Part shown: piece after piece, positions 1 through 64,000 of the stretch | Layout: each line of letters opens with the position of its first letter | Position numbering within the stretch: the stretch's first letter is position 1 | NCBI GenBank assembly: GCA_015233405.1 | Contig: JADFXT010000003.1 | Coordinates: 54,591-118,590, forward strand | Length of the DNA: 64,000 bases | DNA from: Candidatus Omnitrophota bacterium | GTDB lineage: Bacteria > Omnitrophota > Gorgyraeia > Zapsychrales > Zapsychraceae | Reading direction: 5' to 3' | Notes under the pieces: generated by a model | What the model saw: the letters and a program-made list of their open reading frames with translations, nothing else | What the model was told of the DNA's origin: nothing | The model's database searches: none | Program-made: the position numbers and the translations under genes

Positions 1-2
1 TT

Positions 3-1577
3 TTACTTAACTTGTCTACCGAATCCCACGCGAACACTATTTTGATTTTGTTGCGTATTATACATCCCCTGTGTTGCCACAGGTTGTGTATTCTGTGCCA
101 TGGGTCCGTCGATAATCTGATGGCAATTGGAACAAACACCGCGGTATCCATGTGTCATGCCAGCATTGCTTGAAATCGGCGGTGCCTGTACGGGCATTTG
201 AGCAGCGACAGGCGCCATGGGATTATTTCCTTGATTATAAAAATTCGGCTGATTATTTTGATTTTGGTAATACGCACCACCGCGCGCCATGATCTGTCCG
301 CAATTAGGACAACGCGGAAATTCATTTGCCCCTTGTTGCGCGTACATTCTCCAATTGCAATTCGGGCAGAGGAAGAATCCCGTCGATTCCGGACCATTCC
401 AAAAATTAGGTTGGTTCGTCATTTGGTTCATCTGCGGTCTAACCTGGTTCATATTGGCAGCCTGTTGCCCGCCTTCTGACCACCAATTGATTGGTCCTTT
501 GTTCGACATATCTTTAGCCATAGGCGAGCCACAGTTCGGGCACGTCGGATAATTATTGCCTTGCATTGTTCCTTTCATTCGCCAATTGCAATTCGGGCAA
601 ACAAAAACTTGCTGTCCCCATCCAAAAGCAACTTGAGTGCCAGTATTCATTTGTCCCATGGTATCCGGGTCCGGCATAGCCACACCTTGCACCATAGCGC
701 CTTGCATATATCCCGGCATTGGGCAAGCTTGACCCATTTGATTCATTCCCATTCCACCTTGCATAAAGCCCTGTCGAGTAGGTAAAGGACACGTCGGAAC
801 TGCCATCGTATTCATGTCCGGCATACCAAATCCAGCGCCCTGCGCGGTTTGCTGCATCATACGAATACGGCAATTGGGACAAACAGGACAAACACCTGCG
901 GAATTCTGACCGGCCATAATATACTTACAACGAGGACAAAAATAATTGCAAAAAACCCCGCCTTGTCCGGGGCCAAAACCTGCCTGCATATTAGCTTGTG
1001 CATTGACAGGAGAAACCGGTCCGGCCATAACAGGTTGAGAAATCACATTCGTGGACGTCGGGGCTTGAGGCATCCGTGCTTGCCGATAAAGACTGATGGC
1101 CTTTCTTGAAGTTCCTGCATATCCGCCAAACACACGTATGCCAAACTGCATCAGGATATTATAACTTTGCTGGTCGATATTGTTGACGATGACAGCCTCT
1201 TCTCCTTTGCCAGCAACTAAATACGCGATCTGGGGATTGGGCACCGTGCCACGATAAGGATTTTGAACCGCCTGAACAAGTTTCTGCGATAACGGATTCA
1301 CGACCAGAAAATATTTGGACTCTTGCAAAGACGGCGACACTTTAGCGCTCAAAGACGGGCCATCGGCCGCGATAACGATTTTTCCACAGGCCGGATTTCC
1401 CGCATTCTGGTTCTGAGTCTCAGGAGCAAACAGCGCGTAAACTCCAACGATCAAGACAAGAAATATCGAACCAAAAATAAAATAAACATTCAGGTCGACA
1501 TCTTTGAGCCGCGCCAGGAGATCCTCAAACGGATTATCTTGGGCTTTAGTGTTTTTTGCTTTCAAATTTTTTTCCAT
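3..1577 (-). CDS. membrane-anchored NifX/NifB-C-like domain protein with zinc-ribbon array, M/Q/N/G/P-rich low-complexity region and C-terminal magnetochrome-type CXXCH
   Basis: 524-codon ORF, TAA at 3-5. N-terminal TM helix (VYFIFGSIFLVLIVGVYALF). Residues ~65-165 resemble the dinitrogenase FeMo-cofactor-binding (NifX/NifB-C) fold (KIVIAADG..YFLVVNP..AVIVNNIDQQSYNILMQFGIRVF). Three CPxC..CPxC ribbons (FCPRCKYIM..CPVCPNCRIRM; VCPNCNWRM..CPNCGSPM; LCPNCNWRM..CPNCGQIM). C-terminal HGYRGVCSNCHQI. Confidence 0.8.
   Translation of the reverse strand: MEKNLKAKNTKAQDNPFEDLLARLKDVDLNVYFIFGSIFLVLIVGVYALFAPETQNQNAGNPACGKIVIAADGPSLSAKVSPSLQESKYFLVVNPLSQKLVQAVQNPYRGTVPNPQIAYLVAGKGEEAVIVNNIDQQSYNILMQFGIRVFGGYAGTSRKAISLYRQARMPQAPTSTNVISQPVMAGPVSPVNAQANMQAGFGPGQGGVFCNYFCPRCKYIMAGQNSAGVCPVCPNCRIRMMQQTAQGAGFGMPDMNTMAVPTCPLPTRQGFMQGGMGMNQMGQACPMPGYMQGAMVQGVAMPDPDTMGQMNTGTQVAFGWGQQVFVCPNCNWRMKGTMQGNNYPTCPNCGSPMAKDMSNKGPINWWSEGGQQAANMNQVRPQMNQMTNQPNFWNGPESTGFFLCPNCNWRMYAQQGANEFPRCPNCGQIMARGGAYYQNQNNQPNFYNQGNNPMAPVAAQMPVQAPPISSNAGMTHGYRGVCSNCHQIIDGPMAQNTQPVATQGMYNTQQNQNSVRVGFGRQVK
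111..152 (-). other. magnetochrome-type heme-c binding motif (H-G-Y-R-G-V-C-S-N-C-H-Q-I-I)
   Basis: CXXCH preceded by H-x-Y-R-G, the same pattern as the two motifs in the 13838-14680 product. It matches the magnetochrome signature known from MamP/MamE/MamT. Confidence 0.7.
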
Positions 1578-1607
1578 ATTATCCCCATTTGTTGATTCTT
1601 AAGTTTT

Positions 1608-2213
1608 TTAGAATCCTTGATTTGGATTATTGCCTTTATAAATCGGACCATATTGAAACGCTGGCCCAAAAACCGGTGAACCCATTTGCCACGTTCCTTT
1701 ATTCGGACCCATCAAAGGGCCGTATTGATATTCAAAGGGAATCGTTAAATACATCTTTTGTCCATCCCTATAAATGTCGAGGAGAATCCCATCAGTATAT
1801 TTAACATTGTTCGCTATATTAACAAAAGCTTTCGCCGTAGGAACCGGTTTACGCCCTATAGAAACAATGACATCGCCCGTCTTAACACCATATTTAAGAG
1901 CAAGATCTTTCCCTTCATCTAAAACAAACATACCCTTGATCTTCCCGGGGATATTAAATTCTTTACGGATACTGCGCGTCAATTGAATGACCCTCATGCC
2001 GATCCAGGTCATGCTATCGCCGGGTTCAACAATCGCACCATTCGCCGCCACGCGTTCTGCAGGCTCTGGAAAAATCTCGAGCGAAGAAACAAGCCAGCAA
2101 ATCACAATAATAGAGAAGATGACAATTCCGGCAGAAAGTACAGGCTCTTTGCGAACGAATGCTATGGTTCGTTTTTTTATTTCTTCAAACTTTTTTTCAT
2201 TTTTTGTTTTCAT
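1608..2213 (-). CDS. TM-anchored single-PDZ-domain protein
   Basis: N-terminal TM (VLSAGIVIFSIIVICWLV) followed by a PDZ-like segment (WIGMRVIQLTRSIRKEFNIPGKIKGMFVLDEGKDLALKYGVKTGDVIVSIGRKPV). Sits between the protease gene and the CXXCH protein gene. Confidence 0.75.
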   Translation of the reverse strand: MKTKNEKKFEEIKKRTIAFVRKEPVLSAGIVIFSIIVICWLVSSLEIFPEPAERVAANGAIVEPGDSMTWIGMRVIQLTRSIRKEFNIPGKIKGMFVLDEGKDLALKYGVKTGDVIVSIGRKPVPTAKAFVNIANNVKYTDGILLDIYRDGQKMYLTIPFEYQYGPLMGPNKGTWQMGSPVFGPAFQYGPIYKGNNPNQGF

Positions 2214-2217
2214 AGGC

Positions 2218-3639
2218 TCACTGTAGTTTCACTAAAATTTCATCGGTTTTTCCGTTTCTTAAAATATGGACATTCACGCTGTCCCCTGAGCGAAAATGCG
2301 CAACGACTTTTCTGATATCATCAGCCGATTGAATGACCACACCGGCAATAGCCGTGACAATGTCCCCTCTTTGAATCCCGGCAAACCTCGCCGGAGATTC
2401 ATCCATCACACGATTGACCAAAACACCTTGGCCAACAGATATCCCAAATTGTTTAGCAATAACATCATTAATAGGCATGACCTCTAATCCAAAACGTATC
2501 GGAACCGGCGCATCTGTTGTCGTTTTAGGTAAAGCCGCGGCCAACAAACCTTTTTGGTTAACTGGTACAGAAAAATTTCGTTTAAGCGCCTGAGCAAGAA
2601 AATCCTTGCAGTCATTGATAGGAATAGCAAATCCCGTTCCGCTAAAAACTCCGGTTGGCGCATAGATAGCCGTATTAATCGCGATGACTTCTCCGTTTAA
2701 ATTGACCAACGGCCCGCCGGAGGAACCACGGTTAATGGGCGCATCGGTTTGAAAAAGATTTTCATAGCGAATGCCTTCGATCAAAACAGATTTTCGAATG
2801 CCGCTTAAAATCCCGCTTGTTACCGTTTGTTCTATGCCAAACGGACTTCCGACAGCGACGACATAATCGCCGATCTGGCTAAAGCTCGAATCCGCCAAAG
2901 CCACCTCTGGAAATGGGCCATCCGCTCGTAATTTAAGAACAGCTAAATCCAAATTAGGTTCCTGGGCCACAAGATCCGCTTTAATATCACGCGACGGATT
3001 GCCAAAAACGGTCACGACGATATCGGTCGCATCTTTGGTCACGTGGTAATTTGTTAAAACATATCCGCGCTCATCCACGAAAATTCCGGCGCCGACATTT
3101 TCATATCCTTTGTTTTCGATAAATTTATCAATGGTCCCGTCGAACGGCGGGGCAAATTGAAGGTTCTGGGCGTCAATGGTCGGACGAACAGGCGTGCGAA
3201 CAACCCGTCGGGCGTGGATATCGCAGACCGAAGGGATAATAACATTGACCGCATCTTTTAATGAATTCTGGAATTTGCTGTCCGTGTTCGCGACAAGCTG
3301 CATACCGCCGTTAGGTGTGGCCTTGGTAATAGCTGCGACGGAATAATTAGAGGTGTTCCGCTGATTCGCCACGAGCTGCATACCACCGTTTGGTGTGGCC
3401 TTGGTAATAGCGGCTGGTGTGGCCATTCCTGCCTGAACGACCGGACTAGGGAACTTCGGCTCGCCGACATTAGATGGATTAACCGGATTCTTAGCACCGC
3501 CATTCTCAGCCTCAATGCTATTCGTGATATCTTCCCGTCTCATCACGACCCAAAAAAGGAGCATGACCGAGATAATGACTACACCGACTATCCATGGGCC
3601 CAGCGGCTTACGACAAAATAGATCGTTTGAATCTTCCAT
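2218..3639 (-). CDS. TM-anchored trypsin-like serine protease with C-terminal PDZ (HtrA/DegP family; MamE-like, lacking CXXCH)
   Basis: Catalytic triad contexts are intact: TNYHVTKDA (His), DLAVLKL (Asp), GSSGGPLVN (Ser). One PDZ (GVLVNRVMDESPARFAGIQRGDIVTAIAG). N-terminal TM (WIVGVVIISVMLLFWVV). Confidence 0.9.
   Translation of the reverse strand: MEDSNDLFCRKPLGPWIVGVVIISVMLLFWVVMRREDITNSIEAENGGAKNPVNPSNVGEPKFPSPVVQAGMATPAAITKATPNGGMQLVANQRNTSNYSVAAITKATPNGGMQLVANTDSKFQNSLKDAVNVIIPSVCDIHARRVVRTPVRPTIDAQNLQFAPPFDGTIDKFIENKGYENVGAGIFVDERGYVLTNYHVTKDATDIVVTVFGNPSRDIKADLVAQEPNLDLAVLKLRADGPFPEVALADSSFSQIGDYVVAVGSPFGIEQTVTSGILSGIRKSVLIEGIRYENLFQTDAPINRGSSGGPLVNLNGEVIAINTAIYAPTGVFSGTGFAIPINDCKDFLAQALKRNFSVPVNQKGLLAAALPKTTTDAPVPIRFGLEVMPINDVIAKQFGISVGQGVLVNRVMDESPARFAGIQRGDIVTAIAGVVIQSADDIRKVVAHFRSGDSVNVHILRNGKTDEILVKLQ
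3286..3414 (-). repeat. in-frame 78-nt tandem duplication inside the protease gene (AAITKATPNGGMQLVAN x2)
   Basis: DNA segments starting near 3290 and 3368 are nearly identical (gctgcataccRccgttWggtgtggccttggtaatagc). The protein repeat has a 26-aa period. Confidence 0.85.
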
Positions 3640-3661
3640 TCTTTTCCCTCACCTCTATTAG

Positions 3662-3886
3662 TTAAAAAGCAAACTTATCCCCAGCTACAGGAGTATCCAC
3701 TCCGGTGCTTGGAAAAGCAGCCGGCATTGCAGCTTTGTTTACCGTGGTTGGAACATGGTGCAATTGATGGTGCCGGGTCTTTCCCTTAAATCTAAAGAAG
3801 ACGGCAGCAGAGATCAATGTACAGACACCTAGAATAATTAAAAAACCAAACCACGGATTAAGACACTTTTCTTTATTTCCAATCAT
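3662..3886 (-). CDS. small single-TM membrane protein, unknown function
   Basis: 74-aa ORF with a TM helix (WFGFLIILGVCTLISAAVFF) and a His-rich stretch (TRHHQLHH). GAGG lies upstream of the ATG. Tightly packed between the MamI-like and protease genes. Confidence 0.5.
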   Translation of the reverse strand: MIGNKEKCLNPWFGFLIILGVCTLISAAVFFRFKGKTRHHQLHHVPTTVNKAAMPAAFPSTGVDTPVAGDKFAF

Positions 3887-3905
3887 AACGACGCCTCACG
3901 AATAA

Positions 3906-4076
3906 TTATTTTTTACCTTTTGTGAGTTTAAGCCCTGTGTTAAGAGCGATCAGCCCGCCGATAAGAAGCGCAAGCGGAACAGATCCACGTAAAAAATCGC
4001 CGAAATTATCCCACCAACCGAAAATCCCGACAACTCCTAAAAGAGCTGCAATTGCTCCTCCAATAACATGTGCCAT
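3906..4076 (-). CDS. MamI-like small two-TM membrane protein (56 aa; below ORF-track cutoff)
   Basis: Hand translation: MAHVIGGAIAALLGVVGIFGWWDNFGDFLRGSVPLALLIGGLIALNTGLKLTKGKK. AAGGAGA lies 6 nt upstream of the ATG at 4076. The G..G...WW....FLRG.VP...L..GGL.AL pattern recalls MamI. Position immediately upstream of the protease mirrors the mamI-mamE order. Confidence 0.55.
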   Translation of the reverse strand: MAHVIGGAIAALLGVVGIFGWWDNFGDFLRGSVPLALLIGGLIALNTGLKLTKGKK

Positions 4077-4102
4077 TTGTTTCTCCTTTCATTACTGTTT
4101 AA

Positions 4103-4387
4103 CTAACCGTTTATAAATGTTACCCCGAATCCTCCTCGAGGATTTTCCCAAACAATTGCGCCATCTGTACAAACCACCCGGCAGCTTCCGCACTCAAGAC
4201 AATTTTCATATGAGGCTTCAATGGCGCCGCTTTTCTCTTCGTAGGTCTTCGCCGGACAAACAACAAGACACATCTTGTGCTCGCAGTGCTTACAAACTTT
4301 CTTGTTGATCTTGATATGGCTCGCTGCATCTTTCTTGGTCTTGACCAAAAAAAGCTTGTCATCTAAAGAAAGTTTTCCGGTTTTCAT
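4103..4387 (-). CDS. fixX: ferredoxin-like protein FixX
   Basis: 94 aa. CPAKTYEE...YENCLECGSCRVVC...WENPRGGFGVTF aligns closely with E. coli FixX/YdiT. ATGA overlap with fixC. Confidence 0.85.
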   Translation of the reverse strand: MKTGKLSLDDKLFLVKTKKDAASHIKINKKVCKHCEHKMCLVVCPAKTYEEKSGAIEASYENCLECGSCRVVCTDGAIVWENPRGGFGVTFING

Positions 4388-5697
4388 ATTAAATTACTCC
4401 ACGCGCCCCACATATCGGACGCGACACGGGTCAATTTCACGTTTTTCATGACACGATTAAAAATCTCTTTTTTAACAACGCTTTTGGGCTTTTCGGACAC
4501 ACGGAAATAATCCACCAGAATATCATTCATCAAAGTCGGATAATCGTTGATAAGGGATTTATGTTTATGCAAGAACGACAGAAAATTTTTGCAATTTTTT
4601 AAATCCTGCATGACGAAACTCGCCTTAAGTTTTTCTTCATATTGCGACAGCGCCTCAGCGGTAAAATCGTTCTTCTCCTTCGCCTCGATAATCGTTTCCG
4701 CAGCAGAAAGGCCGGAGGACATCGCCAAATTGACACCTTCATGGAAAAACGACGTATTTAAAAGTCCTGCTGCATCGCCGACGACCAATAGCCCATCCCG
4801 GTAAAGCTTAGGAAGATAATCAAACCCGTCAGACGGGATCATATGCGCCATATATTCGGTGGTTTCTCCTCCGCGCACTAAAGGGGCGATGACCGGATGG
4901 CTCTTAAAATCATCGAGAATATCATTCGGATTCTTTGCATTCTCACTTTTCATAAAATCGCTTAAAGAAAATCCAACGCCAACGGATAAACTGTCTTGGT
5001 TCGTATAAATAAATCCATTTCCCAAAAGCCCTTGGACGGAGGCACCAAAATATTCATAGGCCGCGCCTTGACGGTCCGTTAAGCCGAACCGGTCTTCAAT
5101 AACGCTTCGAGGCAGACGGATGTTTTCCTTGACCGCGATGGAACGACGGCCTGGACTAATTTTCTTACGAAGCCTTGCCTTTTCCGATAACAATGAATTC
5201 GCGCCTTCTGCACAGACAATCACATCAGCCAATAAGCTATCTTCATCTCCACCGCTTGTAATACCGACGACTTTTCCGTTTTCATAAAGAAAATCTCGTA
5301 CGCAGTAATTCGTGATAATGCTCGCGCCAGCCTCTTCTGCCTTCTTGGCCAACCATTGGTCCATCGAGCCACGCCGTGCCAGAAAGGAATGATTATACGG
5401 TGCAACGTTAAATGCCGCAGGCGTTAAATCAAACGCCATTTCGTTTTCATTCGCTAAAAGAGCAAATTTTCTTTTCCCGACGTAACGTTCCCACGGCGCG
5501 TTATCTAAGAAATCTGGGAAAAGTTTTTCCATGATGCTTGAGAAAAATATCCCTCCAAACACATTCTTCGCGCCAGGATATTCGCCGCGCTCAATAACGA
5601 CGACCTCTATCCCGCGTTTAGCCAGAGCATACGCACACGTCAATCCCGAAGGCCCTGCGCCGACAATAATAACTTCCATTTTATCAGTTTGATTCAT
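4384..5697 (-). CDS. fixC: FAD-dependent electron-transfer-flavoprotein:quinone oxidoreductase FixC
   Basis: 437 aa. VIIVGAGPSGL dinucleotide fold. Long colinear similarity to E. coli FixC (GAKNV.GG; LPRSVIEDRF.L...QGAA; GGGF/NGFIYTN; FK.HP..APL; VGDAAG). Confidence 0.9.
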   Translation of the reverse strand: MNQTDKMEVIIVGAGPSGLTCAYALAKRGIEVVVIERGEYPGAKNVFGGIFFSSIMEKLFPDFLDNAPWERYVGKRKFALLANENEMAFDLTPAAFNVAPYNHSFLARRGSMDQWLAKKAEEAGASIITNYCVRDFLYENGKVVGITSGGDEDSLLADVIVCAEGANSLLSEKARLRKKISPGRRSIAVKENIRLPRSVIEDRFGLTDRQGAAYEYFGASVQGLLGNGFIYTNQDSLSVGVGFSLSDFMKSENAKNPNDILDDFKSHPVIAPLVRGGETTEYMAHMIPSDGFDYLPKLYRDGLLVVGDAAGLLNTSFFHEGVNLAMSSGLSAAETIIEAKEKNDFTAEALSQYEEKLKASFVMQDLKNCKNFLSFLHKHKSLINDYPTLMNDILVDYFRVSEKPKSVVKKEIFNRVMKNVKLTRVASDMWGAWSNLI

Positions 5698-6115
5698 GAG
5701 AAAAATTCTCTAACTTGCCCGTTTGTTTGTTTATTTGTTTGTTTGGGAAAAACTTATCTCTGATGAGCGCCGCATACTTTCCGGAAACATATAAACCTTT
5801 TTTCAACGTCTCTGCAATATTCGTTCGACTGCGCCGCAAAATATGAGCGCGGGATTTTGTCGCCGTTTTTAAATGAATAGCCTCATGAACTGGCTCTTTA
5901 TCGTGAAGATTTGCTTCAGTATGATTATTTGATTTTATTTTCTTGAGGAGGTCTAGAACAGCTTCTCGGGGGATACGCTGATGCCCGCCTAATGTAGTGA
6001 CCGCTTTAAGCTTTCCTTGCTTGACCCAACTTAAGACGGTAAAACGGGTAACATGAAGAAGCTCTGCAGCTTGCGACGTTGTTAAAAAATTATGTGAGGA
6101 GGTTGGAGTGTGCAT
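5684..6115 (-). CDS. excisionase/MerR-superfamily helix-turn-helix DNA-binding protein
   Basis: N-terminal LTTSQAAELLHVTRFTVLSWVKQGKLKAVTTLGGHQRIPREAV (HTH_17-like). Paralogous to the N-terminus of the 17494-17952 product. First gene after a sigma70-like promoter. Confidence 0.8.
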   Translation of the reverse strand: MHTPTSSHNFLTTSQAAELLHVTRFTVLSWVKQGKLKAVTTLGGHQRIPREAVLDLLKKIKSNNHTEANLHDKEPVHEAIHLKTATKSRAHILRRSRTNIAETLKKGLYVSGKYAALIRDKFFPNKQINKQTGKLENFSHESN

Positions 6116-6150
6116 TTATTGTTGAAATAAAGATTAATAAAAGTGTTTGG

Positions 6151-6179
6151 ATTATAGGCAATCAACCAAAAAAAGTCAA
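6151..6179 (-). promoter_or_regulatory. sigma70-type promoter (TTGACT-17 nt-TATAAT) for the HTH-fixCX-mamI-like operon
   Basis: Minus strand reads ttgact ttttttggttgattgcc tataat. The -10 element lies ~36 nt upstream of the ATG at 6115. Confidence 0.5.
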
Positions 6180-6293
6180 TAAAAAATATTCGACCGGATT
6201 TTTTATAAAAGAGTGTTGAAAATGTTGAATGATTTCTTACATTTTCTCGTCTGGAAAGGCTTTTCTCGGCAAGAAAAATAAAAAAAGCCTAAA

Positions 6294-7313
6294 TTAATGA
6301 AACCCTGGTGTTTTGTACTGAACAATTTCACCATTTTTGCTTTCAATAACCAGGACTTCAACGCGCTTTAAAGCATGCGCTAAACGCAAGCCTTTTTCAC
6401 CACCTAAAACAGAAATAGCCGTTGATAATTCATTGGCCGCTTGGGTCGTATTGGCTACAACGGTGACACTTACGGCCCCTTTTTGAGGGTAACCGCTAAC
6501 AGGATCTATGATATGCGAGAACGCTTCAGAACCGATAGTATAGAATTTTTCATAATTGCCGGAAGTTGATATGCCCCTATCACTTAGAACTGTGGTGCAA
6601 TATAATTTCTCCTTGTTAAAAGGGTCCTGAACCCCTATGATCCAAGGTTTTTTCCCCTGATCTTTTCCTCTGCAAAATATCTCACCTCCGCCATCAACCA
6701 GAAAATGTTTGATCCTGTTTTTATCAAGTATTTTTGCAAGTTCATCGCAAACGAATCCTGAAGCAGGAGAACCAAGATCCACTTTCATTCCCGGTTTTTT
6801 AAAAGAAATAAAATCCGGAGCCTTAAGGCATAAATTCCGATAACCAACTTTATCTTTTGTTTTTTCTAATAAATCTTTATCCGGAAGTTTTCCTTGATCC
6901 GCAGATTTTTTCCATAATTCTACAAGCGGCAATGCAGTGATGTCATATGCGCCATTTGTCAGTTTAGAATATTCAATGGATTCTTTGATCACTTTAAACA
7001 CATCAGCCGTAACGCGCACCCCTTGAAATCCATCCGCATTTAATCTGCTTAGATCCCCTTCCATATTTTTTGAATGCGCATTCATGTGCAATTGAACTTC
7101 CTCAACTTTTTTCCAGCATTGATTAATAACCGATATAACATTTATCTTTGGGTCATAAAAAAAATGAATGCGCACATAAGCCCCTAAATAAGGCCTTGTT
7201 TCATCGTAATCCAAAAGTTTTTGTTTCTTAAAAGACGATCGAATTAGAAAGAAGAATGCACCGAGGATGATTAACAAAAAAATGTTGAGAATGTTGATAT
7301 GATTTGGGTTCAC
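6294..7313 (-). CDS. apbE: ApbE-family FAD:protein FMN transferase with N-terminal signal anchor
   Basis: 339 aa, ApbE-like throughout (YDITALPLVELW; DLGSPASGFVCDELAKIL; GGGEIFCRG; ISTSGNYEKF; HIIDPVSGYP). N-terminal TM (ILNIFLLIILGAFFFLI). Confidence 0.85.
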   Translation of the reverse strand: MNPNHINILNIFLLIILGAFFFLIRSSFKKQKLLDYDETRPYLGAYVRIHFFYDPKINVISVINQCWKKVEEVQLHMNAHSKNMEGDLSRLNADGFQGVRVTADVFKVIKESIEYSKLTNGAYDITALPLVELWKKSADQGKLPDKDLLEKTKDKVGYRNLCLKAPDFISFKKPGMKVDLGSPASGFVCDELAKILDKNRIKHFLVDGGGEIFCRGKDQGKKPWIIGVQDPFNKEKLYCTTVLSDRGISTSGNYEKFYTIGSEAFSHIIDPVSGYPQKGAVSVTVVANTTQAANELSTAISVLGGEKGLRLAHALKRVEVLVIESKNGEIVQYKTPGFH

Positions 7314-7347
7314 GATAGATTATTGAACGAGATTAGAGAACTCGTAA

Positions 7348-8130
7348 CTATAGAAACCTGAGGTATTTACGGCAAAGCCCAGTGAGAAACAGTGGAATAA
7401 TAAAAATACCAACAAATTCTTCTAGAATAGCAACAATTTTGTTGAATCCGATTGGAATTATGTCTCCATAACCAATGTGCGTGAAGGTAATTAAGCTAAA
7501 ATAAATGGATTCAAATAAATTCGGTTTGTGAGCAACCGAACTAACAAGAAAATGGCCCTGGGTATACAATAAAGCGGTCAATAAAATTAATGAACAGGCA
7601 AAAATAACTGTTCGCTGCGGGCGCTCTCCGTGGCCCCATAGGATGGAAGATATCGATAATAAAACCCAAGAGATAAAAAGCTTCATCCGTCCTTTAAGAT
7701 CAAATCCTTGATGATTCTTTCCGACATGATGAAGTCGTTTGGCATAAAATAAATGCGGCATCAGAGACTTTCGATAACATTCTTTGGAAAGAAAAAAGCA
7801 TTCTGAAAAACTGACATATTCCAGGTCGCGCTCATAACAAATCCCTGCATTTTTGTAAAGAATGCTCGCGTATTCATAATCGCCGGAGATGACCGCTTCT
7901 TCAGCGGCTTTTTCATAATACATCGACGCATAATAGAACAATGTCTGCCTGCCGCCTTGAAATTCACAGCAGCTCGCCGCGGAAGTAAAACAGATTGTTG
8001 CTTGTTTATGCTGTCCCTGGCTTTGATAAGACATGGCCGCTTGCAAAAAAAGCTTCGAAGCTTCCTCATATTTTTGAGCTTCAAAAAGCTTCTGCGCTTC
8101 TTGTTCTATATTTTTAATATCGTCGGCCAT
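7348..8130 (-). CDS. two-TM K+-channel-like protein with N-terminal TPR/SNAP-like helical-repeat domain
   Basis: Selectivity-filter-like SLITFTHIGYGD between two TM helices. The N-terminal ~115 aa are helical repeats (AQKYEEASKLFLQAAMSY..YYEKAAEEA..ASILYKNAGICY). The start overlaps the STAS stop (TAATG). Confidence 0.75.
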   Translation of the reverse strand: MADDIKNIEQEAQKLFEAQKYEEASKLFLQAAMSYQSQGQHKQATICFTSAASCCEFQGGRQTLFYYASMYYEKAAEEAVISGDYEYASILYKNAGICYERDLEYVSFSECFFLSKECYRKSLMPHLFYAKRLHHVGKNHQGFDLKGRMKLFISWVLLSISSILWGHGERPQRTVIFACSLILLTALLYTQGHFLVSSVAHKPNLFESIYFSLITFTHIGYGDIIPIGFNKIVAILEEFVGIFIIPLFLTGLCRKYLRFL

Positions 8131-8468
8131 TATGTTCCTAAATCTTTCATTGCCATTTCCCGATGTTCATAAATCGGGATCAATTTGTGGATCTTTGTGA
8201 TTTCAAACAGCCCCTTTACGTCTTTATTAACATTACAGATCGCCAGTTTTCCGCCGGATTTCTTAAGCATTTGCATCATTTCTATGAGTGTCGCAAGCCC
8301 GGCGCTGCAGACAAACGTCACCTTTTCAAAATCAACCAGGACTTTGGTCGAGCCTTCTTTCAACATTTTTAGAAATGATTCGCGTAGCGCGATGGAGTTG
8401 TCCACGCTCAATTCCCCATCCATGGTCACTACAGTAATGCCGCTTATTTTCTCAACCAGTATTTTCAT
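8130..8468 (-). CDS. STAS-domain anti-sigma-factor antagonist (SpoIIAA/RsbV-like)
   Basis: 112 aa, typical STAS layout (LVDFEKVTFVCSAGLATLIEM) with a candidate phospho-Ser. Confidence 0.85.
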   Translation of the reverse strand: MKILVEKISGITVVTMDGELSVDNSIALRESFLKMLKEGSTKVLVDFEKVTFVCSAGLATLIEMMQMLKKSGGKLAICNVNKDVKGLFEITKIHKLIPIYEHREMAMKDLGT

Positions 8469-8480
8469 TTTCAGCCTCCC

Positions 8481-8882
8481 TTATTGCTTCAAAAATTTAG
8501 TCATCTTTATTGTCCGGCCCTCATTGGCGAACTCTAATTTATCCATGACATTTTTTATAAGAAATATCCCTCTGCCGCTTAACTTTTCTAAATTTTCCGT
8601 TTTGACAGGGTCAGGAATCTTTTGATAATCAAAGCCTTTGCCTTGATCCGTCACTTGAATGGTTAGTTGATTCTCGTCAGATGTAATCTCAACCTGCACC
8701 GATAAACGCGGGTCCATTTTATTGCCATGTTTAACGGCATTGACAATCGCTTCATATAACACGAGCTTAATATTAAAAATAGTGCTTTGGTCCAAAGCCA
8801 ATGGAGACAGTTTCTCCAGAATTGAAGAAACAAATCCGTTTATAGGCGCAACTTGCGAAGGTATGGTCTCAAATATATGCAT
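8481..8882 (-). CDS. anti-sigma regulatory factor / Ser-Thr kinase (RsbW/SpoIIAB-like, HATPase_c)
   Basis: 133 aa with EAIVNAVKHGN (N-box), DQGKGFD (G1) and GRGIFLIKNVMD (G2). Confidence 0.85.
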   Translation of the reverse strand: MHIFETIPSQVAPINGFVSSILEKLSPLALDQSTIFNIKLVLYEAIVNAVKHGNKMDPRLSVQVEITSDENQLTIQVTDQGKGFDYQKIPDPVKTENLEKLSGRGIFLIKNVMDKLEFANEGRTIKMTKFLKQ

Positions 8883-8943
8883 AAAGGTTGCAGTAAATTA
8901 TCAAAAAAACTCCGACGCGTCAAATAAAAATATCCCTTACCCT

Positions 8944-10887
8944 TTAAATAATCTTAACAACAATAAAAGTGATATCATCCGACTGCTTATGTTGCGGCTC
9001 AAATTTCCGGACATCTTTTTCAATCGAGGACAACAATCCTCTTGCGGGGAAATTCCGGTCTTTTTCAATTGTAGAAATCAGCCGTTCCTTGCCATACATT
9101 TGGCCCTTGGCGTTTCTCGCTTCTGTGATCCCGTCGGTATAAAAAACAAAAATGTCGCCGGAAGAAAATGCGATCTGTCCGCCGGAGTAAGTGCTTTCGA
9201 GCATCCCTAAGGGGTATCCGTCTTCCACATCCAAAGCTTTAGCGGAAGCGCCCTTGGGCAAATATAAAACCGGCAGATGCCCGCCGTTGGCGTACGTCAT
9301 GATCTTTTTATCCATGTCGAATATGGAATAATAAAGCGTGACAAATAATCCTGTCGGAGAGTCCTGGGTTAATTTTAAGTTTAAATTGTGAAGCGCCTCA
9401 TGCGGCTTGGTTTCGGACAAAGCGAAAAATTTAAACGCGCCCGAAACCGTGGTCATAAAAAGGCTGGCCGGCATGCCTTTTCCGGAAACGTCGCCGATCA
9501 TGACGCCAAGCCGTTTAGGGCTGAATTCATAAAAATCATACAAATCCCCGCCGACCTCACGGGCCGTATACATGATGGCGGCGATATCAAGCCCGGCGGT
9601 CATAGGAAGCGTTTTAGGAAGGAAACTCTCCTGGATCTTCTTGGCAATTTTCATTTCATTCTCGACGAGGATTTTCTTCTTCCACTCGCGGATGGAGATC
9701 ATCAGCGTTGAAAGCAAATAAAGCGCCACCAACGCAAAGAACGGATAAAACATATCCACCCAAATTCCGAATAAAATGAACAATAAAATCGCCAAGACGC
9801 TATAGGAAAAAATCGTGCCGGCTAATATCAAAAAACTCTTAAATGGCTTGGTGGCAAATACGCCCCAGACGATCAACGCGCCTAATAAAAACAAAATGAC
9901 CTGGTTGGTTTGCTTTGAGGCGCGGACGATAAATTGTTTATTCAATATAGAATTAATAATGTCGCTGTGCACCGCAAGCGCCGGATAAAGCGCGGAGAAC
10001 GGGTTAGGATGCAGGTCTGCCGTGCCGGCGGCGGTGAGTCCTACAATGCAAATTTTGTCCTTAAAAACATTTAAATCCAGCGTCGGCTTTTCTCCTTTTT
10101 TTAAAGAAACATAAGACTGCAAAATATCCACAAAAGAATAATGTTTATAATATCTGCCCCAATCGCCGGCATAATTCACGATCACATTTGAATTTTCATC
10201 CACCGGGATCCGCATCTTGCGGCCCAATTGAATATAGCGACCAGGATAAAGCTTTAGATCTTTAGCAGATAACCCCAAATAAGCAGAGATTAAACGAAGC
10301 GAAAGATATGGATGAAGCGTGTTTCCATATTCAACCAAAAGCGGAACGCGCCGATATTTTCCGTCGGGGTCTGGGATGACATTAATATGCCCGATACCTG
10401 CAGCCACTTGCCTGAAATTTTCTAACGTTTGGGCCGTATAACCCTTTGCCTCGATGACCTTTTGTTTTGGCGTATTGTCCAGATCAAAAACATATGGCAA
10501 ATAAACATTACCCGTGGTCTTGATCGCCTGTTCCAATTCTGGGTCGCCATTGCCTTTCTCCGAGAAGAAAATATCCATCAAAACGGCTTTGGCGCCATAT
10601 TCAGACAAAGCCTTGATCAAAACAGCATGATACCCTCTGTCAAAAGGGAATCGCCCTAATTTGGCGATAGAATCTTCACCAATTTCAACAATTACAACTT
10701 TATCAGATGTGAATACGAACGGACGGAGATGAAAACGAAAGTCTAATGCGCCAAGCTCACTATTTTCAAAAATGCGAGCATGGGAACCGCACAAAAGAAT
10801 GGCAGCAAAGGCGAGAAAGATAAGGACCAACAAAACGTTTTGAAACGCAACGGCCAGCAAATCAAGAATTTTTTTCAGATTGACCAT
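8944..10887 (-). CDS. CHASE2 sensor domain / PP2C (SpoIIE-type) serine phosphatase
   Basis: 647 aa. N-terminal TM plus CHASE2-like region (VVIVEIGEDSIAKLGRFPFDRGYHAVLIKAL..DIFFSE). Three to four TM helices. C-terminal SpoIIE/PP2C region (IQESFLP, GGDLYDF, GDVSGKGMPASLFM, YTDGITEA). Confidence 0.9.
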   Translation of the reverse strand: MVNLKKILDLLAVAFQNVLLVLIFLAFAAILLCGSHARIFENSELGALDFRFHLRPFVFTSDKVVIVEIGEDSIAKLGRFPFDRGYHAVLIKALSEYGAKAVLMDIFFSEKGNGDPELEQAIKTTGNVYLPYVFDLDNTPKQKVIEAKGYTAQTLENFRQVAAGIGHINVIPDPDGKYRRVPLLVEYGNTLHPYLSLRLISAYLGLSAKDLKLYPGRYIQLGRKMRIPVDENSNVIVNYAGDWGRYYKHYSFVDILQSYVSLKKGEKPTLDLNVFKDKICIVGLTAAGTADLHPNPFSALYPALAVHSDIINSILNKQFIVRASKQTNQVILFLLGALIVWGVFATKPFKSFLILAGTIFSYSVLAILLFILFGIWVDMFYPFFALVALYLLSTLMISIREWKKKILVENEMKIAKKIQESFLPKTLPMTAGLDIAAIMYTAREVGGDLYDFYEFSPKRLGVMIGDVSGKGMPASLFMTTVSGAFKFFALSETKPHEALHNLNLKLTQDSPTGLFVTLYYSIFDMDKKIMTYANGGHLPVLYLPKGASAKALDVEDGYPLGMLESTYSGGQIAFSSGDIFVFYTDGITEARNAKGQMYGKERLISTIEKDRNFPARGLLSSIEKDVRKFEPQHKQSDDITFIVVKII

Positions 10888-10954
10888 GATAAAAAATTAG
10901 TCCTTTTCTTGTTTTGCCAATTATAACATTTCTTTTATAAAAGAACAGAATATT

Positions 10955-11890
10955 CTACAGGCGCAAATCCTTCTCTCTGGAATAAACCGAACATTTCTTG
11001 CATTTATTGATCTTCTCTTCAGCCGTACCCTGCATTTGTCCATCGCACCAGGTGTAATCCACATCCCAGCATTTGACCCCATGATTGGGAAACGCAGGGC
11101 ATTGAACCTGACGCTCCGCCGGACAATTTAAGATGTCCCAGCAAGAAGACTTTAAAAGATTTTTACAATAATCCTGTAAATCATTCGTCCGCTTTTTCAT
11201 TCCGTTTATCAAGCGGTCCCAGTTTTCTTTATTTTCCAACTCCTTAGAGAATGGCCTTTTCTCGATACCTTCCAGAAAACTCTCGACACTCCAGCAATAA
11301 TTTTTTAAGGTGTCTAAAAGACGATTTATTCGTAAGGTCACCTCTTCATCCGGCATTGCATCTCTCCAGACCTCAAATCCCCCCAGCACCCTTCCTCGTT
11401 TATCAATGAGCGGACCAGCTGTAACAATGATCGTATGCTCGCGATCGAATTTGTCCTGAACCTTGACCCTTTTACCAATGACGGACTTCTGCGTCGTCAT
11501 AGCTTGTTTAATAGCACAATTTTTCTCGCACAAATCGCTATTAAACACTCTCATACACTTGACTTTTCCTATGGCATCATTTAATTTCAAGCCTGTAAAA
11601 TCAAGGCAAGCCGGATTCATATATTGGATCTTCATGTTTTTATCCACGACGAAGAACGGATAACTTGAGGCCCGCAAGATGCTAGCAGCGAAAGAAGACA
11701 TCTCTTCAAACTCATCAAAGACTTTTGCCTTGGAAGATAAAAATTCCAGAAAATTATTATGCTCCCCACTTTTAGGCTCAGCTTTCTTTTGAGAAAACCG
11801 CGTCTTTTCAGAATCTTTTTTATCGACGGGATCCGGAACATTTTTCAAATCTTCAATGACTTGTACCATCCGATAGAAATTCATTGCCAT
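10955..11890 (-). CDS. PAS-domain protein with C-terminal Cys-rich module containing two CW dipeptides
   Basis: PAS-like core (FFVVDKNMKIQYMNPACLDFTG...TAGPLIDKRGRVLGGFEVWRD). C-terminus CWDILNCPAERQVQCPAFPNHGVKCWDVDYTWCDG...CKKCSVY. Confidence 0.75.
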   Translation of the reverse strand: MAMNFYRMVQVIEDLKNVPDPVDKKDSEKTRFSQKKAEPKSGEHNNFLEFLSSKAKVFDEFEEMSSFAASILRASSYPFFVVDKNMKIQYMNPACLDFTGLKLNDAIGKVKCMRVFNSDLCEKNCAIKQAMTTQKSVIGKRVKVQDKFDREHTIIVTAGPLIDKRGRVLGGFEVWRDAMPDEEVTLRINRLLDTLKNYCWSVESFLEGIEKRPFSKELENKENWDRLINGMKKRTNDLQDYCKNLLKSSCWDILNCPAERQVQCPAFPNHGVKCWDVDYTWCDGQMQGTAEEKINKCKKCSVYSREKDLRL

Positions 11891-11944
11891 TATGGCCTCC
11901 TTATATTAAAAAACGCTATTTTGTCATCCCCACTCTATATTGCT

Positions 11945-12021
11945 GTCATTTCCGAAATCTTTTATCGGGAATCCATGTTTTAAACCCTTGTGGATCCCCG
12001 ACTAATGCATTCGGGGATGAC
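11945..12021. repeat. palindromic MITE/REP-like element, subfamily B (77 bp)
   Basis: gtcatttccgaaatcttttatcgggaatcc ... ggatccccgactaatgcattcggggatgac: two hairpins with terminal inverted GTCAT/ATGAC. Near-identical architecture at 40098-40182. Confidence 0.85.
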
Positions 12022-12042
12022 AGCGGTTAGAGCTTGTTGAGA

Positions 12043-12948
12043 TTACGCTGGCTCAAAAAAGAAATCAACTTCACCGATGGACGGAAGATTACGAATAACC
12101 GACTTCTTCATATCGTCCATGGCCACACAGACTTCCTGAAGAGTACCCGTCTTGGGACAGCGAAGACTGATGCCGACCCAAAATTTCTTGCCCACTCTCT
12201 TAAACTTGATACTCCCTGGTCGATATTTAGGATAAGCGGACAGGATCATCTTTTCTATGCGAAGCGCGAACCCCGGTTCAGGAACCTGGTCCAGGATGTT
12301 TCGCACATTAGAAGCCCAATGACTCAAAGAATCTTTAACAATGACCACACCGACGATGAGAGCTGCTAACCGGTCGCAGACGGCAAAATCAGCCCCCATC
12401 TGAGATAAAATGATCCCTAAAATCACGGCACTTGAAGAAAGGACATCTGCTCCGGCGTGACAACCGTTTGCAATCAGTCCAGAGCTATCTAACCTTTTGC
12501 CGGCGCAAAAATTATACCGTTGGATCATATAGGTCAGAAAGACCGACGCTACGGCAACGGGGAGCGCCAACACAATATCCGGTTGGACAAAATCACGTCT
12601 AAGAATGGCCAGAATGCTCGAAAGCGTAATAGAAACGCCAAACCCGATCAAGATACTAAACGCGATAAGCGCGACGATAAATTCAAGTTTCGCATAACCA
12701 TACGGAAATCGAACATCATTCGGCCGACTGGAAAATGACAAGCTCACCATAATGAGAATGCTCGTCACAACACAAGCGATGGATTGAATTCCGTCGGCGA
12801 TCATCCCGGAACTGTTGGCGAACGTTCCACCGGCAAGTTTTATTACGACCAAAACAGCATTGCCGATGACTGTCCAGACGAGGATTTTCTTTGAACACGC
12901 CCAACAGCCTTCTGTCGTCATACAGGAATTTGCATTTTTTGAAATCAT
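12043..12948 (-). CDS. cation diffusion facilitator transporter, MamB-like (N-terminal CxxC)
   Basis: 301 aa with CDF topology. N-terminal CWAC parallels the CxxC of MamB. TM2 ADGIQSIACV. TM5 NGCHAGADV (HxxxD retained). PYGYAKLEF loop. C-terminal cytoplasmic domain. Confidence 0.8.
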   Translation of the reverse strand: MISKNANSCMTTEGCWACSKKILVWTVIGNAVLVVIKLAGGTFANSSGMIADGIQSIACVVTSILIMVSLSFSSRPNDVRFPYGYAKLEFIVALIAFSILIGFGVSITLSSILAILRRDFVQPDIVLALPVAVASVFLTYMIQRYNFCAGKRLDSSGLIANGCHAGADVLSSSAVILGIILSQMGADFAVCDRLAALIVGVVIVKDSLSHWASNVRNILDQVPEPGFALRIEKMILSAYPKYRPGSIKFKRVGKKFWVGISLRCPKTGTLQEVCVAMDDMKKSVIRNLPSIGEVDFFFEPA

Positions 12949-13835
12949 ATTTTTTCTTCCAGCCTAATACCAATGAACACTTCATGGGGGCTTAAAAATT
13001 TTACCTTTACCGCTCTTTTGATGTTCTCTGCGATAGCAAAAACGTCCACCATGGGAATGTCTTTTGCCGTCGACAGATCAGCGATAATTTCGTAGATGTG
13101 GCCGATCTTGTTAACGCGTAACGCCTTTAACGACGCTTCACCTATCTGTGCTTTACGGATACAACTTTCGACCTCGGAAACAGTTTTCTTATCGCACGAG
13201 GCATCCATCAGCCCTATAAAGGCTTTATATAAAAATAAAACACTGTAGGCGATGATAAAGAACGCCGCAAAAATAGCGCATCCATAATCAACAATGTAAG
13301 ACCCCATCCTCGATATTACGACGGTAAGGATGGTCAAGACCGAAAGCAGGAAATCTGTATCCAGAATAAAGATAATATCCTTCGATTCGTCTTCTTCCTG
13401 AATATTGGTTATCTCGGCCTTGATTCTTACCATAAACACTAAACTGATCGTAGCAGCGATCGCCGCAACCCACGCAGCCAGAAATTCTGGCGGATAAAGC
13501 GTGTGAAAGAAAATCATATGGCCTAAAGAAAAAAGAAGGGCGCTGGTGCTTAAGGCGATAACTGACGATATCGCCAAAAGGATCATGAATTCAAGCTTGC
13601 CCCGGTTAAAATATGGCGATAGCCGTCGGGAAGAATGCGTTATACCGATGCGCATCAAGGTGGCAATGGCTATCAAGATACCAAAAATCGCGAAGATGCC
13701 GGATACCAATAAACATTTTGAGCCCGTGATGACGCCTAAAACAGTCTTAAACAAAAAAGATGTTATAAAAAAATATAATAAGGCATAGGTGATCCGCTCT
13801 TTCTTTTCTTTAAGGAAATCTGGTTTCTTTTTCAT
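12945..13835 (-). CDS. cation diffusion facilitator paralogue with degenerate transport-site residues (MamM-like partner?)
   Basis: CDF-like layout (NRGKLEFMILLA loop, C-terminal domain). TM2 reads LVSGIFAIFG, lacking the D/H pair. The ATG at 13835 is preferred over the track GTG at 13859 because it lies 2 nt after the upstream stop. ATGA-type 4-nt overlap with the downstream CDF gene. Confidence 0.75.
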   Translation of the reverse strand: MKKKPDFLKEKKERITYALLYFFITSFLFKTVLGVITGSKCLLVSGIFAIFGILIAIATLMRIGITHSSRRLSPYFNRGKLEFMILLAISSVIALSTSALLFSLGHMIFFHTLYPPEFLAAWVAAIAATISLVFMVRIKAEITNIQEEDESKDIIFILDTDFLLSVLTILTVVISRMGSYIVDYGCAIFAAFFIIAYSVLFLYKAFIGLMDASCDKKTVSEVESCIRKAQIGEASLKALRVNKIGHIYEIIADLSTAKDIPMVDVFAIAENIKRAVKVKFLSPHEVFIGIRLEEKI

Positions 13836-13837
13836 CG

Positions 13838-14680
13838 TTATCCCTGGATTACATGGCACTTAGAACAAATCCCTCGATATTCATGCGGCGCCTGCGCATT
13901 TGCCGGTATCGCTGGGACATTAGGGGTCATAATCACATGACAATTTTCACAGACGCCGCGAAATTCATGCATCATAATTGCATCACGCAAAATGGCCGGC
14001 GCCTTTGTTTGTCCCGGGATTGGCTTCGTTAAAGCAACCGTCCGCGCTCCAGGGAATACACATCCATTTCTGCCCGTATACGCAATCTGCTGGCCAGCAC
14101 CGCCCGTCGTGGCAGGAGGAAAACATTGGGTAACCGTCGGACATGTCATACAACCCGGCGGAATATACGCCGCTTGTTGACCGGCCTGCGCCTGCCACTG
14201 ATTAAAAATTTGCGTTCCCGTTGGACAATTGGGTTGAAAGGCTATTTGTTGTCCACCACCCGTTGCCGGAGGAAAACATTGGGCAACATTGGGACACACC
14301 GCACAATTCGGTGGAACATACGCAGCCTGTTGTGCAGCGCCTGTTCCTTGAGGAAAACATTGTGTGACCGTTGGGCACGTCATACAACCCGGCGGAATAT
14401 ACGCCACTTGCTGCGGCATGGACTGCCACTGATTAAAGTCTTGAGCAGCGGTTGGATAATTCTGCTGAAACGCGACCTGCTGAGAGCCTCCCGTGGCAAT
14501 AATCCCTTGCTGGGCAGGATCTTGAACGGGCACCGGTTTGGGCCGCATATTAAAAAGCGCAAAGCAGAAAAATGACGTGAGCCCGACGACAGTAAGCCCT
14601 ATCATCCATAAACTTTTGGCATTGATATTCGCGCAGGAATCGTCTGCGAAAAATATCTCTTCTTTTTTATCGTTCTTCAT
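13838..14680 (-). CDS. TM-anchored double-magnetochrome (2x CXXCH) protein with Q-rich CxxC..C repeat region
   Basis: 280 aa. N-terminal TM (LWMIGLTVVGLTSFFCFALF). Repeats of PPGCMTCPTVTQCFP type. C-terminal MHEFRGVCENCHVI and PHEYRGICSKCHVI. Confidence 0.85.
   Translation of the reverse strand: MKNDKKEEIFFADDSCANINAKSLWMIGLTVVGLTSFFCFALFNMRPKPVPVQDPAQQGIIATGGSQQVAFQQNYPTAAQDFNQWQSMPQQVAYIPPGCMTCPTVTQCFPQGTGAAQQAAYVPPNCAVCPNVAQCFPPATGGGQQIAFQPNCPTGTQIFNQWQAQAGQQAAYIPPGCMTCPTVTQCFPPATTGGAGQQIAYTGRNGCVFPGARTVALTKPIPGQTKAPAILRDAIMMHEFRGVCENCHVIMTPNVPAIPANAQAPHEYRGICSKCHVIQG
13841..13972 (-). other. two tandem magnetochrome-type heme-c motifs
   Basis: H-E-F-R-G-V-C-E-N-C-H and P-H-E-Y-R-G-I-C-S-K-C-H, about 28 residues apart. 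Confidence 0.75.
14078..14482 (-). repeat. in-frame ~234-nt (78-aa) super-repeat inside the double-CXXCH gene
   Basis: QQVAFQQNYPTAAQDFNQWQ..QQVAYIPPGCMTCPTVTQCFP versus QQIAFQPNCPTGTQIFNQWQ..QQAAYIPPGCMTCPTVTQCFP. DNA blocks near 14117-14180 and 14351-14414 are nearly identical. Confidence 0.8.
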
Positions 14681-14774
14681 GAAAAACCCCTTTCATTTTA
14701 ATCCCTCCGTCCCCCTTATACTGATGGGGGAGGTTATATATTGTCACAATCCAAGGAACACAATTGTTTTGCCT

Positions 14775-14897
14775 GTCATCCTCAACTTCCTCGATGTTGT
14801 ATCTAGAAATGATTGGGGATCCATTAAATGCTTTTAGGTCCTAAGCCCCTACAGGAGGACACCTTCTGGATCCCCGCCTAAAGATTGCGGGGATGAC
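14775..14897. repeat. palindromic MITE/REP-like element, subfamily A (123 bp, left arm degenerate)
   Basis: Starts gtcatcctc, contains the core ggggatccattaaatgcttttaggtcc, and ends ggatccccgcctaaagattgcggggatgac. The right arm is nearly identical to that of 36178-36283. Confidence 0.8.
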
Positions 14898-14989
14898 AGA
14901 AAAAGATCAAGGATAAGACCTATAATTTTCATCATTTCCACAAAAACGGGAATCCACTCTTTAAAAAATAAAAATCATATAACCAGACA

Positions 14990-15436
14990 CTATATTCCGC
15001 CGGGACGGGTTCCTACCGTCGTATAAATAATGACCGATTCTCCTTGCCGGTCGATCGTAATTTTAACACGCTCATTTGTATTGGATGTCTGGATAAGCCG
15101 CTCCAGTTGTTCCGGGCTGGTTACACTGGTCCCGTTCCACCTTCGGATGACATCCCCTTCATGAATTTTGGACGCTTGCGCCGGCGAGCCGACAAAAACT
15201 CTCGAAACCAATAAGCCGTTCGATGACTGAATATCAAATTGCTTTTTGATATCCGTCGTAAGCTCAACCGTTTCCATGCCCAGCCAAAGCCGCGAATCCG
15301 CAGGCTTGAGCAGCATGGTCGGCAACTTTATAAAAAGCACAATCACCGTAATGGCCGTTAAAAGGATCATAAAAAGGACCGCGTTGACCGCGTCATCATT
15401 TTTTCTCTTAATGGCCACCTTTGTTTTTATCATCAT
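14990..15436 (-). CDS. TM-anchored single-PDZ-domain protein
   Basis: 148 aa. N-terminal TM (AVLFMILLTAITVIVLFI) followed by PDZ (LWLGMETVELTTDIKKQFDIQSSNGLLVSRVFVGSPAQASKIHEGDVIRRWNG). 4-nt overlap with the NapH-like gene. Confidence 0.8.
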   Translation of the reverse strand: MMIKTKVAIKRKNDDAVNAVLFMILLTAITVIVLFIKLPTMLLKPADSRLWLGMETVELTTDIKKQFDIQSSNGLLVSRVFVGSPAQASKIHEGDVIRRWNGTSVTSPEQLERLIQTSNTNERVKITIDRQGESVIIYTTVGTRPGGI

Positions 15437-16281
15437 TGCCCCTGATTATTCGTTGTCGCTGTTGCCCCAAGGCCAACCTTGACATTTTCACATTTCAAAC
15501 ACTTAAAACATCTCACACACGTCGACGCGCCAGGGTCATCACTAATGTTGATATCCACCGGACAGACCTCTCTACATTTTTGGCAATCTTTGCAATCGCG
15601 CGGGTCCACTTTTAGTTGAAGAATGCTGTGTCTATTAAAGAATCCAAATATCGCACCGAGCGGGCAGGCTAGACGGCAAAATGGCCTTTTGGCGATAATG
15701 AAAAGCGCGATAAAAGAAAATGCGATAAGGATCTTGATGATAAATAATAACCCTAAAGTCGAAAGAGACACAGCCGGCTCGCCGTAGACCGGAATGATCG
15801 GATTCCAAACGACCCAAGGAATCGCGGCTTGAAGCGTCCCCATAGGGCACACCTTCGAGAACCAAGTCTCTTGCGTGATTAACGGGAACAAAATAACGAG
15901 AAAAATCAGGATCAGATATCGTAAGGCTGATAACTTTTGTGGAAGACGGATCTTTACACTCTTTATTTTATAAAAAAGATCCTGGATAAGCCCAAACGGG
16001 CACAACCAACCGCATGCCAAAGAACCCACCATAATTCCGGTGGTCGCAAGATATGCCGTCAAAAGATACGGGAACTTACGGATGGTCATAAAATGTTGAA
16101 ATGTTCCAATAGGGCAGGAAAGAAATGCCGACGGACAACTATGGCAATTCAACCCCGGGATGCACACACTTTTTAGCGAGCCCTGATAAACCTGTTTGGT
16201 CCTTAAAAAACCGAAATACGCATTTGTTAAGACGAGCGAACACCACTGTGCTGTCGTGCGTATACTCTGTAGCAAATCCAT
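15433..16281 (-). CDS. NapH/MauN/NosH-like integral-membrane polyferredoxin (putative quinol-linked electron transfer)
   Basis: 282 aa. CX3CP motifs (CGWLCP, CRLACP) plus CHSCPSAFLSCP between TM helices. C-terminal 2x[4Fe-4S]-type CKDCQKCREVCP and CVRCFKCLKC. Confidence 0.8.
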   Translation of the reverse strand: MDLLQSIRTTAQWCSLVLTNAYFGFLRTKQVYQGSLKSVCIPGLNCHSCPSAFLSCPIGTFQHFMTIRKFPYLLTAYLATTGIMVGSLACGWLCPFGLIQDLFYKIKSVKIRLPQKLSALRYLILIFLVILFPLITQETWFSKVCPMGTLQAAIPWVVWNPIIPVYGEPAVSLSTLGLLFIIKILIAFSFIALFIIAKRPFCRLACPLGAIFGFFNRHSILQLKVDPRDCKDCQKCREVCPVDINISDDPGASTCVRCFKCLKCENVKVGLGATATTNNQGQ

Positions 16282-16284
16282 CCG

Positions 16285-16419
16285 TTACTCCAATCCAATA
16301 CAGGCCATGCACATGGTGGCCCCGTTGTTTTGTGTCTCGAGAGGTTCGTTGTTATTGTCTCCGATAAGGAAAAAAATAAACGCCAAAAAGAAGACGACAA
16401 TCACGACTATCTTTTTCAT
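16285..16419 (-). CDS. possible 44-aa exported/membrane peptide with C-terminal CMAC (below ORF-track cutoff)
   Basis: Hand translation: MKKIVVIVVFFLAFIFFLIGDNNNEPLETQNNGATMCMACIGLE. The stop lies 4 nt before the NapH-like ATG. No homology claim is made. Confidence 0.3.
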   Translation of the reverse strand: MKKIVVIVVFFLAFIFFLIGDNNNEPLETQNNGATMCMACIGLE

Positions 16420-16439
16420 AATCAAACATCCTTCCAGAT

Positions 16440-16790
16440 TTACTGGCTTTCAATCCATGTCATATATGTTCGACACCGCGGGCATTGTGGAAATCCGCTA
16501 TATCCGCAGGCCGGACAAACAAAGGCGCCCCGATATCCGTTCCAATACATGGAAACCTGGCACGTCGGGCATAAAGGAACTCCTTTTGCACCGCACTTGG
16601 GACAAACACTGAACACATTATGTTCAATCACCTTCATGACGACATTATTGGAAACAAGGGAACGCGCCTGGACTGTTTTAAATTTCGAAACCGAATACAT
16701 GGCATACCCGGACAAAAAAATGGCAAAAGCCACCACCATGATAAGTAGGCGATTTCTGTCCTGATCATTTAAGATAATACTGTCTTCCAT
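16440..16790 (-). CDS. TM-anchored double zinc-ribbon protein
   Basis: 116 aa. TM (LLIMVVAFAIFLSGYAMY) followed by CPKCGAKGVPLCPTCQVSMYW and CPACGYSGFPQCPRCRTYMTW. The ribbon style matches that of the 3-1577 product. Confidence 0.65.
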   Translation of the reverse strand: MEDSIILNDQDRNRLLIMVVAFAIFLSGYAMYSVSKFKTVQARSLVSNNVVMKVIEHNVFSVCPKCGAKGVPLCPTCQVSMYWNGYRGAFVCPACGYSGFPQCPRCRTYMTWIESQ

Positions 16791-16792
16791 GC

Positions 16793-17497
16793 TTACAACA
16801 CCTTCACTTTGGGTTTTACAGCGGCACTATTAAGCGGCGCAGTCACGGCGGTTACCTCATGCATAACGCCACCACACTTAGGGCATTGCGTGGGAACAAT
16901 AGCTCCGGCACTTTTTTCCGAAACGCGGTAACTGCAATCAAAGCACATATAATATTTTCCCTGGACTATCCGCCCGACGTTGGCTTGGGCATCAAAGGAG
17001 TTACAGGCCACCGGCGTTTTACTTCCGGTAATGCCGAAATGCGACGGAACGTTTTGTTCGGTAAGTTTGGTCAGGCCGTCGGGAAAATCATTGAGCGCCT
17101 GCCACACGGTCCCTTTTAAATCCGTATAAACTTCAATACGCGCCTGGCTAAAAACTCTAAAAGGTTCAAATCCAACATTGTTGCCGAGAACAGCGTCGAC
17201 GTTTAAACCCGCGATCATTTGAGCGGAACGTAACCCAGCGGCATGCTGGGCGTCCATAAATTTATTCGGTACGGCCTTATACGTTCTTTTGGCACGGTCA
17301 CAGATAATATAAAACGGCGCCCTGCCGAACAGGTAGGAAACCGGGCTTGAAATGTCTTTCCCCGTCGATGCGATCGCGATGATCACGGCCTTTTTACCGG
17401 TCAAAACCAATGGATTATTCTTTTCATAAAGCGCGCGCCCAATGACAAGGCCGACCGCCACAATCAAAACGATGAGGAATATCGTTTCTTTTTTCAT
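16793..17497 (-). CDS. membrane-anchored NifX/NifB-C-like domain protein with C-terminal zinc ribbon
   Basis: 234 aa. N-terminal TM. Good NifX-family pattern (AVIIAIASTGKDISSPVSYLFGRAPFYIICD...GLNVDAVLGNNVGFEPFRVFSQARIEVY). C-terminal CFDCSYRV...CPKCGGVM. Confidence 0.8.
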   Translation of the reverse strand: MKKETIFLIVLIVAVGLVIGRALYEKNNPLVLTGKKAVIIAIASTGKDISSPVSYLFGRAPFYIICDRAKRTYKAVPNKFMDAQHAAGLRSAQMIAGLNVDAVLGNNVGFEPFRVFSQARIEVYTDLKGTVWQALNDFPDGLTKLTEQNVPSHFGITGSKTPVACNSFDAQANVGRIVQGKYYMCFDCSYRVSEKSAGAIVPTQCPKCGGVMHEVTAVTAPLNSAAVKPKVKVL

Positions 17498-17952
17498 TGG
17501 GGATTACTCTTCTGCTTCGTTTTATTTTTCGTAGAAACAGCTTCGCCATCCTGGTCAAAATGGATTTTCTTGTAATACTCGCAGGATAAACAAGAAGTCT
17601 TACAGAAGATCTTTTGGTGGGCGACGTGTTCACGGATCGTGTAACACTTTTTGGTATCGGACAGAAAGACGACACAGAGTTTGCAGTTATGAACTCCATT
17701 ATTCTTCACCGGTTGATGAAATTCCCAACAGCGTAAAAAATCTGCATTTTCTATAAACTTCTCCGACTTAATTGCGTTGAGGCCGATTTTATACGTTTTA
17801 ATAAAAGCAACGAGGTCCGCACGGTGAATGCGCCGGTGGCCGCCCGGGGTCTTGGTGCTTTTTAAAATCCCTTTTTTCGTCCAATTGATGATAGAGAATC
17901 TTGTTACGTTGCAAAGCTTGGAAATCTCTACGGTTGAATAATATTCCTTCAT
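17494..17952 (-). CDS. excisionase/MerR-superfamily HTH DNA-binding protein with Cys-rich C-terminal module
   Basis: YSTVEISKLCNVTRFSIINWTKKGILKSTKTPGGHRRIHRADLV (HTH_17-like) followed by CWEF..CKLC..C..CKTSCLSCEYY. AGGAGG RBS. 4-nt overlap with the downstream NifX-like gene. Confidence 0.8.
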   Translation of the reverse strand: MKEYYSTVEISKLCNVTRFSIINWTKKGILKSTKTPGGHRRIHRADLVAFIKTYKIGLNAIKSEKFIENADFLRCWEFHQPVKNNGVHNCKLCVVFLSDTKKCYTIREHVAHQKIFCKTSCLSCEYYKKIHFDQDGEAVSTKNKTKQKSNPQ

Positions 17953-18071
17953 CGGCCCTCCTGTTGAGTTCTACTTATTATACTTATTCTACATATTATA
18001 CATTTAAGGGCAAAAAAATTTATTTCCCGACGACGCCTAAATTTCTACCAGGAAATAAATGAATTGAAATC

Positions 18072-18100
18072 ACTATAAATAAAAACGGTTTTAAAGTCAA
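18072..18100 (-). promoter_or_regulatory. sigma70-type promoter candidate (TTGACT-17 nt-TATAGT) upstream of the second HTH-led operon
   Basis: Minus strand reads ttgact ttaaaaccgtttttatt tatagt, ~120 nt upstream of the ATG at 17952. Confidence 0.4.
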
Positions 18101-18119
18101 ATATTATTTTAAACCCCCT

Positions 18120-18881
18120 TTAGCTGATAATCCCTTGAATATACTCTCTTGTCATTTCCTGTTTCGGATTTTCCAAGACTTCCTGGGCGGGGCCATGTTC
18201 AATCAGACGGCCCATGTAAAGAAAAAGGACATAATCCGCCAATCGCTTGGTCTGCCTTAAAATGTGCGTGACAATAACGATCGTGTAATGCTGTTTCAAT
18301 TCCAAGAACCGCTTTTCAATGTGCTGGCTGGATTTAGGGTCAAGCGCAGAAGTCGGCTCATCTCCGAGGATAATTTCCGGCCCGACAGCCAACCCACGGG
18401 CAAGGCACAAGCGCTGCTGCTGGCCGACGGAAAGCCTGGAGGCCGGGGCACTTAATTTATTTTTCACTTCCTCCCAAAGGCTCGCAGTTTTTAGAAAATG
18501 CTCGACGATTCGGTCTAATTTCTTTTTATTTTTCTCGCCGTGCAAACGCGGCCCGTAGGCAATATTGTCATAAATGGACATCGGCAGAGGATACGGCTTT
18601 TGGGACAAAAGCCCCATCTTCTTTCGGATGTGGGTCACTTCGATGTTCGGGTCATAAATATTTTCCCCGTCGACAAAGACCTCGCCGGTCACTTTGACAT
18701 TATCCGTCGGGTCAAGCAGGCGGTTAAACGATTTTAAGAGGGTCGTTTTCCCGCAGCCAGAAGGCCCGATAATCACGGTTATTTTTTTATTCGGGATTTC
18801 GACGCTGATATCTTTAAGTGCGTGGTCTTTCCCGTAAAAAACATTTAGATTGTTGACACGAATATGAGCATTGGATTCCAT
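18120..18881 (-). CDS. pstB: phosphate ABC transporter ATP-binding protein PstB
   Basis: Walker A GPSGCGKTT, signature LSVGQQQRL, Walker B ILGDEPTSALD. Typical PstB N-terminus and length. Confidence 0.95.
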   Translation of the reverse strand: MESNAHIRVNNLNVFYGKDHALKDISVEIPNKKITVIIGPSGCGKTTLLKSFNRLLDPTDNVKVTGEVFVDGENIYDPNIEVTHIRKKMGLLSQKPYPLPMSIYDNIAYGPRLHGEKNKKKLDRIVEHFLKTASLWEEVKNKLSAPASRLSVGQQQRLCLARGLAVGPEIILGDEPTSALDPKSSQHIEKRFLELKQHYTIVIVTHILRQTKRLADYVLFLYMGRLIEHGPAQEVLENPKQEMTREYIQGIIS

Positions 18882-18888
18882 CGGTTGT

Positions 18889-19740
18889 TTACCTCACCAC
18901 GTGCCGCGCAAACCGTTTTGTTAAAAAACGTGACACGACACTGATAATTAAAATAATGATCGTTAAAATAAGCGCCGCGGCATAAGCTCGCCCCCGGACT
19001 TCCGGGATGGGCGTACTGAATTGAAAGAAAATGGTCAACGGCAATGTCGCCACTGGCCTAAATAAGGACGACGGCAGTGAATCCGTAAAGCCTGCGGTAA
19101 ATATAAGCGATGCCGCATCTCCTATTCCCCGGCCAAAAGCTATTAAGACCGCCGTTAGAATCCCCGGCAAAGCTTGACGGACAACGACCTTAAACGCGGT
19201 CTCCCATCGGGTCGCCCCAAGTGCGTAAGAGGCATCCAAAAGCGCATTAGGGACCATACGAATAACCTCGTCCATCGAACGGGTCATGATCGGTAGAATC
19301 AAAAACGCCACGGTGATCATACCGGCTAAAAGAGATGTGTGAAGCCCGAAGAAAAGCATCAAGGTAAAACCAAATGCGCCGTAAACGATCGACGGAATTC
19401 CCCACAAGACATCAAACACAAAACGCGTCACATAGACCAGCCTTGATCCTCTTCTAGCGTACACGTTTAGATAAAGCGTAACCGGCAAACTAATGAAAAA
19501 TGCTAAAATCGTTGCCCCGCCGGTCAGATACAAGGACCCCAAGATCGCATTTAGAATGCCACCTTCTTTTCCTAAATAATACCCGCTCTTGGGCGCTTGG
19601 GTGAGCATCGACCAGCTTAAAAACGGCAACCCCTTGACGACGATCGTCCCTAGGATCATCAAAAGCACAGCCAAGATCAGCAAGGTCGAGCCGACCATCA
19701 AGGTCTTAAAAATATTTTCTTCCAGCGAGCGTTTATCCAT
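18889..19740 (-). CDS. pstA: phosphate ABC transporter permease PstA
   Basis: 283 aa, 6-TM permease with EAS/ALGATRWET motif. Adjacent to pstB and pstC. Confidence 0.9.
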   Translation of the reverse strand: MDKRSLEENIFKTLMVGSTLLILAVLLMILGTIVVKGLPFLSWSMLTQAPKSGYYLGKEGGILNAILGSLYLTGGATILAFFISLPVTLYLNVYARRGSRLVYVTRFVFDVLWGIPSIVYGAFGFTLMLFFGLHTSLLAGMITVAFLILPIMTRSMDEVIRMVPNALLDASYALGATRWETAFKVVVRQALPGILTAVLIAFGRGIGDAASLIFTAGFTDSLPSSLFRPVATLPLTIFFQFSTPIPEVRGRAYAAALILTIIILIISVVSRFLTKRFARHVVR

Positions 19741-20656
19741 AATAATAACTGCTCCATTTGCTACCGCTTAAGATCATTCGGGAAACCACATTAAAATACA
19801 GCACCACCAGAAGCAAAATGAAAGACGCGAAAAGCAGCGCCGAGTCGTATAAAGGAATCGACATCATTTCTCCGTAATTATTGGCAATCAATGCCGGTAA
19901 CGGATACGCCGGGTCAAACAAGGACTTCGGTAATCGGGCGACATTTCCGACGACCATCATGACCGCAATGGTTTCACCTAAGGCACGCGAAATCCCGAGG
20001 ACAATGGCAGCGACAATGCCCGGCATGGCGCGGCGCATCACGACGTTCTTGATGGTCTGCCATTTCGTCGCACCGAGCGCCAAGGACGCGTCTCTTAACT
20101 CTTGCGGCACGGCCTTTAAAATTTCCGTAGAGAGATGGATTATAAATGGAAAAACCATGACCGCCAAGACCATGCCTCCGGCCAAGACGCAATATCCCGT
20201 TGAGGAAACATGGAATAACGGGGCCAGCCATTCTTTAATAAACGGCACAATGACCAAAACGCCCCAGATGCCATAGACGACCGAGGGAATTCCTGCCAAA
20301 ATATCAATGAGCGGATTGATCCATTCCCGGAATTTTTTTGGCGCGTATTCAGCGATATAGATCGATGTTAAAAGACAAACCGGTATGGCGAGCGCCATAG
20401 CAACACAAGTCACCCAAAGTGTGCCGGCGATAAACGGCAAGAAACCGAACGACCCTCTCGACGGATGCCAATCGAGAGAAAATAAAAGACTGCGCAAAGG
20501 TTGCATCTGAAGAACCGGACGGGAACGGAAATAAAGCGTAGCGGCAATAAGAAGGACGATGAGCCCAGACGATATTACAAGAAGATACAAGAGCTTTTCA
20601 GAAGCCCGATCCCAAAACAATCGCCGGCGTTGAACTCCCAAGCTCTCTTCGCTCAT
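19733..20656 (-). CDS. pstC: phosphate ABC transporter permease PstC
   Basis: 307 aa permease with the ASLALGATKWQTI motif. Operon context. Confidence 0.9.
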   Translation of the reverse strand: MSEESLGVQRRRLFWDRASEKLLYLLVISSGLIVLLIAATLYFRSRPVLQMQPLRSLLFSLDWHPSRGSFGFLPFIAGTLWVTCVAMALAIPVCLLTSIYIAEYAPKKFREWINPLIDILAGIPSVVYGIWGVLVIVPFIKEWLAPLFHVSSTGYCVLAGGMVLAVMVFPFIIHLSTEILKAVPQELRDASLALGATKWQTIKNVVMRRAMPGIVAAIVLGISRALGETIAVMMVVGNVARLPKSLFDPAYPLPALIANNYGEMMSIPLYDSALLFASFILLLVVLYFNVVSRMILSGSKWSSYYYG

Positions 20657-20658
20657 CT

Positions 20659-21621
20659 TTAGTTGTTACCAAGCTTTTGAAGGTCTTCGTCAATTCTTTC
20701 CTGCGTGACATTCACAAAACCGGCGGCAGGGACAAATTTTTGTCCATCGGTCAAAACCCAGCGCAAAAACGCACGAACTTCTTTTCGCTCGGGGTTCCCA
20801 TTGGAAACAAAGAAAAGTTCTCTGGCCGGTGGAGAAGGATACCTGCCATCCGCAATGGCCGCAGTGATCGTCGGAAGGTCACGGTAAACATCTTCTTTTT
20901 CGTCAATGAGTCCATCGCCATTAACGTCAATCGGAACAACACGAATACCGTCTACCGGCGTTTTTGTCGTGGAATCATAAGCGAAATTAATATTATTATA
21001 TCCTATGCCCAAAGCATCTTTCTTCACGGCTTCCGCGACGCCCGGGTCTCCATAAACACCAATGCCAACTAAATCTTCCTGCTTCTTCCCTAAATATTTT
21101 GCCCAAGTCTCGGCGGCGCCACAGGCATCTGAACGCGTATAAACATTAACAGCGTCGGTGGAAGAACTTTTTACGACCTCGCCCCATGTCTTGGCTTTGC
21201 CTGTAATAAAAATATCCTGAAAAATCTCTTTTGTAATGCCTTTGGCCAAAATATCTTTAATGGCGGGATTGTTCGCGCTAATCGTCGCAACAACAGCGTC
21301 TTTGGTCACAGAAAACCCTAAAGCACCTCTTTTGACTTCTTCCGGATTAATATCACGAGAGACCATGCCAAGGTCAATGACCTTAGCGAGGCAATCCGCC
21401 ATACCTTTTCCAGCTCCGCCGGCGGAAATATCAACTTTAATGTTCGGATAAACCTTTTGAAATTCTTCCGCCCATTTCACGGCCATCGGATAAAGCGCCC
21501 AGGCTCCCGATATTGTGATTCTTCCTTCAAGATTTTCGCTTTTTGCTTGGGCATAGCCTGTTCTCACCAAACAAGAACTGACAACAAGTGCAAAAACCAT
21601 AGCCGTGACAATCCGTTTCAT
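20659..21621 (-). CDS. pstS: phosphate ABC transporter substrate-binding protein PstS
   Basis: Signal peptide. ITISGAWALYP and SAGGAGKG motifs of PBP-like phosphate binders. First gene of pstSCAB. Confidence 0.9.
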   Translation of the reverse strand: MKRIVTAMVFALVVSSCLVRTGYAQAKSENLEGRITISGAWALYPMAVKWAEEFQKVYPNIKVDISAGGAGKGMADCLAKVIDLGMVSRDINPEEVKRGALGFSVTKDAVVATISANNPAIKDILAKGITKEIFQDIFITGKAKTWGEVVKSSSTDAVNVYTRSDACGAAETWAKYLGKKQEDLVGIGVYGDPGVAEAVKKDALGIGYNNINFAYDSTTKTPVDGIRVVPIDVNGDGLIDEKEDVYRDLPTITAAIADGRYPSPPARELFFVSNGNPERKEVRAFLRWVLTDGQKFVPAAGFVNVTQERIDEDLQKLGNN

Positions 21622-21766
21622 TTTTTCTCCTTTTTATAATTTTTCAAAAGATAAGCCCCAAATTAACATGCACAATATTCAAAGTCAAGAATTTTGTAAA
21701 TTTGTCCTGGGGATGAAACTAAAAGAAAATGCTTTTTAGACAAAAATTTCCGACGGGAGATGACGA

Positions 21767-22492
21767 TTAATGGACCGATTTCTTTGTTTTTTCCTTATAA
21801 AGTAATTTCCAGGGATTCGCCTTCAAATCCTCACTTAATTCCTCTAAATTCCCGGAGGTCTTCTCTAAGCTCTCAACAATTTCATCAATCGCCTTCTGGT
21901 TAACTTTAAGCCTTTCATCCACATTGCCTGTAATCGAAGCAACACTTTTAGTTGTTGTATTGACATTCGCGATAATTTGATCAATAGCCGTTTTATTGAC
22001 ATTTAAACGCTCATTAATATTTTGAGAAATTTCTTTTAACTGAACCGCAACCGCTTGACCTTCGGTCAAAATCTGATTAAAGTCTGCCGGTTCCTGGCCG
22101 ATAATCACACTATTCGCAGCTAAATGATTCTCGCCAACGCCGCTCGAAATCAAGCCCACATATTTTTCCCCCATGAACCCTAAATTCTTAACATAGGCCT
22201 TGGTATCCTCTTTTAATCGCACAGCGTTCTTGACCCAGATCAAGACCTCCATCTTTGTCCCTTCGGGCGTTTCTTTAACGGTAATGGCCTTGACCATGCC
22301 GACCTCTAAACCATTGAGCATGACCGGAGAATTCGTTGAGATCCCGTCGATATTCTTAAACACGACTTTCATCGCATAACCTTTTTGGGAAAAATGCACA
22401 TTCCCCGTCTTTAATGTCAGCCCGGCGAGGATCAACAAAACAATCACCACCATCATGCCGATTTTTATTTCATTATTCCATTTCATAGCCAA
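21767..22492 (-). CDS. mlaD: MlaD/MCE-domain protein
   Basis: N-terminal TM plus MCE domain (FKNIDGISTNSPVMLNGLEVGMV) and a coiled-coil C-terminus. Follows mlaF and mlaE. Confidence 0.8.
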   Translation of the reverse strand: MAMKWNNEIKIGMMVVIVLLILAGLTLKTGNVHFSQKGYAMKVVFKNIDGISTNSPVMLNGLEVGMVKAITVKETPEGTKMEVLIWVKNAVRLKEDTKAYVKNLGFMGEKYVGLISSGVGENHLAANSVIIGQEPADFNQILTEGQAVAVQLKEISQNINERLNVNKTAIDQIIANVNTTTKSVASITGNVDERLKVNQKAIDEIVESLEKTSGNLEELSEDLKANPWKLLYKEKTKKSVH

Positions 22493-22506
22493 TCTCCTTT
22501 ATGCTT

Positions 22507-23274
22507 CTATTCGTTTAATTGGATCGGGCCTTCAATAAAGCCGTTAATGAACTGCTGGACAATGGCTTGGGAGGAATTCTTAATTTCCTCCTTCGTGCCC
22601 ACCTGAATTAGTTTTCCTTTATAAACCATAGCAATACGGTCCGCGATACGAAAAACGCTTTCCATATTATGCGTGACCACGATCGACGTCAGTTTAAGCT
22701 TCTTAGTGAGGTCTAAAATAAGATTATCGACGACCGCACAGACGATAGGGTCTAGGCCGGCTGTTGGCTCGTCATAAAAAACGATCTCCGGATCTAAAGC
22801 AATGGCCCGGGCAAGCCCCACGCGTTTTTTCATCCCGCCAGAAATCGTGCTCGGCTCATAATTCTCAAAGCCCTGCAATCCCACCAACCCCAATTTCATT
22901 TTAGCCGTGAGACTTATGATCTTTGAATCCAGCCGCGTATGTTCCCTCAAAGGCAAGCTGACATTTTCCTCCACCGTCAAAAAATCCAATAGCGCCGCTG
23001 ACTGAAAACACATCCCAAACCGTTTTTTTAGCTCATCTTTCTCATTCGACGACAATTCATTCAACTTTTTATCCCTAAAATAAACTTCACCCTCTTCGCA
23101 AGGAATGGCGCCGCTCATGATCCTTAACAAAGTGCTTTTCCCGCTTCCGGATCCGCCCATGATCACAAAGGTTTCACCTTCATAAATATCAAAAGAGATA
23201 TTATCGAGGACAACCCGGCCGTTAAAAATTTTTCGGACATTTTTGACGGAAATAGCGACTTTACGATTGTTCAT
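22507..23274 (-). CDS. mlaF: ABC transporter ATP-binding protein MlaF-like
   Basis: GGSGSGKST, ISGGMKKRVGLARA, VFYDEPTAGLD. Confidence 0.85.
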   Translation of the reverse strand: MNNRKVAISVKNVRKIFNGRVVLDNISFDIYEGETFVIMGGSGSGKSTLLRIMSGAIPCEEGEVYFRDKKLNELSSNEKDELKKRFGMCFQSAALLDFLTVEENVSLPLREHTRLDSKIISLTAKMKLGLVGLQGFENYEPSTISGGMKKRVGLARAIALDPEIVFYDEPTAGLDPIVCAVVDNLILDLTKKLKLTSIVVTHNMESVFRIADRIAMVYKGKLIQVGTKEEIKNSSQAIVQQFINGFIEGPIQLNE

Positions 23275-23278
23275 TGGT

Positions 23279-24076
23279 CTATACGCCCCAGAAGAAATAA
23301 ATGCCGGTCATGATACAATCGGCAACGATAATAAGAATAAAACTTGTGACGACGCTGATGGTCGTGGCCCGGCCCACACCGACGGCTCCGCCTTTTGTTT
23401 TAAGCCCCTGATAAACACCGACCATCGTAATGATGATGGCGAAAACAAACGCCTTAGAAAGTCCGGTATAAAGATCTTTATGCGTCAGGAATTTCCAGGC
23501 GATCTGCATATAAAGACCGGAATTGATCTTAAGACTCGTGGTGCCTATAACATACCCTCCGGTTATGCCCGCGGCATCGCCGATAATGGTGAGACACGGA
23601 AGCATTAAGAATAACGCCAAGAGTTTCGGAACTGCCAAAAACCGTACGGGGCTGATGGCCATAATATCCAAGGCTTCAATTTGCTCATTGACTTTCATGG
23701 AGCCGATCTCAGCGGTAATGGCAGCACCAATGCGCCCGGCAATGACCAGTGCCGTTAAGACAGGGCCCAATTCCCGGCAAATCGATATTGAGACCAAACT
23801 GGCTACGTAAATCACGCCTCCCATTTTTTCAAGCTGTGGGGCGGCTTGCATGGCCAAAACCATGCCGGTAAAGAAAGTCACGAAGAAAACAATGACGATC
23901 GAGTTAAGGCCCATGAAAACCATCTGCGCAATTGTCGACGAGAAATTGATCGGTCTCTTTTTAAAAGGCCCCAAGACGATCCAATACAACGTCTCCAAGA
24001 GAAGCTGTAAAAATTCAGAAGAAATCTTTATCCAGCTTTCCACCTTTGCTCCAATATGTTCAAGCAATGACAGCAT
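23279..24076 (-). CDS. mlaE: ABC transporter permease MlaE-like
   Basis: 265 aa. MlaE pattern ([36 protein letters not shown]-like). Confidence 0.85.
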   Translation of the reverse strand: [265 protein letters not shown]

Positions 24077-24093
24077 AAATCTTTATCGCCCCT

Positions 24094-24480
24094 TTAGGAT
24101 TTATTTAGCAATTTTGAGACAGCTGCAATCAGTTCTTCCGGCACCACAGGCTTGGTTAAATAAGCATCCGCCCCCATTTTCTTGCCAATTTCCTTATCCT
24201 CCTTTAAATCGCGGGAGGTCATAAAAATAATAGGGATCGCTTTATATTCTTCCTGGGATTTAAGTAGTTGGCAGAAATTATAACCGTTGATGATAGGCAT
24301 CATCACGTCTAAGACAATCAAATCTGGCCGTTCGTCAACCGCCATTTGAAGCCCATCAGCGGCATCGGTCGACGACATGACCCTATATCCATTGTCTGAA
24401 AGATGACTTCGCAGCAACTTTACTGAAAGAATATCATCATCAACAACTAATATGACTTTCTGTTTCTCAGTAGGATCCAT
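24094..24480 (-). CDS. stand-alone response-regulator receiver protein (CheY-like)
   Basis: VILVVDDD, DLIVLDVMMP and KP motifs. The ATG at 24480 is preferred over the track TTG at 24510. Confidence 0.85.
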   Translation of the reverse strand: MDPTEKQKVILVVDDDILSVKLLRSHLSDNGYRVMSSTDAADGLQMAVDERPDLIVLDVMMPIINGYNFCQLLKSQEEYKAIPIIFMTSRDLKEDKEIGKKMGADAYLTKPVVPEELIAAVSKLLNKS

Positions 24481-24722
24481 AAACTTGTACTCCAAAATAG
24501 TTTGAAGCAAGCATTCGGGTTTTAAATAATTTCTAATAGAATTACATCAGTGCCTATAATTGTCAAATGTTTTCTATAATCCTGTTCTTTTCATTATCCT
24601 ACCTCCTAAAAACCGATCTTGACCAACGAATGTTGGATAAATAGATTGTTGAGGTTTTTTATTTATAGTAAAGTATATTAAATTATTAGAAATGTTAGCC
24701 CCATCCTCTTTGAGGTGCTCTT

Positions 24723-25997
24723 ATGATTAAAAAGATTCTATTAATATTAATTATCTTCTCTGTTTGCCTTCCAAACACTTTTCTTGGAGCGCAGGAACAT
24801 TTTGATACAGACAGCATCCCTAGCTTAAAAACACTGGCAGAAGCCAGAGGCAAATATATCGGGACAGCCGTTGATATCCGGTCGCTTAAATATGATCCAG
24901 AATGTTCCCAAGTGTTGGCTGATCAATTTAATGTAATTACTCCAGCCAACGCCTTGAAATTTGATGCGACAGAACCTGGAAGGAACATTTTTTCTTTTAA
25001 AGACGCAGATGCCATTTTGAATTTTGCCACAATCCACAACATGAAAATGCGGGGTCATACACTGGTATGGTACCTACAAATTCCCTCCTGGCTTGCCAAA
25101 GGAAAACATTCCAAAGAAGACCTCAAAGAAATCCTGCACAATCATATTAAATCTGTCGTCGGGCGCTATAAAGGGAAAATTTACAGCTGGGATGTGGTCA
25201 ATGAAGCATTTCAATCTAACGGGACTTTGCGACGGAACGTATGGCTTAACAATATTGGAGCGGAATACATTGAACTTGCCTTTCGATGGGCCCATGAAGC
25301 AGACCCGAATGCGTTATTATTTTATAATGAAGACGGCATTGAAATGCGAAATAAAAAGTCCGACGCCGTCTATGAGCTTATCAAAAAATTAAAAGCCAAA
25401 GGGGTTCCTATCGACGGGATCGGATTCGAAGGGCACTTCGACCTAGCCCCTGAAGGAACGATGAAAAACATGGCCGCCAATATCAAACGATTTGCCGAAC
25501 TTGGTCTTGAGACGGATTTTACCGAGGTTGACGTCACGCTTGCCGAGAATATCTTACGGAAGAAATTTTATAAAATTATCCCTAACGGGAAAAACATTCT
25601 GGATGCCTTAATCCAAAAGAAAATCCTGTTAGACATCTCTTTAACCAAAGTCCGTTTAAGGTATCATATTAACAACATAGAAAATGCTGTGCGAAATATT
25701 GCCGGCGAAGATTTCGATAAAGTCTGGGCTATTTTAAAACAATCCTATATCAATAGCCCGACGATCAATAAAGAAAAGAAACTGGAAAAACAAGCGAAGA
25801 TCTTTAACGACGTTTGCACGGTCTGCCTCAATAATCCGAGTTGCAAAATAATTATATTCTGGGGATTTACCGATAAACATTCGTGGTTAAGAAGATTTCA
25901 CAATGATGATGCGCCCTTGATTCTTGATCAGCAATATCATCCCAAGCCAGCCTATTACAAGATCATCAAGGCGTTTCAAAACAAAGAATCTAACTAA
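24723..25997 (+). CDS. secreted glycoside hydrolase family 10 (endo-1,4-beta-xylanase-like) with an internal insertion
   Basis: Signal peptide. GHTLVW, WDVVNEA (acid/base Glu), TEVDV (nucleophile Glu), WGFTDKHSWL. An extra helical-looking segment lies between the last two motifs. Confidence 0.8.
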   Translation: MIKKILLILIIFSVCLPNTFLGAQEHFDTDSIPSLKTLAEARGKYIGTAVDIRSLKYDPECSQVLADQFNVITPANALKFDATEPGRNIFSFKDADAILNFATIHNMKMRGHTLVWYLQIPSWLAKGKHSKEDLKEILHNHIKSVVGRYKGKIYSWDVVNEAFQSNGTLRRNVWLNNIGAEYIELAFRWAHEADPNALLFYNEDGIEMRNKKSDAVYELIKKLKAKGVPIDGIGFEGHFDLAPEGTMKNMAANIKRFAELGLETDFTEVDVTLAENILRKKFYKIIPNGKNILDALIQKKILLDISLTKVRLRYHINNIENAVRNIAGEDFDKVWAILKQSYINSPTINKEKKLEKQAKIFNDVCTVCLNNPSCKIIIFWGFTDKHSWLRRFHNDDAPLILDQQYHPKPAYYKIIKAFQNKESN

Positions 25998-26759
25998 ATG
26001 GAAAGATTGTCTTCTCCTGTTAAAAAAGTCGGCATTACCGGTGCGTCAGGAAATATCGGGACAACCCTCCAGATGAGGTTCTGTAAAGAATATGACCTGT
26101 CCCTGTATGATATCAAAGAAGGAAACCGTGCTTGCAATGCAAATTTTGTCAAAGTAGATCTTGCGGAAAAAAATAAAATCAATGGGATTTTTAATGGACT
26201 AGACGCACTGATTCATTTGGCTGCTGATCCGAGGCCAGACGCCCCCGAGCAGCTAACCTATAGGAATAATTTTACCGTAACAAAGTTTGTTTTTGAAGAA
26301 GCTCATCGGGCTGGAATAAAAAAAATCATTTTTGCGAGCTCGAATTTTTATCATGAACAAGCCATCACACAAAAACTCAATGGAACAATGAAAGGGCTTA
26401 TCACGCTCGATATGCCTCCAAGTCCGGCATGCCTCTATGGAAAATCTAAAGTATTTGGAGAAAAACTCGGCCGGCATTTTTCTCGTCTAGGCATGCAATT
26501 TGTGGCGCTTAGAATCGGCTGGACTGTCCCTGAAGATAATCCTACGGTCTATGGAGGAGATTATATGCGCGCGGTTTTTTGCAGCAAACGAGATCTTGGG
26601 GAGGCGTTCTCAAAGGCGCTTGAAGTTGAGACTAATTTCTTAGCGGCGTTCGCGGTGAGTAATAACAGCCATACGGTCTTTGATCTTACAGAGACTAAAG
26701 AAAAATTAGGATTTTTTCCTCAAGATGATGCAGAAAACTATTATAAGGCGAGTAAATAA
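25998..26759 (+). CDS. NAD-dependent epimerase/dehydratase family protein
   Basis: GITGASGNIGT Rossmann motif and a YGKSK catalytic motif. The start abuts the GH10 stop (TAAATG). Confidence 0.8.
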   Translation: MERLSSPVKKVGITGASGNIGTTLQMRFCKEYDLSLYDIKEGNRACNANFVKVDLAEKNKINGIFNGLDALIHLAADPRPDAPEQLTYRNNFTVTKFVFEEAHRAGIKKIIFASSNFYHEQAITQKLNGTMKGLITLDMPPSPACLYGKSKVFGEKLGRHFSRLGMQFVALRIGWTVPEDNPTVYGGDYMRAVFCSKRDLGEAFSKALEVETNFLAAFAVSNNSHTVFDLTETKEKLGFFPQDDAENYYKASK

Positions 26760-26788
26760 TTCCTTTCCCGACCATCGTCATATAGTTG

Positions 26789-27667
26789 TTAAATATCTCC
26801 GCCAGCCGCCCGATGAAGCATCCGTTCTTCCTGCTTATGCCTGATTTGCGATTTGACCGGTATCTCGAACAAGACAATATAAAAAAGCTTCAAAAAACTT
26901 ATTGATGCCGTGAATATATTGAAATGGTGTTCTTTGTGCAGCTCTAACGATAAAGAAGAAGCCCGCCTGAACATCAAAATATGGTATGTCAAGACTTGAG
27001 CCAAAGGCACATTTTTCGCTTCCGTATATATCCGATTGAGCATCGCCCCTAATTGAAAATATTTATTCTCACGATAAGAATTATATAACTCAAAATGTCT
27101 TACAATGGCCCTTTCCGCATACCAGATCCTAAAATGATGCTTTCTTATCCTGTCTATCAAATCTCTCTCGTCGTGATAATGAGAATACTTTAAATTTGGA
27201 TCAAATGAGAATTTTTCAAATATTTTAGATCTGAAAGCCATGTTGCATCCGAATATGCCGCCGGCATACATATAAGGCTCATTCGTGTTTTTGACGTAAG
27301 ACAACCCTCCGACGGCCATAACATCTTTACTAAAAATAAACGGCCGAGTTAATTCTTTTAACCAATCCTTATTAACAATGCAATCGTCATCGGTAAAGGC
27401 AATGATTTCACCGGTGGAATGCTTCACCCCCAAGTTATATAAAAAGGCAGTTGATATTTTCTTCTCATTACGGATTAAAATAAATCTCTTGTCTTGACTA
27501 TAGTGCTTCTGGAGGAATTCCTTTGTCCCGTCGCTGGACCCGTCATCAACAATAACAAGATTGTAGTTGGAATAATCGGACGCCAGAATTGAAGCTATAA
27601 CCTGTTGGAGGGCTTCTTTCCTGTTTTTTGTTCTTATGACTATAGATACGAAAAGCGCTTTATTCAT
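26789..27667 (-). CDS. glycosyltransferase family 2
   Basis: VSIVIRTKNRKEAL...VDDGSSDGT...FTDDD motifs. Confidence 0.85.
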   Translation of the reverse strand: MNKALFVSIVIRTKNRKEALQQVIASILASDYSNYNLVIVDDGSSDGTKEFLQKHYSQDKRFILIRNEKKISTAFLYNLGVKHSTGEIIAFTDDDCIVNKDWLKELTRPFIFSKDVMAVGGLSYVKNTNEPYMYAGGIFGCNMAFRSKIFEKFSFDPNLKYSHYHDERDLIDRIRKHHFRIWYAERAIVRHFELYNSYRENKYFQLGAMLNRIYTEAKNVPLAQVLTYHILMFRRASSLSLELHKEHHFNIFTASISFLKLFYIVLFEIPVKSQIRHKQEERMLHRAAGGDI

Positions 27668-27692
27668 TTTTCGTTTAAACTCTTATGGAGCC

Positions 27693-28886
27693 TTATCTTT
27701 TCTTAAAGGTTAACCCCAAATAATACCTGAATTTTATCCGAAAAGCGGAAAATGAAATCATGCTCATTTGAAGGATATCTTTACAAAAAAATATAAATCT
27801 CGTCGAAAACTTTAAGAAGCCCCAGCTATTAACATTCTTAAGCCCGTAATGGCGCCGCAGCCAGGTCATATAACTTGCCCAAACCATATAAATAAATTTC
27901 TCCCAAAATGTTTGGGGCTGCGCTTGGTCCATCGTCAGACGATAATGCACGCGTTCCATCCGCAAAACTTGTAAATTCTGAAACTGTTCAACCACCTCCG
28001 TGGGGATAGGCGCTTTCAGCGTCGTCGCCAAGTATCGAACCACATCCCGCATCTGCAGCGTCACGCTCATCTCTCGCGAAAGGCGAATAATCCGCTCCCA
28101 ATCCAAGGACTTAGAAACACGAAGAATTTTCATCGCATCCGGCATACACTTCACCGCGCTACTTTGCGCCCAGCTATAAGGATTGACGCCTTTTTTGCGT
28201 GCGCCGTGAACACACACATGAAGGAACTGGTCTGAAGCTGACAATCCTTTAATAGATATTCCGTCAAAGAGAAAAGGTTTTGCATCCGCCCAGAAATCGT
28301 CATCGACGGAAGTTTTATAACTACACCATAAACTTTCCCAATGAAGATCAATAAAAAGGCCCTGAGGATTACGAAAACCTATGGAATGGCACCATTTCAT
28401 CAATTCCTCTATCGAGTATTCAAGGGATTCATAGCGTTTAAAACCATAGGACCCTAACAGTTGAGAAACCCTGATCACCTCCTGCCGAGGGATCAAAATA
28501 TCCACGTCCCACATCGGACGCAGGCCAAAATCTTTATAATAATTCAGCGTTAACCCCATTCCCTTTAAAGAAAGCATGGGGATCTTTTCATTTTCCAAAG
28601 CCCTTAGGACAGGACTAATTTTCTTTAGAAGAAATTGGTTCTTAAACCATATCGAACGGTAAACACCTTTGAATTTGTTCATATATGGTTCATGGATACG
28701 ATCTTTTAAATTCTGATAAAGCATGGCGCCTAATGGATAAAACTGATGGTCGATCTCTTTGACGCCGTTTTCCTGAATCCATGTCTGCCAGGCGACAACC
28801 GCCTCATCTTCATTCCATAAAGCGGCCTTTAAAAGCAATTCTTCGCCGCGGGAAGGATACCAATTTAGTATTTCATTGTCTTTCAT
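27693..28886 (-). CDS. uncharacterised nucleotidyltransferase-family protein (NTP_transf_5-like)
   Basis: 397 aa. LKGMGL...GLRPMWDVDILI (DxD) pattern typical of this family. Confidence 0.65.
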   Translation of the reverse strand: MKDNEILNWYPSRGEELLLKAALWNEDEAVVAWQTWIQENGVKEIDHQFYPLGAMLYQNLKDRIHEPYMNKFKGVYRSIWFKNQFLLKKISPVLRALENEKIPMLSLKGMGLTLNYYKDFGLRPMWDVDILIPRQEVIRVSQLLGSYGFKRYESLEYSIEELMKWCHSIGFRNPQGLFIDLHWESLWCSYKTSVDDDFWADAKPFLFDGISIKGLSASDQFLHVCVHGARKKGVNPYSWAQSSAVKCMPDAMKILRVSKSLDWERIIRLSREMSVTLQMRDVVRYLATTLKAPIPTEVVEQFQNLQVLRMERVHYRLTMDQAQPQTFWEKFIYMVWASYMTWLRRHYGLKNVNSWGFLKFSTRFIFFCKDILQMSMISFSAFRIKFRYYLGLTFKKR

Positions 28887-28946
28887 ATTTATTTATCTTC
28901 CGTAATCTTTTGAGTCTTCCGCTGCCTATCGCGGTTTCGCCGATGC

Positions 28947-29627
28947 TCAACCATTCCCTCGGACATTTCGTCCTCGGTCAAGATGTTCTTTTAAAAGCAA
29001 CACATAATCTTTCCGATGATGACGCTCAAGAATTCCCACATTTGTTTTATGAATCCGGCGAAATGTCACCACGTCTTTGAGGACAAAAGCCTTCAACCCC
29101 ACTTCCACGCTATAAGCATACCACGTTGCAAAATCGGTAAGTTTTTTTGTTTCTTCAAACCATCCCGCTTTAAAAAAAGCTTCCCGTCTTATCACCATTG
29201 ACGACGGAATAATCCCAGGAAGGATCTCGTTGGCCGGAGGCGCCGCCTTTTTTAATTCAGCGCTGTAGAATTGTTTAACATGCCCAAAAACCAAATCGAT
29301 TTCCAAATGGCTTGTAAGATAATCCATTTGTAATGCGAGTTTTTCTTTAACCCACAGATCATCCGCGTCCAGAAAAGCAAAATAATTTCCTTTTGCTTCA
29401 CGAACGGCCCGATTACGCGCTACGCCCTGGCCTAAATGGCCCTGATTAAAATAACGAACAGAAGGAAACTGCTTGGCCACTTTTGCGGTATCATCCGTCG
29501 AGCCATCATCCACAACGATAATTTCAAAAGAAAGATATGTTTGACAAAGGATGCTATCAATCGCCTCGGCCAAATATTTCTCGCCGTTATAAACAGGGAC
29601 AATGACGCTTACCAATGGGTCGGCCAT
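28947..29627 (-). CDS. glycosyltransferase family 2
   Basis: VSVIVPVYNGEKYLAEAIDSILCQTY...VDDGSTD...LDADD. Confidence 0.85.
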   Translation of the reverse strand: MADPLVSVIVPVYNGEKYLAEAIDSILCQTYLSFEIIVVDDGSTDDTAKVAKQFPSVRYFNQGHLGQGVARNRAVREAKGNYFAFLDADDLWVKEKLALQMDYLTSHLEIDLVFGHVKQFYSAELKKAAPPANEILPGIIPSSMVIRREAFFKAGWFEETKKLTDFATWYAYSVEVGLKAFVLKDVVTFRRIHKTNVGILERHHRKDYVLLLKEHLDRGRNVRGNG

Positions 29628-29629
29628 AG

Positions 29630-30727
29630 TTACGCTCTTAGTTCGTTTAATAAATCCTGAATCGCTAAAGGGATGCCGGATAAATTTGTTCCCACCTCAA
29701 GAATATAACCGGGGATCTGCCTGACAAGGTTGCCGAAATTCTTAATGTCCACCTCTCCTCCGAGGCTTAAAACCTGATTATTTAACTGAAATATAGTATT
29801 GGGAACTAAATTCTTTAAAATGACAGCCGCAGATGTTTTTGTGAGCCGCGTCTCTTTTAAATTGCTGATCTGAGGGATCAAAATTGCCCGGCATGGAAAA
29901 CCGTTGATCATTTTATCCGGAAAATATTCATTGAGAAAAAGTAAGGCCTTTTCCGAATCCAGATGGTCCTTATTTGAAACCAAATTTTGCATATGAGACA
30001 ATAAATTTTTAAGATTATCCGGATTGACTTTAGCCGAGCTGTAAAGACTATGAATATATGGTTCAGGGTCGTTGCTGAATAAACAATAATCATCCCCGGC
30101 GTAAAAAAGACCTGAATTCAAAGACGAAAGCGCCGCGGTAGATTTTCCCGAGCCGCTTTTTCCGATCAATAAAACACCGCCTTTTTCTGTGCCAATGGCC
30201 CCGCCATGGGTCAATTGCCTGCCACGAATGAGCATCCACCAATGTAAAATAGGCATCATCGGAGCGCCCTTTTCATAATAAGGAATCTGTTGGGCATCTC
30301 TCACCAAATAAAATCCGACATTAGATGACATATCCAATAGACTTAAAATGCCTCGGCCAAAATTATAATTGGCTTTAATAGAATTGTCTTCTTGGCCTCC
30401 TATAGGTTTGATGTGCCATTGCCAGGCAGCATCCTTGGTCCAAGGAAAAACCGGCATCACAGCTTGGGTGGAAACACTGTCGAAAAAGCAAATAGTTAAC
30501 GATGGATTATCGACCGCCTCCGTAGCAAGATGTTCCAAGGCGGGCGTAATAAATGGCATTAACGTTGGCCCGGCAAAACGCAAGCGGACGCTAAATCCAG
30601 CGATGTTGTAGAAACGCTCGATCGGTTTACCGACGGACTTTTCGGTTTCCCGGAATACAGTAGAAACGGCTTGAAAAAACGATCTGGGCGTGGCGTTCTC
30701 TATTTTCTTTTGAGGGGAATTATTCAC
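29630..30727 (-). CDS. HPr-kinase-related P-loop protein (HprK-like kinase)
   Basis: 365 aa. HGGAIGTEKGGVLLIGKSGSGKSTAALS resembles the HprK C-terminal catalytic P-loop. Adjacent to a PqqD-family gene. Confidence 0.65.
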   Translation of the reverse strand: MNNSPQKKIENATPRSFFQAVSTVFRETEKSVGKPIERFYNIAGFSVRLRFAGPTLMPFITPALEHLATEAVDNPSLTICFFDSVSTQAVMPVFPWTKDAAWQWHIKPIGGQEDNSIKANYNFGRGILSLLDMSSNVGFYLVRDAQQIPYYEKGAPMMPILHWWMLIRGRQLTHGGAIGTEKGGVLLIGKSGSGKSTAALSSLNSGLFYAGDDYCLFSNDPEPYIHSLYSSAKVNPDNLKNLLSHMQNLVSNKDHLDSEKALLFLNEYFPDKMINGFPCRAILIPQISNLKETRLTKTSAAVILKNLVPNTIFQLNNQVLSLGGEVDIKNFGNLVRQIPGYILEVGTNLSGIPLAIQDLLNELRA

Positions 30728-30748
30728 GAGAGATAGACGTTCAGTTTT

Positions 30749-31192
30749 TTAGGCATCCGGCTTTCTATTAGGCCAGCCTCTTTCATCAACATCATCAATG
30801 GGGTCTAAAAGAAGCAGATCCTGCATATCGGAATACTTATGCACAACAGGCGCTTCAAATGGGATCTTTTGTCCCGTCATAGACGTTTCAATCTTTGGAT
30901 GAGCGCTATCGACATTTCTAATGTCTGTCGCATCACAAGAGGAAATAAGACCTTCTTTTTCCAGTTCTGCAATAAACCCCACAACCACAGCCTCTAAGTT
31001 TGCAGGGCTTTCCTCATAACGTTTAGACAGATCCTCGACGATATTTTGAGCCGACGCGCCTTGCGCTAATGAGTCCCAAACAAGAATCCCTGCCTTATCA
31101 AGGCTATAATATTTTCCGCTATCAAAATTGATAATGACCGTTTCTTCTTCAATGGTCTCGTAAGAAATCTTTGCATTTATTTTATAAAACAT
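30749..31192 (-). CDS. PqqD-family (RRE-type peptide-binding) protein
   Basis: 147 aa. INFDSGKYYSLDKAGILVWDSLAQGASAQNIVEDLSKRYE...FIAELEKEGLI matches the PqqD fold pattern. Confidence 0.7.
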   Translation of the reverse strand: MFYKINAKISYETIEEETVIINFDSGKYYSLDKAGILVWDSLAQGASAQNIVEDLSKRYEESPANLEAVVVGFIAELEKEGLISSCDATDIRNVDSAHPKIETSMTGQKIPFEAPVVHKYSDMQDLLLLDPIDDVDERGWPNRKPDA

Positions 31193-31213
31193 ATCCGACT
31201 CCTTTTGCTGCCT

Positions 31214-31241
31214 ATTTTAACACACATTAAATCCCTTGCAA
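31214..31241 (-). promoter_or_regulatory. sigma70-type promoter candidate (TTGCAA-16 nt-TAAAAT) for the PqqD-led operon
   Basis: Minus strand reads ttgcaa gggatttaatgtgtgt taaaat, followed by an AAAGGAG RBS. Confidence 0.4.
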
Positions 31242-31273
31242 TGAAACAATGTTTGAATTCTAGCGGGTATAAT

Positions 31274-31302
31274 CAAAAAAGGGCTTGATTTCTCAAGCCC
31301 TT
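31274..31302 (-). terminator. rho-independent terminator downstream of gap
   Basis: Minus-strand RNA: aagggcuuga-gaaa-ucaagcccuu followed by uuuuga. Lies 36 nt after the gap stop. Confidence 0.7.
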
Positions 31303-31337
31303 CTTTGTCACTTGCTCAGATAAATTTAAACGATGGT

Positions 31338-32423
<1,086 letters not shown>

Positions 32424-32468
32424 TTAACTGATATTAAAAAATTTTTCTAAGTATGAATTTGAATTATT

Positions 32469-32497
32469 ACAATATACACAGACCGAAAACTTGTCAA
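32469..32497 (-). promoter_or_regulatory. promoter candidate for gap (TTGACA, then TATATT/TATTGT)
   Basis: Minus strand reads ttgaca agttttcggtctgtg tatatt gt. The spacer is 15 or 17 nt depending on the -10 choice. Confidence 0.35.
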
Positions 32498-32505
32498 GGG
32501 GATAG

Positions 32506-32835
32506 TTACTTGTCTTTTTCCTGGGAGGCCTGCTCAGCTTTCAACTCTTCCTCAACTTTCAGTATATATTTCTGCGGGTCTTTCTTAAATGCACTAATAC
32601 ATCCTGCGCAACAAAAATGGTAGATCTTTCCCTCATATTCATAAATGGCCGACGCCATGCCGCTATTGCTAACGATCTTTGCGCCAGAGATCGGACAAAT
32701 TTTGTTACCCACATCTTGCGATTGTGTAACCTTATCCGTCCCATTGGTATCGCTTGTCGCATTTTGAGCCTGCGCCGATTGATGGCTTGCCAATAATAAA
32801 ATACCCAAAACCATAACAACATAGAATCTTTTCAT
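32506..32835 (-). CDS. exported YHS/TRASH-type metal-binding domain protein
   Basis: Signal peptide. CPISGAKI...YEYEGKIYHFCCAGCISAFKKDPQKY. The ATG at 32835 (GAGGAG RBS) is preferred over 32865. Confidence 0.75.
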   Translation of the reverse strand: MKRFYVVMVLGILLLASHQSAQAQNATSDTNGTDKVTQSQDVGNKICPISGAKIVSNSGMASAIYEYEGKIYHFCCAGCISAFKKDPQKYILKVEEELKAEQASQEKDK

Positions 32836-32848
32836 CTGACTGCTCCTC

Positions 32849-35800
32849 TCATTTGCTGACATCAACGGTTCCCTGTTTCATTTCGTACCGCCATTTCCAA
32901 ATGGAATAAATCGGCGGATAAACCAGCAATTCCAAAATAAAGCTCGTCAATATGCCTCCGATCATCGGTGCGGCAATGCGTTTCATCATGTCCGCGCCAG
33001 CGCCCATGGACCACATAATAGGAAGAAGCCCCATGAACATCGCCATCACCGTCATCATCTTAGGACGAATACGCTTAACGGCTCCGTGAATAATCGCCTC
33101 GTCGAGGTCTTCCCTTGTTTTCATCTTCCCCTGCCTCGCCATATCATGATACGACATATCGAGAAACAGAAGCATAAATACGCCGGTCTCGGCATCAAGC
33201 CCCATCAGCGCGATCATCCCCACCCACACTGCGATGGACATATTGTAGTGTAAAATATAGAGAAACCAAATAGCTCCGACCAAAGAAAACGGTACAGCCA
33301 GCATGACAATGGACGCCTTAATCGGAGATTTGGTATTCATATACAGCAAAATAAAAATCAGAAAAAGTGTAATAGGAATAACCACTTTGAGCCGCTCTCG
33401 AACCCGCAGCATGTTCTCATATTGTCCGCTCCATGAAAGCGCATAGCCCGTCGGTAATTGTATCTTTTCACGGACAATTTTGCGCGCCTCGGTGACATAG
33501 CTTCCGACGTCTCGGCCAGCGATATCGACATACACATAGCCGGCAAGCATGCCATTCTCATCGCGGATCATGGCCGGACCCAACGATAAATGGATATCCG
33601 CCAATTCTTCGAGCGGGATCTGTGCCCCCGCCTCCGTCGGAACTAAAACACGCTTAAGCTTTTCTAGATCATCGCGAAATTCCCTCGCGTAACGGACATT
33701 GACCGTGTAGCGCTCTCGGCCTTCCACCGTGGTCGTGACCGCCTCGCCGCCGATGGCAGAGGTAATGATCTCTTCCGCATCTTTGACCGACAAACCGTAA
33801 CGAGCAAGCTGCTCACGCTTGATATCAAAATCCAGAAAGTATCCGCCGGTCACGCGCTCTGCAAAAACTGAGCGAGTGCCTTTGATATCCTTCATCACAG
33901 ACTCAAGGCTGAGGCCGATCTTCTCGATTTCTTTTAAATCGGCGCCATAAATCTTTATTCCGACCGGAGTGCGCACGCCCGTCGACAACATATCGATCCG
34001 CGCCTTAATAGGCATGGTCCATGCATTCGAGACACCAGGGAATTGCATCTTTCGGTCCAAATCATTGATCAAATCTTCATAAGTAATACGGTCGCGCCAA
34101 ATCGGCCTAAACGGTGTTTGAAGAAATTCCGGAAGCCCCGAATACCAGCGGTCAACTTTTCGCCACTGGTTCTCTGGCTTTAAGACAACCGTTGTTTCCA
34201 TCATAGAAAACGGCGCTGGATCCGTCGATGTTTCCGCGCGGCCGGCCTTCCCAAAGACCCGTTCAACCTCCGGCGCACTTTTTAGGATCTTATCCATGGA
34301 TTGAAGAAGCTTCTGCGTCTCCGTGACCGATATGCCCGGCATGGTCGTCGGCATATACAAAATCGTTCCTTCATTTAATGGCGGCATAAACTCCGACCCT
34401 AACTGAAAGAAGACGGGAATAACCGAAAGCATTAAAATTCCTGCGGTGATAATCGTTGCCTTGCGATGCTTAAGGACAAATCTGCACGCCGGCTCATAAA
34501 TACGAAAGAGCGTCTTGCTGATCGGATGTTTCTCTTCCGGATAATATTTCCCGACGGTGGCTGCGTTGAACAAATTGGAAAGCCAGCGCGGCTTAAAATG
34601 TTTATAGTCCATCCGCGTAAAAAGCATCCGCATAGCCGGATCGAGCGTAATGGCCAAGAGCGCGGCAATGGCCATGGCCAAGTTTTTGCTAAAAGCGAGC
34701 GGTCTAAATAATCGCCCCTCTTGGTCGACGAGAGTAAAGACCGGCAAGAACGCCACCGCTATGACTAATAAGGAAAAGAATACGGACGGGCCGACTTCCT
34801 TAAGTGCATTGAGCCGAACGACATGAAAATCCCCCTTGCGTCCTCCGGCGTCCCACAATTGCAATTTCTTATAGGCATTCTCAACCTCGACAATCGCTCC
34901 GTCGACAAGAACACCGATGGAAATGGCAATACCAGATAAACTCATAATATTTGAGGTCAGTTTCATCCCGAACATCGGAATAAAAGAAAGTAGAACGGCA
35001 ATGGGGATCGTAACGATAGGAATAATGGCCGACGGGAAATGCCATAAGAATATGAGAATAACCAAGCTGACGATGATCATTTCTTCAATGAGCTGGTGTT
35101 TGAGCGTTTCAATGGATCGCTTGATCAAATCCGACCGGTCATAGGTAGGAATGATGTCAACGCCTGCCGGCAAAGACGGCTTGATCTCTTCGATCTTTTC
35201 TTTAACGCGAGTGATGACATTAAGCGCGTTCTCACCGTAACGCATGATGACAATGCCGCCGACGGTGTCACCCTGGCCGTCTAAGTCCGCGACCCCTCGG
35301 CGGATATCCGGACCCAATACCACTTGCGCAACATTCTTGACCAATACAGGTGTCCCAGACGGGTCAGAACCAATGACGACATTAGCGATATCTTGCGGAG
35401 ATTTCGCGTAACCACGGCCGCGGATCATATATTCCGCTCCGGAAAATTCCACCAACCGTCCACCCACATCATTATTACTGTCACGAATAGCGTCCACCAC
35501 TTTGGTCAGTGGGATTTTGTAGGACAAAAGCGCGTTCGGGTCAATATTCACTTGATATTGCTTCTGGAATCCACCGACGGAAGCAACCTCAGCCACACCG
35601 GGAACGCCTTGAATCCAATAGCGCAGATACCAATCCTGAAAACCACGAAGCTTGGACAAATCGTTCTTGCCAGTCTTGTGGCTTTGGCTATGTGGAGAGC
35701 CAAACCACTGCCTTTCTGGCTTGTCCACAAGCGCGTATTGATACACCCATCCGACGGAACTAGCGTCAGGACCGATCTCGGTCCGTACACCTTCAGGCAA

Positions 35801-36157
35801 TTTGGGGATGATCTTGCTTAAATATTCTAGTGTACGGCTACGCGCCCAATAAATATCCGTGCCGTCTTTAAAAATAACGTAAACGTAGGAAAACCCGAAA
35901 TCAGAAAATCCTCGAACCGCTTTAACGTTAGGCGCTCCCAGAAGAGCACTGACGATAGGATAGGTGACCTGGTCCTCGATAATGTCAGGCGAGCGGTCCC
36001 AGCGGGAATAAATAATCACTTGGGTATCGGATAAATCAGGAATGGCGTCCAGGGGAATATTTTTTATACAATATAACGCGCCGATCATCGCCGCCAGGAC
36101 AAAGATGATGACGAGGTATTTATTCTTTGCGGAAAATTCGATAATTCGTTCGATCAT
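32849..36157 (-). CDS. heavy-metal efflux RND permease, CusA/CzcA family
   Basis: 1102 aa. HME-RND pattern from N-terminus (MIERIIEFSAKNKYLV) to C-terminus. 12-TM layout. Confidence 0.9.
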   Translation of the reverse strand: MIERIIEFSAKNKYLVIIFVLAAMIGALYCIKNIPLDAIPDLSDTQVIIYSRWDRSPDIIEDQVTYPIVSALLGAPNVKAVRGFSDFGFSYVYVIFKDGTDIYWARSRTLEYLSKIIPKLPEGVRTEIGPDASSVGWVYQYALVDKPERQWFGSPHSQSHKTGKNDLSKLRGFQDWYLRYWIQGVPGVAEVASVGGFQKQYQVNIDPNALLSYKIPLTKVVDAIRDSNNDVGGRLVEFSGAEYMIRGRGYAKSPQDIANVVIGSDPSGTPVLVKNVAQVVLGPDIRRGVADLDGQGDTVGGIVIMRYGENALNVITRVKEKIEEIKPSLPAGVDIIPTYDRSDLIKRSIETLKHQLIEEMIIVSLVILIFLWHFPSAIIPIVTIPIAVLLSFIPMFGMKLTSNIMSLSGIAISIGVLVDGAIVEVENAYKKLQLWDAGGRKGDFHVVRLNALKEVGPSVFFSLLVIAVAFLPVFTLVDQEGRLFRPLAFSKNLAMAIAALLAITLDPAMRMLFTRMDYKHFKPRWLSNLFNAATVGKYYPEEKHPISKTLFRIYEPACRFVLKHRKATIITAGILMLSVIPVFFQLGSEFMPPLNEGTILYMPTTMPGISVTETQKLLQSMDKILKSAPEVERVFGKAGRAETSTDPAPFSMMETTVVLKPENQWRKVDRWYSGLPEFLQTPFRPIWRDRITYEDLINDLDRKMQFPGVSNAWTMPIKARIDMLSTGVRTPVGIKIYGADLKEIEKIGLSLESVMKDIKGTRSVFAERVTGGYFLDFDIKREQLARYGLSVKDAEEIITSAIGGEAVTTTVEGRERYTVNVRYAREFRDDLEKLKRVLVPTEAGAQIPLEELADIHLSLGPAMIRDENGMLAGYVYVDIAGRDVGSYVTEARKIVREKIQLPTGYALSWSGQYENMLRVRERLKVVIPITLFLIFILLYMNTKSPIKASIVMLAVPFSLVGAIWFLYILHYNMSIAVWVGMIALMGLDAETGVFMLLFLDMSYHDMARQGKMKTREDLDEAIIHGAVKRIRPKMMTVMAMFMGLLPIMWSMGAGADMMKRIAAPMIGGILTSFILELLVYPPIYSIWKWRYEMKQGTVDVSK

Positions 36158-36177
36158 GTTATTTTTACCGTCTCTCT

Positions 36178-36283
36178 GTCATTCCCGCGGAGGCGGGAAT
36201 CCAGTAAATGCTTTTAAGACTTTCCATTTCAGACAAAATTCACCAGATATCCTGGATCCCCGCTTAAAGATTGCGGGGATGAC
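36178..36283. repeat. palindromic MITE/REP-like element, subfamily A (106 bp)
   Basis: gtcattcccgcggaggcgggaatccagtaaatgcttttaag ... ggatccccgcttaaagattgcggggatgac, lying between the RND permease and adaptor genes. Confidence 0.9.
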
Positions 36284-36294
36284 AACCTTAACAA

Positions 36295-37686
36295 TCATTT
36301 CTCTTGAGAAGGAGATTTTAACTTGCTCTCGGAATCGACGAGAAAGTTGCCGCTAGTCACGACCACATCCCCTTCTTTAAGGCCGCCTAAGACCTCGTAA
36401 TAATTCTCGACTTTCTGCCCGAGCGTAACTTCGCGGGATTCGAGCACATTGTTCTCTTCGGAAAGATAAACAATTTTTCTTAACCCCGTGTCTAGAACAG
36501 CCGTCTCGGGAACCGCTAATTTTTTGCCCAGACTTTCTTTGATCAAGGCATTAACGAACATTTCCGGCTTAAGTTTATTATCCGTGTTCGGAACCTCGAC
36601 GCGCACTTGATTCGTCCGCGTGTTTGGATCTAAGACAGGGCTGATAGAAACGACCTTGCCGGTGAATTTCTCGCCGGGATAGGCAACGGCTTCAATGTCG
36701 ACGGAATCGCCGACTTTAATAAAACCTATTTCATATTCATAGACATTGATATATGCCCAAACGCTTTCTCCCTTGCTGGGAAGATATAAATTCGTTTCCG
36801 CTTTGCGCGTCTGTTCAAGAGCAGCAATCTGGTCCTCGTTCATTCCTAAAAGTTTTAATTTATTTCGCGCGGCTTCCGTCAAACTTTTGGCTCTGTTGAT
36901 AACATCAGCCAGCGGAGAATCTTTGACATTATCCTCGGCATTTAACGCTTGAACAAATTCTTCCTGCGTGACGGCAAGCTCGGGATCATAAGCGATCTTG
37001 CCCGACACACGTACAACTTTCTGTAACTCTCTGACCTGGACCGACTCTGTCTGAACACCGATCATCTGCTGCCGCTCGGGGCTGATCACGACCGTCGTTC
37101 CTTTCTCCGTCGCTGTCGCTGGCTCTTCATAAACAGGAATATAATCCATGCCCATGGGATCTTTCATCGCTACCGGCGACGTGGATTGCGGGTCCATCGG
37201 GTTTCGATAAAACAAAACCTTGCGTTCTTTTTTGCCTTCGGCCGGGACAAGCGTTTTTTCGCTGGCGACTTCCACGAGCTTTCCGTTAGTTGTAACAATA
37301 AATTCACCACAGACCGGACAGACCAGCCTCTCGCCGGGTTTCAGATGTGCCTTGATCATCATAGGACAATTTTTCATGTTACATTTATGAAGGATACAAA
37401 CCTCGGCTAGTGTTTTTTCTTTAGATAGAGCTGGCGCGGCATTTATTCCTTGATTGGCTGTTTTATCCGCAGCACTGGCTTCTGTCTTCACCAATTTCAT
37501 CCCGCAAATGGCACAATCACCAGGCTTATCCGACGTAAAGGTCGGATGCATCGGGCAGCGATAGATAACATTGCCTTGCGAAACAGCGTTATGATCTTGC
37601 GATTGTCCACAACTTGCGAGAACAAAGACCGTTCCGACAAACATGATTGCTGCGAGAACCCATAACCCGTTCTTAAATAGCTTCAT
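36295..37686 (-). CDS. efflux RND periplasmic adaptor (CusB-like) with N-terminal heavy-metal-binding CxxC modules
   Basis: Lipobox LASCG. YRCPMHPTFTSDKPGDCAICGMKL plus a second Cys cluster. Barrel-sandwich hybrid and beta-barrel regions. Confidence 0.85.
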   Translation of the reverse strand: MKLFKNGLWVLAAIMFVGTVFVLASCGQSQDHNAVSQGNVIYRCPMHPTFTSDKPGDCAICGMKLVKTEASAADKTANQGINAAPALSKEKTLAEVCILHKCNMKNCPMMIKAHLKPGERLVCPVCGEFIVTTNGKLVEVASEKTLVPAEGKKERKVLFYRNPMDPQSTSPVAMKDPMGMDYIPVYEEPATATEKGTTVVISPERQQMIGVQTESVQVRELQKVVRVSGKIAYDPELAVTQEEFVQALNAEDNVKDSPLADVINRAKSLTEAARNKLKLLGMNEDQIAALEQTRKAETNLYLPSKGESVWAYINVYEYEIGFIKVGDSVDIEAVAYPGEKFTGKVVSISPVLDPNTRTNQVRVEVPNTDNKLKPEMFVNALIKESLGKKLAVPETAVLDTGLRKIVYLSEENNVLESREVTLGQKVENYYEVLGGLKEGDVVVTSGNFLVDSESKLKSPSQEK

Positions 37687-37720
37687 AATAACCTCTTTCT
37701 AAATTCATTTTTCTTAGGTT

Positions 37721-37791
37721 GTCATTCCTGCGAAAGCAGGAATCCAGTAAATACTTTTAGGTTCCTGGATCCCCGCTTCCGCGGGGATGAC
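37721..37791. repeat. palindromic MITE/REP-like element, subfamily A (71 bp, compact)
   Basis: gtcattcctgcgaaagcaggaatccagtaaatacttttaggttcctggatccccgcttccgcggggatgac. Confidence 0.9.
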
Positions 37792-37818
37792 AAAAAAGAG
37801 ACAATCCTGTGTTCTCGA

Positions 37819-39081
37819 TTAATAATCTATGTCTCCCCCGACAACTTTCTCAAGATCCGCTAAAGCGACGCGTAAATCTAATATTGCCTTGTAATGTTCC
37901 AATTTGAATTCTGTCAACATCCGCTGACTGTCGAGCACGGCGAGGAAATCTGTTCTTCCAGATTCATAGCCTTTCATCGCGACACTCACCGCTTCCTTAG
38001 CTTGTGGAATAAACGCCGTTTCATAAAGCTCGACGAGTTTTTTATTGGCTACGGCCCGGGCGTACGCATCGTTGACTTCAAAAAGAACCGCATTTTCTTT
38101 TCCCTTATATTCAGCCTTGACCATTTCAAGGTCCGATTTCATTTCCTTAACCCCAAACGATTGTTTTTCAAAAAACCACAAGGGGATAGTGACGCCGATC
38201 ATTCCCGCCCAGGCGCCGTCTACGGCGCTACCTTTATCGACCATCTGTTTAAATCGCACGTTAAAATCCGGCAAGAATTCGTTACGCGCAAGATCAACCG
38301 CTGCTTGCCCTCGGTCCACAGCATAGGCGAAAGCTTTAAGTTCGGGATTGTTTGCACGAGCGAGTTTATAAAAGTCATCGAGCGTTTGATCAAATTGAAT
38401 TGCCGGTTCGGCCAAAGGAATTCCAAAATCCGTTTTGGGATCTCTATTCAGGAGCACATCTAATCGCGCTTGGGCCGTCACCCGTTTCTGCTCGAGCAGA
38501 ATAAGTTCATTATCCACTCGGGCGAGTTCCACTTGAGATTTCAGCGCATCAGCCTGCGTGCCTTGACCGGCGCCATATCTCGTCGTCGCTGTTTTCGAAA
38601 GCTGGTCTAAAATATCTTTATTTTCTTTATTAATTTCAATTTCTTTATATATCAAAGAAAGCTCAGAGTAGGCACTCTTCACCTTCGAGACAATATCCCT
38701 CTCTTTGGCCTGATAATTTTCGTAGGCCATTTTCGCAAGCTTGGAGGCTATTTTCGCGCGTAAATATAATTTGGTGGGAAAGGGAATATCCTGGGAGACA
38801 GAAAATGTCTTCATAGGATTACCCGACAATTCCCGGTCAGCAGTTATCCGGTCGTATTCAAATTCAATGGTCGGATCGGCTAAACTTCTAGCCTGCGGAA
38901 TGCGCGCGCTGGCGGCATCAAACGCATTCTTCGTCGAGAGAATTTCTGGATTTGATGCCAGCGCTTCTTTGATCAACGAGTCGAGAGTATACGACTGATT
39001 ATTTTCGGCTCTTGCCGTCAGGGAAAATAAAACAATCGTAATAAGTGTAATCAAAAAGGTGATTTTTCGAACTACATTCAT
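37819..39081 (-). CDS. TolC-family outer-membrane efflux protein
   Basis: OEP repeats throughout. The ATG at 39081 (AGGAGG RBS, signal peptide MNVVRKITFLITLITIVLF) is preferred over the track start at 39219, which overlaps cysK. Confidence 0.85.
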   Translation of the reverse strand: MNVVRKITFLITLITIVLFSLTARAENNQSYTLDSLIKEALASNPEILSTKNAFDAASARIPQARSLADPTIEFEYDRITADRELSGNPMKTFSVSQDIPFPTKLYLRAKIASKLAKMAYENYQAKERDIVSKVKSAYSELSLIYKEIEINKENKDILDQLSKTATTRYGAGQGTQADALKSQVELARVDNELILLEQKRVTAQARLDVLLNRDPKTDFGIPLAEPAIQFDQTLDDFYKLARANNPELKAFAYAVDRGQAAVDLARNEFLPDFNVRFKQMVDKGSAVDGAWAGMIGVTIPLWFFEKQSFGVKEMKSDLEMVKAEYKGKENAVLFEVNDAYARAVANKKLVELYETAFIPQAKEAVSVAMKGYESGRTDFLAVLDSQRMLTEFKLEHYKAILDLRVALADLEKVVGGDIDY

Positions 39082-39115
39082 TGGCCCTCCTATTTGAAAA
39101 ACAACCGCTTTGAGT

Positions 39116-40051
39116 TTACACCAAGAACTCCTGGAATAACCAGGTCGACAAATACCGCTCCCCTGAATCGGGAAGAATAGCCACAATAAGCTTTCCCTTA
39201 TTTTCTTTTCGTTTGGCAACTTCGAGCGCGGCCCAGGCCGCTGCCCCGCTGGAGATCCCGACTAAAATCCCTTCCTGTTTAGCGAGCTGCCGCGCAACTT
39301 TTCCAGCATCTTCCTTGCTCACTTGGATGATTTCATCGACGACATTTCGGTTTAAGACCTGCGGAACAAATCCCGCACCAATTCCCTGGATTTTATGTGG
39401 GCCAGGATTTCCTCCGGATAAAACAGGTGAATCCGCAGGTTCAATGGCGATCGCCTTAAACTCCGGCTTACGCTTTTTGATCACTTCTGAAATCCCCGTG
39501 ATTGTCCCACCCGTTCCGACTCCCGCGACCAAAATATCAATTTTTCCGTCGGTATCATTCCAGATTTCCTCCGCGGTTGTTTTACGGTGGATTTCCGGGT
39601 TCGCCGGATTATTGAACTGCTGCGGCATAAAACTGTTCGGCGTATTTTTAAGTAACTCCTCCGCTTTCTCTATTGCGCCCTTCATGCCTTTCGCGCCTTC
39701 GGTCAAGACAAGCTCAGCGCCGAAAATTTTTAACAGTTGCCGACGCTCAAGGCTCATGGTGTCCGGCATCGTTAAGATCAACTTGTAACCTTTGGCCGCA
39801 GCGACAAACGCCAACGCAATTCCGGTATTGCCGCTCGTCGGCTCAATAATAACGGAATCTTTATTGAGGACTCCGCGCCGCTCTGCGTCTTCAATTAAAG
39901 CAACACCCAAACGGTCCTTCACACTTGAAAGCGGATTAAAAGACTCCACTTTGACGACCACCGTAGCCTCGAGACCTTCGGCCAAACGGTTCAACTTGAC
40001 CAACGGCGTATTGCCGACGGTCTTTGTGATATCAGAGAATATTTTTGACAT
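39116..40051 (-). CDS. cysK: cysteine synthase A (O-acetylserine sulfhydrylase)
   Basis: [28 protein letters not shown] (PLP Lys), [15 protein letters not shown]. The track extension to 40129 reads through a repeat element. Confidence 0.95.
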
Positions 40052-40097
40052 AATGACCTCACTTTCTTCTTTACTCTCATTCCCACCCCACACCGCT

Positions 40098-40182
40098 GTC
40101 ATTCCCGAAATCTTTTGTCGGGAATCCACGACGAGAATATGGTCTTGTTATGAATCCCCGATTAAAATCATTCGGGGATGAC
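40098..40182. repeat. palindromic MITE/REP-like element, subfamily B (85 bp)
   Basis: gtcattcccgaaatcttttgtcgggaatcc ... gaatccccgattaaaatcattcggggatgac. Confidence 0.85.
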
Positions 40183-40237
40183 AACTCTTAGACTAAGACA
40201 TTCGAAATGACAAAAAAATGCACTCTACAAAATTAGC

Positions 40238-41542
<1,305 letters not shown>

Positions 41543-41591
41543 TCATTGGAGAGGGAAAGATTTTCACAACCTTTCCCTCTGGAATTTTTTC

Positions 41592-42422
41592 TTAAAATGC
41601 ATATTGGGCGCTTAACACGACTCCGTCGCCCAACCCGACTGTACTGGTTGATTTTGAATCCCCGGCATTGACATACGCCAAGACCAAAGAAAGATTCTTA
41701 TTCGCCAGAAAGGCAATATGCGCATCCCAATAATCGGCATTCTTAAATGTCGGAAAGCGCGCGCCTTGTTTGTATTCAAACCCGAGGACGAATTTATCTG
41801 TCAATATCACGTCGACGTTGCCGAACCCTGTGACGTCTCTCTTATCATCATACCCAAACACGCCCGTCACCCGGCTATTGGTCGAAACCACACCTCCCGA
41901 TAATAGCACAGGCCTGGGAAACAGGGTAATGGATTTTGTGGCAACTAAATAATAGTCCTCGCCCGTCGAATCAACGCCGGCCGGGCCGTTGGCCGTATGC
42001 TTGACCACACTTCCGACGGATACCGCAGGAACAAATTTAGAATCAAACGCATTTTCCGGCAAGACCAGGAATTTCGCGCCGATATTATTCTTATGTTTTG
42101 TCTCTGTGTTAGATTGGGCGATGATTTCATGGCCGTAAGAAAGTTCCAACCTTTTAAAGAACGTCTGGGCGACTCCCAGCGACGTCCAATCGACGTTGAC
42201 ATGGTCCAGATTCACATACCAAGCACCGAATCGTGGAAGGCCGATCGCATCGCTTTCTCCTATTTTAATATGGCTGTCGGAATCTGCCAAATACGCCAGC
42301 GGATTAAACGCGATCCCGCCAACACCTTCCAGATTCGTCAAGGGCGGGCCTGCCAAAACATTTCTTGATAAAGTAAAAACCGTCAGCACGGCAAACACAA
42401 AAACAAATATCAACTTCTTCAT
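41592..42422 (-). CDS. putative outer-membrane beta-barrel protein
   Basis: Signal peptide, alternating amphipathic strands and a C-terminal ...LSAQYAF typical of OMPs. No family assignment. Confidence 0.55.
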   Translation of the reverse strand: MKKLIFVFVFAVLTVFTLSRNVLAGPPLTNLEGVGGIAFNPLAYLADSDSHIKIGESDAIGLPRFGAWYVNLDHVNVDWTSLGVAQTFFKRLELSYGHEIIAQSNTETKHKNNIGAKFLVLPENAFDSKFVPAVSVGSVVKHTANGPAGVDSTGEDYYLVATKSITLFPRPVLLSGGVVSTNSRVTGVFGYDDKRDVTGFGNVDVILTDKFVLGFEYKQGARFPTFKNADYWDAHIAFLANKNLSLVLAYVNAGDSKSTSTVGLGDGVVLSAQYAF

Positions 42423-42543
42423 TTTTTTATCTCCTTAGATTTTTTTGTGCTTTTTTACTCCAGCTGACTGGTTATTATTAAGCATGGTTTATTTTTTTAA
42501 AATAGTCCGGATAACCGGTAAAAATCATTTCACCAAAGAATTA

Positions 42544-42735
42544 CTAGATCCCACCTCCTTCCTCAAGCTTCCACACGTCGTCGAACCGCGTCTTTTTAGC
42601 GATATCGATTTGCACGATCTTTCTATTGTGGACCTTAATATGGACTTCACCGTATTCCAGAGATTCCACCCCATCGCTGATGTCTTTGATAATGGTGTCG
42701 TTAAGAAACTTTTTCGAATTGTTTTTGATATCCAT
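42544..42735 (-). CDS. YezD/DUF2292-like small protein
   Basis: 63 aa. YGEVHIKVHNRKIVQID matches the YezD-family pattern common in sulfur-assimilation loci. Confidence 0.55.
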   Translation of the reverse strand: MDIKNNSKKFLNDTIIKDISDGVESLEYGEVHIKVHNRKIVQIDIAKKTRFDDVWKLEEGGGI

Positions 42736-42746
42736 TTATTGCTCCT

Positions 42747-42784
42747 TAAATAAAATCCCGCTCTCCTTCTTTAAGGCTAGCGGG
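42747..42784 (-). terminator. candidate terminator/attenuator hairpin in the Rrf2-yezD spacer
   Basis: Minus-strand RNA: cccgcu-(16 nt)-agcggg followed by auuuuauuu, located just upstream of the yezD-like RBS. Confidence 0.3.
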
Positions 42785-42898
42785 CTGTCTCGTCCTAGAA
42801 ATTAATGTTTTGTCTACTTAATAGGAAGACCTCCCTGGCCGCGCATCTCTATGCGACACATCATTAAGCCCATATTATTAGGGAAGAAGAACATGTGT

Positions 42899-43339
42899 TT
42901 ATATCGCATAAGCAATCACTTTTTGTTCAGCATCAAGCTGCAAAGCCAATTGTTCAAAATTTATATTGTCAATAATATCCGATGTCGCTTGTGAAACGTC
43001 CTGCCAGATTTTCCTAAAAACACACTTATAAACATCGCCGCACTGAGAATATCCCTCTTTAACGCAAGCAATCGGTTCTGTCGGTCCATCGACAAACCGG
43101 ACAACATCGCCTACAGTGATCTCGGCTGGCGACCTTGCCAATAAATATCCGCCAACATTCCCGCGCCGGCTTTCCACAAATCCACCTCTCTTTAATTCCA
43201 AGAGCACCTGCTCTAAAAATTTAATCGGGGCATCAATATGCGTGGCGATATCATTGATGGTCAAAAGCCCTTGGTTATAATTCTTTGCTAAATCTAATAC
43301 AGCCTTAAGCGCGTAATCACCTTTATACGTAATCTTCAT
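42899..43339 (-). CDS. Rrf2-family transcriptional regulator (CymR/IscR-like)
   Basis: MKITYKGDYALKAVLDLA...INDIATHIDAPIKFLEQVLLELKRGGFVESRRGNVGGY. Confidence 0.9.
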   Translation of the reverse strand: MKITYKGDYALKAVLDLAKNYNQGLLTINDIATHIDAPIKFLEQVLLELKRGGFVESRRGNVGGYLLARSPAEITVGDVVRFVDGPTEPIACVKEGYSQCGDVYKCVFRKIWQDVSQATSDIIDNINFEQLALQLDAEQKVIAYAI

Positions 43340-43448
43340 TATTTCCTCCTGTTAATCTATAATGTCTATCAACATAGTATAGTATATAATGAAATTAAAA
43401 TTTGTCAAGTATTTTTTTAGGGGATGCTTCGAGAAGAATTATTCTGTT

Positions 43449-44408
43449 CTAAATCAATATCTTTTGCAATAAATTAAAGAGGTAACCGATAACGATAATA
43501 CTTAATGCTGTGATGCTAAAAAAGATAACTATCAATTTTAGCTTCATCGCCCTTCGAAGCATAATCGCTTCAGGAAGGCTCAACGCCGCCACCGCCATTA
43601 AAAACGCTAAAGCCGTCCCTAAAGGGAATCCTTTTTGGAATAAAACAACAGCAATAGGGACAATGGCCGCACAGCTTCCGTACATGGGCACGCCAATCAA
43701 GACGGCAATAGGCACAGAAAGAAACCCAGTTTTACTGACAATAAACTGAACCTCTGTTTGTGGGACGTAATTATGGATTAAAGCTCCAACCCCGACGCCA
43801 AAAAGTATCCAAATCCAAAGCTTCTCGACAATGCATTTTGCTTCGTTTACGCCAAAGCCAATCCTTCCTACGATGTTCTTCGTCCTTACATCACAAGCCT
43901 CTGCTTCATGTTGGGGTACCATATCTTTCTCGACGTAATTTTCCAGATTCATTTTTCCTAAAACAATTCCCACGATAATTCCAATCGCCATGCCACTGAT
44001 GACATAGGCCAGAGCTATCTTCCATCCGAAGAATCCGATCATGAGCACCACTAAGTATTCATTGATTAACGGTGATGTTATTAAGAAAGAAAATGCCACA
44101 CCCAACGGGATTCCGGAATCCAAAAAACTGATAAAGAGAGGGATTGAAGAACAGGAACAAAACGGGGTGATTGCACCAAAGAGCGCGGCAAAAAAGTTTC
44201 CCCATCCCTTTCTGGCCGTAATCCAGGTTTTAATTTTATCTTGAGATAAAAAAGTGCGTAAAAATCCTATGACCGAAATCATGACAAATAAAAGCAGGAT
44301 TATCTTAGTGGAATCATAGATAAAAAAATTTATCGCTGATCCTACTTGAGCGTTGGGATCAAGCCTCAAAAAAGAATACGTCAACCAATCGACCATTATC
44401 TGCAGCAT
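43449..44408 (-). CDS. predicted permease (DUF318/ArsP-like family)
   Basis: 319 aa, multi-TM. GAITPFCSCSSIPLFISFLDSGIPLGVAFSFLITSPLINE signature. Confidence 0.8.
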   Translation of the reverse strand: MLQIMVDWLTYSFLRLDPNAQVGSAINFFIYDSTKIILLLFVMISVIGFLRTFLSQDKIKTWITARKGWGNFFAALFGAITPFCSCSSIPLFISFLDSGIPLGVAFSFLITSPLINEYLVVLMIGFFGWKIALAYVISGMAIGIIVGIVLGKMNLENYVEKDMVPQHEAEACDVRTKNIVGRIGFGVNEAKCIVEKLWIWILFGVGVGALIHNYVPQTEVQFIVSKTGFLSVPIAVLIGVPMYGSCAAIVPIAVVLFQKGFPLGTALAFLMAVAALSLPEAIMLRRAMKLKLIVIFFSITALSIIVIGYLFNLLQKILI

Positions 44409-44578
44409 GAATTCTTCCCCTTATCGGATGAGTTACAACAGCTGGATTCTGATTTCGCCTTGGCCTCTATCTTTTTGTCTAATTTTTCCACCCAATTTCT
44501 AAAAAAAGTTTTTACCTTGCAGATCTTTTTGCTTTTATTAGTCTCTTCCATATACTCCTCCTTTTCGAATAGACACAA
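44396..44578 (-). CDS. small protein with C-terminal paired-Cys motifs (SSCCNSSDKGKNSCC)
   Basis: A 50-60-aa ORF overlapping the permease start by 13 nt. No homology claim is made. Confidence 0.35.
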   Translation of the reverse strand: MCLFEKEEYMEETNKSKKICKVKTFFRNWVEKLDKKIEAKAKSESSCCNSSDKGKNSCCR

Positions 44579-44598
44579 TTCTCCAGAAAAATTCCCAG

Positions 44599-45282
44599 TT
44601 AAACTTTTGCACTAATGCGGCCGTCTACCGGTACAATATTTTTCCAGACAAATATCTGCGACGCTATTTCATCATCAAAGACAACATTCGCATCTTCACA
44701 ATCAATCACATACGCGGGAGAATTTTGAAGAAGTTTAATGACGGAACCACGCGAAAGATGCAAGCTCTCGATCTGATAGAATTGCTGTTCGCTTTTGTAA
44801 TTGATATACGCTATGCGCGTTGAACATCCCACCTTCATATTCGTCAGCGGAATCACGAGGCTTTCGCTGGTAACGACGGCACGCTTACAACAATCACCTT
44901 CCGGGATGGGCTTTCCGTGCGGACATTCCCTCGGGTGAGAAAGCAAAGAACAAATACTGTCAACGATTTCTGAGATGACCATATGCTCAAATTCGCAGGC
45001 CAAAGGCTCGGAAACCTGGCCAAAAACGGTGTAAAGCAGCGTCTCGGCTAAACGGTGCGACCGGATCAAACGCCGCGCCGCAGCCTCGCCCATTGTGGTC
45101 AGCGCCACGTTCTCGCCGCCATCGGAAAATTTCACCAAACCATCAGACTTAAGCACATTTAAATACTTAGCATCAAAATTTACGCCGACGTGTTGTTTTA
45201 ATAAACCAAGCGAATTCACGCCATCTTCTTTCATGTGCCACAAACATTCGAGATATTCATCGAGATCATTTTTTTCTATCAT
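44599..45282 (-). CDS. DtxR/IdeR-family metal-dependent repressor with C-terminal FeoA/SH3-like domain
   Basis: LDEYLECLW...RRLIRSHRLAETLL...HPRECPHGKPIP, then an SH3-like tail. The ATG at 45282 has an AGGAG RBS; the track start at 45363 overlaps the feoB C-fragment. Confidence 0.85.
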   Translation of the reverse strand: MIEKNDLDEYLECLWHMKEDGVNSLGLLKQHVGVNFDAKYLNVLKSDGLVKFSDGGENVALTTMGEAAARRLIRSHRLAETLLYTVFGQVSEPLACEFEHMVISEIVDSICSLLSHPRECPHGKPIPEGDCCKRAVVTSESLVIPLTNMKVGCSTRIAYINYKSEQQFYQIESLHLSRGSVIKLLQNSPAYVIDCEDANVVFDDEIASQIFVWKNIVPVDGRISAKV

Positions 45283-45301
45283 ATTTTCTCCTTCAAGATT
45301 A

Positions 45302-45772
45302 TTATTTTTTAAGAAATACCAGCAGCCAATAAAGCCCGCCTGCCAACAAAATCGAACTGACACTGATATACGCCATCATCCATGCAGCTTTTCTTGTCCC
45401 CATCTCTCTTGCCAGTGCTACGGTATGTGCCAAACAAGGCATAAATGTGGTCGTTAACACCACGGCGACAATACACTGCGTGACATTAAGAGCTCCGCAC
45501 TGAACCAGTTTAATGATCATCCCGGCCGCCGCTTCCCGTCGGGCAACGCAAACAATAAGCACATCGACCATCTGAAGCGGAAGGCCCAAAAAACCTTTGA
45601 TAACGGGGCTGACGATGTATTTTATTAAATTCAATAATCCTATTTTATCCGACGCGAAAAGAACAACGGCGGTAATCATAAATACCGGGACAGATTCTTT
45701 CAAAAACCAGAGGATCCTATAATAAACTTTCACCAGCACCAGCTTGGGGTCTGGCATCCGCATGCGCGGCAC
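45302..45772 (-). CDS. feoB: FeoB C-terminal membrane fragment (same frame as the upstream feoB, after one TAA)
   Basis: MPDPKLVLVKVYYRILWFLKESVPVFMI... corresponds to the region after the conserved P-x-Y-R-x-P loop of FeoB. GTG start with no Shine-Dalgarno sequence. Confidence 0.6.
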   Translation of the reverse strand: MPRMRMPDPKLVLVKVYYRILWFLKESVPVFMITAVVLFASDKIGLLNLIKYIVSPVIKGFLGLPLQMVDVLIVCVARREAAAGMIIKLVQCGALNVTQCIVAVVLTTTFMPCLAHTVALAREMGTRKAAWMMAYISVSSILLAGGLYWLLVFLKK

Positions 45773-45793
45773 GGACTGGATAAAATCGCTCTT

Positions 45794-47242
45794 TTAGTCA
45801 TCCTTCAAAATATTATTAAGAAGAAGCCCTGCTGTTATCTGCGCTAATCCCAATGCCGTATACGCGATAATAAACGCTTGAATGCCGCATCGACCGAGAA
45901 TACTTAAATTAAGCCCCATTTGCGCCGCGCAGGGAATGGCAAAAGCGATCAGGTAAGCCGTGATATATCTTTCTTTCGGGGACCGAAGACAGCACGTGTT
46001 CATCGTGGCCATGGTTTTACAGCCAAATCCCAGCGCGATAGGCATGATGGCTTGGCCGCTTAACCCAAATTTCTCGAAGATTTTTTTCGTAAGGATGCAC
46101 AGGTTCGGGATATAACCGCTGTCTTCCAGAATATTAAAAAACAGGAAAAAGAATGAAAGGATCGGAAGCACCGTCATAATGGCGTTGGCCAGCCCCAGAG
46201 ATAAAATCCCGTAATTGCCTGTTAAAAATTCTTTCCAAAATTGGGAATAAATATGGACGTCGATTTGATGTGACACTGGAAGCCACAGATATTGATTCAT
46301 CCAGTTGGAGACGACATTGGCCACGTCCACGACGAGGACATACATCATCCAGACAACGCCAAGCAGAATAAATATTCCCCAAAGAGGATCACGGCATATT
46401 TGAGAAAATTTTTGTGAATACCCTTCAAGCGCGACCTTCTGCTTATGAATAACCGCGGAAAAAATCTCGTCAGCCCGCTCAATGAGCCTGCGTTTAATGA
46501 CCCGGGTAAAACTGCCTGAACAATTCTTGCGGACGATTTCGGCCGCTTGAAAGACATCCAGGGCGACATTTTCCCCGTATTGCTTTTTTATAAAACTCTC
46601 GATAAATTCATCTTTTTGAAGAAACAGCATTGCGATCTTCCGACGAAACACCATATCCGAAGGAAGCTTAGCCATGATAGTGCTAATACTTTCCTCTGTC
46701 AAAGTATCGTAGCCGCTAAGCTGCGGCATTGAATCAGCCTCCGCTATAGCCTTCTTTAATTCTTCCGTTCCAATACCCTTTGTGGCGACGGACTCAACGA
46801 CAGGGATTTCCAATAGTTCGGAAAGCCGACGCGAATCGATCCAGATGCCTCGTTTGGCGGTCTCGTCAATAGCGTTGACACAGAGCACCATCGGGATTCC
46901 CAATTCCATCAAATCCATCGTCAAAGTCAAAGATTGATTCAGCTGATTAGCGTCGGCGCACTGGACTAAGACATCCGGTTTTTCATTCAATATGGCATCT
47001 CGCGCGATCAACTCTTCGCGCGAATAGATATAGGAGCTATGCAAGGCCGGCGTGTCAATAATCTCATACCAACAATCTCCTCTCTCATATCGGCCTTTTT
47101 TTGTTTCCACTGTCGTATTATGATAATTTCCTACCAGAGTGTATTCGCCGCTCAGATTATTGAACACATGGCTTTTGCCAGTATTGGGCAAACCAACAAT
47201 CATGACTTTCTTTGTTTTCTTCACATCTCGTTCAATGACCAC
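45794..47242 (-). CDS. feoB: ferrous iron transporter FeoB, N-terminal G-domain plus most of the membrane domain
   Basis: G1 GLPNTGKS, G3 DTPA, G4 NAID. Gate/nucleoside-recognition membrane region. Ends NNILKDD-TAA. Confidence 0.9.
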   Translation of the reverse strand: MVIERDVKKTKKVMIVGLPNTGKSHVFNNLSGEYTLVGNYHNTTVETKKGRYERGDCWYEIIDTPALHSSYIYSREELIARDAILNEKPDVLVQCADANQLNQSLTLTMDLMELGIPMVLCVNAIDETAKRGIWIDSRRLSELLEIPVVESVATKGIGTEELKKAIAEADSMPQLSGYDTLTEESISTIMAKLPSDMVFRRKIAMLFLQKDEFIESFIKKQYGENVALDVFQAAEIVRKNCSGSFTRVIKRRLIERADEIFSAVIHKQKVALEGYSQKFSQICRDPLWGIFILLGVVWMMYVLVVDVANVVSNWMNQYLWLPVSHQIDVHIYSQFWKEFLTGNYGILSLGLANAIMTVLPILSFFFLFFNILEDSGYIPNLCILTKKIFEKFGLSGQAIMPIALGFGCKTMATMNTCCLRSPKERYITAYLIAFAIPCAAQMGLNLSILGRCGIQAFIIAYTALGLAQITAGLLLNNILKDD

Positions 47243-47285
47243 TTTCTGCCTTTCTTGTTAATTCATTCAACGGGAACTCTAAATC

Positions 47286-47723
47286 TCATCTCTTGCACAT
47301 CCTACAAACCCCATAAAGTTCAAGCTTGTGCCGCTCAGGGTAAAACCCGTGACGGGCAAAAAGTTTATCCTGAAGCCTTTCTATCTCAGGATCAAAAACC
47401 TCAACAAACCTCCCACACTTGGTACAAATAAGATGGTCGTGATGGGAACCAGCCGAGGCAAACTCATATCTCGACGAACCGTCTTCACACCTAAGCTCAT
47501 TCAACACGCCGGCATCGCACAAAAGCCGAAGGGAACGGTAGACCGTAGCCTGGCCTATCCCAGAGCGTTTCTTATTCAGAAGCGCTAACACCTCGTGCGC
47601 CGTAAGATGCCTCTTGGGGCTCGCTGAGATGGCCTTGAGGACCGTCAGACGCTTATGGCTCTGTTTAAGTTTCTGCGACGAGATATAATCCGAGAGTTTT
47701 TCATGTTCCTTGGGCGTAGACAT
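47286..47723 (-). CDS. fur: Fur-family transcriptional regulator
   Basis: 145 aa. Winged helix (ATVYRSLRLL), HHDHLICTKCGRFVEV and a C-terminal CRMC. Confidence 0.9.
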   Translation of the reverse strand: MSTPKEHEKLSDYISSQKLKQSHKRLTVLKAISASPKRHLTAHEVLALLNKKRSGIGQATVYRSLRLLCDAGVLNELRCEDGSSRYEFASAGSHHDHLICTKCGRFVEVFDPEIERLQDKLFARHGFYPERHKLELYGVCRMCKR

Positions 47724-47739
47724 ATTTAACCTCCATTTC

Positions 47740-47758
47740 GATATTGATAATCATTATC
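47740..47758. promoter_or_regulatory. Fur box
   Basis: GATATTGATAATCATTATC matches 18 of 19 positions of GATAATGATAATCATTATC. It contains the perfect 7-1-7 palindrome TGATAATCATTATCA (47745-47759). Confidence 0.8.
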
Positions 47759-47787
47759 ATTTTAACGGCTACTAACTTTTATGTCAA
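47759..47787 (-). promoter_or_regulatory. sigma70-type promoter of fur (TTGACA-17 nt-TAAAAT)
   Basis: Minus strand reads ttgaca taaaagttagtagccgt taaaat, directly abutting the Fur box. GGAGG RBS. Confidence 0.6.
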
Positions 47788-47804
47788 GGGTTTAATAAAA
47801 ATAT

Positions 47805-48341
47805 CTAGGACTTTTTGGAAATCAGCGCTTGGTAGGCCAGCAAGGCAAGGATGGTGAAGCTGTCGAGCATTTCACCTTTTTTAATCATGGAAAGACATTG
47901 GCGGAAAGAAAACCATCTCTTCTCAAAAATTTCTTCCGGATCAGGAGAGAAATCTTTATCTTCGGTAAAATCCGTGGCATGAAAAAGATGTGTTGGCGTA
48001 TGAACAGACTCGAGGGTTTCCTGATAAAACAAAAGCGGCTTAATATTCTTGCAGCGAACGCCAGTCTCTTCGTAACATTCACGAACAATGGCTTTAGCCG
48101 GCGTCTCACCCGGTTTCACACCGCCGCCGGGAATTTCCCAAGAATCCCGATTGATAAGCACGCGGTATTGGCGGACCAAAAGGACCATATTATTACGAAT
48201 GACAACAATACCAACCCGCTCGTCAAACTCAGCCACATAAAAATCTTTCTGGCGCTTACCGAAATCCATGGTGACACGCGAAACCCGGCCGTAGGGATTT
48301 TGATGAATAATTTTATTACTTTTCGTTTTAGGTTTACGCAT
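47805..48341 (-). CDS. NUDIX hydrolase
   Basis: Nudix box GGGVKPGETPAKAIVRECYEETG. Confidence 0.85.
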   Translation of the reverse strand: MRKPKTKSNKIIHQNPYGRVSRVTMDFGKRQKDFYVAEFDERVGIVVIRNNMVLLVRQYRVLINRDSWEIPGGGVKPGETPAKAIVRECYEETGVRCKNIKPLLFYQETLESVHTPTHLFHATDFTEDKDFSPDPEEIFEKRWFSFRQCLSMIKKGEMLDSFTILALLAYQALISKKS

Positions 48342-49043
48342 TTAGTAACTATCGTCCAGATGTTCATCGACGTAAGTGGCCAAAAGTTCGGCGACCTTCG
48401 GCGGCGGCGTAGCGCTGAAATAGCTGTCAATAATCGCATGACCCATCTCATGAGAAATGACAGAATCCGAAATATCCTCTAAGGATGTATAAATGGTTTT
48501 ATATCGGTCAACATAAAACGATTTATAATCATGGGTCTCCTTAAACATGATCCAATATTCATTATTTAATTCCGCGCGGGTTCTAAAAACTTTGATCTTG
48601 ATATCTATCCGTGGGCTCATCGCAAGGATTTGTTCCACCCGAAGCAGGATCGTCTCTAGCCGGGCGATAATCCTTTTTTCGATGGCATACGCCGGATTGG
48701 CAAAGAGATCTTTTTCCAGCGTCGAGACCGAGAACGAACGGCTGCGCAATCTTGCCTCTAATGTCCTTAAATTAATCTCACTGGGATATTCCAACGTCAT
48801 TTGCTTACTTTGATAAGCGGCCCAGCCCGGGGTTTCCTGACTAATATCGACTTCAGCAATCCCGCCGGGCTCAGTTAAAAGATTGATATTGGTCATATCC
48901 ACATCAGGGACAGTTTCCTCTCGCTGCGCCATCGCCAGCACATTGCAAGCCCCGGCAACAACAAACCCCAGGATGATAAGGATGTATTTATAATTCGAAT
49001 TTCTTAAAAAGCTTTTTGGCATTTTCAATTTTTTCTCGGTCAT
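48342..49043 (-). CDS. exported hypothetical protein with HExxH motif (putative metallopeptidase-like)
   Basis: N-terminal hydrophobic anchor and VISHEMGHAIID near the C-terminus. The start is uncertain (49043 or 49022). Confidence 0.5.
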   Translation of the reverse strand: MTEKKLKMPKSFLRNSNYKYILIILGFVVAGACNVLAMAQREETVPDVDMTNINLLTEPGGIAEVDISQETPGWAAYQSKQMTLEYPSEINLRTLEARLRSRSFSVSTLEKDLFANPAYAIEKRIIARLETILLRVEQILAMSPRIDIKIKVFRTRAELNNEYWIMFKETHDYKSFYVDRYKTIYTSLEDISDSVISHEMGHAIIDSYFSATPPPKVAELLATYVDEHLDDSY

Positions 49044-49539
49044 GTTCGGATAATTTGGATATCTCTATGTCGTCGACCTCTTTTTTGATTTCAAGAATTC
49101 TGGTGCGCAAAGACAGCACCATTTGATTTAAGGCTTTCGCTAAATCCTTAAGTTCATCTTTCTTACGCACATGAAAACTCATGGCCAAATTCCCCTGGCT
49201 TACTTCAGCCAAGTCTTTTTCTAACCGATATAAAGGCCCGGCAATCCTGTGAGAGATAAAAAGGGTCAAGATGATCGTAGCTGTCCCGGCGATCATGATG
49301 GCAACGAGGCTGCTTAAGACCAAAAGCGGCAGGATGAAATCCGACGTGCTTTTAATCTGCAACCGCGAATTTTCAAAGACCGTGGTCACTGTCTTGGCGG
49401 ATAAAGCGTAAACAATCCCTCCGATCAAAAGAGCGACAAGAATAACTACCGCACAAAATTTCAAGATAAAGTCTCTTTGAAACTCCATCTTAACTATCCG
49501 AACCCGCCTTCTCTTGAATTGGATATTATTATTCTGCAT
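48988..49539 (-). CDS. two-TM HAMP-domain protein
   Basis: Two TM helices flank a short loop, then a HAMP-like segment (HRIAGPLYRLEKDLAEVSQGNLAMSF...LKDLAKALNQM). Confidence 0.65.
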   Translation of the reverse strand: MQNNNIQFKRRRVRIVKMEFQRDFILKFCAVVILVALLIGGIVYALSAKTVTTVFENSRLQIKSTSDFILPLLVLSSLVAIMIAGTATIILTLFISHRIAGPLYRLEKDLAEVSQGNLAMSFHVRKKDELKDLAKALNQMVLSLRTRILEIKKEVDDIEISKLSEHDREKIENAKKLFKKFEL

Positions 49540-49540
49540 A

Positions 49541-50401
49541 TCATTCTCCCTTTTTGCCTACAGCAGCATTTAATTTAAGACTTTGAAAAACGTCGTCATG
49601 TCGAACCACGCGGGCACTATCTTTTAAATTCTTCACCCAGCGGTTCAACTTGTCCTGGACTTTCTTGCGTAAAACCATTTTCTTCAGCTGGCCGACCATC
49701 TGTTCATAGGCTTTAAGATTTTCCTGGCTCTCTCCGATCGCTTTAAAAACCACCCAAGTGTTGTTATATTCCAGCGGCGCAGAAATCTGTCCCGCCTTCA
49801 AAGAAAAAAGAGTGTCTTCCAGCGGCTTTGACAATTCTCCGGCGGAAAAGTCCGCAGCCTGAGAAAATAAAATCCTCTCTTTAAGCTGCAGGGCAACAGC
49901 ATCAAAATTGACACCGGATTTGCTCAACGTTGCCGCAGAATCCTTATCTTTACAGTAAACCATTTGCGCTTGAATTTTACGGCTTAAAAGAGCATAGGCA
50001 TTCTTTAATTCCTCTTCACTTACCGTCGATGTTCGAATATATTCATTGGTTTTTCGATTCATGATCCTTTTGATGAGCGCCTGTTTCCAGTAATCTTCAA
50101 TCTCTTTCATAAAATGCTTGTCCTTATCTAAGTTCGACTTCTGAGCTTCCTGAACCAAGAGCTCTTTAGTCAGCAGATCTTGATAAATCTGCTCCTTGAG
50201 CGCAGGGACATCTTCAGCTTTTAAGACATCCGGCACAGATAAAAGAGCCTCTACTTGAAAATCCTCTGCGGTCAGCCGATAATTATTGATTTCCGCGACG
50301 ACAGGGCTATTCTGTTCCTTTTTAGCACACCCGGCGGCCACAAGCCCGGCGAGAATAATCGCCCCCCAAACATAATAATGCCGTTTTTTCAATTTATTCA
50401 T
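49541..50401 (-). CDS. SurA/PpiD-like peptidyl-prolyl isomerase lipoprotein
   Basis: Lipobox LVAAGC. SurA-N-like helices and a parvulin-like segment. The ATG at 50401 has an AAGGAG RBS. Confidence 0.7.
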   Translation of the reverse strand: MNKLKKRHYYVWGAIILAGLVAAGCAKKEQNSPVVAEINNYRLTAEDFQVEALLSVPDVLKAEDVPALKEQIYQDLLTKELLVQEAQKSNLDKDKHFMKEIEDYWKQALIKRIMNRKTNEYIRTSTVSEEELKNAYALLSRKIQAQMVYCKDKDSAATLSKSGVNFDAVALQLKERILFSQAADFSAGELSKPLEDTLFSLKAGQISAPLEYNNTWVVFKAIGESQENLKAYEQMVGQLKKMVLRKKVQDKLNRWVKNLKDSARVVRHDDVFQSLKLNAAVGKKGE

Positions 50402-50440
50402 CTTCTGCTCCTTTATGATAAGACCAACAAACATATTTTA

Positions 50441-52294
50441 TTATCCATCCTGATCAGTGTAATTACCTGCAATAATTGCTTTCATCTCTTCCATGACACC
50501 TTCGACATCCATGACCGCAACGAGACGATGCAATCGTTTTATTCCGCGGCCTAAATTTTCTAAATCAAATTCTTGAGGCTGGCTGATAAAAATTTTATCA
50601 TGCTTCGTCGCCGCATCTTTTTCCTTGTCCAACAAAAGTTCTTCTTCCAATTTCTCGCCGGGACGTAGCCCAATGAATTTAATGCTGATATCTTTATCAA
50701 TGGTTAACCCTGATAATGCGATCAAATTTCTGGCGATCTCGATGACTTTGATCTGCTCGCCCATGTCCAGAATAAAAAGCTCGCCGCATTTGCCCATGGA
50801 TCCCGCCTGCAGCACAAGCATGACCGCCTCGGTGATGCTCATAAAATAGCGTTTGACGTCCGGGTGCGTGATGGTGATCGGCCCCCCGTCGGCAATTTGT
50901 TTTTTAAATAAAGGGACCACGCTTCCCGCCGAACCTAAAACATTACCAAACCGGACCGCCATAAATTTCGTCTTGCTGACCTTGGCCTTGGCCTGCAAAA
51001 TCATCTCGGCCACGCGCTTACTCATCCCCATCACATTGATCGGATTGACCGCTTTGTCCGTTGAGATAAGAACGAACCGTTCGACCCCATAATGGTGCGC
51101 GGCATAGATCATGTTTCGGCTGCCTAAGACGTTGTTTTTGACCGCCGCGATCGGATTTTCTTCCATCAAAGGAACATGTTTGTGCGCGGCCGCGTGAAAG
51201 ATGACCTCCGGCGTTTCTTTGGTAAAAAGCCGTTTTAAAAGTCCAACATCCCGAATGTCCCCGATGCAAGTTTTGATGGAGACGGAAGGATAGCGGACCT
51301 TAAACTCAATCGTCAAAAAATAAACGAAATTCTCGTGATGATCAAAGAGGATGATTTCCTTTGGATTAAACCGCACGATCTGCCGACAAATTTCAGACCC
51401 AATAGACCCACCGGCTCCCGTCACTAAGACAACCTTCCCTCCAACATAATTCCGGATTTCATCCTCATTGATGCGAACAGTCTCCCGGCCCAAAAGGTCT
51501 TCGGGCTTTACATCACGCGCCCGCACTTCCATTTCGCCGCTTAATATCTTGCTAAAACCGGGGACTACTTTTATTTTTGCTGGAGTTTGTTCACAATAAG
51601 AAAGGATGTCACGCACCACTTCTCCCTGCGCTGAAGGAATCGCAAGAATGATTTCATCGACTTCGGATTCTTCCACGACACGAGGGATGTCTCTACGGCC
51701 ACCAAGGATCCTGATCCCCTGAATGCTTTCATCGATCTTGATCTTATCGTCGTCAATAAACCCAACGATCCAGCCCAAGCTTGGATTTTTGCGGTATTCG
51801 CGAAGGAGCATGAGTCCCGCCTCCCCAGCGCCGACAATCAAAATCCGCCGGATGCCGTCTTTATACCCGCGGTAATAATTTTCCTTAATAAAAATTGAGA
51901 TAAAACGAATCCCGCCGACAAGCCCCGTACATAGAACAAAATCGACGATAAAAATAGACCTCGGGAATCCTTGACCGCCCCATAAAGCCACGCTTATGAT
52001 AAAAAAAGCCGTGGCAGACACATTGGCCTTCAAAATTTTCATTAAATCATATATGGAAGAATACATCCAAAGTCCGCGATATAAACCAAAATAAGCAAAC
52101 ACCAATAACTTGACAGGGATAATTAAAAAAAACGCATTAAAGAATCCCGGCAATTCACTTAAGGGAATAGAAAAGTCAAACCTCAATAGAAAGCTCAAAG
52201 AATATGCCACGACCACAATGGCAACATGGGCCAAGAGAATAATCCCCCGTCGATATCGTAAAATGATCTCTTGTTTAGTTTCGTTAACCCCCAT
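50441..52294 (-). CDS. polysaccharide biosynthesis protein CapD/PglF/WbpM-like (membrane-bound nucleotide-sugar 4,6-dehydratase)
   Basis: 617 aa. Four N-terminal TM helices. Two Rossmann motifs (ILIVGAGEAG; VLVTGAGGSIGSE). YGVERFVLISTDKAVNP, MGMSKR. Confidence 0.9.
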   Translation of the reverse strand: MGVNETKQEIILRYRRGIILLAHVAIVVVAYSLSFLLRFDFSIPLSELPGFFNAFFLIIPVKLLVFAYFGLYRGLWMYSSIYDLMKILKANVSATAFFIISVALWGGQGFPRSIFIVDFVLCTGLVGGIRFISIFIKENYYRGYKDGIRRILIVGAGEAGLMLLREYRKNPSLGWIVGFIDDDKIKIDESIQGIRILGGRRDIPRVVEESEVDEIILAIPSAQGEVVRDILSYCEQTPAKIKVVPGFSKILSGEMEVRARDVKPEDLLGRETVRINEDEIRNYVGGKVVLVTGAGGSIGSEICRQIVRFNPKEIILFDHHENFVYFLTIEFKVRYPSVSIKTCIGDIRDVGLLKRLFTKETPEVIFHAAAHKHVPLMEENPIAAVKNNVLGSRNMIYAAHHYGVERFVLISTDKAVNPINVMGMSKRVAEMILQAKAKVSKTKFMAVRFGNVLGSAGSVVPLFKKQIADGGPITITHPDVKRYFMSITEAVMLVLQAGSMGKCGELFILDMGEQIKVIEIARNLIALSGLTIDKDISIKFIGLRPGEKLEEELLLDKEKDAATKHDKIFISQPQEFDLENLGRGIKRLHRLVAVMDVEGVMEEMKAIIAGNYTDQDG

Positions 52295-52295
52295 A

Positions 52296-52916
52296 TTAAT
52301 CCTTCCCTTGTTTCGACTTTAATCTAACAACCGTAGCTCCAATGGCTGAAATATCGGTCATCAAACTGATTTTGCCTCGAACATATTCCAAATTGATTTT
52401 TAATTTATCCGGCAAAATAACCTCGGTATAAAATTTTTCGGGGTCATTATTTTGCGCCAACAATTCTTCTTCATGACGATATTTGATAGAGGCTAAATCC
52501 GTCACCCCCGGGCGAACACTCAAGACCTCGGCATTCGCTCCTCTATAAAACGCTTCGTACTTTGGGACCTCCGGTCTTGGGCCGACAAAGCTCATCTGAC
52601 CGACTAAGACATTAAACAATTGCGGCAATTCGTCTATTTTTGTCCATCTTAAAAATCCGCCGGCTTTGGTAATACGATTTTTCCTCCCAGGCTCAAAGAG
52701 CAATCTTTCCTTCGAAGAATCCGTAAACATCGTTCTAAATTTCATCAGAGGAAACAACCGGCCTCCCCGCCCCATTCTTTTCTGGATAAAAAAAACCGGC
52801 CCCGGCGAATCCAGTTTGATCCAAATCCCCACAACACAAAATAATGGGATCAAAACCAGAATCCCAACGAGAGAAAAAATAATATCAAACAACCTTTTGC
52901 CAAATGATCTATACAT
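52296..52916 (-). CDS. initiating sugar-phosphate transferase (bacterial sugar transferase, PglC/WbaP-C-like)
   Basis: MYRSFGKRLFDIIFSLVGILVL...GPVFFIQKRMGRGG..KFRTM...DELPQLFNVLVGQMSFVGPRP. The ATG at 52916 is preferred; track start is 52952. Confidence 0.85.
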   Translation of the reverse strand: MYRSFGKRLFDIIFSLVGILVLIPLFCVVGIWIKLDSPGPVFFIQKRMGRGGRLFPLMKFRTMFTDSSKERLLFEPGRKNRITKAGGFLRWTKIDELPQLFNVLVGQMSFVGPRPEVPKYEAFYRGANAEVLSVRPGVTDLASIKYRHEEELLAQNNDPEKFYTEVILPDKLKINLEYVRGKISLMTDISAIGATVVRLKSKQGKD

Positions 52917-54081
52917 GCCGATTCCGTTTAATAACGTTCTTAACCGCATCAATGACCTGCGCGACCTGATCTTTGGTCATCCCCGGGAAAATAGGCAAAG
53001 AGATCATCCGTTCATACGCCCATTCGCTATGAGGATAATCTTTAGCCTTAAATCCAAATTTTTCCTGATAAAACGGATGCCGATAGAGCGGAATAAAATG
53101 CACGCTCGTCGAAATTCCTTGCTGAGCTAATTCTTCAATAAATTGAGCGCGGTCAATGGAAAGCTTCTCAAGGGCAAGTTTAATGACATACAAATGCCAA
53201 CTTGTTACCCGGTCAGGGCGAATGACCGGACAAATAATCTCCGGCAGCGTCGTGAAATTTTTATGATACATCTCGGCAATGGCTTGGCGCTTTTTCCACA
53301 TCATCTCAAGCTTCTTAAGCTGAACTAATCCCAACGCGGCATTCATATCCGTCGTATTATACTTATAGCCGGCGCCGACAATCTCATAATACCAATGCCC
53401 GCCTTTCGCGTAACGTTTCCACGCATCCCGGTTCATCCCGTGAAGCCGCATAATTTTCATCCGCTCGGCCCATTTCGGATTTTCCGTCGTTATCATACCG
53501 CCTTCGCCGGTCGCCAACGTCTTTGTGGCATAAAAACTAAAACACGTAATGTCCGCAAGCGTTCCAACTTTTTTTCCTTTATACCACGACGGAAGCGTAT
53601 GCGCGGCATCTTCAATCAAAGAAAGCTTGTGTTTCTTGGCAATTCTTTTGATCCGGTCATAATCAACCGGCTGGCCAGCATAATCAACGACAATAATCGC
53701 CTTGGTACGGGAAGTGATGCCGTCTTCAATTTTTGACGCGTCGATATTAAGCGTATCCGGTTCGACATCTACCAAAACCGGTTTGGCCTTAAAATAACAA
53801 ACGACCTCGGCGGTGGCAGTAAACGTAATGGCGGGGACCAAAACTTCATCCCCTTCTTTAATCCCAATCGCTTCTAATGCTAAATGTAATGCGGCCGTGC
53901 AGGAATTAACAGCGAGCGCATATTTTGCACCAACATAAGTTCTAAACTTTTCCTCAAACTCGACGGTTTTGGGCCCCATGGTGATCCAACCGGACTCAAT
54001 CGCCTCAGTCACGGCTTTGATTTCCTCTTTCCCGACGAACGCCCGGTGAAAAGGAACATGTTGTGATTTCTTTTGTGCCAT
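52909..54081 (-). CDS. DegT/DnrJ/EryC1/StrS-family sugar aminotransferase
   Basis: FEEKF..YVGAKYALAVNSCTAALHLAL, FSFYATKTLATGEGGM (PLP Lys). The start at 54081 (MAQKK) is preferred. Confidence 0.9.
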   Translation of the reverse strand: MAQKKSQHVPFHRAFVGKEEIKAVTEAIESGWITMGPKTVEFEEKFRTYVGAKYALAVNSCTAALHLALEAIGIKEGDEVLVPAITFTATAEVVCYFKAKPVLVDVEPDTLNIDASKIEDGITSRTKAIIVVDYAGQPVDYDRIKRIAKKHKLSLIEDAAHTLPSWYKGKKVGTLADITCFSFYATKTLATGEGGMITTENPKWAERMKIMRLHGMNRDAWKRYAKGGHWYYEIVGAGYKYNTTDMNAALGLVQLKKLEMMWKKRQAIAEMYHKNFTTLPEIICPVIRPDRVTSWHLYVIKLALEKLSIDRAQFIEELAQQGISTSVHFIPLYRHPFYQEKFGFKAKDYPHSEWAYERMISLPIFPGMTKDQVAQVIDAVKNVIKRNRHV

Positions 54082-54101
54082 CCGTTTCCCTTGCCTTATT
54101 C

Positions 54102-55160
54102 CTATAGCCTTCCCAATCGGCATTTCTTTGGTCTAAATCTTAAATAAACTTCCTTACCAGTTTCAATAGATTCATAAATCGCGTTGATGAGCTCCAAAGA
54201 TTTGCGCCCCTCTAATCCGTCGACTAAGGCCGGTTGATTATTAATCACCGCATCCGTCACATGTTGAAGATACGCCATATGGCCAAAACCATACACATTC
54301 GGCGGATTCTCGCGATATTTTTCTAAAATGATTTTATCTTCTTCTCGAGGGTCGGAAAAATTCCAAACCTTCATTTCATTGACGGCAAAGCCCCCGATTT
54401 CTACGGCCCCTTTTTCGCCTAAAATGGAAATCGACCCTTCCAAGTCTTTCGGCCGGGCAGCCGTTGTCGCTTCAATCACGCCTAAGGCCCCATTTTTAAA
54501 CTTAACGACCACAACTCCGGTATCTTCCACTTCAATATTCACGAGCGCCGTCGTGGATTTGGCAAAAACGCTTTCCGCCTCGCCGACAAGCCACTCCAAC
54601 AGGTCAATATGATGGCTTGCCTGATTGGCAAACACGCCGCCATCCATGTTCCATTTTCCACGCCAGGAATCCTGGTCATAATATTTCTGGTCCCGGCACC
54701 AACGCACACGAACCGTCCCTAAAACGATCTTGCCTAGCCTTCCCTCATCCAAGGCCTGCCGCAATTTTTGCACCGGATAATTATAACGGTTCTGCTTTAC
54801 GACGAACAGTTTGATACCTGCCTCATCGCAAGCACGGATCATGGCATCCGCATCATCCAGCGTTAAAGACATCGGCTTCTCGACGACAATATGTTTCTTG
54901 TATTTAGTAAGCCCGATGACATGCCGCGCGTGAAGGCCGCTGGGCGTCAAGACAGAAACCACATCAATCTTTTCCTTATCCATCATCTCGAACATGTCCG
55001 TATAAAACGGGACCTTAAAACGCTCCCCAAAACTCTGCGCCCTTTTTACATCAATATCGCAAACAGCCTTTAGACACGCGTCTTTGATCTGATTAAACCC
55101 TAGCAGTTCCGCATGTCGCTTGGCAATACGCCCACAACCCACAAGAGCGAAATTTAACAT
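54102..55160 (-). CDS. Gfo/Idh/MocA-family NAD-dependent sugar oxidoreductase
   Basis: FALVGCGRIAKRH Rossmann motif, VVVEKPM, and a C-terminal alpha/beta domain. AGGAGG RBS. Confidence 0.85.
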   Translation of the reverse strand: MLNFALVGCGRIAKRHAELLGFNQIKDACLKAVCDIDVKRAQSFGERFKVPFYTDMFEMMDKEKIDVVSVLTPSGLHARHVIGLTKYKKHIVVEKPMSLTLDDADAMIRACDEAGIKLFVVKQNRYNYPVQKLRQALDEGRLGKIVLGTVRVRWCRDQKYYDQDSWRGKWNMDGGVFANQASHHIDLLEWLVGEAESVFAKSTTALVNIEVEDTGVVVVKFKNGALGVIEATTAARPKDLEGSISILGEKGAVEIGGFAVNEMKVWNFSDPREEDKIILEKYRENPPNVYGFGHMAYLQHVTDAVINNQPALVDGLEGRKSLELINAIYESIETGKEVYLRFRPKKCRLGRL

Positions 55161-55283
55161 TCATTCCTCCTTAACTTCGGAATTTGATAACCTTGATATT
55201 TCATCCGGAATGCGGGTATATGTCCCATTCCAGCCAATGTACCAAACCCATATATTACATGAATTAAAAAGAAAACAAAAGGC

Positions 55284-55307
55284 AAAAAAATGCACAAAGT
55301 GCATTTT
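55284..55307 (-). terminator. rho-independent terminator after the GT2 gene
   Basis: Minus-strand RNA: aaaaugcac-uuu-gugcauuuu followed by uuugcc. Lies 10 nt after the stop at 55317. Confidence 0.5.
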
Positions 55308-55316
55308 AAACGAAAA

Positions 55317-56390
55317 TCAGCGGCTCAACTTCATATCTTGAATTTTTTTCTTTGTGTTTTTCTTTAATATTATAAAATCAAAAATCCCTCTGAGGTATCC
55401 CATACCATAACCAAAATGAATCACGCAAAAAGATGCCACTAGAAAAGGAAAAAGAAGAATCCCTTTTTGAGACGCTAAAAAGGCCGAAACCGTAAAGTTA
55501 ACCAAGAGATATAAGACGGATTCAATGGCGAGAATTTCATGAAAGACCGGATAAAAGAAAAAACCTATTCCGCACATCGCAAGGGAAATGATAAACAACG
55601 CAGGAGCCAATTGACGCCAAGTCATCACTTTCCCTAATTTGATGGCGGTCAGGGGCTTGAAATAACCATACTGATAATTCATCCGCCAAAGCTGAGTAAA
55701 AAATTGCCGAGCATAATAATTGATGATAATTTCAGGTACCAGAAGAACCTTGCCGCCATTTTTAATAATTCTGGAATTAAATTCATCATCCTGATTGCGA
55801 ATCAGGTCTTCGTCAAATAGTCCCACTTTCTTAAATACATCTCTTTGAAAACATCCAAAGGGGACTGTATCAACAAACTTCGGCGCTATAGCCCCGGTTT
55901 TGAAACTTGCATTTCCAGCCCCAAAGCCACGCGAAATCGCTAAAGCAATAGCCCGAGCAGTCAGCGTGCTATTTCCAGGCTTTATATTCAAGAACCCGCC
56001 GACATTATCCACCTGATATTCTATAATATATTTAACGCACTGCGAAATATAATTCTGCGGATAATCCGCGTGCACATCCAGACGAATAATAAAATCTCCT
56101 TCTGCGCGTCCAATTAAAATATTAAGCCCTGTTGAGACAATCTTGCGCGGATTATCAAGCCATCGGATAAACGAATAACGCTTGGCATAATCATCAAGAA
56201 TTTCCCGCGTACGGTCCGTGCTCATACCGTCGGCAATAAAAATTTCTATTTGATCCTGCGGATAATCCTGCGCCAACACGGAATCCAGACATTCTCCTAT
56301 GAATCTTTCCTCATTGCGACATGGAATGATAATCGACACACGTTTTGTCATAAGATTATTTTTAATTCGGTCCTTTAAGAATTTTCCCAA
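55317..56390 (-). CDS. glycosyltransferase family 2 with C-terminal TM helices
   Basis: VSIIIPCRNEERFI...FIADGMSTDRT...DVHA. Four C-terminal TM helices. Alternative start at 56351 (MTKRV). Confidence 0.8.
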   Translation of the reverse strand: MGKFLKDRIKNNLMTKRVSIIIPCRNEERFIGECLDSVLAQDYPQDQIEIFIADGMSTDRTREILDDYAKRYSFIRWLDNPRKIVSTGLNILIGRAEGDFIIRLDVHADYPQNYISQCVKYIIEYQVDNVGGFLNIKPGNSTLTARAIALAISRGFGAGNASFKTGAIAPKFVDTVPFGCFQRDVFKKVGLFDEDLIRNQDDEFNSRIIKNGGKVLLVPEIIINYYARQFFTQLWRMNYQYGYFKPLTAIKLGKVMTWRQLAPALFIISLAMCGIGFFFYPVFHEILAIESVLYLLVNFTVSAFLASQKGILLFPFLVASFCVIHFGYGMGYLRGIFDFIILKKNTKKKIQDMKLSR

Positions 56391-57291
56391 ACAGCCAACG
56401 GCTTTCCAGCGTGGCGCGCTCAGAATCCGTAATCACATGACCTCCATGATTTTTAAGAAGATAGTCTAACAGGACTGTCGCTGGAACAAACCAACCACCC
56501 TTCTTAGCGAACCGCCCCATAAGCGCCTTGAATCTCGAATTTAAAACTTTACCATCCTGAAAACCTTTAGCAAAATGCGTATACATGATGCACGCGCCAC
56601 CTTCGGCTTCCAAACGATCCTGATGAAATTCATTAACACAATTAACAAAATCCTGCACATTCCCTCCGTTGGATGAGGCAAACCATTGGTTCACAAAGGG
56701 GCGCGCCGGATCATAATATGGCATAAATGGGCAGACTTTAAGCGTATTAATTTCTGAAAAAACAAAATTTCGAACATATTTAATACGCGACTTGCAAAGA
56801 TCCCCCCAGAAAAACGGGTCCCCCACAACATGCCCACGGAAAAAATTCTTTCGCTTATAAAACGTCAGCAAATTGTATACGGCCTCCTCAATCCCAGTCA
56901 ATCTCGCACTGCCCCAATAAATCCCCTCTTGACAAAGAGAATGATTCGCCATGGACTGCGGATAACCACCAAACAACTCTTGGAATCTGTCCAATCCTCT
57001 GATCGTATCTTCACGTAATGAAGAATAACTGGCAGCGTTATGAAATCCTATCTCAAATCCTTTCTTTTGAAGATCCAAGACCCATGATAAATAAGGCCCG
57101 TCCTCACAAGCTTCCCCTCCTACCCTTGGGATAATTTTGCTTCTTAACGGCCAAACGGATTTCGTTGTCTTAAACCCTAAATCATAAAGAAGAGCATAAA
57201 CCTCAGATGTGTTTTGAACAGTCGAAAAATCCGGGTCATCAAATATTGTAAAAGCAAAATTTTTGCCATCAGGCCATTTTATACCCGCCAT
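56362..57291 (-). CDS. hypothetical protein, possibly NodB-like polysaccharide deacetylase
   Basis: 309 aa. FAFTIFDDPD and GFHNAS resemble NodB motifs. Weak assignment. Confidence 0.4.
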   Translation of the reverse strand: MAGIKWPDGKNFAFTIFDDPDFSTVQNTSEVYALLYDLGFKTTKSVWPLRSKIIPRVGGEACEDGPYLSWVLDLQKKGFEIGFHNAASYSSLREDTIRGLDRFQELFGGYPQSMANHSLCQEGIYWGSARLTGIEEAVYNLLTFYKRKNFFRGHVVGDPFFWGDLCKSRIKYVRNFVFSEINTLKVCPFMPYYDPARPFVNQWFASSNGGNVQDFVNCVNEFHQDRLEAEGGACIMYTHFAKGFQDGKVLNSRFKALMGRFAKKGGWFVPATVLLDYLLKNHGGHVITDSERATLESRWLFGKILKGPN

Positions 57292-57292
57292 C

Positions 57293-58402
57293 TTAAACTC
57301 CTCCTAATACCCGACGATAAACATCCACAATTTTATTAATAACAACTTTCTGATCGAATAATTGTTCCGCTCTCTTTTTTCCATGAAGGCCCATATCTCT
57401 GATAGATTCATCCCCATTAATAAAACGTAAAACAACGTCTGTATAATCCTGGTCCTGATCCACCAGAAAACCATTGACCCCTTGTTCTACAACATCATTA
57501 TTCCCGGGAATATTAGAACAAACAATCGGCACGCCCAAGACAGCCGCCTCAATCAAACTCATAGGTAAAACTTCTCGCTGTGAAGAAAAAAGAAAGACAT
57601 CGCTAGCGGAAAGATATCGCGCGACATTTTTCTGGTAACCAAGAAATATAACTTGAAGATTCTTTCGCATTAATGAATCGGCCAACGATTCCAAGCGCCC
57701 ACGCTCAGGGCCATCTCCCACAATAAGCCCAACAATATTTTCTTTTGTCTTCCCGGCGCAATCATTTAGAATTTCCAAAAACTTATCAAACCGTTTGGAA
57801 GGAATTAGTCTTCCCGTCATACAGACCACACGGCTTTCGTATCCTATACCAAGCTCATGACAAACATCCTTGCGGGTGTCGCTGCCGGCGGACTCTCGAA
57901 ACTTTTGACAATCAATAAAATTGGGTATTAAGACGACCTTTTCTTCTGGCAGGCCTCCGCTAAGAAGACTTTGCAACTTAGATTGAGAAATCGCCACAAA
58001 GAAATCGCAATACTTCTTAAATAGAAAGAATGCGATCGGTGCCGGCATTCTAGAAAACCGGCGCGAATGATGTGTCATGATGATCTTGATATTTTTATTT
58101 ATCCGCCGGGCGGACAATCCCGCAAGAATCCCGACAGATGCTCCTTGCGCGTGAATAATATCCGGTGAGGTCTGATCAATAATCCGAGACAATTCTCTAA
58201 TCAATGTCGGGATATTAAAGACCGAAAAACTGGAAATAGAAAAATAATCAACCCCATCAATAAATCGCTCACGTAATTCCCCATCCGAAGCAACAAAAAA
58301 AACTTTTATGCCGCCTAATGCCGTCAATCCATTAGCTAATTCGACCGCCATAGATTCAGCGCCACCAAGTTTCAAATCCTCGTTAAGAATTAATACCTTC
58401 AT
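57293..58402 (-). CDS. glycosyltransferase family 4 (GT-B)
   Basis: GGAE N-terminal motif and the C-terminal E(x7)E region (SQREVLPMSLIEAAVLGVPIV). Confidence 0.85.
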   Translation of the reverse strand: MKVLILNEDLKLGGAESMAVELANGLTALGGIKVFFVASDGELRERFIDGVDYFSISSFSVFNIPTLIRELSRIIDQTSPDIIHAQGASVGILAGLSARRINKNIKIIMTHHSRRFSRMPAPIAFFLFKKYCDFFVAISQSKLQSLLSGGLPEEKVVLIPNFIDCQKFRESAGSDTRKDVCHELGIGYESRVVCMTGRLIPSKRFDKFLEILNDCAGKTKENIVGLIVGDGPERGRLESLADSLMRKNLQVIFLGYQKNVARYLSASDVFLFSSQREVLPMSLIEAAVLGVPIVCSNIPGNNDVVEQGVNGFLVDQDQDYTDVVLRFINGDESIRDMGLHGKKRAEQLFDQKVVINKIVDVYRRVLGGV

Positions 58403-59586
58403 AAACTTTTTACCTCTGAGATAGCTCCTAAGGGAATGGCCCGCCGTTTATTTGGATAAAATCCTGCCAACAGAATTGCCCAAATAAACCAGGTCACCTT
58501 GGCATAATCCAGCGTTAAGGAAAAAGCGAAAGGAAACCAGATTAGAAATAAAATAATAAAAAATGACTGCTGGGAACTTTTCAATAAAAACTTTCGAACT
58601 AATCCTCCCCAAAGAAACAGATAAATGAAGAAACCAATAATTCCCGTCTCAACTAAAACGCTCACAAATGTATTGTGCGCGACTCTTCCATAAAGGCTGG
58701 GATTATCCAAACTAAAAGCATATGCTCCACTGCCGACACCAAAAAGCGGATTTTTTATCCAAGCTTCAAAGCCAGCCTTCCATATTTCCACCCGCAGCAG
58801 AAATGTCCCGGCATTCTGCCCTTCTGATACGCGATTCAAAAGATATTGAGGGACAAAAACAGACAACAAAAATATAGCGAACATAAATACAACAATAAAC
58901 AACAGCCCTTTTCTAGAAAAAAATGACCTTCTCTCCATAAAAAGAAGAATAAAATAAAAACTTCCTACACTCAAAGCCCCCGCTCGAGAACCGGTAAGAA
59001 AAATACCGATAGACGCCAACAAGATAAAACCGACAAGCAAAACTTTTCCAAATTTATTAGTAACATAAGACTTAAACAGGATATACGCTAAAGCAATCCC
59101 AACGGCTAAAACACAGGCTAAATTATTCTGGTTCATATTCGCCGCCGTAAAACGCCCTTCTTCCAAAACATCCATGGACGATGGGCCACGATAATATTCC
59201 AAAAAAAGGAGCCCCAAGGCCACAGCACAACCCCACACATAAACTAAGAAAGGGTTTTTCACGCCGTTCAATGACACCTTAGAAAACAGAAAATAGGCAA
59301 ACAATAAATCCAGCGCCAACGTTTTAACCCTTGCGATAGAAGATACCATGTCCGCCGACCATAAAATAGAGACCCCAGACCATATAATAAATAAAAGCGC
59401 CGCAAAGAAAACGACGTTAGGACGTACAATCTTTTTTCCACTAACGACATTACATAAAAAAAAGACCAGACAGCCTATCCCGCATAAGAGCGCGACAGTC
59501 AATCCTTCGCCTAAAGCTCCGCCCTCTTCAATGGGAATAATAAAAACAAGCCCAAAAAGGAAAAATGTGTAAAGCTTATCTACCAT
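58399..59586 (-). CDS. O-antigen ligase/polymerase-like (Wzy_C) membrane protein
   Basis: 395 aa, ~10 TM helices. TGSRAGALS and GVGSGAY...AHNTFVSVLVETGIIG motifs. Confidence 0.75.
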   Translation of the reverse strand: MVDKLYTFFLFGLVFIIPIEEGGALGEGLTVALLCGIGCLVFFLCNVVSGKKIVRPNVVFFAALLFIIWSGVSILWSADMVSSIARVKTLALDLLFAYFLFSKVSLNGVKNPFLVYVWGCAVALGLLFLEYYRGPSSMDVLEEGRFTAANMNQNNLACVLAVGIALAYILFKSYVTNKFGKVLLVGFILLASIGIFLTGSRAGALSVGSFYFILLFMERRSFFSRKGLLFIVVFMFAIFLLSVFVPQYLLNRVSEGQNAGTFLLRVEIWKAGFEAWIKNPLFGVGSGAYAFSLDNPSLYGRVAHNTFVSVLVETGIIGFFIYLFLWGGLVRKFLLKSSQQSFFIILFLIWFPFAFSLTLDYAKVTWFIWAILLAGFYPNKRRAIPLGAISEVKSL

Positions 59587-60674
59587 TATGAAATTCCTTT
59601 TAATAATTTCATATATGCATCTACGGCAAAATCAACAGTATATTCCTTCATTTCAGATGTCTTCTCGGGTAATCGACTCTCCAATGTTTTCTCAATGGCA
59701 GCAGCCAAAGCAGTCGCATTCCCAACTTCAACAATTCGGCCCAAACGACCATTATCTAGGATCTCTGCTGGACCATAGGGACAGTTTGTTGAAACAACAG
59801 CAACGCCTAATGCCAATGCCTCAATAAGCACCGTCGGCAACGCCTCACGCCGGGAAGACAAAACAAACACCTTTGCCCGTTTTAGATACGGATAAGGATT
59901 CGCCAAATGCCCTGGGAGTTTAATATGATCTTGAAGGCCATATTTTTTTATGAGATCTTCTAATAGCCTACGCTGTGCACCCTCGCCAAGGATAAGAAGA
60001 TTTAATTTTCGACTCTTCTTTAAAATTTTAAATGCCTCGATCAGAACAGAAAAATCTTTTTGCTCAACCAATCGCCCCATTCCTAAAATATAATCCGCAT
60101 CTTCGTCAAACAACGGAACAAACTCGGCACAGGAGCGCGCCATCAAATCCTTTCCTATGACTGGATTGTAAATAACAGAGACCTTGTCATTGGAAATTCC
60201 ATAAAAAGAAATAACGTCCTTGGCAACTCCCTTGGATACCGCTATCACGTGATCAGCATAACGATAAAAACATTTTCCCAAAACGTGGACGACGCGGTCC
60301 TTGAGCAAGCGCGCATTCTTAAACCATTCTGAAGGCGCAACATGTTCAGTCAAAAGAAATTTGGTTTTTACATTTTTGGAAAAAACTTTAACAAGCGCCG
60401 TCACAATATTGGCATGTTCAAGATGAGAAATAAAAAAATCCGGCTCATTGTCCTTTATATATTTCGAGATGGCAAAGAAAGAAGCTAGAACACCTTTCTT
60501 GGCAAGATCAACTACGTTGACTTGGCGAGATAAAGAATCAACATGCGGACCTTTCTTCTCGACCAAAAGCAAATCAACTCCAATTCCCCGTGTCGATAAT
60601 TCATTGGCGAGCAGAACAACAACACGTTCCGCCCCGCCACCATCAAGCGAAGGAATAAAAATAGCTACACGCAT
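59586..60674 (-). CDS. glycosyltransferase family 4 (GT-B)
   Basis: GGGAERV N-terminus and SRREALPTVLIEALALGVAVV in the C-terminal region. Confidence 0.85.
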   Translation of the reverse strand: MRVAIFIPSLDGGGAERVVVLLANELSTRGIGVDLLLVEKKGPHVDSLSRQVNVVDLAKKGVLASFFAISKYIKDNEPDFFISHLEHANIVTALVKVFSKNVKTKFLLTEHVAPSEWFKNARLLKDRVVHVLGKCFYRYADHVIAVSKGVAKDVISFYGISNDKVSVIYNPVIGKDLMARSCAEFVPLFDEDADYILGMGRLVEQKDFSVLIEAFKILKKSRKLNLLILGEGAQRRLLEDLIKKYGLQDHIKLPGHLANPYPYLKRAKVFVLSSRREALPTVLIEALALGVAVVSTNCPYGPAEILDNGRLGRIVEVGNATALAAAIEKTLESRLPEKTSEMKEYTVDFAVDAYMKLLKGIS

Positions 60675-60693
60675 AGCATTCTCCTAAGGACCA

Positions 60694-61860
60694 TTACAAT
60701 GAATTTAAACAACGACGATAGAAAGCAAAAACCTCCGCGCACCATCGTTCAAGACCAAAATCTTTCTTCACCAAAGCACAGCTATCCATCAAATCTGTCC
60801 GGACATCTTCATCCGACAAGGACAATGTTCCCAGAATTCTTTTTTCAAGATCTTGCACATCAGCAGACTTAAAAAATTTAACACCCCTAAAATCTTTTGC
60901 CCATTGAACACCCGGGATATCACTGACAATAACTCTACATTTATTAAGGATCGCTTCACACAAAGCATAGGAAAATCCCTCATGGCGGCTGGCTGAGAGA
61001 AAAATAGCCGCGCACTGATAATAATCCGCTGGGGTCTCCGTCGGAGGAATCAAATACAGCCACGCAGGAATATTTCCTTTAGAATAATTGTTCACATAGC
61101 AGCTAAGATCCTCTGTTCCCACGATCCCCAAAACCACATCAGACTGAGACCGGACAATCGACAAAACCGCTTCTATGGCGACATCCACGCCCTTAATAAT
61201 AGGCGCCCAGCCGAACATCAAAATAAGAACTTTATCATCTGGAATATTAAGATCGCGTAACACTTGAGCTTTTGAACGCGACGTAACGACCGCTCGTTGA
61301 AGATCCACTCCATTCGAAACGGCAATCAGCCGCTCTCTGGGAAATCCCAGCGCCCTAAGTTTCTCGTACAAATAATCCGACGCTGCAACAGAAAAACAAA
61401 ACCTCCCCATACATTTATATTTTAAAAAATTCTTTAGCCTTCTTAAGAAATTCCATTTCAGAGGAAAGTCAGAATGCATATGCCAAATCACAACTACTCT
61501 TCTAAAGCGAAGCCTCAAAAAGACACTGGCGACCCATGCTACGATGTCATATTCTGAGAAATGAGAATGAAAGACGTCAATTTTCTCTTTGGCTGCGAGA
61601 TCCATCAAAAAGATCACTAAAGAAAAAAAACATTTCCTGGACGGAAAAAAATACACCGATCGTCCAGAGCCAACAAGCGCCTTGCACCAATCCTTATTAG
61701 ACGCATCTTTGGGAAATACCCATATCTGCCGCGCATTATTTCTGGAGCACTCTTGATCTAATGCCGACAATGAAGCAATAAAATTTCCTCCATAGGGCGC
61801 CGCAAATCCAGCCAGATGCGCCACCATCAAAGGCGGATTTTCTATTTTATTTATTCCCAT
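60694..61860 (-). CDS. glycosyltransferase family 4-like (GT-B)
   Basis: YGGNF N-terminus and SRHEGFSYALCEAILNKCRVIV in the C-terminal region. Confidence 0.7.
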   Translation of the reverse strand: MGINKIENPPLMVAHLAGFAAPYGGNFIASLSALDQECSRNNARQIWVFPKDASNKDWCKALVGSGRSVYFFPSRKCFFSLVIFLMDLAAKEKIDVFHSHFSEYDIVAWVASVFLRLRFRRVVVIWHMHSDFPLKWNFLRRLKNFLKYKCMGRFCFSVAASDYLYEKLRALGFPRERLIAVSNGVDLQRAVVTSRSKAQVLRDLNIPDDKVLILMFGWAPIIKGVDVAIEAVLSIVRSQSDVVLGIVGTEDLSCYVNNYSKGNIPAWLYLIPPTETPADYYQCAAIFLSASRHEGFSYALCEAILNKCRVIVSDIPGVQWAKDFRGVKFFKSADVQDLEKRILGTLSLSDEDVRTDLMDSCALVKKDFGLERWCAEVFAFYRRCLNSL

Positions 61861-61921
61861 ATAATCTCATTTCGTCAGAAAATAGCTCCTAAACATTACA
61901 AACGCATTCTCGTGATCAATC

Positions 61922-62884
61922 TTATTGATTTCTTATACGAAAAAATTTTTGTTTTAGCCTCCATCCCCCTCGAACCCATGAAGACGGCATTCTTGAACAC
62001 AATTTCCAAAATATCTTTCTCAAATAAAAACGCGACGTCTGGCAATTTTTCAAGACAACACCAGCTCTTTTCGGATCGCCTGATAACACCAAACTTCGAG
62101 CAACTCTTAATTGTTCTCTTGCGATATATTCTTTTAAACTATGAAGCATTTCAGGACGGACTTTTTTATTCAAAATGGCCTCTTGCCCCGTCTTGATGAA
62201 AGGTAAATTCTCGATAACAGGAAATTTCAAACTAGCCCTGTTCATCGCATCTTGATAATAAACGGCACACGCCCGATTTGAAAAAGCTATCGGATAATTT
62301 AGCGCAATCCGGCCCCAGACATCTAAATCTTCACCAAGCTTTTCTCCGACGGGAAATCCTCCTCCGATCGCAACGAATACCTCTTTAGGGACACAAACAG
62401 CTGAAGCGCAAACAATCCACTCTCCCTCAACCATCGACGAAAAATAATCAGGGATCAGACCTTCCCATGGAGAATTGGAAATGGTTTTAAACTTCTGAAG
62501 CTTAGTCCTTTTGCCCGACGTGCAAATTTCAAACCACGTCGCATACGCTCCTGCCTGTGGATAAAGCCCTCTTAGCCTTAAAATGACTTCCAGAAAATCC
62601 GGCAACCATTCATCATCTGCATCCAGAAAAGCGACTAATTCCGCCTTGGCTTCGTCTATGCCTTTATTTCTGGCTGCTGAAACCCCGCCATTGGGTTGCT
62701 CAATCAAACGCAGGCGGTCATCCTGAATATTTTTTACCGTCGCTATGCCGTTATCCGTAGACCCGTCATCCACAATAACAATTTCAAAATCCTGCACGCT
62801 CTGACGAAGGACCGACTGGACAGCCCGGGCGATATATTTTTCTTTATTATACAAAGAAATGATAACGGATACTTTTGGCGTCAT
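61922..62884 (-). CDS. glycosyltransferase family 2
   Basis: VSVIISLYNKEKYIARAVQSVLRQS...VDDGSTDNG...LDADD. Confidence 0.85.
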   Translation of the reverse strand: MTPKVSVIISLYNKEKYIARAVQSVLRQSVQDFEIVIVDDGSTDNGIATVKNIQDDRLRLIEQPNGGVSAARNKGIDEAKAELVAFLDADDEWLPDFLEVILRLRGLYPQAGAYATWFEICTSGKRTKLQKFKTISNSPWEGLIPDYFSSMVEGEWIVCASAVCVPKEVFVAIGGGFPVGEKLGEDLDVWGRIALNYPIAFSNRACAVYYQDAMNRASLKFPVIENLPFIKTGQEAILNKKVRPEMLHSLKEYIAREQLRVARSLVLSGDPKRAGVVLKNCQTSRFYLRKIFWKLCSRMPSSWVRGGWRLKQKFFRIRNQ

Positions 62885-62887
62885 AAT

Positions 62888-64000
62888 TTACCTACCAAAA
62901 CGAACAAGCATGTTAAACAACATGGCGCGCTCTTCTTTTGCCAAAAGAAATTTCCATGCGAAGAAAATAAATGTCATGGAAACTCCGACGGCAGCAACGA
63001 AAAGCTTCCCATAATTATCGAGGCAAACATACTGCGTAAGAAGTACGGCTACGACCATGATTCCTATCGTAAGCACTACGCCTTTCCAAACCGGCTTAAT
63101 AAATGTCGTTAACGGAATCTTTAAAATGTACGCGGCATAAAAAGGAACAAAGATCGCATGCCGAATCGTAAGCACCAACGCTCCCGCAACGGCAATGCCA
63201 ATAACACCCCAATGCAAAAACTTGGCGAACACAACAGCCAGAATAACATTAAGAATGCCGATAAAAATAACCACCAGCGCCGGAGTGCGCACCTTGTTAA
63301 GAGCTCTCTGAATGGCAAATAAAGGCTGTATTCCTAAATTGATCGTCAAGTGTGCCGCAAACACCCAGACCAACGGAACATATTTGACATATTCGTTCCC
63401 GAGCCAAAGGTTCAAAACAGGTTTTGCAAACCCGCACAATAATCCCACCGGAAAAGCTATTCCAATCGCCATAAATTTTACAGCTCGACGGGAAATAGAA
63501 ATAATGGAATCCTTATCCTCGCGGGCATGACTGATAAGCACCATAGGAGAAAAAACGCCTGAGAAAACTCCCGCCACACTTCGTAACAAAAAATTTAGCT
63601 GTAAAATAGCTGCGTATTGCCCCGTGATCAATCCGCCAAATAAAAGGTTACACACAATAAGATCAACTTGTAGCAGCAATAAAGACCCGATCTGATCTAG
63701 TACAATCCAACCGCTCATGCTCCAAATGTCCCGCAATTTTGTTTTATCATAATAAGATCGCGCGATTCGTAGTTGAGGTGCTTTCTTGCGCCACAAATAA
63801 ATGCTAAGAGAAAGAACCCCCAGGGCAGAAAGCAGATAGGCTATTCCCACCGCCGGAAGGCTGACCCGAAAGAATAAAAAAAGTAAAACAATCAATGCCG
63901 TTCGTAAACCTAAGCCGCTGATATCAATCATATTTTGCAAATCAAGCCGATTCAATGCAAACAAAGGCGAACCAAAGACACTCGAAAAGATACTGAACAG
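62888..64000 (-). CDS. Wzx-like polysaccharide flippase (MOP superfamily), 5' end outside the window
   Basis: Multi-TM product. The reading frame stays open from the track start (TTG at 63964) to nt 64000 (…LFSIFSSVFGSP-LFALNRL). Confidence 0.75.
   Translation of the reverse strand: MFSIFSSVFGSPLFALNRLDLQNMIDISGLGLRTALIVLLFLFFRVSLPAVGIAYLLSALGVLSLSIYLWRKKAPQLRIARSYYDKTKLRDIWSMSGWIVLDQIGSLLLLQVDLIVCNLLFGGLITGQYAAILQLNFLLRSVAGVFSGVFSPMVLISHAREDKDSIISISRRAVKFMAIGIAFPVGLLCGFAKPVLNLWLGNEYVKYVPLVWVFAAHLTINLGIQPLFAIQRALNKVRTPALVVIFIGILNVILAVVFAKFLHWGVIGIAVAGALVLTIRHAIFVPFYAAYILKIPLTTFIKPVWKGVVLTIGIMVVAVLLTQYVCLDNYGKLFVAAVGVSMTFIFFAWKFLLAKEERAMLFNMLVRFGR

Follow-up and report, generated by a model that had tools for sequence, protein, structure and literature searches.

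Gene content and organization

ORF and domain analysis of a window of Omnitrophota DNA (the whole 64-kb stretch that was analysed) identified 23 co-directional genes between positions 3 and 17952, all on the minus strand. This total, which agrees with the "about 23" of a first-pass annotation of the sequence, counts a conserved 46-aa ORF at 16285-16425. None of the 23 ORFs is disrupted, and they follow one another closely, overlapping by 1-22 nt or leaving short gaps. The right-hand border of the cluster at 17952 is real, with pstBACS, mla, glycosyl-transferase, GAPDH and other genes beyond it. Promoter and terminator scans returned site counts at chance level, a limit that also applies to a promoter-like site at 18100-18072, before the HTH_17 gene at 17494-17952, and to the best promoter-like site on the minus strand, 6179-6151, at the HTH_17 gene at 5684-6115. 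Judged by sequence comparison, the genes fall into two blocks conserved in Omnitrophota: module A, from 17952 to 10955, and module B, from 10887 to 3, which runs on beyond the left edge. The genes of module A are as follows.

17494-17952 (-): HTH_17 (excisionase/MerR-like) regulator with Cys-rich C-terminus, gene 1 of module A (HTH_17 E=1.6e-9)
16793-17497 (-): TM-anchored NifX-like (Nitro_FeMo-Co) protein with one C-terminal Cys4 ribbon (PF02579 E=1.9e-14)
16440-16790 (-): TM protein with two Cys4 ribbons (Zn-ribbon matches)
16285-16425 (-): 46-aa TM peptide ending CMAC (conserved ORF)
15433-16281 (-): NapH-like membrane ferredoxin, Mad6-type (Fer4_5 E=5.7e-16; NapH/MauN TIGR02163 E=2e-15)
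14990-15436 (-): TM + PDZ protein (PDZ_2 E=4e-9; MamP profile E=9e-8 over the PDZ part)
13838-14680 (-): TM protein with three CxxCPxVxQC repeats and two magnetochrome domains (MCR PF18509 48 bits, over GA 30.4)
12945-13859 (-): divergent CDF in the MamM position (best NCBIfam matches MamB 70 bits, MamM 66 bits)
12043-12948 (-): MamB-type CDF with N-terminal CWAC (NF033616 MamB 139.5 bits, best specific match)
10955-11890 (-): PAS + two-CW-domain sensor, end of module A (PAS E=7e-8)

Module A resembles a second iron-handling triad

The HTH_17 regulator that opens module A is 74-81% identical to the gene in the same position in two related loci, L002 and L030. Both loci also encode the NifX-like protein (71-72% identity), whose ribbon gave a weak rubrerythrin-like (rubredoxin-type) match, the two-ribbon protein (60-64%) and the NapH-like protein (69-75%). 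ORFs 60-74% identical to the 46-aa peptide occupy the same position in L002, L003 and L030, and a 43-44-aa gene was called there in four independent assemblies. The sensor at the other end of the module, which matched the two_CW_domain profile NF045718 at 43.1 bits (cut-off 35), is 54-62% identical and in the same position in L002, L004 and L030.

In every module-A locus, the TM + PDZ gene at 14990-15436 immediately precedes the magnetochrome gene, and we read its product as the PDZ part of a MamP-like unit that is split in two. MCR is present in 40/40 homologues of the di-magnetochrome protein, all named ones being from Omnitrophica or Planctomycetes MAGs, and the 3-Cys repeat in 31/40. The two CDF genes overlap by 4 nt, as the first-pass annotation had noticed, and the product of the second begins ...EGCWACSK, with a CxxC common to canonical Omnitrophota MamB and MamM; its best tblastn match in L001 is mamB. 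The first CDF is without the N-terminal CxxC and without the acidic and His residues of the transport site (alignment A2), and its tblastn match in L001 is mamM. These features make module A resemble a divergent duplicate of the mamP-mamM-mamB triad for iron handling, in which the PDZ gene, the di-magnetochrome gene, the degenerate CDF and the CxxC-bearing CDF would be the copied part. These genes are joined to those for the NapH-like and NifX-like/ribbon proteins, the HTH regulator and the PAS/two-CW sensor.

Module B combines accessory genes with a magnetosome core

8944-10887 (-): CHASE2 sensor + PP2C (SpoIIE-type) phosphatase, start of module B (CHASE2 E=1e-55; SpoIIE E=7e-46)
8481-8882 (-): RsbW-type anti-sigma serine kinase (HATPase_c_2 E=2.7e-27)
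8130-8468 (-): STAS anti-anti-sigma-type protein (STAS E=7.6e-22)
7348-8130 (-): K+ channel with TPR/SNAP-like N-domain and 2-TM pore (Ion_trans_2 E=1.9e-12; THIGYGD filter)
6294-7313 (-): membrane-anchored ApbE, FAD:protein FMN transferase family (ApbE E=3.5e-67)
5684-6115 (-): HTH_17 regulator heading the fixCX-mamI sub-operon (HTH_17 E=8e-12)
4384-5697 (-): FixC-type ETF-quinone-oxidoreductase-like flavoprotein (FixC NF007542 327 bits)
4103-4387 (-): FixX-type ferredoxin (FixX NF011993 E=1e-12)
3906-4076 (-): MamI, 56 aa, two TM (NF040963 E=2.3e-12)
3662-3886 (-): 74-aa single-TM protein between mamI and mamE (conserved position)
2218-3639 (-): MamE-type HtrA protease with one TM, a trypsin domain and one PDZ, without magnetochrome (profiles)
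1608-2213 (-): TM + PDZ protein, FmpA/MamE-Cter-type (PDZ; MamP profile)
3-1577 (-): TM + NifX-like protein with three Cys4 ribbons and one magnetochrome, FmpB-type composition (MCR, Nitro_FeMo-Co)

The CHASE2-PP2C protein is 52-65% identical to proteins encoded upstream of mamI in L001, L007, L018, L022 and L026, and the synteny of the RsbW-type gene is conserved in related loci. In the STAS protein, the Ser in ...FVCSAGL aligns with Ser58 of SpoIIAA. The K+ channel is 49-64% identical in the same five loci and in L029. ApbE is 63-71% identical and in the same position in L007, L018, L022, L026 and the ERZ1426828 contig; a search for the canonical flavinylation motif that would mark its substrate found none. 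The second HTH_17 regulator matched MamR weakly (21.5 bits). Downstream of it, fixX overlaps fixC by 4 nt, and the order HTH-fixC-fixX-mamI is repeated in at least four further loci that have been sequenced (L010, L011, L028 and L029), where FixC is 66-79% identical and directly upstream of mamI and FixX is 63-77% identical. Ten further FixC homologues lie on contigs equal in size to MamP-bearing contigs.

The 56-aa protein, which had been likened to MamI, carries the pattern GIFGWWDNFGDFLRGSVP, and its sole NCBIfam match is MamI NF040963, at 46.6 bits and under the equivalog cut-off of 80. Its orthologues (59-85% identical) carry precomputed PF26391:MamI, and the MamI alignment A1 has 28 invariant columns. 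Of 16 loci with MamI homologues in JGI metagenomes, every one that has enough flank shows neighbours typical of a magnetosome gene cluster (MGC), mamE included. The protease had been placed directly downstream of mamI; its HtrA-type triad motifs and PDZ domain are present, but the 74-aa TM gene intervenes. This small protein, 33-51% identical and in the same position in most related loci, had no family match in Pfam and NCBIfam profile searches. The protease matched Trypsin_2 (E=2.5e-29), PDZ_2 (E=2e-13) and MamE NF040960 (238.7 bits), contains TNYHV, DLAVLK and GSSGGP, which we read as the HtrA-type triad, and is 53-77% identical in relatives. The PDZ protein at 1608-2213, one of two predicted TM + PDZ proteins that were both recovered (the other at 14990-15436), has MamP as its best NCBIfam match over the PDZ part (E=6e-11) and is 47-64% identical in relatives.

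The leftmost protein (524 aa; 39-57% identical in relatives) scored 31.7 bits for MCR, over GA, and 26.1 bits for Nitro_FeMo-Co, against a GA of 26.3. Profile A3 of its family matched, in the PDB, MamP (4jj0) and the NifX/NifB-like MTH1175, TM1290, PH0822 and TM1816, with E values from 4e-8 to 3e-4. Its only TM is N-terminal and its haem-c motif C-terminal. Cytochrome c maturation places such a motif outside the cytoplasm, so the NifX-like domain and ribbons have to be extracytoplasmic or lumenal as well. Three motifs of the form H-x-[YF]-R-G-x-C-x-x-C-H had been reported in the first pass, and all were found on the minus strand (13937-13969, 13853-13885 and 120-152). Six-frame translation gave exactly these three occurrences in 64 kb, all inside the cluster, and Pfam MCR PF18509 is over its gathering threshold in both magnetochrome proteins (3-1577 and 13838-14680).

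Synteny and source of the cluster

Evidence in support of the original reading of the region as an MGC came from profile searches (Pfam, NCBIfam), which recovered MamI, MamE-type, MamB/M-type and MCR matches, and from synteny with relatives. Module B is conserved in L001, L007/8, L018, L022, L026 and the ERZ1426828 contig, followed by mamP-M-B-A-Q-N-tauE-feoB. Module A is conserved in L002, L003, L004 and L030, and directly follows tauE-PLDc_N-PDZ in L002 and L030. In the closed genome of one relative, L011, the magnetochromes and the NifX domain have been lost. As had been claimed, mamK, mamQ and mamA are missing from the window: tblastn with relatives' proteins found no actin-like, MamA or MamQ homologue there. 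The suggestion that the cluster continues leftwards also held. The window proteins are 100% identical to GenBank MBF0521969-85 ("Candidatus Omnitrophica bacterium" MAG) from one 186,091-bp contig, with one accession number per gene. The same contig encodes a canonical MamP (P0051, MBF0521966.1; 2xPDZ + magnetochrome) three accession numbers, and three genes, before MBF0521969.1, the window's leftmost gene, and the corresponding string of genes in relatives continues with mamM-mamB-mamA-mamQ-mamN-tauE. Region 3-17952 is thus very likely the promoter-proximal part of an MGC, made up of two phylum-conserved blocks, from an uncultured and presumably magnetotactic member of the Omnitrophota.

We take the accession series of the source MAG (HQL24) to be that of Lin et al. 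2020. On this basis and that of sister MAGs, the MAG very probably belongs to the series of that study, whose genomes came from magnetically enriched cells, were chosen for MGC content and had their MGCs checked by hand (PMC7602337). The novelty implied by the first-pass annotation was overstated: the sequence is in GenBank, descriptions of Omnitrophica MGCs go back to 2018 (PMC5955933), and the cluster is not new because its genome is very probably part of the 2020 survey of magnetically collected bacteria. The gene content had also been called largely non-canonical. While it is not the standard mam set, it is not unprecedented, since nearly every accessory gene keeps its position in other Omnitrophota MGCs and counterparts exist in Desulfovibrio magneticus RS-1. 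The "non-canonical" genes are conserved MGC parts typical of the lineage and fall into two modules. A discussion of the conserved accessory redox and regulatory modules of this known cluster was not found in the searchable literature.

Alternative explanations

With its CDF pair and its NapH-like, NifX-like and magnetochrome proteins, module A might be an envelope iron/redox system in its own right, often located close to MGCs without being a magnetosome module. Its place in the gene order varies: it precedes module B in the window and comes after tauE in L002 and L030. The module also brings an HTH regulator and a PAS sensor of its own. In the ERZ1426828 sample, it lies on a separate contig beside RND efflux, YceI, AIRS and HGD-D genes. 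However, this sole sample with module A apart also contains the main MGC, and the module-A magnetochrome protein shares a contig with MamP in 8 MAGs (contigs equated by size). Moreover, the named MAGs behind its 40 MCR-bearing homologues are of the magnetotactic series, the CDFs match MamB and MamM best, and in RS-1 the NapH-like Mad6 is linked to a magnetosome phenotype. We consider an independent system improbable.

It is very unlikely that the cluster is silent or decaying, inherited and unused for magnetosomes as in Rhodovastum atsumiense. Silent MGCs do exist (PMC9938234), a feoB elsewhere in the window has an in-frame TAA, and L011 has lost the components named above. Against this stand the intactness and tight packing of 23/23 ORFs, the retention of haem motifs, HtrA-type active-site motifs, K+ filter and STAS serine, and orthologues that retain length and order at 40-85% identity; the apparent parent data set (Lin et al. 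2020) also consists of magnetically collected cells. A generic metal-homeostasis or stress island with a chance resemblance to mam genes, to which the widespread HtrA, CDF, PDZ, NapH, FixCX and ApbE families and the failure of any match to reach a Mam NCBIfam equivalog cut-off might point, is effectively refuted by the canonical MamP on the same contig and by collinearity with clusters containing MamA, MamQ, MamN and TauE, and is further opposed by MamI being the only family match of the 56-aa protein and by magnetochrome domains over Pfam gathering thresholds.

Proposed roles and parallels in RS-1

If the region is part of a working MGC, the biogenesis core of module B would comprise MamI, the MamE-type protease, the PDZ protein at 1608-2213 and the membrane-anchored NifX-like/Cys4-ribbon/magnetochrome protein. 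MamI may initiate the vesicle, the protease may sort and process proteins, and the PDZ protein may serve as an adaptor. The CDF pairs would load Fe2+ into the vesicle, where lumenal magnetochromes could set the Fe2+/Fe3+ ratio, with electrons passing to and from the quinone pool by way of the NapH-like protein and, at the cytoplasmic face, of FixCX. Ahead of the core lie the HTH regulator, FixCX, ApbE, the K+ channel and the CHASE2-PP2C/RsbW/STAS partner-switching set. The K+ channel may balance charge, and the HTH, PAS and partner-switching proteins may make expression or activity respond to redox and external signals. Links are missing in the electron path and in the regulatory output, since no FixAB/ETF genes and no sigma factor were found in the cluster region.

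Deep-branching magnetotactic bacteria have counterparts of several accessory genes (PMC4287615). In Desulfovibrio magneticus RS-1, Mad6, which is mostly a NapH domain, resembles the cluster's NapH-like protein, FmpB (magnetochrome + NifX/NifB) its NifX + magnetochrome protein, and FmpA (PDZ only) its PDZ-only protein, while Kup is a precedent for K+ transport alongside the K+ channel (PMC4287615). A magnetosome phenotype is on record for each of mad6, fmpB, fmpA, kup and mamB C9Y in RS-1 (PMC4287615).

Core magnetosome genes

The 23 genes at window positions 3-17952, every one on the minus strand, form a genuine Omnitrophota magnetosome gene cluster (MGC), as the first-pass annotation correctly recognised: the region is linked to mamP and is collinear with clusters that carry mamA, mamQ and mamN. 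Neighbouring genes overlap by 1-22 nt or are separated by short gaps, the largest being 309, 178 and 152 nt. Comparing all window proteins by tblastn with 30 loci from relatives (L001-L030) resolves the cluster into two blocks.

Module A, 17952 to 10955, minus strand: HTH_17 regulator; TM-anchored NifX-like protein with one Cys4 ribbon; TM protein with two ribbons; 46-aa peptide; NapH-like ferredoxin; TM-PDZ protein; di-magnetochrome protein; two CDF proteins; PAS/two-CW protein
Module B, 10887 to 3, minus strand: CHASE2-PP2C protein; RsbW-type kinase; STAS protein; K+ channel; ApbE; HTH_17 regulator; FixC; FixX; MamI; 74-aa protein; MamE; PDZ protein; NifX-ribbon-magnetochrome protein

The core MGC set comprises mamA, B, M, K, P, Q, E, O and I (PMC7449369). 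The 56-aa protein at 3906-4076, earlier likened to MamI, has two hydrophobic segments, and its sole NCBIfam match is the MamI model (NF040963, E=2.3e-12). The score falls under the equivalog cut-off, which we assume reflects a model built mainly from much closer MamI sequences; orthologues in relatives are annotated PF26391. The first-pass annotation had proposed that the MGC reading would be refuted if the 56-aa and CXXCH proteins had equally close homologues in many genomes without other mam genes and no further magnetosome genes turned up. In every case with sufficient flanking sequence, the 16 MamI homologues found in JGI metagenomes have mamE and the other cluster genes as neighbours, so this objection fails. 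The membrane-anchored protease at 2218-3639 was likewise read correctly as carrying a catalytic triad and a PDZ domain: it has one TM segment, a trypsin domain (Trypsin_2) with the HtrA-type active-site motifs TNYHV, DLAVLK and GSSGGP, and a score of 238.7 bits on the MamE profile. It had also been placed directly downstream of mamI, which is not strictly so, since a conserved 74-aa gene lies between the two.

The two CDF genes do overlap by 4 nt, and the second product begins ...EGCWACSK, with the CWAC seen on first reading. The pair is diverged, scoring 139/130 bits (second CDF) and 70/66 bits (first CDF) on the MamB/MamM profiles; a canonical mamB/mamM pair was seen in relatives only. A six-frame translation of the 64 kb contains exactly the three H-x-[YF]-R-G-x-C-x-x-C-H motifs reported before, all within the cluster, and both carrier proteins match the magnetochrome domain (MCR, PF18509) at 48.0 and 31.7 bits, above the gathering threshold (GA) of 30.4. 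The remaining features of the first-pass list, including two TM+PDZ proteins, are also present. Within the window itself, mamP occurs only as split PDZ and MCR genes. A canonical mamP encodes MBF0521966.1, a protein of 396 aa with PDZ_1/PDZ_2/PDZ_6 and MCR domains. NCBI lists two further MamP-like proteins (P0100 and P0125, 41-56% identical) under "Patescibacteria group bacterium" and "candidate division KSB1"; these labels may reflect mis-binning or further MGC-bearing lineages.

The absence of mamK, mamQ and mamA from the window was borne out by tblastn of relatives' proteins against the 64 kb. The MamA-like and MamQ proteins of L030, which with L029 represents the MGC of nHLH_bin2 (GCA_015232535.1, contig JADFZM010000001.1), gave zero matches; mamA and mamQ were found downstream in every relative with enough sequence. 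For actin-like mamK/mad28, the two Volactin/MreB-type proteins of L029 had no window match, and none was found among the scanned window ORFs. The nHLH_bin2 MGC has, upstream of its K+ channel, two adjacent actin-like genes (L029, 398-2588; Pfam Volactin/MreB-type, 344 and 392 aa), likely the mamK/mad28 pair. The window holds no counterpart.

Source, borders and continuation of the cluster

Five window proteins are 100% identical to GenBank entries: MBF0521985 (magnetochrome protein), -973 (MamI), -971 (protease), -969 (the 524-aa product of gene 3-1577) and -983 (CDF). All five share one 186,091-bp contig of a metagenome-assembled genome (MAG) labelled "Candidatus Omnitrophica bacterium" (locus tag HQL24). 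Homologues of cluster proteins also occur in other Omnitrophica MAGs of the same series, and a scan of genome contigs returned UBA10174, a 51%-identical relative. Lin et al. worked from magnetically enriched cells and retained a sequenced genome only if its MGC had been checked by hand (2020, PMC7602337); they had reported Omnitrophica MGCs "distinct from known MGCs" in 2018 (PMC5955933), and an Omnitrophica-specific gene set was remarked on in 2020. The window is most probably one genome of this 2018/2020 set. We infer membership in the 2020 data set strongly from the other MAGs of the series rather than from a direct match. The cluster itself is thus very probably already known, as Omnitrophota MGCs are published and this sequence would be part of that data set.

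The right border of the cluster is real. A 167-nt gap is followed by pstBACS, mla, sugar-metabolism genes, GAPDH, a Cus-like RND system and cysteine synthesis. No tRNA, Rfam RNA gene or GC shift was found that would mark an island border, and the promoter and terminator scan returned counts no higher than in shuffled sequence.

On the left, the cluster was suspected to run beyond the window, and it does: mamP lies on the same contig past the window's left end. This flank was deduced from accession order and synteny. Querying with the MamP of L001 (two PDZ domains plus MCR; 213 bits on NF040965) retrieved the 69%-identical, 396-aa MBF0521966.1 on the 186,091-bp contig. Accession numbers step one per gene through the window, from 969 for gene 3-1577 through 971 (protease), 973 (MamI) and 983 (CDF) to 985 (magnetochrome protein), and number 966 therefore places mamP three genes left of the window. 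The spacing is the same in L001, L007, L010 and L029: between the NifX-magnetochrome gene and mamP come two small genes.

Beyond mamP, relatives continue in one of two ways. Some run straight into mamM-mamB-mamA-mamQ-PDZ/mamN-tauE-PLDc_N-PDZ-...-feoB. Others (L010, L028 and L029, the fixCX-bearing subclade nearest to the window) pass first through ccsA and haem-biosynthesis genes; in nHLH_bin2, mamM-B-A-Q-N-tauE comes about 7 kb after these genes. In L010 (16910-21314), L028 (15979-21094) and L029 (17457-21317), mamP is followed directly by a CcsA-type cytochrome c assembly gene and by hemA, hemC, hemD/cobA, ALAD and radical-SAM genes. This arrangement suggests a cluster-encoded haem supply for the magnetochromes.

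Module A, a putative diverged companion of the mam core

Module A genes are collinear and 36-81% identical in L002, L003, L004 and L030. The position of the module varies: it follows tauE-PLDc_N-PDZ in L002 and nHLH_bin2 and lies upstream of module B in the window. Its core has the order PDZ / magnetochromes / CDF / CDF, with the first CDF matching mamM and the second mamB in L001. Because of this order and these matches, the core looks like a diverged copy of mamP-mamM-mamB in which mamP has been split in two.

In the CDF alignment, four positions are presumed, on the model of YiiP and MamM, to form the transport site. The first CDF carries F/G/I/D there and the second Q/C/H/D, as against H/D/E/D and C/D/H/D in canonical Omnitrophota MamB and MamM. 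The first CDF also lacks the N-terminal CxxC; it is therefore probably a non-transporting partner, as judged from these residues. The di-magnetochrome family (13838-14680 and its homologues P0001-P0040) carries one to three copies of a CxTCP[TS][VF][TA][QN]C repeat upstream of the haem motifs in 31 of 40 homologues. No description of this three-cysteine repeat was found, and the repeat could be an extra metal-binding element.

The NapH-like protein has Fer4_5 and NapH/MauN matches and a conserved place in module A; judged on architecture and context alone, it would qualify as Mad6-type. The PAS protein (10955-11890) has a terminal two-CW domain scoring 43 bits (cut-off 35), and it and the module-A HTH regulator (17494-17952) may sense redox state or metal. 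The regulator has a Cys-rich tail beginning CWEF that resembles the two-CW end of the PAS protein. Between the module-A PDZ and magnetochrome genes lies the 309-nt non-coding gap (14681-14989), in which no conserved ORF was found; the same junction measures 18-27 nt in L002 and L030.

Module A could in principle serve a function independent of magnetosomes. Contigs carrying P0025, one of the di-magnetochrome homologues, raised the possibility of a stand-alone system in non-magnetotactic genomes, and in sample ERZ1426828 module A and the main MGC lie on different contigs. That proposal was weakened by the finding that the same sample holds the main MGC. In eight MAGs, contigs of equal size indicate that the module-A magnetochrome protein is encoded together with MamP. 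Given that module A co-occurs with MGCs, a function independent of magnetosomes is unlikely.

Accessory genes of module B

Module B begins with a partner-switching set, with SpoIIE, HATPase_c_2 and STAS domains in three consecutive genes. The set is conserved in six other loci and, with the K+ channel (selectivity filter THIGYGD), lies upstream of mamI in L001, L007/8, L018, L022, L026 and the ERZ1426828 contig. It resembles RsbU/RsbV/RsbW in combining a PP2C phosphatase with a CHASE2 sensor, an RsbW-type kinase and a STAS protein in one run. In contrast to that system, domain searches found no sigma-factor domain in the cluster region and no other obvious partner-switch output in the cluster, and it is unusual for such a set to head an organelle gene cluster.

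The assignment of ApbE (6294-7313) is clear-cut (E=3.5e-67). The gene recurs in L007/8, L018, L022, L026 and the ERZ1426828 contig; L001 differs from the window in having neither apbE nor fixCX. The flavinylation motif [DS]xx[ST]GA[TS] is absent from all cluster proteins and from ten related loci.

The FixC flavoprotein and FixX ferredoxin genes are adjacent, with a 4-nt overlap, as in FixABCX/ETF-quinone oxidoreductase systems. Unlike in those systems, the region has no FixA/FixB (ETF) genes, and fixCX sits directly upstream of mamI. No ETF domain was detected among the 23 cluster genes or within 10 kb in L010, L011, L028 and L029. As fixCX is missing from the first nine loci (L001-L009), a one-off insertion was considered. 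This was rejected, since a FixC search returned Omnitrophica proteins 61-84% identical on contigs equal in size to ten MamP-bearing contigs, and the order HTH-fixC-fixX-mamI was seen directly in four loci (L010, L011, L028 and L029).

The NifX-magnetochrome protein

The leftmost gene (3-1577) encodes a 524-aa protein with one N-terminal TM segment and three CxxC...CxxC ribbons between a NifX-like domain and a magnetochrome, and so has the FmpB-type composition of MCR and NifX-like domain in one cluster protein. Its family profile matches the NifX/NifB-like structures MTH1175, TM1290, PH0822 and TM1816 (E 4e-8 to 3e-4) and, over the magnetochrome, the MamP structure 4jj0 in the PDB. Haem c is attached outside the cytoplasm, and the whole ectodomain should therefore be lumenal or periplasmic. 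In sequence clustering the protein (P0044) was grouped with a 47-aa representative called "Flp pilus assembly pilin", which looks like an artefact of its low-complexity region.

The closed 1.82-Mb Omnitrophota genome GCA_020343695.1 (CP070807.1; L011, 9393-21320) has an MGC-like run of HTH-fixCX-mamI-mamE-PDZ-...-mamM-B-A-Q-N. Its FmpB-type protein lacks both the NifX-like domain and the magnetochrome, the protein in the MamP position has a single PDZ, and no CXXCH magnetochrome motif occurs in 21 kb of L011. Here a small closed genome carries a haem-free form of the cluster.

Comparison with known magnetosome systems

The closest counterparts are the published Omnitrophota MGCs. That of nHLH_bin2, one of the Omnitrophota bins of Lin et al., is an example: it mostly keeps the gene order of the window through HTH-fixCX-mamI-~74aa-mamE-PDZ-NifX/MCR-two small genes-mamP and whose module A genes are 38-81% identical. 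In nHLH_bin2, as in L002, module A lies downstream of tauE, whereas in the window it precedes module B. At the place occupied in the window by the partner-switching set and ApbE, nHLH_bin2 encodes Hpt, NMT1, a sensor kinase and the two actin-like genes.

Parallels also extend to Desulfovibrio magneticus RS-1. Rahn-Lee et al. (2015, PMC4287615) described FmpB as a magnetochrome plus NifX/NifB-domain protein, FmpA as PDZ-only and Mad6 as a NapH-domain protein, and reported magnetosome phenotypes for all three, for an island-encoded K+ transporter and for MamB Cys9. The transporter was needed for magnetite formation, and the N-terminal MamB cysteine was essential (C9Y). The window shares with RS-1 a protease-only MamE without magnetochromes, followed by a PDZ-only protein (as fmpA) and a magnetochrome+NifX/NifB protein (as fmpB), together with a NapH-domain protein, K+ transport and an N-terminal MamB cysteine; Mad6 (DMR_41050) and FmpA and FmpB (DMR_41090/41100) were likened to window proteins by description alone. 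The FmpB-type protein of the window has NifX first and the magnetochrome last, the reverse of RS-1, with three Cys4 ribbons inserted, and K+ transport involves a 2-TM channel rather than Kup. FixCX, ApbE and the partner-switching set are not reported from the RS-1 island.

With the Magnetospirillum mamAB cluster, the window shares the MamI, MamE, MamP, MamM and MamB families and the magnetochrome domain. Its MamE, however, is free of magnetochromes, separate module-A genes divide the MamP-like functions between them, and mamK, mamA and mamQ are absent. Conversely, the Magnetospirillum cluster lacks NapH-like, NifX-like, FixCX, ApbE, K+ channel and partner-switching genes.

A possible control and electron-supply layer

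The accessory genes are kept with the mam core across many independent assemblies, and this is where the value of the locus lies. They include regulators, the partner-switching set, the K+ channel, ApbE, FixCX, the NapH-like protein and membrane-anchored NifX-like/Cys4-ribbon proteins. In the searchable literature, the only mention found linking ApbE, FixC, NifX or anti-sigma proteins to magnetosomes is that of NifX/FmpB in RS-1. Of the whole cluster, only these conserved regulatory and redox genes, which were not found discussed there, have some novelty.

We tentatively propose, as a possible rather than a probable reading, that the accessory genes form a conserved, undiscussed control-and-electron-supply layer. 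The partner switch, K+ channel and HTH/PAS-two-CW proteins would gate the organelle by external or redox signals; FixCX on the cytoplasmic side, the NapH-like Mad6-type protein in the membrane, and ApbE would also belong to it, and lumenal NifX-like and rubredoxin-like ribbon proteins would connect the magnetochromes with the quinone pool. For the mechanism of the cluster as a whole, the observed framework consists of domain assignments, topology logic, synteny and linkage; each functional step is argued by analogy with Magnetospirillum and RS-1. MamI, MamE and the PDZ proteins would build and populate the vesicle, and iron would enter as Fe2+ through the CDF pairs. The magnetochromes, perhaps aided by the ribbon and NifX-like ectodomains, would tune the redox state of iron, a step that the NapH-like protein and FixCX may connect to quinones and cytoplasmic reductant. 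The K+ channel could provide charge compensation, and the HTH, PAS/two-CW and partner-switching proteins would decide when the system is on.

With such a layer, the cluster itself would encode an interface that ties magnetite or greigite formation to regulation and respiration. To our knowledge, no interface of that kind is known for model magnetospirilla. Magnetosome redox balance and expression control outside the Alphaproteobacteria are poorly understood, and the accessory genes, which parallel the few genetic hits from RS-1, are concrete testable candidates.

A silent cluster, with the same genes carried to no effect, is improbable; the ORFs and motifs are intact. Nor can the region be a generic metal island, since it is linked to mamP/A/Q/N. 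A ferrosome (fez) reading was dropped, as the region contains no P1B-ATPase or fez-like genes.

Other metal-related loci in the window

Two further loci lie to the right of the cluster.

44599-47723, minus strand: second iron locus, with Fur (47286-47723), a FeoB homologue (45302-47257) and a DtxR-type/FeoA fusion (44599-45363)
32849-39219 and 41592-44408: Cus-like RND efflux system, with an AcrB-type pump, an HlyD-family protein with a heavy-metal-binding domain and OEP, then DUF3034, an Rrf2 regulator and an ArsP permease

In nHLH_bin2, FeoB and a DtxR-type/FeoA fusion stand at the end of the MGC, and the window FeoB shares 44.5% identity with that MGC-linked FeoB. One in-frame TAA (45794-45796) splits the window gene and may mark a pseudogene or an assembly error. 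RND/OEP and DUF3034 genes adjoin module A in L002, L004 and the P0025 contigs as well.

What the first reader, a model, noticed from the sequence alone, without database searches (positions are those of the whole stretch)
3..1577. Unusual architecture: TM anchor, NifX-like domain, three Cys4 zinc ribbons in Met/Gln/Asn-rich low complexity, then magnetochrome
Seen: one uninterrupted 524-codon ORF combines several elements.
- An N-in type TM anchor.
- A domain with the NifX/NifB-C (FeMo-cofactor-binding family) pattern.
- About 300 residues dominated by M, Q, N, G and P, e.g. MQGGMGMNQMGQACPMPGYMQGAMVQGVAMPDPDTMGQMN.
- Three regularly spaced CPNCNWRM...CPNCG-type ribbons inside that region.
- A terminal HGYRGVCSNCH heme-c motif.
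Established: c-type heme attachment occurs outside the cytoplasm, so the whole C-terminal part should be periplasmic or lumenal. NifX-family domains bind Fe-S/metal clusters.
Inference: a lumenal metal/cluster-handling or crystal-interacting protein wired to a heme. I know of no described Mam/Mad protein with this domain combination. The Met-rich low-complexity region could be a metal-binding or mineral-interface region.
Basis: partly seen in the sequence, partly recalled or inferred. Interest (0 to 1): 0.8.

Follow-up and report, generated by a model that had tools for sequence, protein, structure and literature searches.

The report
Omnitrophota magnetosome NifX-ribbon-magnetochrome protein
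This is a real, conserved gene of the magnet-crystal (magnetosome) gene cluster of uncultured Omnitrophota bacteria; it encodes a membrane-anchored protein that joins a NifX-like domain, cysteine "ribbons" and one heme site, a new arrangement of parts already known from magnetosome proteins of other bacteria.

Summary
A complete 524-codon ORF lies on the minus strand (3-1577). It has one N-in TM anchor, a NifX/MTH1175-like domain (aa 60-171), three Cys4 ribbons in a Q/N/G/P/M-rich uncharged linker, and one C-terminal magnetochrome.

It is not a frameshift artefact. About 64 homologues share the architecture, nearly all from Ca. Omnitrophota magnetotactic MAGs. All 20 genome loci found show the order mamI - small ORF - mamE - PDZ protein - this gene - small ORF(s) - mamP.

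A magnetochrome plus NifX/NifB combination is published for FmpB of Desulfovibrio magneticus RS-1. In a search of 1.8 billion proteins, the nearest relatives of this NifX-like domain are FmpA-like (PDZ-NifX-Cys ribbon) and FmpB-like (MCR-PDZ-NifX) proteins. The one FmpA-like and one FmpB-like protein whose contigs I read both sit in magnetosome gene clusters.

This protein lacks a PDZ domain, has the reverse domain order, and carries its own "CPNCNWRM" ribbon type. I found no paper describing it.

Best reading: a lumen-facing redox or iron-handling component acting with MamE, the PDZ protein and MamP. The metal in the ribbons and the ligand of the NifX-like domain are unknown. Verdict: new variant of a known kind, of moderate interest.

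The parts
3..1577 (-). Complete gene, 524 aa (stop codon at 3-5): TM - NifX-like - three Cys ribbons in a Q/N/G/P/M-rich linker - magnetochrome
1488..1577 (-). aa 1-30, cytoplasmic N-terminus (6 K/R; predicted helix 16-26; D28 and N30 nearly invariant in the family)
1422..1487 (-). aa 31-52, single TM helix or signal anchor; no twin-arginine motif
1065..1400 (-). aa 60-171, NifX/MTH1175-like domain (PF02579). Clade-specific invariant E126, E127, Y119, P95, D135; C64 at its N-terminal edge
870..950 (-). aa 210-236, ribbon 1, Cys-rich variant (C210, C214, C217, C230, C233, C236)
   Evidence: (pLDDT about 90)
600..869 (-). aa 237-326, Met/Gln/Gly-rich disordered linker with two CP[LM]P motifs (C263, C285) and the QVAFGWGQQ lead-in to ribbon 2
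   Evidence: (pLDDT below 50)
531..599 (-). aa 327-349, ribbon 2: CPNCNWRM-x11-CPNCG
300..368 (-). aa 404-426, ribbon 3: CPNCNWRM-x11-CPNCG
105..182 (-). aa 466-491, single magnetochrome (PPISSNAGMTH476GYRGVC482SNC485H486QII)
6..104 (-). aa 492-524, Q/N-rich tail ending in the conserved ..RVGFG..K element, which resembles the start of a further ribbon repeat
1608..2213 (-). Upstream neighbour: 201-aa TM + PDZ-only protein with a weak partial match to the MamP model (its PDZ part) and no heme motif. It precedes the target in 19 of the 20 loci
2218..3639 (-). MamE-like trypsin + PDZ protease
3662..3886 (-). Conserved 74-aa small TM protein between mamI and mamE
3906..4076 (-). MamI
   Evidence: (NF040963, E=2.3e-12)
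16793..17497 (-). Paralogue: 234-aa TM - NifX-like - one Cys4 ribbon, no heme motif; collinear with aa 37-248 of the target
13838..14680 (-). Related design: 280-aa TM protein with QQxA[FY]/Cys-Pro repeats and two C-terminal magnetochromes

Best explanation
The gene encodes a core, lineage-specific magnetosome protein of magnetotactic Ca. Omnitrophota.

Topology (inferred): it is inserted by Sec/YidC with its short N-terminus in the cytoplasm. Everything after the TM helix faces the magnetosome lumen or periplasm.

Heme (shown by motif and profile only; attachment inferred): the C-terminal magnetochrome receives one covalently bound c-type heme on that side.

Proposed function (inferred): it works with the co-encoded MamE protease, the PDZ-only protein and MamP as part of the redox/iron-handling machinery that sets the Fe(II)/Fe(III) balance and feeds the growing magnetite crystal.
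- The heme, held on a long flexible uncharged tether, exchanges electrons with iron or with MamP.
- The membrane-proximal NifX-like domain binds a small inorganic iron species or docks a partner.
- The Cys4 ribbons are folded metal-binding beads along the tether. They hold either structural Zn or rubredoxin-type Fe.

It is the Omnitrophota rearrangement of a domain toolkit (NifX-like, Cys ribbon, magnetochrome, PDZ). In Desulfobacterota that toolkit is packaged as FmpA and FmpB. Loss of their C-terminal parts, including the NifX-like domains, gives fewer, smaller and misshapen crystals.
For: Domains: NifX-like fold; MCR above the Pfam cut-off; the only two His are at the axial-ligand positions; ribbons; the pLDDT blocks covering them are mostly 74-90; 130 instances in 65 proteins, 97 of them with identical CxxC-x15-CxxC spacing.

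Family and context:
- 64 homologues were found, most from Omnitrophota MAGs.
- 18 of 20 genome loci are Omnitrophota.
- The core order mamI-mamE-PDZ-target-sm91-mamP recurs in 19 of the 20 loci (sm74 is undetected in one). The twentieth, a 3.4-kb contig, lacks a PDZ hit and ends before sm91/mamP.
- CcsA and heme-synthesis genes follow mamP in several loci.

Shared toolkit:
- The best non-family matches to the NifX-like profile among 1.84 billion representatives are TM-PDZx2-NifXx2-4 proteins with Cys ribbons and MCRx2-4-PDZ-NifXx2 proteins.
- One of each was confirmed inside a magnetosome gene cluster.
- The ribbon profile aligns with the FmpA-like ribbon profile at 92.8 % hhalign probability.
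- The window holds a second TM-NifX-ribbon paralogue.

Function of relatives:
- RS-1 FmpA and FmpB are enriched on early-stage magnetosomes.
- Alleles predicted to remove their Fe-Mo domains give fewer, smaller and misshapen crystals (PMC12748827; PMC4287615).
- MamP magnetochrome oxidises Fe(II) (title and abstract of PMC11648623, listed).
Against: - There is no experimental data for any member of this family. The organisms are uncultured.
- Topology rests on hydropathy, charge bias and the heme motif. No dedicated predictor was run.
- Ten of the 64 homologues have no CxxCH motif and seven have no Cys4 ribbon, at least one of each group being a truncated record. Neither module is therefore indispensable.
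- The NifX-like domain lacks the His/Cys and the Gly-rich loop that would suggest cluster binding, so its ligand is a guess.
- A single heme cannot by itself form the multi-heme relay seen in MamP.
- Cys4 sites exported unfolded into an oxidising compartment might form disulfides rather than bind metal.
- The hhalign probability for short Cys-rich motifs is inflated by the Cys columns.
Confidence: 0.6

Rival explanations
1. Scaffold or adaptor rather than redox enzyme. The NifX-like domain and the ribbons are protein-protein interaction modules. The conserved C-terminal peptide or the linker is bound or cut by the neighbouring PDZ/protease proteins (MamE, PDZ-only protein, MamP). The Q/N-rich linker forms a lumenal matrix or condensate. 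The heme only senses redox state.
For: - Three PDZ-containing proteins are encoded next to it in the related loci.
- The family has a conserved C-terminal element.
- The linkers have a conserved composition that is uncharged, Q/N/G/P/A-rich and predicted disordered.
- The NifX-like domain has lost typical ligand-loop features.
- Heme and ribbons are each dispensable in some members.
Against: - The C-terminus ends in K/R. From my own knowledge, HtrA-type PDZ domains prefer a hydrophobic last residue.
- Magnetochromes studied so far are electron-transfer or iron-oxidising modules.
- No interaction was tested here.
Confidence: 0.2
2. The CPxC pairs are redox-active dithiol/disulfide centres (a thiol-based reductant relay or redox switch in the lumen) rather than metal sites.
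For: - CPxC resembles the active-site motifs of thiol-disulfide oxidoreductases (my own knowledge).
- The location is extracytoplasmic, where Cys pairs usually form disulfides.
- Further lone CP[LM]P cysteines occur in the linkers.
Against: - The spacing is invariant and four-Cys (CxxC-x15-CxxC in 97 of 130 instances). With the beta-hairpin prediction, this is the signature of a metal-binding ribbon/knuckle fold, not of a thioredoxin fold.
- PDB profile hits are all zinc ribbons or zinc fingers, though weak.
Confidence: 0.1
3. Assembly or annotation artefact: a frameshifted fusion of separate genes, or a reversed topology in which the NifX-like domain and ribbons are cytoplasmic and the heme motif is unused.
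For: - NifX-family domains and zinc ribbons are normally cytoplasmic (general knowledge).
- The low-complexity DNA could favour assembly errors.
Against: - The same continuous architecture occurs in about 64 proteins from independent assemblies and sources.
- There is no second TM segment between the ribbons and the MCR.
- The charge bias favours N-in.
- FmpB-like relatives place NifX-like domains after N-terminal MCRs in the same chain. FmpB is reported to have a signal peptide (PMC12748827).
Confidence: 0.02

Closest known systems
FmpB (DMR_41100; earlier annotated MamT / MamP-like) of Desulfovibrio magneticus RS-1, and FmpB-like MCR-PDZ-NifX proteins of Desulfobacterota magnetosome gene clusters
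   Same: - It combines magnetochrome and NifX/NifB-like domains in one exported, magnetosome-cluster-encoded protein.
- FmpB-like proteins are among the nearest relatives of this NifX-like domain in a 1.84-billion-protein search.
- The one FmpB-like protein whose contig I read (P0075) sits in a magnetosome gene cluster.
- It is reported to be enriched on early magnetosomes and needed for normal crystal number, size and shape (PMC4287615, PMC12748827).
   Different: - FmpB-like proteins have 2-4 N-terminal MCRs, a PDZ domain and two C-terminal NifX-like domains, and no Cys4 ribbons.
- The window protein has the reverse order: one N-terminal NifX-like domain and one C-terminal MCR. It has no PDZ, three ribbons and long Q/N/M-rich linkers.
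- Its NifX-like domain carries clade-specific invariant residues (E126, E127, Y119, D135) that are absent from FmpB-like copies.
- I did not align the RS-1 sequence itself. The link to FmpB rests on the published architecture.
FmpA (DMR_41090; MamE-Cter) of RS-1, and FmpA-like TM-PDZx2-NifX-ribbon proteins (e.g. Desulfamplus MBF0240870.1)
   Same: - It is TM-anchored and encoded in a magnetosome gene cluster.
- NifX-like domains are interspersed with Cys-rich ribbons.
- The ribbon profiles align at 92.8 % hhalign probability.
   Different: - FmpA-like proteins are 900-1500 aa with two PDZ domains, 2-4 NifX-like domains and no heme motif.
- Their ribbons are a CxCPxC-x5-H-x5-C-x4-CPxCG type with 6 Cys plus His. 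The window protein's ribbons are CPNCNWRM-x11-CPNCG.
MamP (PDZ + two magnetochromes)
   Same: It has a magnetochrome heme module, a TM anchor and a lumenal location, and is encoded in the same operon-like gene string.
   Different: - The window protein has no PDZ and only one MCR.
- A separate bona fide MamP (PDZ + 2 MCR, 396 aa in L001) is encoded two or three genes downstream in 19 of the 20 related loci. This gene is therefore not the MamP orthologue.
- The NCBIfam MamP score is 19.7 bits against a 300-bit cut-off.
NifX / NafY / NifB C-terminal domain and stand-alone MTH1175-like proteins (Pfam PF02579), including the orange protein ORP
   Same: It has the same fold, and profile-level homology (1eo1 E=2.6e-16; Foldseek 1rdu, 1o13, 2wfb; NifX 9ian and NafY 1p90 more weakly).
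   Different: - It is extracytoplasmic and membrane-anchored rather than cytoplasmic.
- It has no nif-gene context.
- It lacks the Gly-rich loop, and no His is available as a ligand.

Membership tests
Magnetochrome (MCR, PF18509) | Score above the Pfam gathering threshold | tested here: met
   31.7 bits against 30.4, E=1.1e-7, aa 466-491
Magnetochrome (MCR, PF18509) | CXXCH plus a distal His about 10 residues upstream (xH-x3-G-x-C-x2-CH) | tested here: met
   H476-GYRGV-C482-SN-C485-H486. These are the only two His in the protein. The motif is conserved in most homologues
Magnetochrome (MCR, PF18509) | Covalent heme attachment and an extracytoplasmic location | not testable with these tools
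   Inferred from the single N-in TM anchor and from ccsA near mamP in related loci
NifX/NafY/NifB-C superfamily (PF02579, Nitro_FeMo-Co) | Sequence-profile match | tested here: met
   The single sequence scores 26.1 bits, just below the 26.3 cut-off. The family profile hits MTH1175 at E=2.6e-16 and five further family structures
NifX/NafY/NifB-C superfamily (PF02579, Nitro_FeMo-Co) | Fold | tested here: met
   AF2 pLDDT about 83-98 over aa 61-170. Foldseek: 1rdu E=8.7e-8, 1o13 TMt 0.82, 2wfb TMt 0.76
NifX sensu stricto (FeMo-co precursor carrier) | nif gene context, cytoplasmic location, His/Cys cluster ligands | tested here: not met
   It lies in a magnetosome gene cluster and is predicted extracytoplasmic. 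The domain has no His. The Gly-rich loop is replaced by xQ-PNPQIAY
FmpB / MamP-like (RS-1 type: MCR - PDZ - NifX) | N-terminal magnetochromes followed by a PDZ domain | tested here: not met
   There is no PDZ hit at E up to 1. The single MCR is C-terminal
FmpB / MamP-like (RS-1 type: MCR - PDZ - NifX) | NifX-like domain related to those of magnetosome proteins | tested here: met
   The top non-family hits of the NifX-like profile are FmpA-like and FmpB-like proteins. One of each was read on its contig and lies in a magnetosome gene cluster
MamP | PDZ domain plus two magnetochromes; NCBIfam NF040965 cut-off | tested here: not met
   19.7 bits against a 300-bit cut-off. A separate MamP gene is present in related loci
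Cys4 zinc ribbon / rubredoxin-like knuckle module | Two CxxC knuckles 15 residues apart on a beta-hairpin | tested here: met
   130 instances in the family; the CxxC-x15-CxxC span is 23 residues in 97 of them. AF2 strands with pLDDT about 80-90. Only sub-threshold matches to named Pfam/PDB ribbon families
Cys4 zinc ribbon / rubredoxin-like knuckle module | Identity of the bound metal (Zn or Fe) | not testable with these tools
   The only leads are a weak nigerythrin rubredoxin-domain match (E=4.5e-4 for the whole protein, no significant stretch) and rubredoxin 2pvx at E=0.24 for the FmpA-like ribbon

The most novel reading that the evidence does not exclude
The three Cys4 'ribbons' are not zinc sites. 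They are rubredoxin-type Fe(Cys)4 centres that load themselves with iron in the iron-rich magnetosome lumen. Strung on flexible Q/N/M-rich tethers between a membrane-proximal NifX-like iron-species-binding domain and a distal heme, they would form an extracytoplasmic, bead-on-a-string electron relay. I know of no described lumenal or periplasmic redox protein of this kind. It would couple iron delivery to Fe(II)/Fe(III) control during bullet-shaped magnetite growth. By extension, the NifX-plus-ribbon toolkit shared with FmpA-like proteins would be an ancestral iron-handling device of deep-branching magnetotactic bacteria.
Probability: 0.12. Interest if true: 0.8.

Novelty: new variant of a known kind. 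Interest (0 to 1): 0.55.

Why it matters
Magnetosome formation has been dissected mainly in Alphaproteobacteria and only recently in Desulfovibrio magneticus RS-1. Nothing is known mechanistically for Omnitrophota, whose clusters were called distinct from those of other phyla (PMC5955933).

This analysis points to three things:
- An undescribed, syntenically fixed component of the Omnitrophota cluster.
- A link between that component and the genetically validated FmpA/FmpB proteins, through a shared magnetosome-type NifX-like domain and shared Cys ribbons.
- Exported NifX-like and Cys-ribbon modules as a recurrent, unexplained feature of bullet-crystal-forming magnetotactic bacteria.

The soluble part could be expressed heterologously. 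That makes it a tractable entry point to the question of what NifX-like domains do outside nitrogen fixation and outside the cytoplasm.

Tried and rejected
- Frameshift or fusion artefact: rejected, because the architecture is conserved in about 64 homologues.
- Orthology with MamP or MamT: rejected. NCBIfam scores are far below the cut-offs, and a separate mamP lies downstream in related loci.
- Assigning the ribbon to a named zinc-ribbon or rubredoxin family: Pfam and PDB profile searches gave only generic sub-threshold knuckle matches.
- Literature search for a name or description of the Omnitrophota protein (magnetochrome+NifX; Omnitrophica/Omnitrophota MGC; iron-molybdenum cofactor+magnetosome; fmpB): only the RS-1 FmpA/FmpB papers were relevant. 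Kolinko et al. 2016 on Ca. Omnitrophus magneticus did not appear in any search of the library, so I could not check it.
- Retrieving the RS-1 FmpB sequence by name with a second homologue search (query P0075): it returned only unnamed or generically named MCR-PDZ-NifX proteins. The FmpB link therefore rests on the published domain description.
- Foldseek against AFDB50: that library was not available.
- Mapping the clade-specific residues onto the model: not possible, because model coordinates are not exposed.
Full report
**1. What is there**

The finding's coordinates hold one complete ORF on the minus strand.
- It runs 3..1577 and encodes 524 aa. It has an ATG start preceded by a GGGG/GGGA Shine-Dalgarno-like stretch, and a TAA stop at 5..3.
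- It has a single hydrophobic segment at aa 31-52. The N-terminal 30 residues carry six K/R. The 15 residues after the segment carry one. There is no twin-arginine motif. An N-in signal anchor is the simplest reading.

The domains are as follows.
- **Magnetochrome.** Pfam finds it at aa 466-491 with 31.7 bits, above the 30.4 cut-off.
- **NifX-like domain.** Pfam Nitro_FeMo-Co scores 26.1 bits at aa 78-165, a hair below its 26.3 cut-off.
  - A profile of the domain from 14 family members matches MTH1175 (1eo1, E=2.6e-16), TM1290, TM1816, PH0822 and the Desulfovibrio orange protein.
  - An AlphaFold2 model built on a 29-sequence alignment has pLDDT of about 83-98 over aa 61-170. Foldseek matches 1rdu, 1t3v, 2wfb and 1o13 with target TM-scores of 0.71-0.82. 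NifX (9ian) and NafY (1p90) match more weakly.
  - So the NifX-like fold is confirmed. It is closest to the stand-alone MTH1175-type members.
- **Histidines.** The protein has only two, H476 and H486. They sit exactly at the two axial-ligand positions of the magnetochrome motif.
- **Ribbons.** There are 19 cysteines and three Cys4 ribbons, at aa 214-236, 327-349 and 404-426. Their pLDDT is about 80-90.
  - The last two are CPNCNWRM-x11-CPNCG.
  - The first is a Cys-richer variant, C210-x3-CPRC-x12-CPVCPNC.
  - Their starts are 113 and 77 residues apart, so 'regularly spaced' is not accurate.
- **Linker.** aa 173-465 is 55.7 % G+Q+N+P+M. It has almost no charge and no His, and it is predicted disordered.

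**2. Family and context**

A search of 5.8 billion proteins gave 64 homologues.
- The best is 57 % identical.
- Most come from Ca. Omnitrophica/Omnitrophota MAGs, where NCBI calls them 'magnetochrome domain-containing protein' or 'NifB/NifX family...'.
- The TM anchor and NifX-like domain are strongly conserved.
- The number of ribbons varies from 0 to 6, and the number of CxxCH motifs from 0 to 2.
- This rules out a frameshift fusion.

A scan of one genome per GTDB species found 20 loci.
- 18 are labelled Omnitrophota and 2 Planctomycetota/Planctomycetales.
- All share the order (ApbE)-HTH-(FixC-FixX)-MamI-small ORF-MamE-PDZ-only protein-this gene-(small ORF)-small Cys/TM ORF-MamP. The core of this order is present in 19 of them. 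The twentieth is a 3.4-kb contig that lacks a PDZ hit and ends before mamP.
- In several loci, SirC, CcsA, HemA and further heme genes follow.

In the window itself, the same upstream genes are present:
- PDZ protein at 1608-2213
- MamE at 2218-3639
- small ORF at 3662-3886
- MamI at 3906-4076
- then FixX, FixC, an HTH protein and ApbE

The cluster runs off the left end of the window, so mamP is not visible here. Because a true MamP is encoded separately, this gene is not the mamP orthologue.

**3. Relation to known proteins**

The literature search turned up FmpB of Desulfovibrio magneticus RS-1.
- FmpB (DMR_41100) was first annotated MamT and then MamP-like. It is described as magnetochrome + PDZ + C-terminal NifX/NifB domain.
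- The adjacent FmpA (DMR_41090, MamE-Cter) is a related PDZ protein (PMC4287615).
- It also reports that alleles predicted to remove those domains give fewer, smaller and misshapen crystals (PMC12748827).

An exhaustive HMMER search of 1.84 billion representatives with the NifX-like profile supports the link.
- After the Omnitrophota family itself, one set of best hits is TM-PDZx2-NifXx2-4 proteins of 900-1500 aa with interspersed Cys ribbons. One example is Desulfamplus MBF0240870.1.
- The other set is roughly 500-aa MCRx2-4-PDZ-NifXx2 proteins.
- One of each was located on its contig. Both sit among MamI, MamQ/LemA, CDF (MamB/M) and, for the first, MamE-type trypsin and MamK-like genes.
- Ordinary cytoplasmic NifX-like proteins score lower.

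The FmpA-like ribbons are a CxCPxC-x5-H-x5-C-x4-CPxCG type. They align with the Omnitrophota ribbon profile at 92.8 % hhalign probability. This is suggestive only, because Cys columns dominate the alignment.

The conclusion is that deep-branching magnetotactic bacteria share a toolkit of exported modules: NifX-like domain, Cys ribbon, magnetochrome and PDZ. The window protein is a different packaging of that toolkit. It fails the membership tests for FmpB and MamP, since it has no PDZ and the opposite domain order.

**4. What the sequence says about mechanism**

Column statistics compared four groups of NifX-like domains.
- The Omnitrophota domain has invariant or near-invariant E126, E127, Y119, P95, D135, Y153 and C64. 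These are not shared with FmpA-like, FmpB-like or cytoplasmic copies.
- The Gly-Ala-Gly loop typical of the family is replaced.
- The domain has no His.
- Together with the absence of a Tat signal, this argues against export of a preassembled Fe-S or FeMo-co-type cluster.
- Whatever it binds is acquired outside the cytoplasm and is not held as in NafY.

The ribbons are position-specific orthologous modules.
- There are 130 instances in 65 proteins, 97 of them with the same 23-residue span.
- F, CP.CNW, P.CPNC and MA are nearly invariant.
- They have no specific relative in the PDB.
- Whether they hold Zn or Fe cannot be decided computationally.

Across the family the linkers are Q 15.1, G 12.8, A 12.8, N 9.8, P 9.5 and M 5.8 %. 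D, E, K and H are at 2.3, 1.0, 1.0 and 0.2 %.
- For comparison, other proteins of the window have Q 3.0, N 4.0 and M 2.6 %.
- High Gln/Asn and lack of charge are the conserved traits. The 10.5 % Met of this member is at the upper end.
- From my own knowledge, this is unlike the acidic magnetite-interacting proteins, so a mineral-binding role for the linker is not supported.
- A 'QVAFG' motif precedes each ribbon and recurs at the C-terminus.

**5. Best explanation and rivals**

I commit to the following reading, at confidence 0.6.
- It is a lumen-facing, membrane-anchored redox/iron-handling component of the Omnitrophota magnetosome.
- It acts with MamE, the PDZ-only protein and MamP.
- The heme is the electron-exchanging end. 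The NifX-like domain is a binding or docking module. The ribbons are metal-stabilised beads.

Shown: the domains, their conservation, the synteny, and the relation of the NifX-like domain to magnetosome proteins.

Inferred: the topology, heme loading, and the role in biomineralisation (by analogy with RS-1 FmpA/FmpB and MamP).

The rivals are:
- a scaffold or PDZ-ligand role (0.2)
- CPxC pairs as a dithiol relay (0.1)
- an artefact or reversed topology (0.02)

**6. Novelty**

The kind is known: magnetosome proteins combining magnetochrome with NifX-like domains. The gene is already in public MAG annotations. However, I found no description of this architecture, of the CPNCNWRM ribbon, or of exported Cys ribbons as a shared feature with FmpA-like proteins. 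I rate it a new variant of a known kind, with interest 0.55.

**7. Seen in passing**

The window holds a second magnetosome-type segment at 12043-17952, minus strand. Its genes are an HTH protein, a 234-aa protein, a NapH-like Fer4_5 protein (Mad6-like), a PDZ protein, a 280-aa protein, an unknown 304-aa protein and a CDF transporter.
- The 234-aa protein is a TM-NifX-ribbon paralogue, 26 % identical to and collinear with aa 37-248 of the target. It retains a His in the loop.
- The 280-aa protein is a TM protein with QQxA[FY]/Cys-Pro repeats and two magnetochromes.
- The part of this segment from the NapH-like gene to the CDF gene recurs in the same order in L011. The paralogue recurs in L020.

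Noticed in passing
window 16793-17497 (-): A 234-aa paralogue with the layout TM - NifX-like domain (PF02579, E=1.9e-14) - one Cys4 ribbon (CFDC...CPKCG), and no heme motif. It is collinear with aa 37-248 of the target (26 % identity, E=1e-10). Unlike the target, it keeps a His in the Gly-rich loop. A 53 %-identical homologue lies at L020 20406-21098.
   Followed up: partly
window 13838-14680 (-): A 280-aa TM protein with four to five 'QQ[VIA]A[FY]..PP.C..CP....QCFP' repeats and two C-terminal magnetochromes. The same QVAF-type motif precedes the ribbons of the target, which suggests a shared repeat design.
   Followed up: partly
window 12043-17952 (-): A second magnetosome-type gene block: HTH_17, the NifX-ribbon paralogue, a NapH-like Fer4_5 protein (Mad6-like), a PDZ protein, the MCR repeat protein, an unknown 304-aa protein and a CDF transporter. 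The part from the NapH-like gene to the CDF gene occurs in the same order at L011 15-3931.
   Followed up: partly
window 4103-10887 (-), and L003-L019 upstream of mamI: Non-mam genes conserved next to the Omnitrophota magnetosome cluster: a CHASE2-SpoIIE phosphatase, a K+-channel-like protein, the ApbE flavin transferase, an HTH_17/excisionase-type regulator (weak MamR-like hit), and FixC-FixX (ETF-quinone oxidoreductase-like). Together they might be a dedicated electron-input and regulatory module.
   Followed up: no
L001 13290-21533 (also L003, L005-L008): Directly after mamP come SirC-like, CcsA (cytochrome c assembly), HemA, HemC, HemD/CobA, two radical-SAM/SPASM proteins, HemB and NirDL-like genes. 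This looks like a siroheme-route heme synthesis and attachment set attached to the magnetosome cluster. The window ends before this region.
   Followed up: no
L001 11801-12076 (homologues in 19 of the 20 loci, between the target and mamP): A conserved 91-aa protein with CxxC - TM hairpin - CxxC, i.e. a split zinc-ribbon-like membrane protein. Its function is unknown.
   Followed up: no
C-termini of family members (e.g. P0013, P0022, P0031, P0053): Many homologues end in ...VAF..G.C[VI][IL][RK]-COOH, and others in ..RVG[IF]G..[KR]. This conserved extreme C-terminus resembles the first strand of a ribbon repeat. It might instead be a recognition peptide for the neighbouring PDZ proteins.
   Followed up: partly
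P0065-P0091 (FmpA-like proteins, e.g. L022 8001-11789): The large PDZ-NifX proteins of Desulfobacterota magnetosome clusters carry 2-5 copies of a 6-Cys + His module (CxCPxC-x5-H-x5-C-x4-CPxCG). I did not find this module mentioned in the papers I read.
   Followed up: partly

Follow-up and report, generated by a model that had tools for sequence, protein, structure and literature searches.

A FixC-FixX pair normally moves electrons from metabolism to membrane quinones, and canonical Fix/EtfABCX complexes work in nitrogen fixation or in the general energy metabolism of anaerobes. EtfABCX has been described as a membrane-associated, bifurcating NADH:ferredoxin and menaquinone oxidoreductase (PMC10734219). 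The fixCX genes of the window (the whole 64-kb stretch of Omnitrophota DNA that was analysed) are closest to the EtfABCX/FixABCX type (Thermotoga maritima EtfABCX, 7KOE; Azotobacter FixABCX), FixC aligning over its full length with the 7KOE chain and FixX keeping all eight cysteines. They differ in heading a magnetosome operon, behind a gene for a helix-turn-helix (HTH) protein, and in that the window and the other Omnitrophota loci examined have only the CX half, whereas all four genes are present in sister magnetosome clusters. Single-chain ETF-QO (2GMH; match E 2e-25) shares the FAD fold and 4Fe-4S logic with FixCX, and the window proteins also give weak matches to Pfam ETFQO_UQ-bd and Fer4_ETF_QO; however, ETF-QO is a single polypeptide that has one cluster and uses ubiquinone, whereas the window FixCX is encoded by two genes, is predicted to have two clusters, and presumably uses menaquinone. 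Similarity to the E. coli fixABCX genes (the carnitine locus) is at family level only, with 37% identity to the enterobacterial locus L014, and the window lacks fixAB and has an unrelated gene context.

For both magnetite and greigite the Fe(II)/Fe(III) ratio has to be controlled, and Magnetospirillum ties its iron redox control to denitrification, oxygen respiration and magnetochromes. To our knowledge, it is not known how deep-branching magnetotactic bacteria that are fermentative or strict anaerobes supply or dispose of the electrons; a single-cell study of Ca. Omnitrophus magneticus reportedly exists. The magnetochromes MamP, MamT, MamE and MamX, together with MamZ, Mad6 (NapH-like) and Mad9 (ferredoxin-like), are, like FixCX, cluster-encoded and proposed for iron redox control, Mad6 and Mad9 being the redox-control candidates of two studies (PMC4287615, PMC9840458), but none of these, unlike FixCX, is a flavoprotein:quinone oxidoreductase. 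FixC, FixX and ETF are absent from the published mam, mad and man gene lists examined. Searchable full-text literature (subscription journals lying outside its scope) yielded no report in which magnetosome clusters are connected with FixC, ETF or a flavoprotein, and a targeted search of text and supplements of Lin 2018, Lin 2020, Uzun 2020, Uzun 2022 and the GdbMTB paper likewise returned no FixC/ETF link. Equating mad3, mad4 and mad5 with the fixC, fixX and HTH genes was considered and rejected, since the accounts examined give Mad3-5 hydrophilic termini that bind metal and nowhere call them flavoproteins; a functional description of mad14-16 of greigite clusters was not found in the literature examined.

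The window genes form a tightly packed minus-strand block in which the HTH gene (6115..5684; 143 aa) is followed by fixC (5697..4384; 437 aa), fixX (4387..4103; 94 aa) and a mamI-like gene (4076..3906; 56 aa). The ORF coordinates bear out the originally described arrangement: HTH and fixC overlap by 14 nt, fixC and fixX share the 4 nt of an ATGA that is both fixC stop and fixX start, and 26 nt, containing an AGGAG ribosome-binding site, separate fixX from mamI. A sequence scan found no terminator-like sites between the block genes. The TTGACT-17-TATAAT sequence originally reported ahead of the gene set is present 5' of the HTH gene (6179..6151, minus strand), where it matches at 11 of 12 positions and is the top-scoring site in 8.2 kb, although promoter-like sites overall are at shuffle expectation (18 observed against 16 +/- 4); its -35 and -10 hexamers are positionally kept in L001 (TTGACC/TACAAT) and L107 (TTGACA/TATAAT), and the site is a putative promoter. 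The HTH protein is an HTH_17, or excisionase/MerR-like, DNA-binding protein (Pfam HTH_17, 8e-12; NCBIfam 'excise', 3e-13; a weak MamR match of 2e-4 lies below cut-off) and probably regulates the operon. Downstream of the mamI-like gene, whose product matches NCBIfam MamI at 2e-12, below cut-off, and whose homologs in related loci match Pfam PF26391 MamI, lies a conserved gene for a 74-aa small membrane protein (3886..3662, minus strand) with identities of 51% in L001 and 37% in L002 and no family match in Pfam or NCBIfam profile searches. Next, on the same strand, are a mamE-like gene (3639..2218) for a 473-aa HtrA protease with PDZ (Trypsin_2 2.5e-29; PDZ_2; NCBIfam MamE 1e-70, below cut-off), a gene for a 201-aa PDZ protein (2213..1608) that is MamP-like but without haem motifs, and a gene for a 524-aa protein (1577..3) combining a NifX-like domain with zinc ribbons and with a magnetochrome domain (Pfam MCR 1e-7, Nitro_FeMo-Co 1e-5), which is kept in L001, L107 and L109-L111. 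A second magnetosome operon, also on the minus strand, encodes a NapH-like, Mad6-like polyferredoxin (16281..15433; Pfam Fer4_5, 6e-16) and a 280-aa double magnetochrome protein (14680..13838; Pfam MCR 9e-13 in two stretches).

Identification of the pair as FixC and FixX, made originally by resemblance to the E. coli proteins, was upheld at the level of the family. FixC, the FAD subunit of an ETF:quinone-oxidoreductase-type pair, matches NCBIfam PRK10157 (E 1e-97) and PRK10015 (E 4e-99), and FixX matches PRK15449 (E 1e-12); the bit scores are below the curated NCBI cut-offs (327 against 610, 332 against 466, and 48 against 166, respectively), so that both count as relatives within the family and not as E. 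coli equivalogs. The closest solved relatives are from the Thermotoga maritima EtfABCX complex, chain 7KOE_C for FixC over its full length (E 8e-92; 7-433 against 5-434) and chain 7KOE_D for FixX (E 1.5e-19). Pfam DAO and FAD_binding_3 match the N-terminal Rossmann FAD-binding region of FixC, and its GxGxxG and GD FAD-binding motifs (IIVGAGPSG, E36 and GDAAG) do not vary among the 24 sequences of alignment A1. The C-terminal domain PF26311 (ETF-QO_FixC_C) is a precomputed annotation on an identical protein, P0001; an exact-sequence look-up with the window FixC returned no record. FixX is a ferredoxin-like subunit predicted to hold two [4Fe-4S] clusters, with the motifs CxxCx4Cx3CP and CxxCxxCx3C, and all eight cysteines (32, 35, 40, 44, 63, 66, 69 and 73) are invariant in 40/40 clade members; its match to Pfam Fer4_ETF_QO falls below cut-off. 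Since synonymous sites are saturated, dN/dS cannot be estimated and pN alone is informative; against L001, the FixC value of 0.096 is the lowest non-synonymous divergence of any operon gene. This low value and the unchanging FixX cysteines point to purifying selection on the pair.

Comparison with related loci showed that the association of fixCX with mam genes is not unique to this genome, contrary to a condition that the original prediction had set for its own refutation. Of 12 Omnitrophota loci examined, 10 have the order HTH-fixC-fixX-mamI-mamE-PDZ-magnetochrome again, with FixC 66-84% identical; synteny with the window is conserved in L001 (MAG JADFXQ01), L002 (the complete chromosome CP070807.1), L027, L028, L107 (MAG JADFYJ01) and L108-L111. 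Upstream flanks vary among the loci, being signalling genes, sigma-70/PilZ genes, or the housekeeping genes rbfA-truB-ribF-fmt-gap-ubiA, which places the start of the conserved block at the HTH gene. A sister group with FixC about 52% identical comprises dozens of metagenome loci, some records of which are labelled Planctomycetes, and has the fix genes heading a magnetosome cluster of different composition, in the order etfB-etfA-(HTH)-fixC-fixX-Zn peptidase-PDZ-trypsin-CDF-rhodanese-mamI-mamA-mamQ, where etfBA is usual and, by its sequence in L022, resembles the bifurcating type. In a third arrangement (L045), mamP-like, two CDF, mamA, mamN-like, mamQ and TauE genes are followed by fixC, fixX, feoA, feoB, etfB and etfA. 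The pair is thus kept beside mam genes through three cluster architectures and at deep divergence, and in magnetotactic Omnitrophota HTH-fixC-fixX is a conserved module at the 5' end of the mamAB-like operon.

A bootstrapped neighbor-joining tree of 88 FixC sequences placed the magnetosome-linked proteins in one clade with bootstrap support of 100/100. Within it, 32 members are linked to a cluster, 4 are probably linked, 1 is unlinked and 5 could not be assessed, giving linkage for 36 of 37 assessable members (the 4 probable ones included) against none of 28 assessable outsiders, for loci that were recruited by peptide patterns from clade members, outsiders that are a convenience sample, and many contigs that are short. 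Two exceptions to cluster linkage, L029 and L112, were found in all. Distances between FixC proteins and between MamE-type proteases are closely correlated (Mantel r = 0.958, with 0 of 2000 permutations as high). The FixC clade is essentially magnetosome-specific, and synteny, the clade and FixC-MamE co-divergence together bear out the original placement of fixCX within the magnetosome gene set, as an embedded and dedicated component. FixCX is a conserved, lineage-specific part of magnetosome clusters in uncultured Omnitrophota and Planctomycetota, and the genes offer an added marker pair for Omnitrophota- and Planctomycetes-labelled-type clusters in metagenomes.

The reading that we favor, at a probability of roughly 60%, is that FixCX acts as a membrane-peripheral quinone oxidoreductase that would connect cytoplasmic reductant, by way of a magnetochrome and NapH-like chain, to lumenal iron balance. 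FixC with its FAD and FixX with two [4Fe-4S] clusters would be positioned at the membrane of the cell or of the magnetosome, on its cytoplasmic side, by analogy with the Thermotoga EtfABCX complex, and would pass electrons between menaquinone and a carrier in the cytoplasm, which here could be an ETF encoded elsewhere in the genome, or ferredoxin. From the quinone pool, the NapH-like (Mad6-like) protein, the putative quinol-side partner of FixCX, and the magnetochrome proteins encoded in this region would lead to iron in the magnetosome lumen, and the Fe(II)/Fe(III) ratio for a mixed-valence mineral might thereby be set. Flow could be in either direction, for reduction of Fe(III) or for draining electrons from Fe(II) oxidation, so that FixCX may be an electron entry or exit point controlling the two iron states, as the original prediction had suggested from sequence. 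The EtfAB of the sister clusters, apparently of bifurcating type, the recurrent linkage to feoAB (L045, L110 and L112), and the nearby NapH-like and magnetochrome genes all fit such a role. If so, a clade-specific FixCX or FixABCX at the head of the operon would provide a concrete connection from the cytoplasm to the quinone pool, one open to assay, and a candidate for how uncultured anaerobes of the Omnitrophota and Planctomycetota set the iron redox balance for magnetic crystals; the physiological roles of Fix/EtfABCX would also be extended past nitrogen fixation and core energy metabolism.

The absence of fixAB/etfAB from the window, also noted originally, was borne out by tblastn, which gave neither an ETF alpha nor an ETF beta homolog in the 64 kb (E > 0.2), and none lies within 7-10 kb of fixCX in the Omnitrophota loci examined; this absence counts against the favored reading. 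The four-gene etfBA and fixCX set is complete in sister clusters L022-L026, L044, L051, L056 and others. The best solved relatives of L022 EtfAB (CarE at 3e-124, 7KOE_B, 5OL2, 4KPU and LctBC) are all bifurcating, and matches to non-bifurcating ETFs are far weaker (1e-47 and 1e-29); as judged on the sequences of L022, EtfAB of the sister clusters most resembles the bifurcating type. A more far-reaching proposal, which we consider improbable, is that the cluster owns bifurcating machinery (FixABCX, with FixCX only in Omnitrophota) and that magnetosome iron is one arm of the bifurcation. Lumenal Fe(III) would then re-oxidize the quinol made by FixCX, or, in reverse, Fe(II) oxidation would yield quinol for confurcation. 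Were this true, biomineralization would be thermodynamically coupled to production of reduced ferredoxin or NADH, and the organelle would be a redox buffer or battery, more than a compass.

Several other explanations can be considered. A general iron-handling or energy module, for example for cytoplasmic ferric reduction or Feo-linked trafficking, with no part in the lumenal redox chain, could also account for the way the pair travels with iron genes: L112 has fixCX in the setting fur-feoB-feoA/dtxR-fixC-fixX-CDF-rrf2, without mamI or mamE, feoAB adjoins the module in L045 and L110, and L029 has fixCX in an unrelated context, adjoining nikR, amt and glnA-type genes. In both L029 and L112 the pair is intact with no mam genes within reach, which indicates that its function can do without magnetosome genes. 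However, 36 of the 37 assessable clade members are in magnetosome clusters with operon-head order conserved, and L029 and L112 are nested separately amid cluster-linked relatives, which suggests secondary detachment; a general module is thus rather unlikely. We regard as quite improbable that fixCX is an ordinary housekeeping pair whose adjacency to mam genes reflects inherited gene order and no functional tie. FixCX without adjacent ETF is common outside the clade (L004, L005, L069, L074 and L078), and the view of etfAB or of a second fixCX copy is confined to the 64-kb window, but linkage that holds through three architectures and variable flanks, in a cluster-specific clade that co-diverges with MamE, argues against this explanation. 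Remodelling of magnetosome membrane lipids by a FixC-like geranylgeranyl-reductase-type lipid reductase can be given almost no weight: the secondary superfamily match from which it derives (TIGR02032, E 1e-33, at 117 bits below the cut-off of 159; 3OZ2, 7e-13) is far exceeded by the FixC and 7KOE_C matches, and the PF26311 domain, the obligatory pairing with FixX, and the presence of EtfAB next to it in sister clusters likewise speak against it.

It might also be proposed that the HTH protein and FixCX form a redox-sensing switch, in which the flavin and Fe-S centers of FixCX, whose redox state would report on the quinone or NADH pool, act through the HTH protein on transcription of the magnetosome operon with no bulk electron flow. 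Nearly every cluster-linked locus has an HTH_17 gene ahead of fixC and no non-cluster FixC locus does, the 14-nt overlap of the two genes is found in L019 and L021 as well as in the window, and the HTH gene often lies between etfA and fixC where ETF genes exist. A direct repeat, TTCAACA-N2-TTCAACA (6229..6214, minus strand), lies roughly 35 nt 5' of the -35 hexamer of the putative promoter; it is kept in L001 and, in part, in L107, and is a candidate operator. On the other hand, no protein of the block is less conserved than the HTH protein (48%, with FixC at 84%), its gene lies 5 kb from fixC in L022 and L025, and the sister clusters retain the whole catalytic FixABCX, such that a purely sensory pair appears improbable.

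Finally, an ApbE FAD:protein FMN transferase (7313..6294, minus strand; Pfam ApbE, 3.5e-67) is encoded directly upstream of the block. The flavinylation motif [ST]GA[ST] is absent from the magnetosome ORFs of the window, so that no candidate ApbE substrate emerged among them. ApbE is an associated neighbor outside the conserved block, in the same position in L001, L031, L107 and L110 but not in L002, L108 or L109.

Comparison with family models and with solved structures places both proteins of the window in the FixC and FixX families. FixC (5697..4384, minus strand, 437 aa) had E-values of 1e-97 to 4e-99 against the FixC models of NCBIfam, and FixX (4387..4103, minus, 94 aa) matched the FixX model at 1e-12, with all scores under the curated cut-offs. 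Among solved structures, the two are closest to chains C and D of Thermotoga maritima EtfABCX (PDB 7KOE; E 8e-92 over residues 7-433 for FixC, and 1.5e-19 for FixX), a membrane-associated flavoenzyme with NADH as electron donor and ferredoxin and menaquinone as acceptors (PMC10734219). The FAD motifs of FixC do not vary in a 24-sequence alignment, and the eight cysteines of FixX are invariant in 40 of 40 members of the FixC clade found in magnetosome gene clusters. No ETF alpha or beta homolog was found within the 64 kb, in agreement with the original prediction that fixA and fixB are missing there, and the same 64-kb window held no second FixC.

Every gene of the fixCX region lies on the minus strand in the window ORF map. 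Downstream of ApbE (7313..6294, 339 aa) and a 178-nt intergenic region, an HTH_17 gene (6115..5684, 143 aa) is followed by fixC, fixX, a mamI-like gene (4076..3906, 56 aa), and genes for a small membrane protein (3886..3662, 74 aa), a MamE-like HtrA/PDZ protease (3639..2218, 473 aa), a PDZ protein (2213..1608, 201 aa) and a NifX-like/zinc-ribbon/magnetochrome protein (1577..3, 524 aa) that reaches the window edge. The packing from HTH to mamI is operon-like, and the junctions first read from the sequence were all recovered: a 14-nt HTH/fixC overlap, a common ATGA for fixC and fixX, and a 26-nt fixX-mamI gap, which contains an AGGAG ribosome-binding site. The alignment consensus keeps D5 and K6 of FixC, which supports the upstream fixC start and, with it, an overlap of 14 nt. 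The promoter proposed ahead of the gene set, TTGACT-17-TATAAT (6179..6151, minus, in the intergenic region), matches at 11 of 12 positions and is the top site in 8.2 kb, the number of promoter-like sites in the region being not above that of shuffled sequence; its -35 and -10 hexamers are positionally conserved in the related loci L001 and L107. No terminator-like hairpins were found between the operon genes in the scanned 8.2-kb region. A direct repeat that precedes the -35 hexamer on its upstream side, TTCAACA-N2-TTCAACA (6229..6214, minus), is kept in L001 (as CTCAACGTTTTCAACA) and partly in L107; one of the HTH proteins may use it as an operator. In the 524-aa protein, a NifX/NifB-type Nitro_FeMo-Co domain occurs together with several CxxC zinc-ribbon repeats, set in a Q/N/M/G-rich region, and with a magnetochrome CxxCH motif at the C-terminus, a combination also present in the related loci L108-L110.

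A protein identical to the window FixC is recorded at NCBI from a 186-kb contig of a Candidatus Omnitrophica MAG. The nearest species-level genome match is L001, the MAG nDJH15_bin13, which is among the magnetotactic genomes of Lin et al. 2020 (Omnitrophota, class koll11, order UBA10015). With window proteins as tblastn queries, the order HTH-fixC-fixX-mamI-orf74-mamE-PDZ-magnetochrome was found to be kept in L001 (FixC identity 84%), in the complete Omnitrophota chromosome L002 (CP070807.1; 66%), which continues downstream with CDF, mamA-like and mamQ-like genes, and in the short contigs L027 and L028; gene tables gave the identical order for five more Omnitrophota contigs, L107-L111 (FixC 67-76%). 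Upstream of HTH lie PP2C/anti-sigma/STAS, K+ channel and ApbE genes in the window, L001 and L107, sigma-70 and PilZ genes in L108, rbfA-truB-ribF-fmt-gap-ubiA in L109, and feoB-feoA with ApbE in L110. Since these flanks vary, fixCX falls inside the conserved block, which begins at the HTH gene. Five Omnitrophota loci (the window, L001, L031, L107 and L110) have an ApbE FMN transferase gene directly upstream of HTH-fixCX, its product bearing a membrane anchor at the N-terminus, and no magnetosome ORF of the window has the [ST]GA[ST] flavinylation motif of a possible ApbE substrate. Some 6-8 kb downstream of fixC in L107-L110, the magnetochrome genes are followed by NAD_binding_7 SirC-like, Cytochrom_C_asm and GlutR/HemA genes, of haem and sirohaem synthesis and cytochrome c maturation, which suggests a local haem source for the magnetochromes.

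FixC homologs of only 50-54% identity also occur within magnetosome clusters, in many sediment and hypersaline metagenomes, some NCBI records of which carry a Planctomycetes label. Here the genes typically run etfB, etfA (its product carrying a ferredoxin domain at the N-terminus), HTH, fixC, fixX, a Zn-peptidase gene, PDZ, trypsin, a small gene, CDF, rhodanese, mamI, mamA-like, mamQ (LemA) and CDF; some deep branches (L019, L036, L037) are without the ETF genes. The cluster-embedded EtfA, taken from L022, matched CarE best (3e-124), followed by 7KOE_B, 5OL2, 4KPU and LctC, and EtfB matched LctB, 5OL2_B and 7KOE_A at about 1e-62 to 1e-66, versus just 1e-47 and 1e-29 for non-bifurcating ETFs; by sequence similarity the ETF-bearing clusters probably have a full bifurcating-type fixABCX. 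In the Planctomycetes-type clusters (L019-L026, L034-L068, L088, L100) the rhodanese gene lies between CDF and mamI, and a Zn_peptidase_2 gene lies immediately 3' of fixX; both genes are absent from the accessible published mam/mad/man gene lists, and a sulfurtransferase such as rhodanese would fit an iron-sulfide (greigite) mineral.

A neighbour-joining (distance-based) tree of 88 non-identical FixC sequences from genome and metagenome scans united all cluster-linked sequences in a single clade (bootstrap 100/100), divided into Omnitrophota (90/100) and Planctomycetes-type (100/100) subclades. Linkage to magnetosome genes is conserved and specific to this clade: 32 members are linked, four probably linked (short contigs), five not assessable and one not linked, against none linked or probably linked, 18 not assessable and 28 not linked outside it, the metagenome loci having been recruited by peptide patterns from clade members and many contigs being short. 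Outside the clade, many sequences come from canonical etfBA-fixCX loci. Pairwise distances of FixC and of the adjacent MamE-type protease are closely correlated (Mantel r 0.958, reached in 0 of 2000 permutations), with r of 0.55 (8 loci) and 0.92 (19 loci) inside the subclades.

Together these comparisons make fixCX a dedicated component of these magnetosome clusters with a probability of about 0.85, and several rival readings of its role were weighed. FixC might be a lipid reductase, and geranylgeranyl reductases do match it, far more weakly than the FixC families, as do single-chain ETF-QO proteins. The genes might be merely housekeeping neighbours of the mam genes, adjacent by descent. A third architecture bears on this: the high-GC contig L045 carries mamP-like, two CDF, mamA, PDZ-CitMHS (mamN-like), mamQ and TauE genes, then fixC, fixX, dtxR/feoA, feoB, etfB and etfA. 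The linkage thus outlasts rearrangement, which argues for function and not for an inherited neighbourhood.

A general iron or energy module is another reading, and fixCX does lie near feoAB repeatedly. With three further loci, the Omnitrophota subclade has 10 linked and two unlinked members, L029 (nikR ... fixCX ... amt, glnA-type) and L112, which nest separately amid linked relatives. HTH-FixCX could instead be a redox-sensing regulatory device; the HTH/fixC overlap is 14 nt in the Planctomycetes-type loci L019 and L021 as in the window. FixC is the operon's most conserved protein (84% to L001, versus 76% for MamE and 48% for HTH), with a pN of 0.096 and saturated synonymous sites. Clade-type fixCX adjoins feoB and a dtxR-feoA fusion in three arrangements, L112 (1..7200), L045 (10125..12818) and L110 (1..1531), that of L112, fur-feoB-feoA-fixC-fixX-CDF-rrf2, being without mam genes.

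For the dedicated component, the original prediction had proposed an electron entry or exit point controlling the Fe(II)/Fe(III) balance; its comparative side is now strong, and its mechanism is one that we infer, at even odds or slightly less. FixCX would bind the cytoplasmic membrane face and, like EtfABCX, exchange electrons between menaquinone and a carrier in solution. A NapH-like Fer4_5 polyferredoxin (16281..15433, minus) and a double magnetochrome protein (14680..13838, minus) would connect the quinone pool to lumenal iron, and the magnetochrome protein at 3..1577 would have a part in this too. Electron flow in either direction would fit, whether a ferric precursor is partly reduced or electrons from Fe(II) oxidation are disposed of.

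FixC, FixX and ETF proteins are absent from the accessible published mam/mad/man inventories, which name magnetochromes, Mad6 (NapH-like) and Mad9 (ferredoxin-like) as redox candidates, and full-text searches with targeted reading of the accessible literature turned up no paper tying ETF, Fix or flavoprotein:quinone oxidoreductases to magnetosome clusters. "Undescribed" is meant in this sense. Metagenomes 3300017971 and 3300017963, among the sources of Planctomycetes-type loci, were acknowledged as data sources by Uzun et al. 2020, and the clusters may therefore already figure in print with their fixCX genes unnamed. What is new is a magnetosome gene cluster possessing its own FixCX or FixABCX module, of relevance to biomineralisation redox control and to research on electron-bifurcating flavoenzymes.

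The polyferredoxin and double magnetochrome genes belong to a second magnetosome-type operon of the window (17952..12043, minus), likewise headed by an HTH_17 gene (17952..17494, minus), a paralog of the first (38% over 52 aa, E 5e-10). It further encodes a NifX-like protein (17497..16793, minus), a PDZ protein (15436..14990, minus), a 304-aa protein (minus) between the double magnetochrome and CDF genes and, last, a CDF transporter (12948..12043, minus). Between the two operons, 7348..11890 (minus) holds a partner-switching signalling set: TPR/K+-channel, STAS anti-sigma antagonist, anti-sigma kinase-like HATPase, CHASE2-SpoIIE (PP2C) phosphatase and PAS proteins. The stretch from PP2C phosphatase to K+ channel is conserved at the same location in L001 and L107. 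Across the window (1..64000) the minus strand carries almost every long ORF and GC skew is negative throughout, the cumulative skew declining monotonically to -3.9, which is consistent with co-oriented genes on one replichore.
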